Shown piece after piece: positions 1 through 40,262 of a stretch of 40,262 bases of DNA. Position 1 is the stretch's first letter. Each line of letters opens with the position of its first letter. Source of the DNA: a virus (taxonomy: Duplodnaviria > Heunggongvirae > Uroviricota > Caudoviricetes); IMG/VR virus record IMGVR_UViG_3300026289_000086. The stretch is one strand, 5' to 3'. The notes beneath the pieces were generated by a model. It did no database searches. It saw nothing but the letters and a program-made list of their open reading frames with translations, and was not told the DNA's origin. The translations under genes and the position numbers were made by a program.

Positions 1-1
1 G

Positions 2-91
2 GTCGATTGGCTCGATGTGTTCAATCTCGCAGGGAAAGCAGGTTTTCCCACGCTCGGCAGCGTCGACAAGGCGCTCACCCGGGCCGCCTGA
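2..91 (+). CDS. 3' end of a CDS running in from the left edge (…VDWLDVFNLAGKAGFPTLGSVDKALTRAA*)
   Basis: Open frame from base 2 to TGA 89-91, directly followed by the GAGGAGG RBS of the next gene. Confidence 0.4.
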   Translation, partial: VDWLDVFNLAGKAGFPTLGSVDKALTRAA

Positions 92-104
92 CGAGGAGGT
101 GACC

Positions 105-371
105 ATGTACGGCGTCATCGACTTCAGTCGGATCAACACCCGGCCAGGGGGTTTCGGGCCTTTCGCACCGCCAGTCGGATGGCAGGGTGACTACCGGCAA
201 TACCTGCAAACCCGCTTCGATGGGGACATCGGTGTGCGACAACAGATCCTCGTCGTCGGCCGAATCCTCGTTCGTCAACCGGACGGTACACGCGCCAGGT
301 TTCTCGGCCCGCATGCCGTCGAGGCACGGAAATTTGCCCTTTCCGCAGGCTCATCAATCAGCCGCTGCTAA
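105..371 (+). CDS. Hypothetical protein, 88 aa (MYGVIDFSRINTRPGG…)
   Basis: Strong RBS GAGGAGGT at 93-100 before ATG 105, inside ORF 15..371. Confidence 0.55.
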   Translation: MYGVIDFSRINTRPGGFGPFAPPVGWQGDYRQYLQTRFDGDIGVRQQILVVGRILVRQPDGTRARFLGPHAVEARKFALSAGSSISRC

Positions 372-407
372 CGCAGCAGACTTTCCCGGCCTTGGCCGGT
401 TTTTCCA

Positions 408-471
408 TCCCACGGGGAGTGTATCGCTCCCCGACGGGGACGGTGCCTTTCCGTTTTTCACTGGAGGCACC
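408..471 (+). promoter_or_regulatory. Structured leader copy 1 (radC-RNA-motif-like double hairpin; second stem occludes the SD)
   Basis: CGGGGAG 413-419 / CTCCCCG 427-433; GGTGCCT 442-448 / AGGCACC 465-471 overlapping SD GGAGG 463-467; ATG at 472. Confidence 0.65.
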
Positions 472-1278
472 ATGTACGACAAATTCGCACCCCTTTTCGA
501 ACAGGCCCTCACCGAGCCCGGGATTGTCAGTCAGGCTTTCCGCCGGTTTCACCGCTTCAGCGTCGGCAACCAGATCCTGGCGGCCGTCCAGCTCCGTCAA
601 AAGTGTCTGCCCCTGTCGCCCATCGCGAGCTTCAGTCGCTGGAAAGCCCTGGGTCGGTCCGTCTGCAAGGGACAGAAAGCGCTCTCGCTGTGGATGCCGA
701 TCACCGTCAAACGTCGGAACCAGCAGGCGGTTTCTGACGATCCCGGCGATTCCGGCAGCAGCGAAGAGGTATTTACGCGCTTCAAACTCGCGCCGCGCTG
801 GTTCAGCCTGGAGCAGACCGAAGGTGAGGCCTACGCCGAGCCTGTCGAATCGCCCCATTGGGATGCCGAAGCGGCTTTGGCCGCGCTGGACATCACGCAG
901 GAGCACTTCGATTACCTGGACGGCAATGTCGAGGGCTATGCGGTTCAGCGCCGCATCGCGGTCAGTCAGTTGGCCGAGCATCCCCACTCGACGCGTTTTC
1001 ACGAGATGGCTCACGTCGTTCTCGGGCACACCCTGGAAGGCGACTGCCATGACGCCCCGTCGACGCCAAGAAGTGTTCGCGAAGCCGAGGCCGAAGGCGT
1101 GGCCTTTCTCCTGTGCTCGATCCTCGAGTTGCCAGGCCGGGATGAGTCGCGAGGTTATATCCAGTCGTGGCTCAAAAACGGTCAGCTCCCGGAAAGGTCG
1201 GCACAGCGGATCTTCAGCGCCAGCCAGAAAATTCTCGAAGCCGGCAGACCCGTTAGCCAGCCAACCGTAACGCATTAA
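472..1278 (+). CDS. ardC: ArdC-like antirestriction protein (N-terminal ssDNA-binding domain + HExxH zincin metallopeptidase domain), 268 aa
   Basis: N-terminal FSVGNQIL…SFSRWKALGRSVCKGQKAL pattern; RFHEMAHVVLGH; EAEAEGVAFLLC; GGAGG RBS supports start 472 rather than 187. Confidence 0.78.
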   Translation: MYDKFAPLFEQALTEPGIVSQAFRRFHRFSVGNQILAAVQLRQKCLPLSPIASFSRWKALGRSVCKGQKALSLWMPITVKRRNQQAVSDDPGDSGSSEEVFTRFKLAPRWFSLEQTEGEAYAEPVESPHWDAEAALAALDITQEHFDYLDGNVEGYAVQRRIAVSQLAEHPHSTRFHEMAHVVLGHTLEGDCHDAPSTPRSVREAEAEGVAFLLCSILELPGRDESRGYIQSWLKNGQLPERSAQRIFSASQKILEAGRPVSQPTVTH

Positions 1279-1293
1279 GCCGCAATCTTTGAA

Positions 1294-1358
1294 CCCCGCG
1301 GGGCGCGCATCGTCCCGCAAGGGGAGGGTGCCGCCCCGTTTTTCTATTGGAGGCACCC
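1294..1358 (+). promoter_or_regulatory. Structured leader copy 2 (same double-hairpin architecture as 408-471)
   Basis: GCGGGGCG 1298-1305 / CGTCCCGC 1311-1318; GGGTGCC 1326-1332 / GGCACCC 1352-1358 overlapping SD GGAGG 1349-1353. Confidence 0.65.
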
Positions 1359-1361
1359 CAG

Positions 1362-1961
1362 ATGATCCATTCAAGCAACCGCGAACTCCTTTCGATCGTG
1401 CTCGGCGACGAGGCAGCATTGCTCGCCACCCGCTCGCTGGCCGAGCTTTTCGGGCTGCGCGCGCCTCGGCAGACCACTACCCTTGGCACGGCACAGGAGC
1501 TTCTTCCGTATGCCGCGCCCGACCGACTGATGGCGGCCCGGGAACTCCTTCGGCGCGCCCTGGCGGAAGAGCTTGCAGAATCGGCGGTCAGCCTGACTTC
1601 ACCAACGGCGGTTCGCGATTACCTGCGTCTGTTTCTCGGCGGGCAGGAGTACGAGAGTTTCGTCGCGCTGTGGCTCGATGGGCAGAACCGGCTGATCGCC
1701 GGGATCGAGCTCTTTCGCGGGACGGTGACCCAGACGTCGGTCTATCCCAGGGAAGTCGTCAAGGCCGGCCTGAGACTGAATGCCAGTGCCGTCATCCTGG
1801 CGCACAACCATCCCTCGGGGCATCCCGAGCCGTCACGCGCCGACGAACTGCTGACCAGGGAGCTCAAAAACGCCTTGGCGCTCGTCGACATTCGCGTGCT
1901 CGACCACTTCATCGTGGCCGATACCGCAGTCATGTCCTTCGCAGAGCGGGGGCTGATCTGA
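1362..1961 (+). CDS. radC: RadC-like JAB/MPN domain protein
   Basis: ESFVALWLD…[17 protein letters not shown]…AHNHPSG…PSRAD…VLDHFIV (JAMM motif); ATG 1362 after GGAGG. Confidence 0.92.
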
Positions 1962-1998
1962 CAAAAAATACCCGCCACCTCGGCGGGTATTTTTTTGT
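1961..1998. terminator. Bidirectional intrinsic terminator between radC and the convergent repressor gene
   Basis: ACAAAAAATACCCGCC-ACCTC-GGCGGGTATTTTTTTGT: long inverted repeat with A-tract before and T-tract after. Confidence 0.85.
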
Positions 1999-2067
1999 CT
2001 GCAGCAGATCGGCGATGAACGGTCGAATGTAATTGCTAATTACACAACTACTCGACGAACGTAATGA

Positions 2068-2712
2068 TCAGCGAAGCCGACCGGAGAAGACCACCGTGCC
2101 GCGAACAACGGCGTCGTCTGGCAGACGCATGATCGGTGTCGGCCAGTTGGGATTGAGCGTCTGAAGAAAACGGCCTTCCGGCGTGAGCACCAGCCGTCGG
2201 AAGAGAGCGGTTTCGCCATGGAGCACCACGACATCCTTACCGTGCGCCGCGGGAACGCGCGGGTCGACGAAGAGAATCTCGCCTTCGCGGTAGCCATCAT
2301 TTCCATTCATCGCCTCGCCGAGCACCGGGAGGGCGAAAGTCTCGTCGCTGTGCTCAACGGGGCAAGCCAGCCCTGCACCCTGACCGCCGTCTCCCGATGA
2401 GTCGGTGGGCAAGAGATGTTCCCAACTCAGCACCGGCACCACGCCCCTGGCGAGCATGTGGGCTGAGATCGGCTCCCGGCCAGCCAACTGATCCGGCGTG
2501 ACGCCGAGCTCAGCCGCGAGCTTTTCGAGCGTGTCCTGCCGCGGATGCTTGGCCTTCGAGCGCTCCCTGAGAATCCGGTTGATGGCCGGCTGAGAGACAC
2601 CCGAACGATGGGCCAACTCGGTCTGAGTCAGGCGATGTTTGCTCATCAGCGCTTCAAGAATTTCTGCCACCGGGTTTCCGCTGGCGGCTGCTGTGGAGTC
2701 GATCTTCATCAT
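2068..2712 (-). CDS. CI/LexA-like repressor (XRE HTH + S24-like domain) lacking the catalytic Ser/Lys
   Basis: HTH LTQTELAHRSGVSQPAINRIL; C-terminal VLGEAM (canonical GxSM) and ALFRRL (canonical xxKRL); NPNWPTPI tail typical of S24 domains. Confidence 0.88.
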   Translation of the reverse strand: MMKIDSTAAASGNPVAEILEALMSKHRLTQTELAHRSGVSQPAINRILRERSKAKHPRQDTLEKLAAELGVTPDQLAGREPISAHMLARGVVPVLSWEHLLPTDSSGDGGQGAGLACPVEHSDETFALPVLGEAMNGNDGYREGEILFVDPRVPAAHGKDVVVLHGETALFRRLVLTPEGRFLQTLNPNWPTPIMRLPDDAVVRGTVVFSGRLR

Positions 2713-2730
2713 AGATCATCCGATTTGTGG

Positions 2731-2760
2731 TTGTGCTATGCTTTAAGTGTAATATATAAT
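2731..2760 (+). promoter_or_regulatory. Putative sigma70 promoter for the flhD/flhC-like operon
   Basis: TTGTGC 2731-2736, 18-bp spacer, perfect TATAAT 2755-2760 in the AT-rich divergent intergenic region. Confidence 0.55.
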
Positions 2761-2792
2761 GCGTGCATGTGGCAACTTCTTGATTGTCTATC

Positions 2793-3065
2793 ATGGAAAA
2801 GCGCGACGTACTCAAAATCAACAGGCAGTTTCTGTTGCTCACCCGCCAGCTGGCGCGTGAGGGAAGGGCGGCAGAGATCATGACCGGCTTACCCCGCGCC
2901 GTGATCGACAAGGTCGCCTCGCTCGACATGGACGAAATCGACGAGCTGGCGGAAACGGTCCCCGTGTCGCTCTACACCTTTCGATTGACCGACTCGGCGC
3001 TTGAGCGGCTGCTGCAGATGCCCCGGGACGCGAAGAGCACCTACGCCGAAGCGACGCTTCTCTAA
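2793..3065 (+). CDS. FlhD-like transcriptional activator subunit (SetD/AcaD-type)
   Basis: INRQFLLLTRQL…LDMDEIDELAET…FR aligns by eye with the FlhD pattern INLSYLLLAQRL…LPQMVKLAET…FR; directly upstream of the flhC-like gene; alternative TTG start at 2784. Confidence 0.72.
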   Translation: MEKRDVLKINRQFLLLTRQLAREGRAAEIMTGLPRAVIDKVASLDMDEIDELAETVPVSLYTFRLTDSALERLLQMPRDAKSTYAEATLL

Positions 3066-3070
3066 CGGTC

Positions 3071-3562
3071 ATGTCGGCGCTGCTTGCCCTTGATGAGTTG
3101 GAAAATAGCCGAGTGGCCCATGAGCTGATCCGTTTGCGCCTGCGCGTGCCGATCGTTCATTACCTGACGAACATCCATCCGAAGCCGCTGCGCATGCGCT
3201 GGCGGCAGATCCACGGTGAAAGTCCGCACAACGGAAAACTGCCGGACTCTGTCAGACCCTTCATCACCAACCCAATGATGCTGGCCAAGCTCTCCAGTTT
3301 CGTTGCCCTCTACAACCGTCTTGACGAGGGGGATGGCCGGTCGGTCACTGCAGCGATGTTGTTGTCGGCGTGGGAAGTGCATGGTCGTGTCGGCAGCGCT
3401 GGCCTGGACATCAACGCCGCGTGGTACGCGATCAGGGATGTGCGATCGCGGATCGTCGGCTGGGAGCGGTGTGCAAGGTGCCAGGCCATGTACATCTACG
3501 AGCCGAACGTGTCGCATGCGCGATCGTGCCCGTTTTGTCGGCTGGCGAGGACGCGATGCTGA
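3071..3562 (+). CDS. FlhC-like transcriptional activator subunit (SetC/AcaC-type) with C-terminal Zn ribbon
   Basis: AHELIRLRLR…HGESPHNGKLPDS…INAAWYAIR…CARC…CPFC matches the FlhC layout (ELITLGAR…GMLPFS…RAWTLVR…CNCC…CSLC). Confidence 0.85.
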   Translation: MSALLALDELENSRVAHELIRLRLRVPIVHYLTNIHPKPLRMRWRQIHGESPHNGKLPDSVRPFITNPMMLAKLSSFVALYNRLDEGDGRSVTAAMLLSAWEVHGRVGSAGLDINAAWYAIRDVRSRIVGWERCARCQAMYIYEPNVSHARSCPFCRLARTRC

Positions 3563-3840
3563 GGCTTTTCCTCGAAGGGGGAAGGTTCAGCGGGTGAGAG
3601 TGGTGTCGCAGTCGCGCCTGATCGCTGTATTTTGGGTGGAGGCGGCAAGTGTTGTAGTGTCGTCACCAGCCTCGTTGCGGTAGGCAGCGATCGCGTGGGG
3701 AAGCACGGGAATCGTCCTTGGGCGTCACCACGAAATGCATCGGTCGCTTCAGATGGTCATGCCTCAGACGGTGTCAGGGGTGCCGCTGATCGGCAATCAG
3801 GCCGAAGGCGACGTGTGTATCGAGTCATCTCGTCTCGAAA

Positions 3841-3875
3841 CGGTACCAACGGTTCGAATCCCCACTGGCCCGCCA
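3841..3875 (+). other. tRNA 3'-end-like fragment (T-loop + acceptor 3' strand + CCA); candidate att junction, not an intact tRNA
   Basis: CGGTACCAACGG-TTCGAAT-CCCCA-CTGGCCC-G-CCA has the exact length of a tRNA 3' end, but the T-stem is mismatched and there is no complementary 5' acceptor strand upstream. Confidence 0.5.
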
Positions 3876-3880
3876 GGAAA

Positions 3881-3944
3881 GTCGCAGCAAAGCTCTGCGA
3901 CAAAAACGATCACCCCGCCGGACGCCATGTTCTGCGGGGTTTTT
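3881..3944 (+). terminator. Two hairpins after the tRNA-like fragment; the second is terminator-like
   Basis: GTCGCAG 3881-3887 / CTGCGAC 3895-3901; ACCCCGC 3912-3918 / GCGGGGT 3934-3940 followed by TTTT. Confidence 0.5.
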
Positions 3945-4533
3945 CGTTTATACCTGTTGACCTCGCCACCCCACAAATGTCATTTCTCGGTTCTTACGGG
4001 CCGTTTCTCTCGAAACCTCGTGACTTCGCGATTTTAGTGCAGAACTTTTAAGCCGTTGTTTTTGCTTCAGAAACTGACATAGGCTGACGGGTGGTTTTCG
4101 GGCATGTGCTTTGGGTCAGACAGATACGCCACCGCGAAATTTCTGGTGGTGTAGAGGCGGCCGAGAACTGTTGGCCAGGGCTTAGTTTCCCGCGCAATGA
4201 ATTTTCGGAGGCTCCCTTCTCTCAAGGTGTCGCTCGACTGTCTTGCCTTTGGCTGCTTGACTCACGAGCACTTCCGGTGCCATCGATTCTCGTCCGCGTT
4301 CGGCACCCGGGCGCGTGCTTTCCCTGCTCGCCGGCGCTTTCGTCACGATCGATCTGTTCGGAGGTGGGCAGTATCGATCAAGCCTGATTGTCCTGGCTTC
4401 CCGGGCGTAATGCTGACGCCGCCGCCGTACTCGACGCGCTAGCCTATGTCCCGTAACCGGCCAATGTGTCCTATGGACATTCGACGCAGACCCATCGCGA
4501 GAGTCTGAATCCATGGAAAGTGCGGAACCTACC

Positions 4534-7500
4534 TCAAGACGGTGCCGTACAGTCGATAGGGAGTACCTCAAGCCCCAAGATCTGCGAATCGTTTGCAAGC
4601 ACGTTGCGTGCCTGTTCTCTGAGGTAATCAACAAGCTCTCCAAACGGTCGGTTGCCCTTGCGCCTCGGAATTTGCCAACGCTTCGAGTCAAGCCGAAAGA
4701 TGACCAGAATTCCGTGCTGACTGTTCCTGCCTCGCAGATACTGCTCCAGGAGTTGTCTTCCCAAAGTGTCTTCGGCCAGGCTCTGAGCCGAATAGCTTCT
4801 TCTGTTTTTGTCGAGGGGTTTGATCTCGATGCAGACCTTGCCAACCTTACTGGAGACCTCAATGTCGGTGCGCTTGTCGGCGTCGACAGTCGGTTCGCGC
4901 GTGACCACGAAGCGGGCCGTGAAGCTTCGACGCGGCGTATCTTCCAGGCGAGCCGCAAGCCAAAGCTGAAGTTGCTTCTCAACGACCCCTGCAGGGAACA
5001 AGCCGCGCTCGCTGAACGGTCCCTTCTCGATGCCATCGGCGATCTCTACCAGCCGCGCCATGACCTGCAGGAACAACTCTCCTTCCGTACGTGCTTCGCG
5101 AATGTAGGGTTCGCCTATTGACGGTAGTGCGGCCGCCGAGATCCGCGTGGCGTCCTCGGCTTCCCGTGCGGCTTGCTGGTAAGCCTGTGATCTTATCCGC
5201 GCGGCATGCATAGGCTCACCACAACCCTTGGCAAGGCTCATCAGCGCCTCGTATGCGCGCGGGCCTCCGCAAGTCGATAGCATATCTGGGATCCGATTCC
5301 ACAGCTCTAGCACCTTTCTCCTAGGTGACAGTCTGTCGGCATCCGGCTGAGCGGTCGTGCGCTTCTCTAGATCACGAAGGTACTCGTCGGCCAGTCCGAA
5401 CAATGCGGCAAGCGCTGAGGCTTTTCTCTCGTCTCCCGCCTGCTGGTTCCAAAATTGGCTGTTTCCGTCCAACACGGCCGAAACTTGTTCAACGAGTTCG
5501 TCCTTAGCAAAACGCCCTTTGTCGCGATGCTCCATCAACCCATTCCACGCACCGGCGAAATCTATGCTCGCCCAGTCGCGGAACCAGCCGGCTTCGAAGC
5601 GTTGGGGCGAAGCTGTGAAACCTACCTCAAGCGCGTTTGCTGCAACTTCCCCCATGAAATCGCGTCCAGTAGGAAGGGCATCAGCAATCGCCAATACCAA
5701 CGTTCGTCGTCGTTCTTCATTTGGAATCGCTCCCTCGCGAATAGCCTTGACGACCCTCGGTAGTATTGCCTCTTGGAGAGACACAGGTCCAGCCAAAACC
5801 ATGTTGATGACTCGTCGAACCGGAGCCTCGGTGCTCAGCGCGAGCTCGAAATCGAACCACGGCGCCAGTGCGCTGCAGACTTGATCCAGACGATTCTGCG
5901 CGAGCTCTGTGAACCAGGGCTCGAGGCTACGAGGCTCCCACACGCAGAAGCGAACGACTCTGGCGAGTTCCTCTTTCGTCAACTCCGTGGTGCGCAGCCC
6001 GGTTCGGAAGGCGTGATTCGCACTGGCCAGTCCGACGATTCCCAACCATGGCACGCTGTTGTCCAGGTATGCCGTCGAATCCGGCACATCGATGTGCCTC
6101 CAGGCTTGGGCAAGCCCCTCGTCGAAAGCGGTCCCAATCTCAGGCCCGAATTCACGATGGATCGCGTTTACGCTCACCTTCGTGTACCGGTTTGTTTGGT
6201 CGCTCGCGACTGCATGACGAACGAGCCATACGATCAGGTTGTAATCAGAGCCATCCTGAATTCCAGAGATCTTCTTCAACAAGGCAGCCTTGTTGCTTTC
6301 GCTTTCGCTCACCTCGCGTGCCGACGTCACTCTCTCTTGCGCCAAGTTCTGATGTGTCCAGCCTCGCCGAGTGCGCACCACCTGTACCCGTTCCAACCTT
6401 GCCCGATGGTTCTCATTGCGCCGCAGCTCTGTGTCCGGGCCGCTGGCCAGTTCGTTTAGCACCTTGTTTCTGGCCCTTCCTCGGAGAAACATCAAGGCGA
6501 TATCCGCGGCAATGCGATACCAAATATTGCGCTCCGTATGGTCGGCACTCGCTTCATTTGCTGCCTTTACAAGCCAATCCAGATCCGCCTGATCCAGGCG
6601 AACCAGCCCCGATGTCCCAGTTATTAGTATCGAGATTCCCCGTGGCATCTCCGAGAGGGCGATCCCAAGCGCGACTTCCTGGCGAAGCTCCGGAAACCTA
6701 GCAACCGCGGCGCGAAGGTCTTGGAAGTCCTGCTCATTGGCATACGGCGTGTGTCTGAGCTTCTCCGTGGCAAGGGCCGCGCACTTCATTAGCGCGATGC
6801 TGTCCGTGTCACACGATGGCGATAGGTTGAGGCACTTGAGAAGCACGTCCGGCAAGACCGACAGCATCCATCCATCGCGGTTGTCCTCGGTCTCGGATCG
6901 ACATGCAAGAGCATGCGCGTCAAGCTCAGGCAGGCGTGTAAGAACGGCTGCGAGCAGCAACGTCGCCTCTTGCAGGGTTGCTTTTGGCAGGAGGTCTGAC
7001 GTTACCATCGATGCCATGGCACCGCCGCCGTAGCGATTCTCCGAGCGGGTCTGCGCAAGAGTATTTAGCAGGTGATCGGAAGTGAAATGCGCTAGACCGA
7101 CGGCCCGGATTCCTGCTGCGATCCTTTCATTCCCGGCCAGCCGACCAGCAAGCAGGTCTTCGGTAATCTCTGCGCGATGGTCAGAGGTCGCGATTGTTGA
7201 CAAGGTATCAAGCGAAGGCCCCAACAGCTGTGCAACGTTCTGTCTGTCTCGGTACATCGCAAAAACTTGATCTGCGCAAACCGTCACTCGACCATGTTTA
7301 ATCACGGTCAGCAGCTTGACCAGCACCTCCAGATCTCCTCGATACGCTTCTATCCAGGTCGAAAGCTGCGCAGGCGGAATCGTTTTGGCAACCCGGCGAA
7401 ACTCTGACGGATCATTATTCCAATCGGCTCGGAAACCTGACTTCACGCGATCCAGATACCCTGCAAAAGCCCCCACGACGTCGTCGACGCTCCATTGCTG

Positions 7501-8826
7501 AGGGTCACCCTCGAAGATGACCATCTCGGGAAATGCCCGGATGACGCGTGTACGCACTCTTGCGTCCAACGCCGAGAGCCAGCACAAGACGGGTCGACGG
7601 GACGGCAGGAGGATTTCCTCGCTGTAGGGTGTTCCGACGAACAGTGCCCATGCGTCGCCGAAGGGCAAGCCCACATCCAGCCGTCGCTTCACCCACCATG
7701 CTGCCAGGTATTCCCGAAGGGCACGGTGGTGGAACTGGACCCTCCCGTAGGTCCCTTCGTCGAAGATCGCGGAACCCAGTAACCGCTGATACTCGTCGGG
7801 CTTCCAGTCGGGCAGAGGGTCGCCAAGAGTGATCACTCCGGGTGGAGCAACTCCAATCTCGACTTGGAAATAGGCATTGCCCGACAGAACGCTTGCGGCG
7901 GCCAATGCCTCTACCCCGGAACGTAGTTGGTCGGGAGATAGCGCAACGCCGGCGTCGACGTAACCGGGGTTCTTCTCCCGTAGCCGGTTGGTGACGGCAT
8001 CCTCCAGCAACTCCATGAAGGTACCCAGCTCCCCGGCGCTGTTCCAGCGTGAAGCCATCCATTCCAGGTCCAGCGGTCGACTTGCGAGGAACTCATAGGC
8101 TCCATCCTCCACTGCTTCCCAGAACTCGCTGATTGCCTGTACGCCATAGTGCCCTGCGAGCTGTTTGGCTGCATCGACAGATAAACCGTCGAGGTAGTAA
8201 GCGACAAGAGGTACTGCAACGGCTTTGCCGGATGCCGCGTCCTGTGGCACGACGTCAGTAGAATCGTCAGTTCGGTTCGACAGCGGTACCGGGACCGTCA
8301 GGACAAGCTCCTGCTCAATTAAGTGCCGCACCTGGCTGAGGTTCCAGTCACTGACTCTGCTCGACACGAACAGCGACGCACGTTCAGTCTGGCCGACAAG
8401 CACGCGCTTCATACAGGCCAGCGCCCGCCGCAGAGCAGTCGGCCCGGTCAGCCGAGCTTCGTCGACCGCATCGAGGAAGAAGTACCCTTCGTCCGTGCTG
8501 CTCTTCCAGTGTTCGAACAGGCTTGCGTCCTCACCGAGGGCGATCACCCAATCATCTGGGTGTACAAGAAGGTTCAGCGGAATAAAGAAGGCCGCCTTGT
8601 TGGCCGACCGGAGTCGCCGTACCTGAGCATGGAACTCGTATGTCTTGCCAATCCCAGCTTCGCCGACAACGACCACCAGCCGCTTCCCGATGAGATCGTT
8701 CCAACTGACTCCGTATCCATCGTTGTGTCGGAACCAGAATTCAATGTCTGGCTCGCCCGAATCCGCTTCTTTGAAAGGCGAAAAAGTGCGGTTGACTTCA
8801 ACTGGAAGGGTAGGCACGTCAATCAA
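4534..8826 (-). CDS. NACHT/STAND-type ATPase, 1430 aa, with long helical middle and C-terminal PD-(D/E)xK nuclease-like domain; candidate antiphage protein
   Basis: Walker A GEAGIGKT, Walker B FFLDAVDE, sensor VSSR, winged-helix FHHRALREYLAAW; C-terminal EKQLQLWLAARL…RE…KRTDI…CIEIK; TTG start with GGGAG upstream. Confidence 0.85.
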   Translation of the reverse strand: MIDVPTLPVEVNRTFSPFKEADSGEPDIEFWFRHNDGYGVSWNDLIGKRLVVVVGEAGIGKTYEFHAQVRRLRSANKAAFFIPLNLLVHPDDWVIALGEDASLFEHWKSSTDEGYFFLDAVDEARLTGPTALRRALACMKRVLVGQTERASLFVSSRVSDWNLSQVRHLIEQELVLTVPVPLSNRTDDSTDVVPQDAASGKAVAVPLVAYYLDGLSVDAAKQLAGHYGVQAISEFWEAVEDGAYEFLASRPLDLEWMASRWNSAGELGTFMELLEDAVTNRLREKNPGYVDAGVALSPDQLRSGVEALAAASVLSGNAYFQVEIGVAPPGVITLGDPLPDWKPDEYQRLLGSAIFDEGTYGRVQFHHRALREYLAAWWVKRRLDVGLPFGDAWALFVGTPYSEEILLPSRRPVLCWLSALDARVRTRVIRAFPEMVIFEGDPQQWSVDDVVGAFAGYLDRVKSGFRADWNNDPSEFRRVAKTIPPAQLSTWIEAYRGDLEVLVKLLTVIKHGRVTVCADQVFAMYRDRQNVAQLLGPSLDTLSTIATSDHRAEITEDLLAGRLAGNERIAAGIRAVGLAHFTSDHLLNTLAQTRSENRYGGGAMASMVTSDLLPKATLQEATLLLAAVLTRLPELDAHALACRSETEDNRDGWMLSVLPDVLLKCLNLSPSCDTDSIALMKCAALATEKLRHTPYANEQDFQDLRAAVARFPELRQEVALGIALSEMPRGISILITGTSGLVRLDQADLDWLVKAANEASADHTERNIWYRIAADIALMFLRGRARNKVLNELASGPDTELRRNENHRARLERVQVVRTRRGWTHQNLAQERVTSAREVSESESNKAALLKKISGIQDGSDYNLIVWLVRHAVASDQTNRYTKVSVNAIHREFGPEIGTAFDEGLAQAWRHIDVPDSTAYLDNSVPWLGIVGLASANHAFRTGLRTTELTKEELARVVRFCVWEPRSLEPWFTELAQNRLDQVCSALAPWFDFELALSTEAPVRRVINMVLAGPVSLQEAILPRVVKAIREGAIPNEERRRTLVLAIADALPTGRDFMGEVAANALEVGFTASPQRFEAGWFRDWASIDFAGAWNGLMEHRDKGRFAKDELVEQVSAVLDGNSQFWNQQAGDERKASALAALFGLADEYLRDLEKRTTAQPDADRLSPRRKVLELWNRIPDMLSTCGGPRAYEALMSLAKGCGEPMHAARIRSQAYQQAAREAEDATRISAAALPSIGEPYIREARTEGELFLQVMARLVEIADGIEKGPFSERGLFPAGVVEKQLQLWLAARLEDTPRRSFTARFVVTREPTVDADKRTDIEVSSKVGKVCIEIKPLDKNRRSYSAQSLAEDTLGRQLLEQYLRGRNSQHGILVIFRLDSKRWQIPRRKGNRPFGELVDYLREQARNVLANDSQILGLEVLPIDCTAPS

Positions 8827-9294
8827 GAAGACATCTCCCTGGATCAGCGACCGGTCGGGCTTTCGGGTCTTGGCGCGTTTGCCCTGGGTTCTTGAGTTTG
8901 ATGTTTCGGACTCCCGGCAGGCGACTTCTCACTATTACTTCTTCTACCGCCGCCCGCGGTTGAGGCCATATGGCACAGAATTTCGAGGCAGGATTTCTCG
9001 CATATCGTGTAGCGGACACGATCGTCCGCCGGTAGGAAAACTTCCTACCCTGAACCAACGAGAGGTGAGGCCTATGGTGATTGTAAGCGACGACTATGGC
9101 GGCACCACGCCTTTCTTTGAGGTAGACCACCGAAGCATCATCGACCCATCCCCGATTCAACTTTCTCCCGCGATCACTACACTGAAAACCGTGCCATCTG
9201 ATCCTTCAACGTCACCTCCGCTTCCGGCCGTTATGCAAACGCTTCCACTCCGCCGACGCAGGGCAAAACGAGCCCTGACGGTAGAATGCAGACC

Positions 9295-9606
9295 ATGACC
9301 CGCGCTGATCTGATCGCTACCATCGCCTCCCGCTTTCCGACGCTGACGGTAAAGGATACCGACATCGCCGTAAAGGAAATCCTTGACGCCATCGTGCGCG
9401 CCCTTGCGCAAGGAGATCGCGTTGAAATCCGGGGGTTCGGCAGCTTCCGTCTGAACTACCATCCAGCGAGGAACAGCCGCAATCCAAGAACCGGGGTAGC
9501 GGTTCCGGTACCCGCGAAATATGTACCCCACTTCACGGCTGGCAAGGAGCTGCGCAAACGCGTCCAGGCGTCAGTCAAGAACGCACCACTTCAGCAGGCT
9601 GCCTGA
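9295..9606 (+). CDS. ihfB: Integration host factor beta-like protein
   Basis: [14 protein letters not shown]…RNPRTG…[13 protein letters not shown]; alternative ATG at 9286. Confidence 0.9.
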
Positions 9607-9618
9607 CGACGCCCCTCC

Positions 9619-11795
9619 ATGTCTGACGCCGCCACACTCGACCGCCTCGCCGGCCTCGTAGAACGCGTCACCTTCCACAACGAGCAGAACGGTTTCTGTG
9701 TTCTACGCCTGAAAGTGAAGGGTGAGCGAGAACTGATCACCCTCATCGGCCACGCCCCCGTCGTTTCTCCCGGCGAATACGCTTCTGCTTCCGGCAGCTG
9801 GGTCACCGATCGCGAGCATGGCCGGCAATTTCGCGCCGTCTTCGTCAAAATCTCGCCGCCGACCACCTTGACCGGCATTGAGCGCTACCTCGGTTCAGGC
9901 ATGGTCAAGGGCATTGGCCCGGTCTATGCCGGCAAGCTGGTGAAGTCCTTCGGTGCGGCGGTGTTTGACGTCATCGAGCAGTCGCCAGAGCGTCTCCGCG
10001 AAATTCCCGGCATCGGCGAAGTCCGCGCCAGAAGGATCACCTCCGGCTGGGCCGACCAGAAGATCATTCGCAGCATCATGGTCTTCCTGCACGCGCATGG
10101 GGTATCCACTTCCCGAGCGGTGCGCATCTTCAAGACCTATGGCCAGGGCGCCATCGAGATCGTCACCGAAAACCCCTACCGCCTGGCCCAGGACATTCGC
10201 GGCATCGGCTTTCTCTCCGCGGACACGATTGCCCAGAAGATCGGCATCGCCAAGGATTCTCCCCTGCGCGCCCAGGCCGGCATCTCTTACGCGCTGACCG
10301 AAGCATCAGGCCAGGGCCACTGCGGTTTGCCCTATGCAGAACTGGTGCCCTTGGCGGTGAAGCTGCTCGACATTCCGGAATCATCATCGAGACAGCGATC
10401 GCTCAGGAAATCACCGACGAAGTGCTGTTGCCCGACACCGTCGCAGGCAAACCCTGCGTGTTCCTTGCGCCGCTGTACTACGCCGAGCAGTCGATCGCCG
10501 CCCAGATACAGCGCCTCAAAACGGGCGGGACGACCCTTCCTGACTTCGATGCCGACAAAGCCATCCCTTGGGTCGAGCAGAAGCTCGCCATCCAACTAGC
10601 CGACAGCCAAAAGGAAGCCATCCGTCTCGCACTGTCTTCCAAGCTGCTGGTGATCACCGGCGGACCCGGCGTCGGCAAGACCACCCTGGTGAATTCGATT
10701 CTGACCATCATGACCGTCAAGGGCGTCAAGCCTCTGCTGTGTGCGCCCACCGGACGAGCAGCCAAGCGTCTCTCCGAATCGACAGGACTGGAAGCAAAGA
10801 CGATCCACCGCCTGTTGGAGGTCAATCCGCTCAACGGTCAGTTCAAGCACAACGCGGACAATCCTCTCGAATGCGATCTTCTGGTTGCCGACGAATGCTC
10901 GATGATCGACGTGCCCCTGGCGAACCAGTTGCTCAAGGCGGTGGCCACCAGCACAGCGATGATTCTCGTTGGCGACGTGGATCAACTGCCCTCGGTCGGC
11001 CCCGGACAATTTCTCACCGATCTGATCGACTCAGGAGCGGTTCCCGTCATCCGGCTGACTGAAGTATTCCGCCAGGCGGCGACATCGCGCATCGTTCGCA
11101 GTGCCCACCAGATCAACCGAGGCGTGTTTCCCAGCCAGCCAGAGAAGGGAGAAGCCTCGGACTTCTACCTCGTCGCTGCCGAGGAGCCGGAAGTCATCGC
11201 GCAAACCGTGGTGGATTTGGTGCAGACGCGGCTGCCGCGGAAGTTCAAGGTCGATCCGATTCGCGACATTCAGGTGCTGTGCCCGATGAACCGGGGCATC
11301 ACCGGCGCCCGCGGTATCAACCAGGCTTTGCAGGCGGTGCTCAACCCGCCCGGCGAGCACAGTGTTGATAAGTTCGGCAACCGCTTCAGCGTGGGCGACA
11401 AGGTGATGCAGATCGAGAACAACTACGACCGGGATGTCTTCAACGGCGATATCGGTTTCGTCACCGGCATTGATCAGGAGGAAGAGGAACTCGCCGTGGC
11501 CTTCGATGGCCGGGTGGTGACTTATCCGTTTGGCGAACTCGACGAACTGGTGCTCTGCTACGCAACGACGATCCACAAGTCGCAGGGTTCTGAGTACCCG
11601 GTGGTGGTCATTCCGATCTCGACCCAGCACTACATGATGTTGAAGCGCAACCTCATCTACACGGGCATCACGCGTGGCAAGAGGCTGGTGGTGCTGGTTG
11701 GCCAGAAGAGAGCGCTGGCCATGGCGGTCAAGGGCAAGCAGGTGGAACGGCGCTGGTCAAAACTGAAAGAACGTCTGGTGGCGAGAGAGCGGTAG
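9619..11795 (+). pseudogene. recD2: RecD2 (RecD/TraA-family SF1B helicase) split by a 1-bp deletion at ~10381-10382 (true pseudogene or sequencing error)
   Basis: N-half (…GSGMVKGIGP…ENPYRL…GIGF) runs …LLDIPE; frame then shifts to IIETAIAQEITDEVLLPD…, which continues into TGGPGVGKT, LVADECSM, GDVDQLPSVG, TIHKSQGSE; restored length ~725 aa. Confidence 0.85.
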
Positions 11796-12038
11796 CCGCG
11801 TGGTCACTTTTCATCGGGGCACAACTGATGCAGGGCCGTCGCTACTGTGGGCTATGCCGCCTTCCGACCCAAACCCGTCTGATGACGTCTCCAAGTGCTA
11901 CGGCGGCTTACCAATCCTCAAGCTGCCTTTCGCAGAACTTGAGGTCGGCCTCGTTCTTGGCCACAGCTGTCATTGGCTAACCTCACACATTTCGTCAGGA
12001 ATGTGGCCGGATGCCGACCTTGGCCGATACGACGTTTC

Positions 12039-14291
12039 TCAGCCTCTATCAAATAGTTCTTCGATTTCATCGACAGCGTGCATTCTTGGGCCGTCTGCCT
12101 CCCCGTCATCGCCATCGTAAGAGTTCTCAAAATAGCTATTCAACCCATCAGCAACGTCATAGTAATCGACAACACGGGCAATGTCGCTGTCAGAGACATC
12201 TATTCCGAAATCAACGAGTTTTTGTTCAACTAGTTTCGTCAATTCGTTGTTAGCGGCTTGAACGTCGCCGTACTCAACTCTGGAAAAAGCAAAGTCCACA
12301 TCTATGAAATCTGAAAAGCAGTCCGAAACCAAATCTAGAACGTGTTCCTTTGCGACCTGTGCGTTCTGGTCATACCCTGGTGTCTCGTCAGGAATCGCCA
12401 ACAAAAGCGATGTCATAGCTTTGATTTCTGTCGCAGATTCAGCTTGTTCAATGTTGGCCGAAACAAAGCTCATAGCCTGCACGGGTGTCACAATGAGTTG
12501 GTCTAATCCCCACTCAATGACTTCAAAAGAGTCATCAGTGGCCTCGCCCATGCCTTCGTTGAGAATGAAAATGACAGCTGCTCGCAACGCTGAGTACGAT
12601 GAGCTCTTTAAGCCATCACATCTTTTATAGACATTAAAGAGCGCCGAGATATAAGCGACGCTTACTGCCTCAAACCTAACGACGGCGAAATGTTCAAACA
12701 ATGCCTCGCAAATGGCCTTTGCATTTGCGCTAGACAGCAAATCATCACCTTGAAGGCTTACCAGCGTTATCGTTGATCGGAGAGTTCTAAGGCTCTGGAA
12801 ACCAAGACGCAATGCAACCAGATCTCCTGCATATCGCCTCAATACGTAATCAGCAATGGATGGATTGAAAAGGTCAATTGTCGATGGTCCATGCGAAGAA
12901 ATCGCCCTATTGAGAAATGATCCGGTAAGTAGTCGGATATTGGACTGGAATTCGTGCCGGCCATGAAGATGCTGATTTTCGCGCAATGCGATAAATCGGT
13001 GATATGCCTCAGCGAGGGTGCTTTCATCAATAGCATGCCCATTCAGCACAACCAGAAATATGATTGCGCGTGCGAAGTCATCATGCTGTACGACGAACGG
13101 ATTTTCCCAAACCTGGGATGGATTGGTTAGTGAATGAACGATGTATTTCCAATAGTCGGCTGGTGGATATGCATCTAGTCTCGTAACATCAGTAACCAAA
13201 CTGATCAAACGTGGATTGAAATTCTTATGCCCAATGATTTGGCGGTACCGCCGATCGAAATAGAGTTCCTCAACGTACTCGTTATCAAGGCCTGAATGCC
13301 AAATATGGTTGTAAAGAATCTGCGCTTTATCTAGTTTAGTAAGTGACTGAATCTTTATTTCATATTCGTTTCGATGAATATTGCTGTGCTCAAGGCTGTC
13401 AATTAGGAACTTGCCTTGGTTCAATATCGTACTTCTTGAGGTAAGTACGAATCGCTTATTCTTGTTAGCTGCTACCCGTCGAATGAACTGCGTAATGTGA
13501 CTACCTTCGTGTCCTCTAAGGGCGTCCAGATAATTGCGCCCTAAAAAATCATCAAAGTAAATGACCTGTTTATTTTCTGGATCAAATGCTGACTCCGCTT
13601 CTCGAATGTCGTCGGCAACTTTTAGATAGACGAAATCTTGGACGACGTAATGTAGGCATAGGTGGTCCGCCAGTGTTGTTTTTCCAACTCCGGGTTCGCC
13701 TGTAATTATGACTACCCCTAGCTTGGCTAATATATTCAGCGCTGCCTGGTGGTTTGCGGTTACAACATAGCGCGATGACGAACGTATTATTTCTTGAAGC
13801 GAAAAAGCGCTTCGACCAACAATAGCGCTGTTAAAGATGTGCCTAAGAACGCTGGAGCTATGAAGCCAAAGCTTGTAGTGCTTTTGTTCAATGTGAGGCT
13901 TACCTTTGAGTAAGTCGTTTAGGTCCTCTTTTCCATAAATGTCGCTTTCTGAAGCGATATGTGGGGTAAGAGCACGGTAGATCGTCTTCTTGTCTGCGCG
14001 TGAAAGCGAGTTAGAAACTGCAAGTAAATATCGATTAGGCTTCAATTTATCGAGCTTTGGCTTCTCCTTGGTTTCTAGCGCGGAGACGAGTTGCCTCAAC
14101 GGCGTGTTACACCAATGTTTGCACTGCAGGATCACCTCTTTGCCTTCACTGGCAAAAAACCGGCCATCAACGCCAGCGTCCCTACCTACCTTAAACCGTT
14201 CAATCCGAGTGCCTTCCACCTCGCCTATAAGATCGGCACATAGGATTTCAAACTCCTTGTCATTTAGCGGCTTGAAGTCATAGTCAGACAT
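12039..14291 (-). CDS. Mrr-like restriction endonuclease fused to a STAND (nSTAND3-like) NTPase, 750 aa; candidate antiphage protein
   Basis: N-terminal EFEILCADL…GRDAGVDG…LQCKHW; GEPGVGKTT; YFDDFLG; FVLTSR; NFNPRLI; visibly more AT-rich than its flanks. Confidence 0.85.
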   Translation of the reverse strand: MSDYDFKPLNDKEFEILCADLIGEVEGTRIERFKVGRDAGVDGRFFASEGKEVILQCKHWCNTPLRQLVSALETKEKPKLDKLKPNRYLLAVSNSLSRADKKTIYRALTPHIASESDIYGKEDLNDLLKGKPHIEQKHYKLWLHSSSVLRHIFNSAIVGRSAFSLQEIIRSSSRYVVTANHQAALNILAKLGVVIITGEPGVGKTTLADHLCLHYVVQDFVYLKVADDIREAESAFDPENKQVIYFDDFLGRNYLDALRGHEGSHITQFIRRVAANKNKRFVLTSRSTILNQGKFLIDSLEHSNIHRNEYEIKIQSLTKLDKAQILYNHIWHSGLDNEYVEELYFDRRYRQIIGHKNFNPRLISLVTDVTRLDAYPPADYWKYIVHSLTNPSQVWENPFVVQHDDFARAIIFLVVLNGHAIDESTLAEAYHRFIALRENQHLHGRHEFQSNIRLLTGSFLNRAISSHGPSTIDLFNPSIADYVLRRYAGDLVALRLGFQSLRTLRSTITLVSLQGDDLLSSANAKAICEALFEHFAVVRFEAVSVAYISALFNVYKRCDGLKSSSYSALRAAVIFILNEGMGEATDDSFEVIEWGLDQLIVTPVQAMSFVSANIEQAESATEIKAMTSLLLAIPDETPGYDQNAQVAKEHVLDLVSDCFSDFIDVDFAFSRVEYGDVQAANNELTKLVEQKLVDFGIDVSDSDIARVVDYYDVADGLNSYFENSYDGDDGEADGPRMHAVDEIEELFDRG

Positions 14292-14420
14292 GGCTCTCCT
14301 GAACTCTCTACGAAGGCATTGTTAGGCTGGCAGTAGGTTGAAACAGTATGCAAGATGAGAGTGTATTTCTTTTGGCGCCAAACGCCCAGAACGCTGACGG
14401 TCAATTTATGGGTTCAAACG

Positions 14421-14598
14421 AACGTCTGCAACTTGTCGTTTTGCAGTCTGATTTCGCGTAATCAGCAACAGCCGCTTTGGCCGACCAAGAGTCTGACGGC
14501 GCGCGCGGACGACAGTCTGCTTTGGTAGGACTTAGCCGCCGTTCGATGCGGTCATTTTTCGACCGTCGCTATGGCCGCTCCTGGCCGCAAGCGGCCCG
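14421..14598. repeat. Cluster of four related ~28-34 bp imperfect palindromes
   Basis: AACGTCTGCAACTTGTCGTTTTGCAGTC 14421-14448; AACAGCCGCTTTGGCCGACCAAGAGTC 14467-14493; ACAGTCTGCTTTGGTAGGACTTAGCCGCCGTTCG 14512-14545; ATGGCCGCTCCTGGCCGCAAGCGGCCCG 14571-14598. Confidence 0.45.
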
Positions 14599-14836
14599 AC
14601 GTCGATCGCGTTACGTGCTCAACGGCCGTCGTTCTGTCAGCCAAAATACTGCCTGTATTCAAACCGATCGCCGCAAGCTTTCAGCCGGCCGAAAACAACG
14701 TCATCTCGATGCGTTTCAAGCCGCTGCCCGAGGTTTCCGCCAGCTTGACCACATTTGGATCGTCGGATCGGCGCTCTCCCGTCCGTTCGCACAACGACGC
14801 CATTTGCCAGCACAACCGGGGACCCGGGTCGCGGTC

Positions 14837-15499
14837 TTACCACGGCAGGATTTCGCCATTCTGGTGGAGGAATCGTCCGGTGGTCTCGAGTTTGAGCTGG
14901 TCGATGCGCTGCAAGAGCCCGCGAACAGACTCGTCCGTCTCGATCATACCCTGGCCGCCGGTCATCTCGGTGCGCACGGCGCCCGGATGCAGGATGACGA
15001 CGGCGACCCCTCGCGGTTTGAGGTCGTGGGCTAGAGAGACACCGGCAGCATTGAGCGCCGCCTTGCTCATACGATAGCCGTAGTAGCGCCCGGAGCTGTT
15101 GTCGGCGATGGAGCCCATGCGACTGGTAATGAGCGCGACCTTCGAGCCTGGATGAAGACGCGAGGCGAGTGCCCGCGTGAGAAAGAGCGGCGCGATGGCG
15201 TTGAGTTCGAACTGCGCGCGCACCGCGTCAAGATCAACATCTTCGAGTGAGTCGGCAATGAGCAGGCCGGCGTTCTGGACCAGGAGGTCAATGTCGTCGT
15301 GTGCGAGGCATTCGGCGAGCTTCGACCAAGCTGCAGGCTCAGTGACGTCGATATCGCATTCGACACGCACTCCGAGCGCGTCGAGCTCCGGCGAGCTCTT
15401 GCGACACACTGCAACCACGATCGCTCCGCGTGCTTTGAGCTGCCGTGCGAGTTCGAGACCGATCCCACGATTTGCACCTGTGACGACTGAAACACCCAT
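14837..15499 (-). CDS. Short-chain dehydrogenase/reductase (CsgA/C-factor-like)
   Basis: TGANRGIG Rossmann motif, QNAG, SRMGS, YGYRMSK (YxxxK), HPGAVRTEM; AGGAG RBS. Confidence 0.9.
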   Translation of the reverse strand: MGVSVVTGANRGIGLELARQLKARGAIVVAVCRKSSPELDALGVRVECDIDVTEPAAWSKLAECLAHDDIDLLVQNAGLLIADSLEDVDLDAVRAQFELNAIAPLFLTRALASRLHPGSKVALITSRMGSIADNSSGRYYGYRMSKAALNAAGVSLAHDLKPRGVAVVILHPGAVRTEMTGGQGMIETDESVRGLLQRIDQLKLETTGRFLHQNGEILPW

Positions 15500-15610
15500 A
15501 CCATTTCTCCTTTTCGATCCGCCTCGAACCCAGCGGGTACGCCGCCCTCGGTTTCAGCCCTTGCCTTTCTTCTCGGCAGGCAAGGATAGGGTCATTAACG
15601 GCGAGCTACG

Positions 15611-16438
15611 CTACGCCACCAACCCCAAACTGTTCTCTCTGCCCTGACCACGCCACGCATCCGACTGCGGACCGCTGGTCCCGAGACGGCGCACGACCTT
15701 GCCAATAAACAACTCCACTTCGGCGGCACCCGGCACGATGAAGGGACCAACGAGACGGTCGTCTGCCACCTCTGTCGTCCCGCCTCCAGAAAGCCGATAA
15801 ACGAACGCCGATAGGTCAGAGCTATTGCGTTTGTGGTTGCCAGGCTGTGTCTCACTCGTGACGAATTCATGCACGAGCATGACGGCGCGGGAGTAACCCT
15901 TTCGCCTTGCCTCAGACACCGCGCCAGCGCAGGCTGTGAGTAGTTGGTAGCGCAGGTCGCCTAGCCGTGGTTCGCCTTTAACGCGCGGACTGAACAAGGA
16001 ACGGGCCAGCTGTTCAACACGGGCGACCCCGTTGGACCGCGGATTCTCAAGGCGGCGTTCGAGTGCATCGGCCAGCGTTTTCGAGACTGTGTCTCCGTAT
16101 GGCTCGTCCGCCTTGGCCTCGACAGCAAGCAGGTAGGGACCGATTGCGTCGGTCACATAGACCGCGAGGTCGCTATTCCTCGGCTCACCGGGAAAGTTGT
16201 CGAAACGTAGCTTTGCTTCTGGCTCAGCTTCCCAAGATAGAACCGCTCCAAACCTGCTGTGGGCTGCCAAGCAACTGGCAACTTCAGGTGGCAAAGCCGT
16301 TCCTCCTCCCACCAGCCAAGCACGGGCAACTTCTTTGGCACTCCTCCCATCAATCCAGTGGTAAGAAGCCTTCGGATTGCCATACGTCTCCCAATCCGTG
16401 AGCGATGCGATGACGTGACCACGTTTTGCGATAGGCAT
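15611..16438 (-). CDS. DUF6946-like PD-(D/E)xK-fold protein
   Basis: HWIDGRSAKEVARAW…RNSDL…VEAKADEPYG…LRYQLL; nuclease-type D…ExK motif. Confidence 0.68.
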   Translation of the reverse strand: MPIAKRGHVIASLTDWETYGNPKASYHWIDGRSAKEVARAWLVGGGTALPPEVASCLAAHSRFGAVLSWEAEPEAKLRFDNFPGEPRNSDLAVYVTDAIGPYLLAVEAKADEPYGDTVSKTLADALERRLENPRSNGVARVEQLARSLFSPRVKGEPRLGDLRYQLLTACAGAVSEARRKGYSRAVMLVHEFVTSETQPGNHKRNSSDLSAFVYRLSGGGTTEVADDRLVGPFIVPGAAEVELFIGKVVRRLGTSGPQSDAWRGQGRENSLGLVA

Positions 16439-16565
16439 GCAGGCGCACCGGTAGTGTGTAATCGGGTTTGTCTGGCGCCCTTAACTGGCCTGGCTGAAGC
16501 GTCGAGGGCGGTGTTGATGACGATTGTAAGCGAGGAGCAGCGCCGCCGGATACCGCACGGCAGAC

Positions 16566-16961
16566 TCAGCCCGCAGCACCAATTCCGAACTGCGCTCGCT
16601 GCCCAGACCATTCCACCGGAAATGGCAGCATCAAGTCCTTCAACGTCAGGCTCGCAGGCTGTTTGCCCGCCAAAATCGCTTCTACGATGTCTGGTGCCAA
16701 CAACGCCAATCTGATCACACGACTCACGAACGAAGGTCCGATGCGCTCTGCTTTGGCGATTTCGTCCAGACACCCGTAGGTACCGTTCTCCAGCAGTTTC
16801 TGCCAGCGAAATGCCCGCGCGACCGCCTTGATCATGGTGTTGTCGATGGTCGCCATCGGCATCGGGTTGCCGTGCGTGCCATCGGGTAGAACGATCACCT
16901 TGCGCCCGCCACGCTTCTTGAAGGTCATTGGCAGATCAACAGAAATGACATCAGCAGCCAT
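16566..16961 (-). CDS. Conserved small protein downstream of the serine recombinase, 131 aa (MAADVISVDLPMTFKKRGGRK…)
   Basis: TGATG overlap with the recombinase stop; ARAFRWQKLLENG…IAKAERIGPSFVSRVIRLALLAPDIVEAIL (HTH-like). Confidence 0.8.
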   Translation of the reverse strand: MAADVISVDLPMTFKKRGGRKVIVLPDGTHGNPMPMATIDNTMIKAVARAFRWQKLLENGTYGCLDEIAKAERIGPSFVSRVIRLALLAPDIVEAILAGKQPASLTLKDLMLPFPVEWSGQRAQFGIGAAG

Positions 16962-18298
16962 CACGCGGCCTTCCTCCCTGGCATGACCGACTGGATCAAG
17001 TCCCTCATGCCCGCCGCCTTCATGTCGATGCGTAGGCCGGTGGGGCTGACGGTCACCCTTTCCACCAGTAATTGAATGATCCTGGCCTGCTCGGCGGGGA
17101 AGAGTTCGTCCCACACCGGCTCGATGGATTGCAGGGTCAGAATGGTTTCCTGCGCATCGGCGGTGGGATCGAGGGCCACCACTTCGCGGATGGCCTGTGA
17201 CATCACCTCGGGGGCTTGCAGTACTTTGCGTACCTGAGCAATTACGGCGGCTTCCACTTCCCCCGCGGGAACACGAGATATCGAGCAGGCGTCCTTGCCG
17301 ATCTTCATCGAGGCGGTATTTACGTAGTAGCGATAGACCTTGTCGCCCTTGTTGGTGGCGCCAGGTGTCATGGCCCAACCATCATCGGCGAAGATCAGGC
17401 CCTTCAATAGTGCGGGGGCTCGGGAGGGACGGTTCTGGCGAGCCCGCTGCTCTTGATCACCGCGACCCAACATGGCCTGTACCTGTTCCCAGACGGCGCG
17501 ATCCAGAATGGCCTCGTGCTCGCCAGCGAAGTGCTTACCCTTGTAGGCGGCGACACCGATGAACACCGGATTCTTGAAGAGTTTGTAGAGGTAGCCCTTG
17601 TCGATCAGTTTCCCGACGCGGGCCTTGTCCTTGATGGTAGTCCACGACTTCGTCGCCACGCCCTCAGCACGCAGCTCGCGCGACAGGGTAGTCATCGATC
17701 CAAGCGCAATGAATCGTTCAAATATCCGCCTGACCAGCGCCGCCTCGCTGGGGTTTGGTATCAACTTTCGCTCGATCACATCGTAGCCCAGCGGCGGCAT
17801 ACCCCCCATCCAGATTCCTTTGGCGCGGCTGGCGGCAATTTTGTCGCGCACACGCTCACCGCCAAGTTCGCGTTCGAACTGAGCAAACGACAGCAGGATG
17901 TTCAGCGTTAACCGCCCCATCGACGTAGTGGTGTTGAACGACTGCGTGACCGAGACGAAGGTCACTTTCTGCGCATCGAAGAGCTCGACCAACTTCGCGA
18001 AGTCTGCCAGCGATCGGGACAGCCGGTCGATCTTGTAGACCACGATCACATCGACCAGGCCTTCGCGGACATCTTGCAGCAGCCGCTGGATGCCAGGCCG
18101 ATTGAGGGTGCCGCCCGAGAAGCCGCCATCGTTGTACGCGTCGTCGAGCGCTACCCAGCCTTCGGACTTCTGCGAGACGATGTAGGCCTCGCACGCATCG
18201 CGCTGGGCGTCGAGCGAGTTGTAGTTCTGCTCCAGCCCTTCCTCGGTGGATTTTCGGGTGTAGATCGCGCAGCGGAGTTTGCGCGTCATCGCGTTCAT
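16961..18298 (-). CDS. Large serine recombinase (resolvase + recombinase domains), 445 aa
   Basis: RCAIYTRKS (catalytic Ser), DGGFSG…RPG, VYKIDRLSR, FAQFERE, GGMPPLGY; ATGA overlap with DUF2924 stop. Confidence 0.95.
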   Translation of the reverse strand: MNAMTRKLRCAIYTRKSTEEGLEQNYNSLDAQRDACEAYIVSQKSEGWVALDDAYNDGGFSGGTLNRPGIQRLLQDVREGLVDVIVVYKIDRLSRSLADFAKLVELFDAQKVTFVSVTQSFNTTTSMGRLTLNILLSFAQFERELGGERVRDKIAASRAKGIWMGGMPPLGYDVIERKLIPNPSEAALVRRIFERFIALGSMTTLSRELRAEGVATKSWTTIKDKARVGKLIDKGYLYKLFKNPVFIGVAAYKGKHFAGEHEAILDRAVWEQVQAMLGRGDQEQRARQNRPSRAPALLKGLIFADDGWAMTPGATNKGDKVYRYYVNTASMKIGKDACSISRVPAGEVEAAVIAQVRKVLQAPEVMSQAIREVVALDPTADAQETILTLQSIEPVWDELFPAEQARIIQLLVERVTVSPTGLRIDMKAAGMRDLIQSVMPGRKAA

Positions 18299-18735
18299 GC
18301 AGGCCTCCGTGCGCGCAGACCGAAGAACAACCAGCCATTCCAGACCGTGCCGGTGATCGCCTTGGCGATTGCAGAGAGTGATTGATAGCGCTGGCCTTGG
18401 AACTCGAAATGGCCAAGCTGGACGATGACCTCGTAGGGCGTGCCCTGCCACTCGCGGATCAGCTTGGTGCCGGCGATAGGACGATCATCAGCGCGGCGGC
18501 TGCGAACCCGCGCCTTGCCGCCGTCGAGTTGTTCACCAAGTTGTTCGAGGCGCTTGACCGTGCTGGTCTTCAGTCCGCCATGGGCGAGTTCCTGCAGGCG
18601 ATAGGCGAGGCGATTCTCCAGGAAGCGCCGGTTGTACGGCGGCGGCTCCGTATCGAACAGGTCGCGCCACAGTTGCTTCAATTCGGGAATCGGGGTGGTC
18701 TTGAGGGCCACCACCCGGGCCAGTACGTCAGTCAT
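18295..18735 (-). CDS. DUF2924-family protein
   Basis: LKQLWRDLF…RLAYRLQELAHGGL…GTKLIREWQG…YQSLSAIAKAITGTVWNGWLFFGL; first gene of the recombinase operon. Confidence 0.85.
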   Translation of the reverse strand: MTDVLARVVALKTTPIPELKQLWRDLFDTEPPPYNRRFLENRLAYRLQELAHGGLKTSTVKRLEQLGEQLDGGKARVRSRRADDRPIAGTKLIREWQGTPYEVIVQLGHFEFQGQRYQSLSAIAKAITGTVWNGWLFFGLRARRPA

Positions 18736-18767
18736 GAAATGTCTCCCTTGGGGTTCAGAACAGGGTC

Positions 18768-18797
18768 ATGAACGCGCTGTCCGGTGCGGCTATCAAG
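18768..18797 (-). promoter_or_regulatory. Repeated promoter-like motif, copy in front of the recombinase operon
   Basis: + strand ATGAACGCGCT-gtccggtgcgg-CTATCAAG; 33 bp from the DUF2924 start at 18735. Confidence 0.7.
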
Positions 18798-19034
18798 GGC
18801 TTTTTGACGCTCATGCAGGCGGAGTACGCCGTGCGCCAGTATTATTGCAATGATGCGAACAGGGTTGATGGGCGAGCTATTGCGAGAGTTGAGTTTGGCA
18901 GTCATGCATGTTTATACGGGGCCACCTCGGATTTCTTCTCAGCCGGCTTGAGAGGTCACGCCTACACGGCGGTGAGAGCCCATTTGGCCACAAAGGGCGT
19001 GCCGCAAGTCATCACAACAACAAGGAGAAATAGG

Positions 19035-21248
19035 GTGGCGAAGACCTTCAAGAACGGCATTTCATTGCATCGGCTGCTCGAGGCCGCGCCGCTGGCGGCA
19101 CTGGCGACATTTCTTGAGACTGCCGACAAGGGTGACTACGCCGCCATCTTCTTCGAATTGCCATGGCAGACCGCCGGCGAGGATAGCGGCAGCGCCGCCC
19201 TCCGCGAACAACTCATCGATCTGGGCAACGAACTCCAAGCCGACGCCGCCGTTCCTCTGGATCGCCACGCACAAAGGATCCTGACCCTGGCGGAAGGTCG
19301 TGGTGTCGAACCCGTCAACCGGGTCGCTGCGAGAATCTTTGAGCAAGCGCATATCGATGCGTTTGACACGCAACTCGATGACCTCGGGCGCAGCCTATGG
19401 CTCTACCAGTACGAACCCGCGCTGTTCGACGAAGCCGAGAGCCTCTTCTATGCTGACCATTACCGCAACTTCGGCGGGATGTACGAGGCCTTCGAGCTCG
19501 ACGCCGACACAGTCGTGGCTTTCGTCTGGGACGACAGCGTCAAACACGCACTGGAAACCCAGATCCAAGAGCGCCTCGAACTGACCGGGCGCTGCACGGT
19601 GACCCATCTGCAGGTTACAGGCAAGGACCAGGCTGGAAAGGAACAGCAGCAGCATCTGGTCATCGTTCGCCATGGCGGGCCGTTGTCCAGTGTGGCCGAG
19701 TTTCGGGAGGCCGATGGCAGCCGAGGGGATCGATACTACCGTCCGCTGAGCGAAGCGACCTTGCTGTTCTCGCCGGACGAGGGTGTTCTCGAAGTGTTCT
19801 CCGCTAGCCCGAGTGTACGCCAGCAGGTGGCCACCTGTTTCGCAGAAACAGGCCTCAAGATCGATCTGTCGGATAGACCTCTAACCCTCAAGCAGTACAA
19901 CTTCAAGCGCTTCTTGACCTCGCTGAACCTGAGCACACCCACTATCGCTGGGTTCGATGTCGATCGGGTCGCAGTGGTGGAAGTCGACGTGCGCCCGGAC
20001 AACCCCAAACATCGCGCTGGCCTCAAGGTCAGCATCAGCGATGATATCGAGGACGTGGCCGAGGCGTTGTTCGGCAAGGATCACTTGTTCAAGCGGGCCG
20101 CCAGCCTCGCTCGGATCGTCATCGCCGTGCGTTACACCCAGTACGGCACCAAGAAATCCAAAACGCTCAACATCACCCTTTCGGAACCGAATCGATGCAA
20201 TCTGCGCAGCAACCGGGATCCGGTACAGCGGGAGTTGGGCTACGCCCTTCTGACGGCCTGGGGCGTCCTACATCAGGTCAAGCCGCTCACGCTGGTTCAG
20301 GAACACGTTCTACTTCCGGCACTGCTGCAGTTATTTGATCAGACCAAAAAGGAGGTGCCAGGGCAGTTCTTCCTCACCCGCGGACTCGATCCCGAGGCGC
20401 TGCTGGATGGCGGCTTTATCGAACCGCGTGGCCGCTACGTCAGCTTGTTGCTGGACGAGGATGGCACTACTCACGAGGTCAACGTCCGTTCGGCAGGTAA
20501 GCCCGGCGTGATCGCCTACGACCATCCGAAGGACGGGAGCACTGTCGAATTGCCAGCGTCGGCTGCCGACAAATACGCGATCAGGCGGGACTGGCTCGAT
20601 GAGATCGTCCTCAAACGCCTCAAGGCGCCCCTGGTCAGTGCCGAGTTGATCAAACTTGACGAAAACCTCACCTACCTCGGCAAGATCAAGCTCGGGGCAG
20701 AAGCTGCGCCTTGCTACCTGGCTCGTGATCTAAGGTCGCCGACGACCCTGCAGCGTCTCGATATCCTGATGCGTGCCCGAAGCGACAAAGGCGTGGGCCT
20801 GGTGCTCTCGGCAGGTCGAGACCACCCCTTATGCCTGGGGCCGAACGTTATCGCAGCGGTAGCCGATCACTTGGCCACCAGTGATCAGGAGTCGTCCCTC
20901 GACATCAACAGGCTGGCAAGCGTTTTCACGCAGGGCAAGCAACTGGCGCGCGGCGGAATGGTCGTAGCTCTGGTCAAGAAGGACAACTACAGTGCGACGC
21001 TCTACATCCCCGGCAAACCGTCACTCGCGTTGGTCGGAGTCAAAGCGATCGGCTTTTTCCAGGCCCTGGTCGATGCCTATCACAAGGGATCACCTGCCGT
21101 GCCTACCAAGCAGTTGATGAGTGCTGCGGGATCCTTGTCGCCCAGCCCGCGCCAGCTCTTGGGCAACGAGTTCTGGTCATCCGTCGAGGTCGTTTACGTG
21201 GGATTTCCACCCGGGGTCAAGCGAGGCAGCTACCAGTTGCTGGTGTAG
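19035..21248 (+). CDS. Large hypothetical protein, 737 aa, in the position of the immunity region
   Basis: AAGGAG at 19022-19027 before GTG 19035 (MAKTFKNGISLHRLL…); long ORF with host-like codon usage; no catalytic motif recognised. Confidence 0.8.
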   Translation: MAKTFKNGISLHRLLEAAPLAALATFLETADKGDYAAIFFELPWQTAGEDSGSAALREQLIDLGNELQADAAVPLDRHAQRILTLAEGRGVEPVNRVAARIFEQAHIDAFDTQLDDLGRSLWLYQYEPALFDEAESLFYADHYRNFGGMYEAFELDADTVVAFVWDDSVKHALETQIQERLELTGRCTVTHLQVTGKDQAGKEQQQHLVIVRHGGPLSSVAEFREADGSRGDRYYRPLSEATLLFSPDEGVLEVFSASPSVRQQVATCFAETGLKIDLSDRPLTLKQYNFKRFLTSLNLSTPTIAGFDVDRVAVVEVDVRPDNPKHRAGLKVSISDDIEDVAEALFGKDHLFKRAASLARIVIAVRYTQYGTKKSKTLNITLSEPNRCNLRSNRDPVQRELGYALLTAWGVLHQVKPLTLVQEHVLLPALLQLFDQTKKEVPGQFFLTRGLDPEALLDGGFIEPRGRYVSLLLDEDGTTHEVNVRSAGKPGVIAYDHPKDGSTVELPASAADKYAIRRDWLDEIVLKRLKAPLVSAELIKLDENLTYLGKIKLGAEAAPCYLARDLRSPTTLQRLDILMRARSDKGVGLVLSAGRDHPLCLGPNVIAAVADHLATSDQESSLDINRLASVFTQGKQLARGGMVVALVKKDNYSATLYIPGKPSLALVGVKAIGFFQALVDAYHKGSPAVPTKQLMSAAGSLSPSPRQLLGNEFWSSVEVVYVGFPPGVKRGSYQLLV

Positions 21249-21280
21249 ACCAGCGGGGTTACGTCCAACACTCATCCAGC

Positions 21281-21304
21281 AGGCCGCCTTGAGCGGCCTT
21301 TTTT
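21281..21304 (+). terminator. Intrinsic terminator
   Basis: AGGCCGC-CTTGA-GCGGCCT-TTTTT. Confidence 0.8.
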
Positions 21305-21411
21305 GTGCCTGCGGGATTCAAGCCAAGCAGCGCCGATCTGGGTGCCGAGCGCCATCTCACTTACGTCTCAATTAACGGCGTAGAGCATCTCACGTCCCGT
21401 GAGAAGAATGG

Positions 21412-21438
21412 GTAACTCCTAAACGAACAAGGAGTTAC
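21412..21438 (+). promoter_or_regulatory. 9-bp hairpin sequestering the SD of the sigma-like gene
   Basis: GTAACTCCT 21412-21420 / AGGAGTTAC 21430-21438 perfect stem; GTG start at 21442. Confidence 0.6.
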
Positions 21439-21441
21439 ACC

Positions 21442-22005
21442 GTGCCACTCGATAGCACTTACTTCAAATCGGCCATCAATGCGGCGGCCGCCAGAGCATA
21501 CCAGATGGCAACCCGCTTCGGACTCTCGCACGCCGACCGGGAGGATCTCCACCAGGAACTGCTGCTCGACCTGCTGGAGCGTGCCGAACAGTTCGACCCA
21601 GACAAAGGCAGCGCCGGGACCTTTACCGGAATGCTCTCCAAGCATCGGGCGTCTGAGTTCCTGTACCGACTAACGAAGGACCGTTGGCGTCTGAGTTTTT
21701 GCTCCGGGAATGAGCCGGACGAGGGCGCGACAGATCCTCTCGATGCACTGGCGGACACCGACGCCGTGCTCCCCCAGTGGGGCGAAGTCACCAACGGCTT
21801 TGACGAACTTCATTTCGCTCGCGACCTCGACCACGCCCTCAGCCGGATGGACGACGAGCAGCGAGCGCTGTTCTCCCTGCTCCTTGAGCATCAGGACACG
21901 CCCAGCGCCTGCGAGGCGTCCAGCGTTTCGTCCGCCACTTTCTACCGCCGCCTCACCGATCTGAAGATGCATCTGCGCATGTTCGGCATTAAGGCGGCGG
22001 CCTGA
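21442..22005 (+). CDS. ECF-like sigma70-family factor (region 2- and region 4-like), 187 aa
   Basis: DREDLHQELLLDLLE…FDPDKGSAGTF (region 2-like); ALSRMDDEQRALF…SVSSATFYRRL (region 4 HTH-like). Confidence 0.72.
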   Translation: MPLDSTYFKSAINAAAARAYQMATRFGLSHADREDLHQELLLDLLERAEQFDPDKGSAGTFTGMLSKHRASEFLYRLTKDRWRLSFCSGNEPDEGATDPLDALADTDAVLPQWGEVTNGFDELHFARDLDHALSRMDDEQRALFSLLLEHQDTPSACEASSVSSATFYRRLTDLKMHLRMFGIKAAA

Positions 22006-22103
22006 TCGTCGCCGCCACACCCTCCTGAGAAAAATTCCCGGTCCCCCGGTAAAAACAATCAGACCCCGCAGCTTTTCTGCTGCGGCCACCTGACGGAGAT
22101 TTG

Positions 22104-22496
22104 ATGAACGCCTTCGATCCCACCTTTGTACTGGGCCAAAGCGAGCCGAACGGCCTCGCGGCCAATTTCGAACGTCCGCTGTACGTACCGGCCACACCGC
22201 TCACCGAGGCCACGCTGTGCGACTGGATCGCCACGTCGCTCGCCGGCGAGCGCATCCAGTACCACCAGGGCCTGCTGCTGGTGGACCGCTCCGACGCAAA
22301 CAGCCCGTATCCGTCCAAGGAGCGCCAGCGCATCCATGCCGTGGCCAAGCGGGCCTGGCACGCCTGCGAACTCGGCCTGGTGCATCTGGTGAGCCAGCGC
22401 GTCGAGCCCTTCGTCTTTCGCTATATCGCGGTTCGCGCACGGATGACCCCCAACGCATCGCAAGTCCGCAAGCAGCTGCTCACCACGGCGCACTGA
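22104..22496 (+). CDS. Conserved phage hypothetical protein
   Basis: GGAG RBS; LCDWIA…IQYHQGLL…ELGLVHLVSQR…YIAV; operon context. Confidence 0.75.
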   Translation: MNAFDPTFVLGQSEPNGLAANFERPLYVPATPLTEATLCDWIATSLAGERIQYHQGLLLVDRSDANSPYPSKERQRIHAVAKRAWHACELGLVHLVSQRVEPFVFRYIAVRARMTPNASQVRKQLLTTAH

Positions 22497-22525
22497 CCCC
22501 TTCACTATCCAAGGAACACGCCCAC

Positions 22526-23293
22526 ATGGCCATTTCGCTCTCCCAACTCACCCGCGCCAGCGCGCCGAAGCCGCCCCGCATCCTGATTCACGGCGTCGCT
22601 GGCGTGGGCAAGACCTCGTTCGCCGCCGGCACCAGCAATCCGGTCTTCATCCAGACCGAAGACGGTCTCGGCACGATCGAGGCCAGCCACTTCCCGATCG
22701 CACGCTCGTTCGAAGAGGTCATCGAGTGCCTGGTCACCCTCTACAACGAGAAGCACGACTTCAAGACGGCGGTGGTCGATAGCGCCGACTGGCTGGAACC
22801 GCTGATCTGGGCGAAGACCTGCAAGGAATACGGCTGGAAGGATCTGGAAGCACCGGGCTATGGCAAGGGCTACCTGGCGACCATGGAGTTCTGGCGGCAG
22901 TACCTCGACGGCCTGAACGCCCTGCGCGACGAGCGTGGCATGACCATCGTGCAGATCGCCCACACCGACATCAAACGCTTCGACAGCCCGGAGCACGACC
23001 CCTACGACCGCTACGTGATCAAGCTGCACACCCGCGCGGCCGCCTTGCTGCAGGAGCACGCCGACATCGTGCTCTTCGCCAATTACCGCATCAGCACCGT
23101 GAAGGCCGACGTCGGCTTCAACAAGAAGGTGAACCGCGCCCTCGGTTCCGGCGAGCGCGTCATCCATACCGCCGAACGCCCGGCTTTCCTGGCCAAGAAC
23201 CGCTACGGCCTGCCCGACACCTTGCCACTCGACTGGTCGGCGTTCGCGCAGGCGATGCCGGATTGCCTGCAAGAAGCGCTCGTCAGTCACTGA
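22526..23293 (+). CDS. AAA ATPase (Sak4/AAA_24-like phage recombination protein)
   Basis: LIHGVAGVGKTS, VVDSADWLE, GYGKGY, IAH, AFLAKNRYGLP. Confidence 0.88.
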   Translation: MAISLSQLTRASAPKPPRILIHGVAGVGKTSFAAGTSNPVFIQTEDGLGTIEASHFPIARSFEEVIECLVTLYNEKHDFKTAVVDSADWLEPLIWAKTCKEYGWKDLEAPGYGKGYLATMEFWRQYLDGLNALRDERGMTIVQIAHTDIKRFDSPEHDPYDRYVIKLHTRAAALLQEHADIVLFANYRISTVKADVGFNKKVNRALGSGERVIHTAERPAFLAKNRYGLPDTLPLDWSAFAQAMPDCLQEALVSH

Positions 23294-23324
23294 ATCCCTG
23301 TTTTTACCGCAACGGAGAACCGCC

Positions 23325-23831
23325 ATGGCCTCATTTGGACACACCTTCGACGCCTCAACCGTCGAACCCACCACCCCCTTCGAAGTCTTTCCGCCCGGCA
23401 AGTACCGGGTGCAGCTCGTCGCCAGCGAAATGCGCCCAACCAAGGACGGCATGGGGCAATACCTGCTCCTCGAACTCGATGTGCTCGAAGGTCAGTACGC
23501 CGGGCGCAAGTTCTTCGACCGCCTGAACCTCGTCAATGCCAACCCTGATGCCGTGCTGATGGCGCAGCGCAGCCTGTCGGCGCTGTGCCGGGCGGCCGGC
23601 AAGATGCAGGTCAGCAACAGCGAGCAACTGCATCTGATCCCGATCCAGATCGACGTCAAGGTGCGCCCGCCGAAGGGACAGTACGGTGAGAGCAACTCGA
23701 TCCGTTACCTGTCGGGCAGCGATACGCAGCCGATGCCGCCGGCCGCGCCAGTCCCTGCGGCCCCGGCCGGCCATGCCCGTGCGGCAAGCCCTGCGGCGCA
23801 AAGCACGCTGCCCTGGAAGCGTCAGGGCTGA
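23325..23831 (+). CDS. DUF669-family (ssDNA-binding-like) protein
   Basis: PPGKYRV…SEMRPTKDG…LELDV…DRLNL; low-complexity tail ending LPWKR. Confidence 0.82.
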   Translation: MASFGHTFDASTVEPTTPFEVFPPGKYRVQLVASEMRPTKDGMGQYLLLELDVLEGQYAGRKFFDRLNLVNANPDAVLMAQRSLSALCRAAGKMQVSNSEQLHLIPIQIDVKVRPPKGQYGESNSIRYLSGSDTQPMPPAAPVPAAPAGHARAASPAAQSTLPWKRQG

Positions 23832-23835
23832 CCCG

Positions 23836-24201
23836 ATGCCGGCTCCCGACTTCATTCCGCTGCCCGACACCGCGTCCACCTGTCGCGAACGTCTGGTCGA
23901 GCTACAGGGCGAGATCGCCTCGATCAAGACCCAGATCGCTACGGCGGACATCGCCCGTCAGGCCCGGCGCGGAGCCCTCGATGCGCAGTGGTTCCACCGG
24001 GCGAAGACGGCGCTGCGTTTCAAGCAGCAGGAGCTTGCTCGGGTGTCAGCACATCTGGCCGCGCTGGCGGGCGATCTCCCTCGGGAGCGCTTCAAGGACA
24101 CGCTGATCGGCGTGCTGCGCGAGCAGCTCCCGGACGACACCTGGCAGTTGGCCCTGGCGGTCGCCCGTGAGCGGCAAGGCAGGGAGGTCGGTCATGGCTG
24201 A
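23836..24201 (+). CDS. Hypothetical coiled-coil phage protein
   Basis: In-operon ORF overlapping the next start by 8 nt; LDAQWFHRAKTALR. Confidence 0.7.
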   Translation: MPAPDFIPLPDTASTCRERLVELQGEIASIKTQIATADIARQARRGALDAQWFHRAKTALRFKQQELARVSAHLAALAGDLPRERFKDTLIGVLREQLPDDTWQLALAVARERQGREVGHG

Positions 24202-25141
24202 CTTGCCTGCCGTCGTCAGTCCGACCCGCGAAGCCATCTTCGCCGCCTACGAGGCCGACGCTCACCAGGGCTTTCGTGCGCACCTGGGTGCTTCGCTGAT
24301 CGGCAAGCCCTGCGAGCGGTCGCTGTGGTACGACTTTCGCTGGACCACCGTCGCGCAGCATCCGGGGCGCTTGTTACGGCTCTTCGAGACCGGGCAGCTG
24401 GAAGAAACCCGCGCCGTCCGCAATCTGCGGCGCACCGGCGCCACCGTGCTCGAAGTCGACCCGGAGACCGGGCGGCAGTGGCGTGTCGAGGCGCACGGTG
24501 GTCACTTCGGTGGCTCGCTCGACGCCGTCGCGCTGAACCTGCTCGAAGCCCCCAAGACCTGGCATGTGCTGGAGTTCAAGACGCACGCGACGAAGAGCTT
24601 CGTCGAACTCGTCGCCAAAGGGGTGCATCAGGCCAAGCCACAGCACGACGCGCAGATGCAGATCTACATGCGGCTCACGACCCTGACACGGGCCATGTAC
24701 CTCGCCGTGAACAAGAACAATGACGACCTCTACATCGAACGCGTCGAACTGGATGCCGATTACGCCGATCGGCTGCTGGCAAAAGCCGCTCGCATCCTCT
24801 TCGCCGCGCGGCCGCTCGACCGGGTCAGCGAGGATCCGGCGTGGTTCGAGTGCCGGATGTGCAGCCATGCCGAGGTCTGCCGGGGTCACGCCGCGGCGGC
24901 AGTGAACTGTCGCACCTGCCTGTCCTCGACACCGGTCGAGGGAGGCTGGTGGTGTGAACGACACCAGCGGGCCTTGTCCGAGGCCGACCAGCGCGCCGGC
25001 TGCGACCAGCATCTCTACCTCCCCGACCTGGTGCCGTGCGAGCAGATCGACGCCGGTACGGACTGGGTCAGCTATCAACTTCCCGGTGGCGAAATCTGGC
25101 GCGACAGCGGCCGCCACAAGTACGCGGAGCATTCGCTATGA
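24194..25141 (+). CDS. PD-(D/E)xK exonuclease (Cas4/YqaJ-like, Cys-rich)
   Basis: GKPCER…GSLD…LEFK…QMQIYM…CRMCSHAEVC…CRTC. Confidence 0.85.
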   Translation: MADLPAVVSPTREAIFAAYEADAHQGFRAHLGASLIGKPCERSLWYDFRWTTVAQHPGRLLRLFETGQLEETRAVRNLRRTGATVLEVDPETGRQWRVEAHGGHFGGSLDAVALNLLEAPKTWHVLEFKTHATKSFVELVAKGVHQAKPQHDAQMQIYMRLTTLTRAMYLAVNKNNDDLYIERVELDADYADRLLAKAARILFAARPLDRVSEDPAWFECRMCSHAEVCRGHAAAAVNCRTCLSSTPVEGGWWCERHQRALSEADQRAGCDQHLYLPDLVPCEQIDAGTDWVSYQLPGGEIWRDSGRHKYAEHSL

Positions 25142-26712
25142 CCCTGACCGTGCGGCCGTACCAACAGGCGGCCATCGATGGCATCTACCAGTATTTTGAG
25201 GGGGAGACCGGAAATCCCCTGGTCATCATCCCGACCGCTGGCGGCAAGTCCCTGGTGATGGCCCGCTTCATCGAAGGCGTGCTGAAAGCGTTTGCGGACC
25301 AGCGCATTCTCGTCGTGACGCACGTCCGCGAGCTGATCGAGCAGAACTACCGCGAACTGATCCGGCTCTGGCCGCAGGCGCCGGCCGGCATCTACTCGGC
25401 GGGACTCAAGCAGCGAGACATCAGGGCGCGCATCCTGTTTGCCGGCATCCAGTCGATCCACAAGCGCGTCTATGACGTGCAGCAGTGCGACTTGGTATTG
25501 ATCGACGAAGCGCACCTGATCCCGCGCTCGTCGAACACCCTGTACCGGCGCTTCCTCGACGGTTTGACGCGCATCAACCCGCTGCTCAAGGTGATCGGTT
25601 TCACGGCCACGCCGTACCGCCTGGACTCCGGACGGCTCCACGAGGGCGATGGCGCGATCTTCACCGACATCGCCTACGAGGTGTCGGTACGCGACCTGAT
25701 CGACCAGGGCTATCTGTCGCCGCTGGTCTCCAAGCGCATGGCGACGCAACTCGATGTCGGCGGCGTGGGCACCCGTGGCGGCGAGTTTATTGCGCGCGAG
25801 TTACACGCCGCTGTCGACCGGGAGGCGATTACCCAAAGTGCCGTGGCCGAGATCGTCGCCTACGGTCAGGATCGCCGCTCGTGGTTAGTCTTCTGCGCCG
25901 GTGTCGAGCACGCGCGACATGTGCGTGACGCGATCCGCACGCAGGGCATCCGGTGCGAGACCATCGTCGGCGAGACGTCCAGCGCCGAGCGCGAGTCGCT
26001 GATCGAGGCCTTCAAGGGCGGCAAGATCCGCTGCCTGACCAACGCCAACGTGCTCACCACCGGTTTCAATGCCCCCGGGGTTGATCTGATTGCGATGCTG
26101 CGACCGACGAAGTCGGCGGGGCTGTACGTGCAGATCGTCGGTCGCGGCTGCCGGCTGGCGCCGGGCAAGAGCGACTGCCTGGTCCTGGACTTCGCCGGCA
26201 ACATCGCCCGTCACGGACCGATCGATGCGATCAAGCCGAAACGTCCCAGCGAGGGCGACGGCGACGCGCCGATCAAGGTGTGCCCGGACTGCGCCAGCAA
26301 CGTTCATGCGGCGGCACGCGAGTGCCCTGAGTGCGGGCACGCCTTTCCCCCGCCCGCGCCAATGATCGAGGCCCGGGCCAGTACGCTCGAGGTGCTCTCA
26401 AGCCTGGTCAAGCCCGAGTGGGTGGCGGTGAGCCAGGTTTGCTACGCACGCCACGAGAAGCCCGGCAAGCCGCCCTCGCTGCGCGTCGAGTACTGGTGCG
26501 GCCTGTCGGCCCATCACGAGTGGATCTGCGTCGAGCATGCCGGCTACCCGCGCCAGAAAGCAGCGACCTGGTGGGCCGCGCGCGCACCCGGTACGGCCTT
26601 ACCGAAAAGCGTCGACGAGGCGCTCCAACACGCACCGGCTTTGCGGCAACCGGCCGAGATCGCGGTCCGCCCGAGCGGGCGCTACACCGAAGTCGTGGCG
26701 GCGCGCTTCTGA
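25138..26712 (+). CDS. DEAD/DEAH-box (SF2) helicase with Zn ribbon
   Basis: PTAGGKS, LIDEAH, TATPYR, LTTGFN, QIVGRG, CPDC…CPEC; ATGA overlap. Confidence 0.92.
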   Translation: MTLTVRPYQQAAIDGIYQYFEGETGNPLVIIPTAGGKSLVMARFIEGVLKAFADQRILVVTHVRELIEQNYRELIRLWPQAPAGIYSAGLKQRDIRARILFAGIQSIHKRVYDVQQCDLVLIDEAHLIPRSSNTLYRRFLDGLTRINPLLKVIGFTATPYRLDSGRLHEGDGAIFTDIAYEVSVRDLIDQGYLSPLVSKRMATQLDVGGVGTRGGEFIARELHAAVDREAITQSAVAEIVAYGQDRRSWLVFCAGVEHARHVRDAIRTQGIRCETIVGETSSAERESLIEAFKGGKIRCLTNANVLTTGFNAPGVDLIAMLRPTKSAGLYVQIVGRGCRLAPGKSDCLVLDFAGNIARHGPIDAIKPKRPSEGDGDAPIKVCPDCASNVHAAARECPECGHAFPPPAPMIEARASTLEVLSSLVKPEWVAVSQVCYARHEKPGKPPSLRVEYWCGLSAHHEWICVEHAGYPRQKAATWWAARAPGTALPKSVDEALQHAPALRQPAEIAVRPSGRYTEVVAARF

Positions 26713-27035
26713 TGCTCTGCGACGTGTGCCGCCGCGACTACCGTGGTTTTGGTTACTCACCCCGTCTGACCCGCCAGAGCGGCCCCGATCTGTGGGCTTG
26801 TTCGATGCGGTGTCTGGGCATTATCGGGAGGCTCAAAGGAATGATCGACCCCAATGAACATGAAGAAGCCGCACTGCGTCAGGCCAGCGCCTTGGGCGGC
26901 GAGTACGTCGAATCGCTCGGCCGCACCAATCTGGCCCAGTGGTCGGAGCACGAATGGTCGACGCTGATCGACGTCGTGGTCACCGCTTTCCAGGATCACC
27001 TGCGGGACGCCTACACCCAAGACCCGCCGTTTTGA
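26712..27035 (+). CDS. Small phage protein (DUF6511-like)
   Basis: TGATG overlap; MLCDVC…CSMRC…MIDPNEHE. Confidence 0.72.
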   Translation: MLCDVCRRDYRGFGYSPRLTRQSGPDLWACSMRCLGIIGRLKGMIDPNEHEEAALRQASALGGEYVESLGRTNLAQWSEHEWSTLIDVVVTAFQDHLRDAYTQDPPF

Positions 27036-27044
27036 GGAGGAGCC

Positions 27045-29363
27045 ATGACCGCTTCCAGTTTCATGGCGCAGTTGGGCGCCAAACTCGTCGACGGCGGGTT
27101 TCCGATCTTGCCGATTCAGCCCGGTACCAAGAAGCCGGGCGTGTTTCGCCGAGGGACTTGGCACGACTACCCGGCGTGGAGTCGCCATTGCACGCGCGAC
27201 ACCACCGAGCACGAGATTGACGTCTGGGGCGACTGGCCGGATGCCGGCATCGGCGTCGCTGCGGGACGAGTGATCGGTATCGATATTGATGTACTCAGCG
27301 ATCCCCGGTTGGCCAAGCGCATCGAGGTCCTGGCCCGCGAGATGCTGGGCGACACGCCGGCCTTGCGGATTGGGCGTGCGCCCAAACGCCTGCTGGTCTA
27401 TCGCGCCGAACAGCCCTTCAAGGGGTTCAAGTTGCCGCCGATCGACGTGCTGGGCCTGGGCCAGCAGTTCGTCGCTTACGGCATCCATCCAGAAACCGGG
27501 CAACCCTACGACTGGCCGCTGGACACGCTGGCCGAGATCGCCATCGACGATCTGCCGGCGATCACCGAGGCGCAGGCGCACGCTTTTGCCACGGCAGCGA
27601 TCGCGCTGGTGCCGCCTGAACTGCGGCCGGCGCGGCTGCCGCACCTTCAAGGCGCTGAAACAGCCGCTGGCGGGGTTGGGGAACAGCGCGGCACGCTCGA
27701 GGCGGTGACCGAGGCGCTGCGCTTCATCGCGAACGATGACCTCGACTACGACAGTTGGGTGCGCATAGGGCTGGCCATCAAGGGCGCGCTCGGTGATGAC
27801 GGCTGGCCGCTGTTCGAGAGCTGGTCGGGGCGGGCCGCGAAGGATGTTCCTGAGACGACCGTGAAAGCCTGGAAAGGCATGAAGCCGAGCCGCATCGGGG
27901 CGGGCACGCTCTACAAACTGGCGCTTGAGGCAGGCTGGGAGCCTGCCGCGACGCTACCTCTCAACGGAACGCTGGCGCTGAACGGGGAGCATCCGGCGAA
28001 GGCGATGCTGCAGTCCCTGGGAAGATCGACGCCGATCACTGCGAGCGCGTCAACGAACGCCGCGCAGACGAACCCGCCCAAGGCGCCACCCATGCCTGCC
28101 GGCTGGAATCAGGTCGGCGGAGTACTCGCCGACCTGATTCAACTGATGACGAGCAGTGCCAAGCGACCGCAACCGGTGCTCGCATTGGGCGCCTCGCTGA
28201 CCGCCGTCGGAGCCTTGATGGGGCGGAAGTACCGCACGCAGAGCAATATTCGCTCGAACCTCTATGTGGTCGGAATCGCCGAGAGTGGTGCGGGCAAGAA
28301 CCACAGCCGCGTGGTGATCATTGAACTGTTGAGCCGGGCCGGGCTGCTGCAGTACCTGGGGGGCAACAAGATCGCCTCGGGCGCGGGCCTCCTGGCCGGG
28401 CTTCGCCGCCAGCCAGCCATTCTCTTCCAGTTGGACGAGTTCGGCATGTTCCTATCGGCTGCCGCGGATCGCAAGCGTTCGCCGCGCTATCTGTGCGAGG
28501 TGCTCGATTTGTTGACTGAGCTGTACACGACCTCAGGCACCACGTATTTCGGTGTGGAGTATGCGCACAGCCAGGCCGAGGCGGCGCATCGGGCGACCCA
28601 TCAACCCTGCGTGTGCATTTACGGCACGACGACACCGCTACACTTCTGGCAGGCGCTTCAGGCGACCAACATCGCCGATGGCTCGTTGGCGCGGTTCCTG
28701 ATTCTTCAGAGCGAGGAGGACTTTCCGGACAGCAACGAAGACTTTGGCCTCATCGATCCGCCGCAGGAATTGATCGATCGCCTGCGGTTGATCCATCAAG
28801 GCGGTGGCAAGCTCAATGGCAACCTGGCCGACGTGGGTGCGGTCGACGAGGTATCCCCCCTTCCTCGAACCGTACCGACCAATGCCCAGGCCAAGGGCGT
28901 CTTCCAGGCGCTCGACCACGACTTGCTGAACGAACTGCGCGCCGCGCACGGCACCGGCTTCGCATCAATCCTGGCGCGCATCGAGGAGAACGCCACCAAG
29001 CTGGCGCTGATCCGCGCGGTGTCGCGCGATGCCGTGGATCCGGAGATCACCGGCGACGACGCCGAGTGGGGCATCCTGATCGCACGGCACTGCGCCGGAC
29101 AGACGATTCGCGAAGCGTCGATGCGCGTTTCGGAGAACGTCATTGAGTCGAATCACAAGCGCGCGCTGCAAATACTTCAAGCGTCCGGACCGGTTGGGAT
29201 GGCCAAGAGCGAGTTCACGCGCCGCACGCAGTTCATGGATGCGCGTCAGCGAGACGGCGTGCTGAAGACGCTACTGGACGCACAGATGATCGAGATTGAA
29301 ATGATTCAAGGACCACGGCGCCCGATGAACTTGATAAAAGCACTTGAAAACAGTGGGTTGTGA
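27045..29363 (+). CDS. Primase-polymerase / PriCT-2 / DUF3987-like helicase fusion (replication initiator)
   Basis: N-terminal ILPIQPGTKKP…GIDID…LLVYR; DYDSWVRIGLA (PriCT-2-like); C-terminal GIAESGAGKN, FQLDEFG. Confidence 0.88.
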   Translation: MTASSFMAQLGAKLVDGGFPILPIQPGTKKPGVFRRGTWHDYPAWSRHCTRDTTEHEIDVWGDWPDAGIGVAAGRVIGIDIDVLSDPRLAKRIEVLAREMLGDTPALRIGRAPKRLLVYRAEQPFKGFKLPPIDVLGLGQQFVAYGIHPETGQPYDWPLDTLAEIAIDDLPAITEAQAHAFATAAIALVPPELRPARLPHLQGAETAAGGVGEQRGTLEAVTEALRFIANDDLDYDSWVRIGLAIKGALGDDGWPLFESWSGRAAKDVPETTVKAWKGMKPSRIGAGTLYKLALEAGWEPAATLPLNGTLALNGEHPAKAMLQSLGRSTPITASASTNAAQTNPPKAPPMPAGWNQVGGVLADLIQLMTSSAKRPQPVLALGASLTAVGALMGRKYRTQSNIRSNLYVVGIAESGAGKNHSRVVIIELLSRAGLLQYLGGNKIASGAGLLAGLRRQPAILFQLDEFGMFLSAAADRKRSPRYLCEVLDLLTELYTTSGTTYFGVEYAHSQAEAAHRATHQPCVCIYGTTTPLHFWQALQATNIADGSLARFLILQSEEDFPDSNEDFGLIDPPQELIDRLRLIHQGGGKLNGNLADVGAVDEVSPLPRTVPTNAQAKGVFQALDHDLLNELRAAHGTGFASILARIEENATKLALIRAVSRDAVDPEITGDDAEWGILIARHCAGQTIREASMRVSENVIESNHKRALQILQASGPVGMAKSEFTRRTQFMDARQRDGVLKTLLDAQMIEIEMIQGPRRPMNLIKALENSGL

Positions 29364-29377
29364 AGGTCGCGAGGAAC

Positions 29378-29564
29378 AACTTCAAAACTTCATAACTTCA
29401 AGCCTTAGATACCCTGTATACCCAGATCTGCCCTCGCGCGCGATCCCGAGAGAGAAGGAGAGAAAAAAACAGGATGTATATTGAATGAATTAAATATTGA
29501 AGTATTTATAGATCTAGCTCTCTCTCTCGGGACACTCCCCTTGAATGAATGAATTATTGAAGTT
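29378..29564. repeat. Origin-like AT-rich repeat region downstream of the primase
   Basis: AACTTCA x3 at 8-bp period (29378, 29386, 29394); 12-bp IR TCCCGAGAGAGA 29444-29455 / TCTCTCTCGGGA 29521-29532; TTGAATGAAT-N4-TATTGAAGT at 29481 and 29541. Confidence 0.7.
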
Positions 29565-29693
29565 ATTGCCGTAGTCCCGTTCTTGCTCTGACCCGTACCC
29601 GATCCCGATCGGGCATGAGGGAGCGCCGAAGACCCTGACCCGGTCGCGTGCACGCTCCTCCAGGCCGCCACTAGCCTTTTGGAGGATTTGCAC

Positions 29694-30203
29694 ATGTCCC
29701 ACCACCCCACAACGCAGCCAGCGGCTTCTGCCGCCGCCCTCCCTGGCGCTACGCTCGCTCTCGATCTCGGCCAGCACACCGGCTGGGCGCTGGCCTATCC
29801 ACGCGGTCCCATCACCTCGGGTACCGAGACCTTCAAAGCGGGCCGCTTCGAGGGCGGCGGCATGCCGCTGCTGCGCTTCGCCGCGTGGCTTGACGAATTG
29901 CAGGCCAAGGCCGGTCCGCTGACCGCCGTCGTGTTCGAGGAAGTGCGCGCGCACCGAGGCACGGCGGCGGCCCACACCTACGGCGCCTTCCTCGGGCAAC
30001 TGACCGCGTGGTGCGAGCTCCACCAGGTGCCCTACCAGGGCGTGCCGGTCGGCACGATCAAGAAGCACGCGACCGGACGCGGCAATGCCGGCAAGGACGA
30101 GGTGATCGCGGCGATGCGCGCCAAGGGTTTTTATCCCGCCGACGACAACGAAGCGGATGCGCTGGCGCTTCTGCAATGGGTGCTGAAAGGGGGTGCACGA
30201 TGA
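29694..30203 (+). CDS. RuvC-like Holliday junction resolvase (phage type)
   Basis: LALDLG…VFEEV…IKKHATGRGNAGK…DDNEADA; GGAGG RBS. Confidence 0.82.
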   Translation: MSHHPTTQPAASAAALPGATLALDLGQHTGWALAYPRGPITSGTETFKAGRFEGGGMPLLRFAAWLDELQAKAGPLTAVVFEEVRAHRGTAAAHTYGAFLGQLTAWCELHQVPYQGVPVGTIKKHATGRGNAGKDEVIAAMRAKGFYPADDNEADALALLQWVLKGGAR

Positions 30204-30427
30204 GCCGACTGACCTGCACCCTCGGGCGCCTGGTGCCGGTGGCGCCAGCGACCGAAGACGAGCTGCGGGCGATGCGTGCCGCCGCTTGGCACAAGCAGGG
30301 CGTCATCGCGGTGTCGCTCGAATCGGTCACCGACCGTTGGGAGCGCACGCTCCTCGAGGCGATCGGCAGCCGGCTCTACGGACGCCGGCAGAAGGCTTCC
30401 GATCGCCGTGGGGAGAACTCGCGATGA
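30200..30427 (+). CDS. Small hypothetical phage protein, 75 aa
   Basis: ATGA overlaps at both ends (translational coupling). Confidence 0.68.
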   Translation: MSRLTCTLGRLVPVAPATEDELRAMRAAAWHKQGVIAVSLESVTDRWERTLLEAIGSRLYGRRQKASDRRGENSR

Positions 30428-30963
30428 GCGCCAAGACGAAACCCACTCCGTACGGTCCGGTGCGCCCCCTGGCCGGCAGTCGCCAAGTCGAGTGGGTGCG
30501 CGAGGCGTCCGGTGAGCACCAGGGCAACGAGCACTTCCGTACCATCGATTCGCTCAGGCTGATGCTGAAGAACGGCACCATCACGCCACCGATGCACGAC
30601 GCCGGGCAGGAATTCTCGGCCACGTTCGTGCGAGCTCAACTGGACGGACCGCGCGCGCTGGCGCTTGACCGCATTCGCGGTGGGCAGTGGTGCGACAGCA
30701 TGACCGAGCGCACCGCCTTTGCCCGCAAGCGTATCGGCCAGGCGCTCGACGCCGTGGGCGGTATCGGCAGTCCGGGTGGCTCGGCAGTGTGGCATGTCGC
30801 CGGGCTCGGGCAGAGCATCAAGGAGTGGTCGGCGCAACAAGGCTGGAACGGTCGGCCGCTGTCACAGCCCGAGGCACGCGGGATCCTGGTCGCGGCACTC
30901 GCCATGCTTTCTATGCATTACGGGTATTTGCGTGAGGCCGGGAGCAAACCCCTTGACCGGTGA
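30424..30963 (+). CDS. Conserved phage protein at the end of the early operon (possible late-gene regulator)
   Basis: ATGA overlap; AVWHVAGLGQSIKEW…ARGILVAAL HTH-like C-terminus; position typical of late regulators (inference). Confidence 0.72.
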   Translation: MSAKTKPTPYGPVRPLAGSRQVEWVREASGEHQGNEHFRTIDSLRLMLKNGTITPPMHDAGQEFSATFVRAQLDGPRALALDRIRGGQWCDSMTERTAFARKRIGQALDAVGGIGSPGGSAVWHVAGLGQSIKEWSAQQGWNGRPLSQPEARGILVAALAMLSMHYGYLREAGSKPLDR

Positions 30964-30997
30964 ACATCGAAGGCCTAGCATTTCGTCAGCCTCAAAC

Positions 30998-31077
30998 AAA
31001 AGCGCCTGCCGATCCTCCTCGCCGCAGGCGTTTTTGCATTCTGGCTCGACTTGACCCGCCCCGGTGGCGGGTTTTTG
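30998..31077 (+). terminator. Two tandem terminator-like hairpins
   Basis: AAAAGCGCCTGC…GCAGGCGTTTT 30998-31035; ACCCGCC-CCGGT-GGCGGGT-TTTTG 31054-31076. Confidence 0.65.
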
Positions 31078-31114
31078 CTTTCAGCGCCGCACCCTCCTGG
31101 AACTCCCGAACACC

Positions 31115-32521
31115 ATGCTCAACGTCGAGTACCGCAAGGTCGAGACGCTGATTCCCTGCGCCCGGAATCCGCGTACCCACAACGCCGAGCAGGTGGCCAA
31201 GATCGCCGCCAGCATCGTCGAGTACGGGTGGACCAACCCGATCCTGGTCGATGGCGACAACGGTATCGTCGCCGGTCACGGCCGGCTCGCCGCGGCGCGC
31301 AAGCTGAACCTGGACGATGTGCCGGTCATCGAACTGGCCCACCTCACGCCAACCCAGAAGCGCGCCTATCTCATCGCGGACAACCGCATGGCGCTGGATG
31401 CCGGCTGGGACGACGCCATGCTGGCGCTGGAACTCGAAGACCTGAAGCTGGCCGACTTCGATCTCTCGTTGACCGGATTCGACGCCGACGAGATCGAGGC
31501 CTTGCTGGCTGACAGTCACACCGACGCAGAGCAGCCGGGCGATGGCAACCCGCCCGATGCCGCCGACGATGTGCCCGAGGTTCCGGCCAATCCCGTATCT
31601 CGTCCCGGCGACGTGTGGGCCTTGGGTCAGCATCGCCTGATCTGCGGTGACGCCGCTGACTCTGCCGTGATCACGACGCTGATGGCCGACGAGCAAGCCA
31701 ACCTGCTGTTCACCAGCCCGCCATACGCCAACCAGCGCGCCTACACAACCGGTGGCATCGCCGACTGGGATCGCTTGATGCAGGGCGTCTTCGCCCTGGC
31801 GATGACCGTGATGGCCAGCGCGGCACAGATGCTGGTCAACCTCGGCCTGGTCCATCGCGAAGGCACCGTGGTGCGCTACTGGGACGAATGGCTCACCTGG
31901 ATGCCGCGCCAGGGTTGGCGCTTCTTCGGCTGGTACGTCTGGGACCAGGGCGTGACCGTTCCTGGCGATTGGGCCGGCCGACTCGCACCGCGCCACGAGT
32001 TCCTCTTCCACTTCAATCGCGAGGCGCGGAAGCCGAACAAGATCGTACCGTGCAAGTTCGCGGGTCAGGACAAGCATCTGCAGGCCGACGGCAGCAGCAG
32101 CGGCGGGCTGCGTACCAGGGAAGGCGAGCGTACCGGCTGGAACCATGCCGGCAAAGTGACGCAGGAGTTTCGCATTCCGGACTCGGTGGTGACCGCTACC
32201 CGCCAGCGCGGATCGATCGGCGAGGGGATCGACCACCCCGCCGTCTTCCCCATCGCCCTTCCGGAGTTCATCCTCGAGGCCTACTCCGACACCGGCGACC
32301 TCGTCTTCGAGCCCTTCTGCGGTTCAGGAACGACGATGCTCGCGGCACAGCGTACCGGCCGCATCGCCCGCTCGGTCGAGATTGCCCCCGAGTACGTCGA
32401 TGTGGCGATCAAGCGCTTCCAGCAGAATTTTGCCGGCGTGCCGGTGACGCTCGTGGCCACCGGCCAGACGTTTGACGAGGTCGCCGACGAACGACTGGGG
32501 AGCGACGATGCTGACCGTTGA
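31115..32521 (+). CDS. ParB-like domain + beta-class amino-methyltransferase (SPPY, probably m4C)
   Basis: NPRTHN…GHGRLAAA (ParB-N); LLFTSPPY before FEPFCGSGTT. Confidence 0.9.
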   Translation: MLNVEYRKVETLIPCARNPRTHNAEQVAKIAASIVEYGWTNPILVDGDNGIVAGHGRLAAARKLNLDDVPVIELAHLTPTQKRAYLIADNRMALDAGWDDAMLALELEDLKLADFDLSLTGFDADEIEALLADSHTDAEQPGDGNPPDAADDVPEVPANPVSRPGDVWALGQHRLICGDAADSAVITTLMADEQANLLFTSPPYANQRAYTTGGIADWDRLMQGVFALAMTVMASAAQMLVNLGLVHREGTVVRYWDEWLTWMPRQGWRFFGWYVWDQGVTVPGDWAGRLAPRHEFLFHFNREARKPNKIVPCKFAGQDKHLQADGSSSGGLRTREGERTGWNHAGKVTQEFRIPDSVVTATRQRGSIGEGIDHPAVFPIALPEFILEAYSDTGDLVFEPFCGSGTTMLAAQRTGRIARSVEIAPEYVDVAIKRFQQNFAGVPVTLVATGQTFDEVADERLGSDDADR

Positions 32522-33767
32522 GCAGTGGCCGATCGACCGCCTGATCGAGTACGCGCGCAACCCTCGCAAGAACGATCATGCCGTCGACCAGATGGCCGCC
32601 GCCATCCAGGAGTTCGGCTTTCGGATCCCCTGTGTCGCCCAGTCCGATGGGCGCCTGGTCGATGGTCACCTGCGCCTGAAGGCGGCGCGCAAGCTCGGGC
32701 TCGACACGGTGCCGGTGATCCTCGCCGACGACCTGACGCCGACGCAGATCAAGGCCTTTCGTCTGCTGGCCAACCGCTCGGCGACCTGGGCCGAGTGGGA
32801 CGAGGATCTGCTGCGCCTCGAACTCGATGAGCTGAAGCTCGACGACTTCGATCTGACACTGACCGGCTTCGATGCCGACCAGCTGCTGGAAATCATGACC
32901 GGCGAGGAGACGACTGCGGCGGGGAACACCGAAGACGACGCCGTGCCGGACGTGCCGGAAACGCCGGTGTCGCGACTGGGTGATGTGTGGGTGCTCGGCA
33001 AGCACCGGCTGCTGTGCGGGGATGCTACACACGAGGACAGCTATCAGGCACTACTCGGCACCGATCACGTGTCGATGCTCTGGCAGGACCCGCCGTACAA
33101 CGTGAACTACGCCAACAGCGCGAAGGACAAAGTGCGCGGCAAGAATCGCGCGATCATCAACGACAACCTGGGTGACGGGTTCCACGATTTCCTGGTGGCG
33201 GCCCTCACCCCGGCGCTGACGCGCTGCAATGGCGCGGTCTACATCGCGATGTCCTCCAGCGAGCTCGACGTGCTGCAGTCAGCGTTCCGCGCCGCGGGTG
33301 GCCACTGGTCGACCTTCATCATCTGGGCGAAGAACACCTTCACGCTGGGCCGCGCCGACTATCAGCGCCAGTACGAGCCGATGCTCTACGGTTGGCCCGA
33401 GGGCGGCAAGCGCCACTGGTGCGGCGACCGTGATCAAGGCGACGTGTGGCAGATCAAGAAGCCCGTCAAGAACGATCTCCATCCGACGATGAAGCCCGTG
33501 GAACTCGTCGAGCGCGCGATTCGCAATTCGAGCCACCCGGGCGATACGGTGCTCGATTGCTTCGGCGGCTCCGGTACCACGCTGATCGCCGCCGAGAAGG
33601 CGGGACGGCAAGCACGGTTGATGGAACTGGACTCCAAGTACGTCGATACCATCGTTCGCCGCTGGCAGGACTACACCGGCAAAAACGCCACCCGGGAGTC
33701 GGATGGCGTTGAGTTTGATGCGGTGTTGGGTCAGGCCGAGAGTGCTTCCTCGGAGATTGCGCAGTGA
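32508..33767 (+). CDS. ParB-like domain + beta-class amino-methyltransferase (DPPY, probably m6A)
   Basis: NPRKND…DGHLRLKAA; WQDPPYNV; HPTMKP; DCFGGSGTT. Confidence 0.92.
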   Translation: MLTVEQWPIDRLIEYARNPRKNDHAVDQMAAAIQEFGFRIPCVAQSDGRLVDGHLRLKAARKLGLDTVPVILADDLTPTQIKAFRLLANRSATWAEWDEDLLRLELDELKLDDFDLTLTGFDADQLLEIMTGEETTAAGNTEDDAVPDVPETPVSRLGDVWVLGKHRLLCGDATHEDSYQALLGTDHVSMLWQDPPYNVNYANSAKDKVRGKNRAIINDNLGDGFHDFLVAALTPALTRCNGAVYIAMSSSELDVLQSAFRAAGGHWSTFIIWAKNTFTLGRADYQRQYEPMLYGWPEGGKRHWCGDRDQGDVWQIKKPVKNDLHPTMKPVELVERAIRNSSHPGDTVLDCFGGSGTTLIAAEKAGRQARLMELDSKYVDTIVRRWQDYTGKNATRESDGVEFDAVLGQAESASSEIAQ

Positions 33768-34111
33768 ATTACAAACCCCGTCAGGTAGGGTAAGCCTTGC
33801 GGGATGCCGGAGTCTTTGCTGGTCCGGCGGTTGATCGTCCAGCCCATCCATTGGGTGATGGCGGCGTGAATCGCCTGCTCGACGTGCTTGCCGACCAGCA
33901 TCTGGTTGCGGACATCATCAGAAAAGTGTCGTCCGTGGCGGCTGTCGAGGAAGAGCCTGACCGATTCGAGAGGCTCGCCGGTAGCGTTGGAGATTGCGGT
34001 CATGGCCAAAAGCCATGCGACTTCGGCATTGTCCTGCATGCCGCCGTAGAAGCCCCAGGCTTCGTTCTCGGTGGCGGGGATCGGGTTGGCGATGGTGTTG
34101 GCGGTGGTCAT
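33731..34111 (-). CDS. Small hypothetical protein (array gene a), 126 aa
   Basis: GGGAG RBS; preceded by a motif copy; ENEAWGFYG…FLDSRHGRHFSDDV. Confidence 0.78.
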   Translation of the reverse strand: MTTANTIANPIPATENEAWGFYGGMQDNAEVAWLLAMTAISNATGEPLESVRLFLDSRHGRHFSDDVRNQMLVGKHVEQAIHAAITQWMGWTINRRTSKDSGIPQGLPYLTGFVIHCAISEEALSA

Positions 34112-34144
34112 GGTGTTTCTCCCGTTTGCGTTGATGACAGAGAC

Positions 34145-34174
34145 ATGATTGCTCTACCACGAACACAAGCCAAG
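34145..34174 (-). promoter_or_regulatory. Repeated promoter-like motif (variant)
   Basis: + strand ATGATTGCTCT-accacgaacac-AAGCCAAG; 34 bp from start 34111. Confidence 0.72.
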
Positions 34175-34202
34175 TGCTTTCTCAATCATTTTGGCAACGC
34201 TT

Positions 34203-34454
34203 TCAGTCTTCCCAAATGGACGTTGCGTCGCGTGCAATCCCGATGCGCGCCCGGTCGTCGTCGCTTGCTGCTTCGAGCACCGCGCTGCCTGTTTTCGTGT
34301 TGACGCCCGCTTTGCCGGTGGCACAGAAAGTCTTGCCGTCGTGGATGATGATGCTCGGCGCCGCCTTGCTGAACTCGATCTGGATGCTCATCATGCCGCG
34401 GTTGCGACCGTTGGTATCGGTCACGTTGGTCTGGGGGGTGGTCTTGGCGGTCAT
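34203..34454 (-). CDS. Small hypothetical protein (array gene b), 83 aa (MTAKTTPQTNV…)
   Basis: GAGGAG RBS; preceded by a motif copy. Confidence 0.68.
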   Translation of the reverse strand: MTAKTTPQTNVTDTNGRNRGMMSIQIEFSKAAPSIIIHDGKTFCATGKAGVNTKTGSAVLEAASDDDRARIGIARDATSIWED

Positions 34455-34490
34455 GGCATGCTCCTCGGGGTAGTTGGCTGCGACACCCGT

Positions 34491-34520
34491 ATGAACGCGC
34501 TGTTTGATTGACAAGGCAAG
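34491..34520 (-). promoter_or_regulatory. Repeated promoter-like motif
   Basis: ATGAACGCGCT-gtttgattgac-AAGGCAAG; 37 bp from start 34454. Confidence 0.8.
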
Positions 34521-34620
34521 CGCGTTCTCAATCATCGCGGGCCCATGGCGCCTTGGCTTGCACAGACGCGCCGTGTGGCGTCGTCGTGTCGCCGGCGAGT
34601 CCTTGCTTGCCGACGCCGAT

Positions 34621-35000
34621 TCAGCACCACGTCACGCCAGACCGCAGTTCGTGGGCAATCGCCAGCAGGTGAAAGACTTCCTTGAGGCGCCGGACGACAC
34701 CCTCCTGGTCGATGCCCGGGTCGATGACGCGAACGCCCCGCTGGATGGTCGGCTGGCCGTCGATCTCAACGATGCGGGTCGGCCCGCTCTCGTCGGTCGG
34801 TGCGACGGTCTGGATACCCCAGGCCTGATGCAACGCCCGGATGGCCCGTTGACGCAGGCGCGGTAGTTCGGCGAAGTCGATCTCGCCGTAACCCTCGGAG
34901 GTGTCGATGCCCAGCGCGCCCAGCACGATGGCCGCATTGCGATTGTGGAGTAGTTGACCTCGGTTTCGGGCTGCTGGTCGATGCGGATGGTAATGCTCAT
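34621..35000 (-). pseudogene. Small hypothetical protein (array gene c) with an apparent frameshift at ~34945
   Basis: MSITIRIDQQPETEVNYS (after GGGAG RBS) switches frame into NRNAAIVLGALGID…SGVTWC*. Confidence 0.55.
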
Positions 35001-35037
35001 GGTGTGGCTCCCTGGCGTGGTTGGTGGCGACACCTCG

Positions 35038-35067
35038 ATGAACGCGCTGTTTGATTGAGAAGCCAAG
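35038..35067 (-). promoter_or_regulatory. Repeated promoter-like motif
   Basis: ATGAACGCGCT-gtttgattgag-AAGCCAAG; 38 bp from start 35000. Confidence 0.8.
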
Positions 35068-35114
35068 CGCCACGACGATCATTCGCGTGACCCGACGTCT
35101 GGTTCGAGATGGCC

Positions 35115-35342
35115 TCAACCCTGGCTGTCGAGTTGGAAACTGCCCGGGCCGTTGCCTTCGTCGTCGGCGAGGAAGATGAGGGTTCGCTTCTGCCCGTTGG
35201 GCAAGGTAATGACCAGACCGAAGAATTCGTCGCCGCACTCGTCGACGCCGGTCCGGGCAAGGTTGGTGATGGTGCCGCCCAACAGCGGGCGCAGTTGCTG
35301 GAGATGGAAGTCGACGACGGAGGGTGGGGTGCTGGTGGTCAT
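35115..35342 (-). CDS. Small hypothetical protein (array gene d), 75 aa
   Basis: AGGAG RBS; LADDEGNGPGSF; second gene of the unit starting at 35663. Confidence 0.72.
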   Translation of the reverse strand: MTTSTPPSVVDFHLQQLRPLLGGTITNLARTGVDECGDEFFGLVITLPNGQKRTLIFLADDEGNGPGSFQLDSQG

Positions 35343-35390
35343 GACAGACTCCTTTGGTGTACTAGTGGACGACGGGTGCTGGTCATCGGT

Positions 35391-35663
35391 TTAGGCGCCC
35401 CGCAGGACAGTGATGCCGGCCTGCGCCAGGGTCAACGCGGCGCTCGCGAAGATCGTCTCGGCCATCCCGGGGCACGCCTGGGTGTCGTCGAGCAATTCGT
35501 CGACGACTTCGCGAGACCTGGCGCGCATCGCCACGAGTGCCGCCTCGCGCAGTTCGTGGCTGGCGGTCCTGATCTCCGGGCAGAGCCGGATCAGCGTGGT
35601 GAGGGCGGCGGTGGCGAGTTGGTTGCCGAGGGTATCCAGGCTGCTGGTTTGGGTCGGGGTCAT
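35391..35663 (-). CDS. Small hypothetical protein (array gene e), 90 aa (MTPTQTSSLDTLGNQLA…)
   Basis: AGGAG RBS; preceded by a motif copy. Confidence 0.72.
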   Translation of the reverse strand: MTPTQTSSLDTLGNQLATAALTTLIRLCPEIRTASHELREAALVAMRARSREVVDELLDDTQACPGMAETIFASAALTLAQAGITVLRGA

Positions 35664-35695
35664 GGCGGGCTCCTGCGGTGGTTGATGACGATCGT

Positions 35696-35725
35696 ATGAA
35701 CGCGCTGTTCGCTGCTGAAGCCAAG
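35696..35725 (-). promoter_or_regulatory. Repeated promoter-like motif
   Basis: ATGAACGCGCT-gttcgctgctg-AAGCCAAG; 33 bp from start 35663. Confidence 0.82.
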
Positions 35726-35881
35726 CGGAATCACAATCTTCGTCGGCTGGCCCCTGGCGTCGTGACGCTCGCCACCTCCTCGGCGTTGGCCCTGCGGGTT
35801 GCACGGCCGCGCCGTGTGGCGCTTCGACGCCGCCGGTTGACTACTTGGTGCACCGCGCCAGTTCCGGCGCCCAGACGCCAA

Positions 35882-35906
35882 AACGCCCGGTGGCCCGGGC
35901 GTCTGG
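35882..35906 (-). terminator. Terminator hairpin, identical to 37029-37053
   Basis: ACGCCCGG-TGGC-CCGGGCGT, T-run on the - strand, just past the DUF932 stop. Confidence 0.72.
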
Positions 35907-35921
35907 CGAGATGGTTGGCGG

Positions 35922-36911
35922 CTAGGCCACCAATTTCTCCGCCAGCTGGTACGCGTGATCCTTGAACCGGGCGCCCGGGCCAAACCAGGCGGCGTTCAAC
36001 CGGTTGTCCTGGAGGCGGCCCTTCTCGTGGTCGATGTACTCGGTGGTGGCGTTGAGCAGACCCCACAGGGTCTGGTCGGTCGCGTCCTGGTGGCCGCCGA
36101 TCATCTCGCCGGCAAAGAGTTCGAGGATGCGGCGGTAGCCCTTGGACTTCCTGACCTGCTCAGGCGTGTAACTCTGCCCGTAGGGCATGAAGGGCTGGAA
36201 CAAGTCCTGCAGCCAGCCATCGGTTTCGAGATCGGTCAGTTTCCGGCCGGCCATCAGCCCGGCCTTCTGCTGGAACTCGTCCCATGCGTCCAGCGCGATG
36301 CCCAGGTCCGCCCGGACCGCTTTGGCATCGAAGATCGCCTGGTGCGAGATCGTCACCTGACGCTGCGCATCCCGGTTGCGCAGGGAGGCCTGCAGCGTGT
36401 TGTTGCACACGACCCGAATCGTCGTAAACCGCGCCACGGTCGCCATCGTGCCGTCGTAGGAGGTCGCCAGCAGCAGGTAGGGCGCGACTTCGTCGTCCAG
36501 GATGCGGGCGTTCTTGCCAACGCGCCCCAGTGCCCAGATGCGCCGGCCATTCATCAGAGCGCCGACGGTCTCGATGCGGAACTGCTTGGCCTCGGCCAAC
36601 GCACCGAAGAAGTTGAGAATGTCCGCCGGCTGGACCACCTGGTAGTCGGACGAGACGACCGACAAGGGTGCGCCACAGTCGCTGCGGTACAGCACGTGCT
36701 TGTCGGCAAAGGACTCGCGCTGGTTCGTGACGGTGCTGTCGAACTGGACCTCGGCCTTGAGGGCGCGCCATTCGAGCTGCGCGGCCTTCTGCCAGACCTC
36801 GACGCTGGCCTCGGGATCGACCGTTTGCCCGAGCCCGTGCCAGGGGACATCGGTGTCCGTGGCGTAGGCGATGGCGGCTTGGCCGGTGGTGAAGTCGATC
36901 TGGTGTGCCAT
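35922..36911 (-). CDS. DUF932-family (phage/plasmid TIGR03299-like) protein
   Basis: PWHGLG…LYRSD…VVSSDYQVVQP…SYDGT…RVVCNNTL…TLWGLLNATTEY; AAGGAG RBS. Confidence 0.88.
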   Translation of the reverse strand: MAHQIDFTTGQAAIAYATDTDVPWHGLGQTVDPEASVEVWQKAAQLEWRALKAEVQFDSTVTNQRESFADKHVLYRSDCGAPLSVVSSDYQVVQPADILNFFGALAEAKQFRIETVGALMNGRRIWALGRVGKNARILDDEVAPYLLLATSYDGTMATVARFTTIRVVCNNTLQASLRNRDAQRQVTISHQAIFDAKAVRADLGIALDAWDEFQQKAGLMAGRKLTDLETDGWLQDLFQPFMPYGQSYTPEQVRKSKGYRRILELFAGEMIGGHQDATDQTLWGLLNATTEYIDHEKGRLQDNRLNAAWFGPGARFKDHAYQLAEKLVA

Positions 36912-36948
36912 GGTGTTTCTCCTTCGTGGTGTGGTTGATGACGATCAT

Positions 36949-36978
36949 ATGAACGCGCTGTGCCCAACACAAGCCAAG
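36949..36978 (-). promoter_or_regulatory. Repeated promoter-like motif
   Basis: ATGAACGCGCT-gtgcccaacac-AAGCCAAG; 38 bp from start 36911. Confidence 0.82.
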
Positions 36979-37028
36979 CGATTTTTTAGTCCTCTGTCGT
37001 TTATCTTCGCCGTGGCTCCAAACGCAAG

Positions 37029-37053
37029 AACGCCCGGTGGCCCGGGCGTCTGG
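37029..37053 (-). terminator. Terminator hairpin, identical to 35882-35906
   Basis: AACGCCCGGTGGCCCGGGCGTCTGG just past the stop at 37069. Confidence 0.68.
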
Positions 37054-37068
37054 TGATGCTGTGGCGAC

Positions 37069-37260
37069 TCACACCATGTGGCGTGGGTCGCCGGTCAGGA
37101 TTTCGAGCCAGTCCATGACGTAGTGCTCGCCGGAGACGCCTTGGGTGCGCACCTGGCGCACGCGCTTCATGGTGAGATTCCACTCCTCGGCAATGCCGCG
37201 GATCGTCTTGTGATGCTTGCGCATGAGGTGCTGGATGGTTTGGGCGCTGAGGGTGTTCAT
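37069..37260 (-). CDS. Small HTH-like hypothetical protein (array gene g), 63 aa
   Basis: AGGAG RBS; TIRGIAEEWNLTMKRVRQVR; preceded by a motif copy. Confidence 0.72.
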   Translation of the reverse strand: MNTLSAQTIQHLMRKHHKTIRGIAEEWNLTMKRVRQVRTQGVSGEHYVMDWLEILTGDPRHMV

Positions 37261-37292
37261 GGTGGTCTCCTGCTGGCGTTGATGACGATCGT

Positions 37293-37322
37293 ATGAACGC
37301 GCTGTCTGGCGCCGAAGCCAAG
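37293..37322 (-). promoter_or_regulatory. Repeated promoter-like motif
   Basis: ATGAACGCGCT-gtctggcgccg-AAGCCAAG; 33 bp from start 37260. Confidence 0.82.
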
Positions 37323-37377
37323 CTTTTCGTCAATCTTTTTCGGGGCGGCTGGATGTTTCCAACCACCCCTTCGGTGA

Positions 37378-37899
37378 CTACCCAATGTGGTAGATGCGCT
37401 CACCACCCTGGGGTTTCTCCGAGGTGATGGTCAGCCCGAGCTTCTTCTTGAACGCGCCGGCAAACGCGCCTCGCACGGTGTGCGACTGCCAGCCGGTGGA
37501 TGCGCAAATTTGCGCAATTGTCGCGCCCTCGGGGCGTTTGAGCAGGGCGATCACCGCCGCCTGCTTGCTGTTCTCGCGGGTGCGGGGTTTCACCGTCGTC
37601 GCTTGCTTCTCGGCCACCCATTGCGCCTCGGTGGCCGCCAGGGCGGCTTCGACCTCCGGGTCGGGATGCGTGGTCGGCAGTGCCGGCGGGGTGCGCCCCA
37701 GGGCGTCGTAGCCAACCGGCGAGATGAACCAGTCAGCGTCGCTGCCGGTGATGAGGGCTTTGTTGCAGAGGCCCTCGATCACCTTCTTGCGGGCGCCGCC
37801 CTTGACGTTGTCGGGGAACCAATTGACACGGCCATCGGGTTGCTCGGCAGCCTGTTCGAGGACCAGGCGCTGGGTGTCGGTGAGTGCGGTGCGGGTCAT
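37378..37899 (-). CDS. DUF3489-family protein
   Basis: ENSKQAAVIALLKRPEGATIAQI…TGWQSHTVRGAFAG…KKKLGL; AAGGAG RBS. Confidence 0.85.
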   Translation of the reverse strand: MTRTALTDTQRLVLEQAAEQPDGRVNWFPDNVKGGARKKVIEGLCNKALITGSDADWFISPVGYDALGRTPPALPTTHPDPEVEAALAATEAQWVAEKQATTVKPRTRENSKQAAVIALLKRPEGATIAQICASTGWQSHTVRGAFAGAFKKKLGLTITSEKPQGGERIYHIG

Positions 37900-37933
37900 G
37901 GCGATCTCCTTGATCGGGGTTGATGACGAGCAC

Positions 37934-37963
37934 ATGAACGCGCTGTTCAATCACGAAGCCAAG
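37934..37963 (-). promoter_or_regulatory. Repeated promoter-like motif
   Basis: ATGAACGCGCT-gttcaatcacg-AAGCCAAG; 35 bp from start 37899. Confidence 0.82.
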
Positions 37964-37986
37964 TCCTGCCAACCAGAAAGACGCGA

Positions 37987-38385
37987 ATGCCCTTGCGTGC
38001 CCCGACTCCCTGCCGACACCCGGGTTGCGGTGCGGTGCTGACCACACCCGGCTATTGCGACGCGCACCGTGCCGATCACCGGCAGTGGGACAGCAATACG
38101 GGGAAGAGGAAGCGACAAGAGAAACGTGCCCTGCCCACAAACAGCGCCGCGTGGCGAGGCCTGCGCGCTCGGCTTCTGCGTGAGGCACCGCTATGTCAGG
38201 AGTGCCTGCGGCTCGGTGTCTTGTGCGCCGCCAGCGTCGTCGATCACATCGATGGCGATAGCCACAATAACGACCGATCGAATCTGCAGTCGCTCTGCAG
38301 TCGCTGCCACGCCAGAGTCACGGCGAGGCACGACGGCGGCTTTGGCAACCCTAACCGGCGTCGCCAAGCGGACCGAGACTGCTGA
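37987..38385 (+). CDS. HNH endonuclease (terminase-associated, HK97 gp74-like)
   Basis: PCRHPGC…YCDAH; PLCQEC…VVDHI…NLQSLCSRCH; upstream of terS. Confidence 0.88.
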   Translation: MPLRAPTPCRHPGCGAVLTTPGYCDAHRADHRQWDSNTGKRKRQEKRALPTNSAAWRGLRARLLREAPLCQECLRLGVLCAASVVDHIDGDSHNNDRSNLQSLCSRCHARVTARHDGGFGNPNRRRQADRDC

Positions 38386-38539
38386 GCGTGTCAGCGTCGG
38401 TCGATGGCCACTCGATGTCCGGCTGCGCACGAACGAAGCAAGGCCAGATCATTCGCTCATCATCACATTATACGTTCAGCATGCGCGGAAAATGCCACTT
38501 GTGTAGATATGGAAGTCCAGCTTCGCGAAATGACTCGGC

Positions 38540-38730
38540 TGCAGGCCCCTAGGGGCCTAGGTTCTCTACAATGGCATATGCTGGATGCGTGCGCGTGGTC
38601 AATTTTTTGTGCGTGCAAATTAGAAAACTTTTTTTGGCGGAAAATAGCGCTTGAGCATTGATTTCATTGAGGTTTTTGGCAAATCGAGAGGTGCCAAATC
38701 CGGCTCGATTTCGGCCGAAATCGGTGCGAA
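38540..38730. other. Probable cos (packaging) region
   Basis: Non-coding gap between HNH and terS: GC-rich GCGTGCGCGTGG, T-tracts, perfect palindrome CGATTTCGGCCGAAATCG 38706-38723; position is typical for cos phages; cut site not determinable. Confidence 0.45.
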
Positions 38731-38756
38731 AGGGCCATTTCGCGGGGTGATTTCGT

Positions 38757-39227
38757 ATGGCCGCTCCCGGACGTAAGCCCCTGCCCGTGGTCGTGAAAGA
38801 GATCAAGGGGACGCTGCAGAAGTGCCGGACCAACGTGCGCGAACCGAAACCGACGACGGCCTTGTGCACCCCGCCCGAGTACATGTCGGACAGCGCCAAG
38901 GAAGCGTGGAACTACGCGGTGGCCAATTCACCACCCGGTTTGCTGTCGGCGCTCGACGGCGCGGTGCTAGAGCGCTGGGCGAACTGCTCGGGGATGTACC
39001 GCGAAGCACTCTCCAAGATCAACAAGGCCGGGGTCTCCGGGATGATGATCAAAACGCCCAGCGGCATCCTTCGGCGCTCACCCTTGATGGATGTGATCAG
39101 GGATCTGGCGCTGGAGATGAAGGGCTACGAGGCCGAGATGGGATTCACTCCGGCGGCGCGCTCACGCATCTCACTGCCGACGGAATCGACGACCGAGTCG
39201 GATCCGTGGTCGGAGATTGCCGGCTGA
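38757..39227 (+). CDS. Terminase small subunit (P27 family)
   Basis: GRKPLP…PPEYMS…AW…EMGFTPAARSRI. Confidence 0.9.
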   Translation: MAAPGRKPLPVVVKEIKGTLQKCRTNVREPKPTTALCTPPEYMSDSAKEAWNYAVANSPPGLLSALDGAVLERWANCSGMYREALSKINKAGVSGMMIKTPSGILRRSPLMDVIRDLALEMKGYEAEMGFTPAARSRISLPTESTTESDPWSEIAG

Positions 39228-40262
39228 TGGCCACTCGCAGCTACACCACGATCGCCCGTCAGTACGCCAAGGCCGTCGTCACCGGCAGGGTTCTGACCGG
39301 CAAGTGGGTGCGCGAGGCCTGCCAGCGGCAACTCGACGATCTGGCGCGCTTCACGGGCAGAGACAGTCCCTACCGCTTCAACCCGACGCTGACCGACAAG
39401 CTGGGGCGCAGTTTTCGGCCTGCCGACAACCTGTGTGCCTTCATCGAGCGCCTGCCGCACGTCAAGGGGCCACTGGCGGGACAGCCGATCCGACTGGAGC
39501 CCTGGCAGGTGTTCATCCTGACCACCGTCTTCGGCTGGGTGAAGCCTGACGGCAAGCGGCGCTTTCGCCGCGCCTATATCGAAGTGCCGCGCGGCAATGC
39601 GAAATCGACACTTTCCTCCGCCCTGGCCCTGTACATGCTCGCCGCCGACGGTGAAGGCGGCGCCGAGGTGTATTCGCTGGCCACCACCCGCGACCAGGCG
39701 CGTATCGTCTTCGGCGATGCGCAGACGATGGCGCGCCAGTCGGCCGGGTTTCGGACACGCTTCGGAGTGGGCGTCGGTGCGCACAACCTGCACGTACTGG
39801 CCAGAGGCTCGAAGTTCGAGGCGCTCTCCGCGGAAGGCTCGACGCTCGACGGGCTGAACATTCACTTCGGCTGCATCGACGAGTTGCACGCGCACAAGAC
39901 GCGCACCGTCTACGACGTCGTCGAGACCGGCACCGGCAAGCGCGACAACTCGCTCTTGTGGGTGATCACCACCGCCGGCAGCAACCGCTCGGGGATCTGC
40001 TACGAGATCCGGACCTTCGTCACCCGCCTGCTCGACGGCGTGTTCGCGGACGACAGCCAATTTGGCATCGTGTACGGGCTCGATGACGGGGACGACTGGA
40101 CGCTCGAAGAGTCGCTGATCAAGGCCAATCCGAACTGGGGTATTTCGGTGCGCCCGGAAGTGCTGGCGCCGCTGCAGGCCAAGGCCATGCAGATGCCGAG
40201 CGCGGTGAACAACTTCAAGACCAAGCATCTCAACGAGTGGGTCAATGCGGACACCGCGTGGA
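39227..40262 (+). CDS. Terminase large subunit, truncated by the window edge (not in the ORF track because it has no stop)
   Basis: TGATG overlap; MATRSYTTIARQY…LEPWQVFI…EVPRGNAKST…IDELHAH…ITTAG…KANPNWG. Confidence 0.95.
   Translation, partial: MATRSYTTIARQYAKAVVTGRVLTGKWVREACQRQLDDLARFTGRDSPYRFNPTLTDKLGRSFRPADNLCAFIERLPHVKGPLAGQPIRLEPWQVFILTTVFGWVKPDGKRRFRRAYIEVPRGNAKSTLSSALALYMLAADGEGGAEVYSLATTRDQARIVFGDAQTMARQSAGFRTRFGVGVGAHNLHVLARGSKFEALSAEGSTLDGLNIHFGCIDELHAHKTRTVYDVVETGTGKRDNSLLWVITTAGSNRSGICYEIRTFVTRLLDGVFADDSQFGIVYGLDDGDDWTLEESLIKANPNWGISVRPEVLAPLQAKAMQMPSAVNNFKTKHLNEWVNADTAW

Follow-up and report, generated by a model that had tools for sequence, protein, structure and literature searches.

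A repeated two-part motif precedes the recombinase operon and the accessory gene array of AcaML1-like prophages

Introduction

In T4-type phages, a plastic part of the genome holds small, non-essential genes that follow repeated copies of a short conserved regulatory cassette, the PeSL (promoter-early stem-loop) (PMC2839356). PeSLs carry strong sigma-70-like promoters, recombination between copies adds or removes genes, and mini-circles are described (PMC2839356). The DNA analysed here (the window, 40,262 nucleotides in all) contains an AcaML1-like prophage in which a two-part motif is repeated. As in PeSLs so described, a cassette recurs before small accessory ORFs (seven units) and a 1.9-kb loss has its junction inside a motif copy: window positions 37257–35352 have no counterpart in one of the nearest genome's prophages, the second. 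Terminator-like hairpins are clear after two of the units. The differences from that account are that the present motif fails a −10 test, whereas PeSL promoters are strong and sigma-70-like; that it occurs in a temperate family, also heads a recombinase operon and is conserved across several host orders; and that promoter and terminator activity and mini-circles belong to the description of PeSLs, the present cassettes being predicted from sequence.

Three other systems offer partial parallels. The CII regulon of phage lambda comprises pRE, pI and paQ, where CII recognizes the repeat TTGC-N6-TTGC, which flanks a poor −35. The shared feature would be one input for an integrase promoter and for others that point against the lytic genes; the letters are unrelated, however, and no CII-like gene was identified in the present element. 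ECF sigma factors use promoters of the GGAAC-N16/17-CGT type, which the motif resembles in being two-part, highly specific and unlike sigma-70 promoters, and some copies contain GAAC-N16-CGTC; by contrast, the most conserved letters of the motif lie elsewhere, and there is no co-occurrence between the motif and the ECF-like sigma of this element. In IS10 and IS50, read-through transcripts are inhibited by fold-back. Literature searches with the motif strings returned unrelated primers only and no published description was found, nor was anything on promoters found in the literature on AcaML1, DUF3489, DUF2924 and DUF932. Rfam gave 0 matches at the gathering score in 16900–40262.

Motif copies and the genes they head

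A scan of the window for CTTGGCTT-N11-AGCGCGTTCAT returned seven minus-strand matches on the array side, compared with 0.01 expected by chance (shuffled sequence). Five of these seven are exact, and the 3 mismatches of copy 7 lie in its second box. An eighth copy precedes the recombinase genes.

37934..37963, minus strand: motif copy 1 (exact), heads the DUF3489 gene (motif scan)
37293..37322, minus strand: motif copy 2 (exact), heads the 63-aa gene (motif scan)
36949..36978, minus strand: motif copy 3 (exact), heads DUF932 (motif scan)
35696..35725, minus strand: motif copy 4 (exact), heads the 90-aa and 75-aa gene pair (motif scan)
35038..35067, minus strand: motif copy 5 (exact), heads the gene that is frameshifted in the window (motif scan)
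34491..34520, minus strand: motif copy 6 (first box CTTGCCTT), heads the 83-aa gene (motif scan)
34145..34174, minus strand: motif copy 7 (second box AGAGCAATCAT), heads the 126-aa gene (motif scan)
18768..18797, minus strand: motif copy 8 (CTTGATAG-N11-AGCGCGTTCAT; second box exact), heads DUF2924-recombinase

The spacer of the 30-base motif is 11 nt in 8/8 copies, and the box-2 CAT lies 32–37 nt from the start codon in all of them, with a GGAG-type ribosome-binding site each time. A previous sequence-only reading of this DNA had picked out the same eight copies with the same spacer, a near-constant distance to a start codon with a good ribosome-binding site, and a restriction to leftward units, and all of this is borne out: exact second boxes occur in the window on the minus strand only, with zero on the plus strand. 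That reading also spoke of eight small genes. The array does hold eight genes, yet these have seven promoters, because the 75-aa gene (35115–35342) trails the 90-aa gene without a copy of its own, and one of the eight encodes the 329-aa DUF932 protein. Together the copies head the DUF2924–serine recombinase genes and all seven units of the array.

37378..37899, minus strand: DUF3489 protein, 173 aa, two tandem winged-helix domains (Pfam E 1e-32; AF2 pLDDT 80)
37069..37260, minus strand: 63-aa gene, no family match
37029..37050, minus strand: terminator-like hairpin with T-run, 3′ of the 63-aa gene
35922..36911, minus strand: DUF932 protein, 329 aa (Pfam E 2e-51)
35115..35663, minus strand: 90-aa gene (35391–35663) and 75-aa gene, a single unit
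34632..35000, minus strand: gene of 133 aa where intact (nearest genome), here out of frame past about 18 codons
34203..34454, minus strand: 83-aa gene, no family match
33731..34111, minus strand: 126-aa gene (phrog_8020), conserved array anchor in all relatives
18295..18735, minus strand: DUF2924 protein, 146 aa (Pfam E 1e-47; AF2 pLDDT 74)
16961..18451, minus strand: large serine recombinase, 496 aa (Resolvase, Recombinase and Zn_ribbon_recom domains)

All array proteins belong to families without assigned function. Clear hairpins with T-runs follow two array units only, the one after DUF932 (about 35884–35905) being near-identical to that at 37029..37050, and some motif copies stand directly downstream of terminator hairpins. 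RNA contigs from all four metatranscriptome runs considered here lack 2 bases at 34944, within the frameshifted gene.

Distribution in related phages

The 19 fixed letters occur identically in at least 120 genome stretches and at least 120 viral contigs, including phages whose early and regulatory modules differ widely. Motif-bearing hosts belong to Burkholderiales, Xanthomonadales, Methylococcales and Acidithiobacillus. Phage AcaML1 has four exact copies, one of them ahead of its DUF2924-recombinase genes. Whole-genome counts were taken from the nearest genome, whose 13 exact matches are all within prophages (two or three copies), compared with 0 for the reversed motif. The sequence-only reading had named a widespread host promoter class, unrelated to the prophage, as an outcome that would refute it; in this genome the motif belongs to the element and not to such a class, and the proposed link between recombinase operon and accessory array recurs in many phages.

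When loci were picked by the DUF3489 protein alone (52–66% identity), 68 of 79 matched the motif at 19/19 positions and a further 2 differed from it by one mismatch. A looser pattern, CTTG-N15-AGCGCGTTCAT, matched in 32/151 sampled family genomes. Scoring on the 19 fixed bases, without deduplication, yielded 387 motif sites with 333 complete downstream ORFs, among which DUF2924 (76), DUF3489 (68), DUF6900 (54) and the 126-aa family (51) were the largest classes. Three genomes have the exact motif with neither DUF2924 nor DUF3489, and the downstream gene is decayed in both of those inspected. The 19 positions stay identical across several bacterial orders while neighbouring proteins drift to 50–65% identity, and a conserved reader is therefore implied.

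The cassette content of the array differs among relatives, with junctions at motif copies, which could mean that the repeats merely mark where cassettes recombined or were duplicated, without a transcriptional role; community-variant RNA contigs also diverge just upstream of the 18768 copy (loose ends at 18838). Homogenization by recombination would, however, conserve the spacer too, and N11 varies (0.2–0.4 bits per position in relatives) while the boxes are fixed, a pattern that points to selection on the boxes. The fixed orientation and start-codon distance also speak against this reading, as do the single-copy versions that precede DUF2924 in clades without an array, and we regard it as very improbable. 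An attP site was rejected because the prophage continues upstream of DUF2924.

In other clades, DUF2924 loci have the same layout and an N11 spacer, but with clade-specific letters (CTACACTA-N11-AATGCCGTCAT, CTACACTT-N11-AGCGCCTGCAT and CTCGACTT-N11-AACGCGGTCAT). In five proviruses from these other clades that were searched with the CTACACTA-type pattern, it is present as a single copy in four and absent from one. On our reading, box-1 positions 2–7 average TTGACT across DUF2924 types, which is −35-like. A CTACACT-type pattern had no match in 301 sampled genomes of the phylum, and the DUF2924 DNA of that clade had none among named phages. Given the same layout with different letters in a single copy, the signal probably began as the promoter of the recombinase operon and later spread to the cassettes. 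Each DUF2924 clade would have its own version, which the AcaML1-like clade would have copied ahead of every accessory cassette, so that recombinase and cassettes would answer to one input. The window DUF2924 shares 65–70% identity with its counterparts in clades whose boxes differ, and only 42–45% with those of the clade that shares box 2; the box letters therefore do not simply track DUF2924.

Promoter features of the motif

Position, strand and the fixed distance to the start codon fit a promoter. Box 1 (TTGGCT) matches TTGACA at 4/6 positions, and TTGATA in the 18768 copy at 5/6. A sigma-70 −10 would be a hexamer 16–18 bp downstream whose second base is A and whose sixth is T; the hexamer at 17 bp, GTTCAT, does not qualify. 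The −35-like first box and poor sigma-70 −10 that had been described from the letters therefore stand. A consensus promoter scanner reported no minus-strand site in 33500–38900. Conservation extends to parts that the sequence-only reading did not list: an A-rich stretch just 5′ of box 1, strongest over roughly its last eight bases, the C that follows box 1, and a leader rich in C and A that contains (G/A)TCATCAAC or GTCGC..CAAC. The GAAC of the half-palindrome previously ascribed to the motif is present in the spacer of 2/8 window copies; it finds better support in the 333 relatives, where its positions are each 69–91% conserved.

On balance, we consider it probable that the motif forms the central part of a portable promoter-plus-leader cassette that is private to a large AcaML1-like temperate phage family. 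Read from 5′ to 3′, such a cassette would open with an UP-like stretch rich in A, followed by the −35-like box 1 (TTGGCT here). A spacer of 11 nt with (G)AAC as its last letters would separate this from box 2 AGCGCGTTCAT, which would take the −10 position; next would come a leader rich in C and A, then the ribosome-binding site and finally the start codon. Transcription would start a few bases past the CAT. Host RNA polymerase would touch box 1 and the A-tract, and box 2, a poor sigma-70 −10, would need, or be gated by, an additional factor. The copies would double as joints at which cassettes are gained and lost by recombination.

The RNA data are contigs of four metatranscriptome runs, which are blind to transcript starts, strand and gene ranking and in which related prophages sum together. 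Summed contig depth is higher over the array and over the DUF2924 bin than over the replication genes, with one run covering the array side only, and for these reasons we attach no conclusion to it. One 920-nt RNA contig, from one study only, ends 21 nt past box 2 of the DUF932 unit.

In DUF2924 leaders, the box-2 CAT and the bases that follow are complementary to the start-codon region, an arrangement that might allow fold-back of the IS10 and IS50 kind, although the helix is only 6 bp in the window. The arms of the DUF2924 leader co-vary between clades (GCA/TGC, GCG/CGC, GG/CC, GCGA/TCGC and GCAACTC/GAGTTGC; five pairs, 44 leaders). Pairing scores 7.05 compared with 6.40 (s.d. 0.18) for a chimera control, a modest excess that is lacking in array copies. 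A hairpin that hides the start codon could form only in transcripts that start upstream. A divergent small ORF from the reverse-complement ATG (MNAL...) was rejected, as there is no such ATG in three variants that occur naturally (GTTAGT, GTTACT and GTGAAT).

Candidate readers of the motif

The window encodes a sigma-like protein, which the sequence-only reading had put forward as a possible regulator of these promoters.

21442..22005, plus strand: ECF-like sigma gene (Sigma70_r2 E 2e-7; phrog_1740)

The two-part motif is indeed unlike a sigma-70 promoter, and GAAC at positions 16–19 together with C-N-Y-C at 36–39 resembles GAAC-N16-CGTC in some copies. An ECF-type promoter, however, would have AAC in the −35 and CGT in the −10 at one spacing in every copy, and here the motif fails, since GAAC is conserved at 69–91% per position and C-N-Y-C in part only, and the start site would fall where the ribosome-binding site sits in the 76 DUF2924-type copies. 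A homologue of the sigma occurs in 1/151 sampled family genomes, compared with 32/151 for the looser motif pattern; Sigma70_r2 had no match inside the motif-bearing elements of the five other genomes searched, and AcaML1 has its four exact copies and yet no sigma annotated in the inspected 29 kb (1–29476). That the prophage's own ECF-like sigma reads the motif is thus hardly credible as a general mechanism.

The same letters across several host orders and in phages with unlike regulatory modules would suit a host alternative sigma or transcription factor, with no phage factor needed, and no universal phage regulator was found. Set against their consensus sequences, though, sigma-32 (spacing 4–5 bp too long), sigma-54, sigma-28 and sigma-E promoters appear unfit in spacing or key letters and were dropped; the motif lies only in prophage contexts in the nearest genome, and other DUF2924 clades use other letters. 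We judge a host reader to be quite unlikely.

Among the proteins of the element, DUF2924 and DUF3489 look, from their predicted structures, like putative DNA-binding proteins and candidate readers. The DUF3489 model matches ArsR/MarR-type winged helices with Foldseek probabilities of 0.97–0.99, but at E>0.02. DUF2924 always stands ahead of a large serine recombinase, and its model has two nucleic-acid-binding-like domains, a helical N-domain and a beta-rich C-domain that resembles the CcrM C-terminal and MPND DNA-binding domains, with weak fold matches (VIA Z 5.5–5.7, <6). The predicted complex of recombinase and DUF2924 scored 0.26, too low for a verdict. Counting against DUF3489 as the reader, the protein is missing from genomes that keep the exact motif before an intact DUF2924-recombinase, and its C-terminal helix is unchanged in proviruses with other boxes. 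Among element proteins, DUF2924 is our first candidate for the box-2 factor. A 737-aa protein was rejected as it is not universal, being absent near DUF2924 in four array-bearing elements, and a conserved 174-aa neighbour was set aside because, read by eye, it appears to have RuvC-like resolvase motifs. A neighbouring element encodes an FlhDC-like regulator (2784–3562).

The boxes may alternatively be an operator that overlies a weak sigma-70 promoter of the host, and so be mainly a putative binding site for a repressor encoded by the element (DUF2924, or DUF3489 with its two winged helices), through which recombinase and cassettes would be silenced or auto-limited and released together. An asymmetric two-part site with box centres about 20.5 bp apart would suit a two-domain protein, as both candidates are predicted to be; box conservation is far above the usual need of RNA polymerase; and in two related proviruses an AGAGCG variant is shared by the DUF2924 promoter and a copy 14–17 kb away. 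The candidates meet the same difficulties here, namely the absence of DUF3489 from some genomes and box letters that do not track the proteins, and the operator mostly overlaps with the promoter cassette favoured above, the sign of control being the sole difference. We see it as a possible but less probable account.

Discussion

Within the favoured promoter-cassette reading, DUF2924 could be a new promoter-specificity or gating factor that acts on box 2 at its own promoter and at all AcaML1-like accessory cassettes, with the box-2 CAT as an anti-start-codon that silences read-through transcripts. We hold this combination to be rather unlikely; if true, the recombinase would be expressed in step with a whole set of cargo genes.

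AcaML1 is a sequenced temperate phage, called inducible in the literature, that infects a culturable host and is carried by Acidithiobacillus caldus ATCC 51756; as it has four exact copies, the reader and timing of the motif are directly testable there. The motif can be used as a search key for AcaML1-like prophages and their cargo cassettes, and could serve as a compact, portable expression signal. These prophages are very common and almost unstudied, and include residents of wastewater and bioleaching bacteria. In them, the motif defines a putative regulon that joins integration genes to swappable genes without assigned function (DUF3489, DUF6900, DUF932 and others).

Prophage layout

The motif-bearing element is a prophage that resembles Acidithiobacillus phage AcaML1 in gene order and sequence. 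Its genes are arranged as follows.

16961-18735, minus strand: large serine recombinase and DUF2924
18768, minus strand: motif copy, first box CTTGATAG, exact second box
Next after DUF2924: 737-aa orphan protein
Then: ECF-like sigma
Then, in this order: AAA_24, DUF669, PD-(D/E)XK, helicase, primase-polymerase
Then: 174-aa protein with RuvC-like motifs
Then: DUF6456, followed by two ParB-methyltransferase fusions
Then, leftward array: DUF3489, 63-aa, DUF932, 90-aa plus 75-aa, frameshifted gene, 83-aa, 126-aa
End: HNH, terminase

Window positions 1-16500 are not prophage; this part holds a low-GC patch that carries an Mrr-nSTAND3 protein, as well as a 1430-aa orphan, RecD2-like helicase pieces, DUF6946 and a short-chain dehydrogenase. 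Between the primase-polymerase and RuvC-like genes, an AT-rich non-coding stretch with repeated TGAATGAATTA/TTGAAGT words (29400-29640) may be a replication origin or control region. The plus-strand 737-aa reading frame extends 5' (18768-19035) as far as an ATG formed by the box 2 CAT read on the opposite strand, giving 826 aa if used; translation more probably begins at the GTG at 19035, which has an AAGGAGA site, because codon use in the extension looks non-coding after the first ~25 codons. The fifth array gene (34632-35000) loses its frame after ~18 codons in the window; both nearest-genome prophages keep it intact (125-133 aa). Two bases are absent at 34944 in contigs of all four RNA runs, and the disruption there may be a genuine frameshift or else an error of assembly.

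A two-part signal with fixed spacing

A window search for CTTGGCTT-N11-AGCGCGTTCAT, allowing up to three mismatches, returned seven matches, all on the minus strand (34145, 34491, 35038, 35696, 36949, 37293 and 37934), against 0.01 expected from shuffles. An exact box 2 is present at seven sites, each on the minus strand, copy 18768 among them. The spacer is 11 nt in every copy, as the sequence-only reading had it. That reading also placed each copy 33-38 bp before a start codon with a ribosome-binding site; the placement stands, with a GGAG-type site at each copy, and the distance measured from CAT is 32-37 nt. The copies share an upstream A-rich stretch that adjoins box 1 and is strongest over about its last eight bases, and a C immediately 3' of box 1. 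GAAC often closes the spacer, the leader that follows is C/A-rich with (G/A)TCATCAAC or GTCGC..CAAC, and near-identical hairpin terminators close two array units. Across the DUF2924 promoter types, box 1 positions 2-7 average TTGACT, which is -35-hexamer-like. Box 2 has (G/C)(T/G)TCAT at the 17-bp position and does not qualify as a sigma-70 -10; accordingly, a promoter scanner predicted no minus-strand site in the array. In three RNA runs, contigs follow the window up to 18838, ~40 nt upstream of the motif, and past that point their sequence is unrelated to it. The DUF2924 module and its promoter are therefore common to related community prophages, which differ further out.

Distribution and conservation

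The proposed link of the recombinase operon to the small-gene array is borne out across related loci. Among retrieved loci, motif-headed genes belong mostly to DUF2924 (76), DUF3489 (68), DUF6900 (54) and the 126-aa family (51), with many rare small genes besides, so that the link is a family trait rather than a quirk of the window. The motif had been seen only before leftward genes, which holds for the window (all copies on the minus strand) but not for some relatives, where the distant copy has the opposite orientation and precedes a small gene at the prophage's far end. What the placements share is a position before a gene, not a leftward direction.

A host promoter class unrelated to the prophage is contradicted by the nearest genome, where a looser pattern has 13 exact matches, all confined to related prophage copies, two or three in number, and the reversed-pattern control gives none. 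Matches occur, typically clustered, in 32 of 151 same-family genomes sampled, across many genera. Scans of a genome collection and of IMG/VR viral contigs each yielded at least 120 stretches; among the genome matches listed are Rhodocyclaceae, Burkholderiaceae, Lysobacterales, Methylococcaceae, Thiomonas, Cupriavidus and Ralstonia, as well as a handful of odd bins or genomes, Nitrospira defluvii among them. AcaML1 has four exact copies, one before the DUF2924-recombinase genes and three in a leftward array that is probably several promoter-headed units and not one packed operon. In the two AcaML1 pieces (JX507079.1), the copies are at L270 3044 and at L029 9432, 10110 and 11242; the deposited gene calls Gp5, Gp30/31 and Gp33 'terminase small subunit' overlap exact copies.

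Of 79 DUF3489 genes chosen by protein only (52-66% identity), a perfect 19/19 motif lies upstream of 68, and 2 more have one mismatch. The spacer carries only 0.2-0.4 bits per position (333 non-redundant instances), and the fixed boxes are thus not explained by copying alone. Natural variants include AGCGCGTGAAT, AGCGCCTTCAT, AGAGCGTTCAT and AGCGCGTTACT, plus AGAGCAATCAT in the window. The cis-element is real, strongly selected and phage-family-specific; it is apparently undescribed so far, and its most likely identity is that of a promoter-leader cassette.

Cassette turnover

In the nearest genome, the second prophage agrees with the window up to and including DUF3489, followed by one promoter copy and then directly by the 75-aa gene; window positions 37257-35352 are therefore absent there, with the junction inside that copy. 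DUF6900, DUF3489 and the 126-aa gene are anchors kept in relatives, and the content between them varies. This turnover matches that of the PeSL cassettes of T4-type phages (PMC2839356); unlike PeSLs, the motif is found in temperate phages, lies before a recombinase operon as well and is not sigma-70-like.

Candidate readers of the motif

The ECF-like sigma, proposed earlier as regulator of these units, has a homologue in 1 of 151 family genomes (52% identity), and when five motif-bearing genomes were searched with Pfam Sigma70_r2, the only matches lay far from the elements, which removes it as a general mechanism. Nor is the 737-aa protein universal: it is present in AcaML1 (Gp6) and some relatives and was not found near DUF2924 in four array-bearing elements.

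DUF3489 and DUF2924 are candidate readers only. The predicted DUF3489 model (pLDDT 80) has two winged-helix domains and a linker, with Foldseek similarity to ArsR/MarR-type domains (probability 0.97-0.99, weak E-values). DUF3489 as reader is disfavoured by its absence from seven motif-bearing genomes searched, three of which (one complete) have the motif before an intact DUF2924-recombinase; by its occurrence, with the same C-terminal helix, in proviruses that have other letters in their DUF2924 promoters; and by the region upstream of DUF3489 in those proviruses, which lacks their motif. In three CTACACT-type proviruses (L441-L443), the DUF3489 protein is encoded ~15 kb from DUF2924, has a larger N-terminal domain and follows a different conserved upstream word, CGTAGAAGG..CCGCAT. 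DUF2924 was found in every intact element examined. Modelling predicts that its N-domain is helical, and the predicted C-domain resembles the CcrM C-terminal and MPND DNA-binding domains (Z 5.5-5.7, weak); box letters do not simply track DUF2924 identity.

A possible leader hairpin and the probable origin of the signal

Upstream regions were compared at 80 DUF2924 loci picked by protein (L361-L440). In DUF2924 leaders, the box 2 CAT and the next bases are complementary to the start-codon region, with arms that co-vary between clades and an anchored helix averaging 7.05 bp, versus 6.40 (sd 0.18) in chimeras; in the window leader, UCAUGA pairs with UCAUGA. Leader complementarity at array copies is not above control. 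An A follows the ATG in 86% of motif-headed genes. If transcription starts after CAT, the hairpin could be formed solely by read-through transcripts, as in IS10 fold-back inhibition. We regard this possible hairpin as a lead, not a finding.

The 80 loci share one layout (A-rich stretch, 8-nt box, N11, 11-nt box ending TCAT) with clade-specific letters.

Box pairs of DUF2924 clades
CTTGATAA with AGCGCGTTCAT or AGAGCGTTAGT
CTACACTA with AATGCCGTCAT
CTACACTT with AGCGCCTGCAT
CTCGACTT with AACGCGGTCAT

Other-clade promoters have a conserved GGAGAAAGTTGC-like word directly upstream of box 1. Across five proviruses, the CTACACTA-type pattern is a single copy before DUF2924 in four and is not found in one. 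From these comparisons, we infer that the signal was ancestrally the promoter of the DUF2924-recombinase genes and would have spread to cassettes in the AcaML1-like clade.
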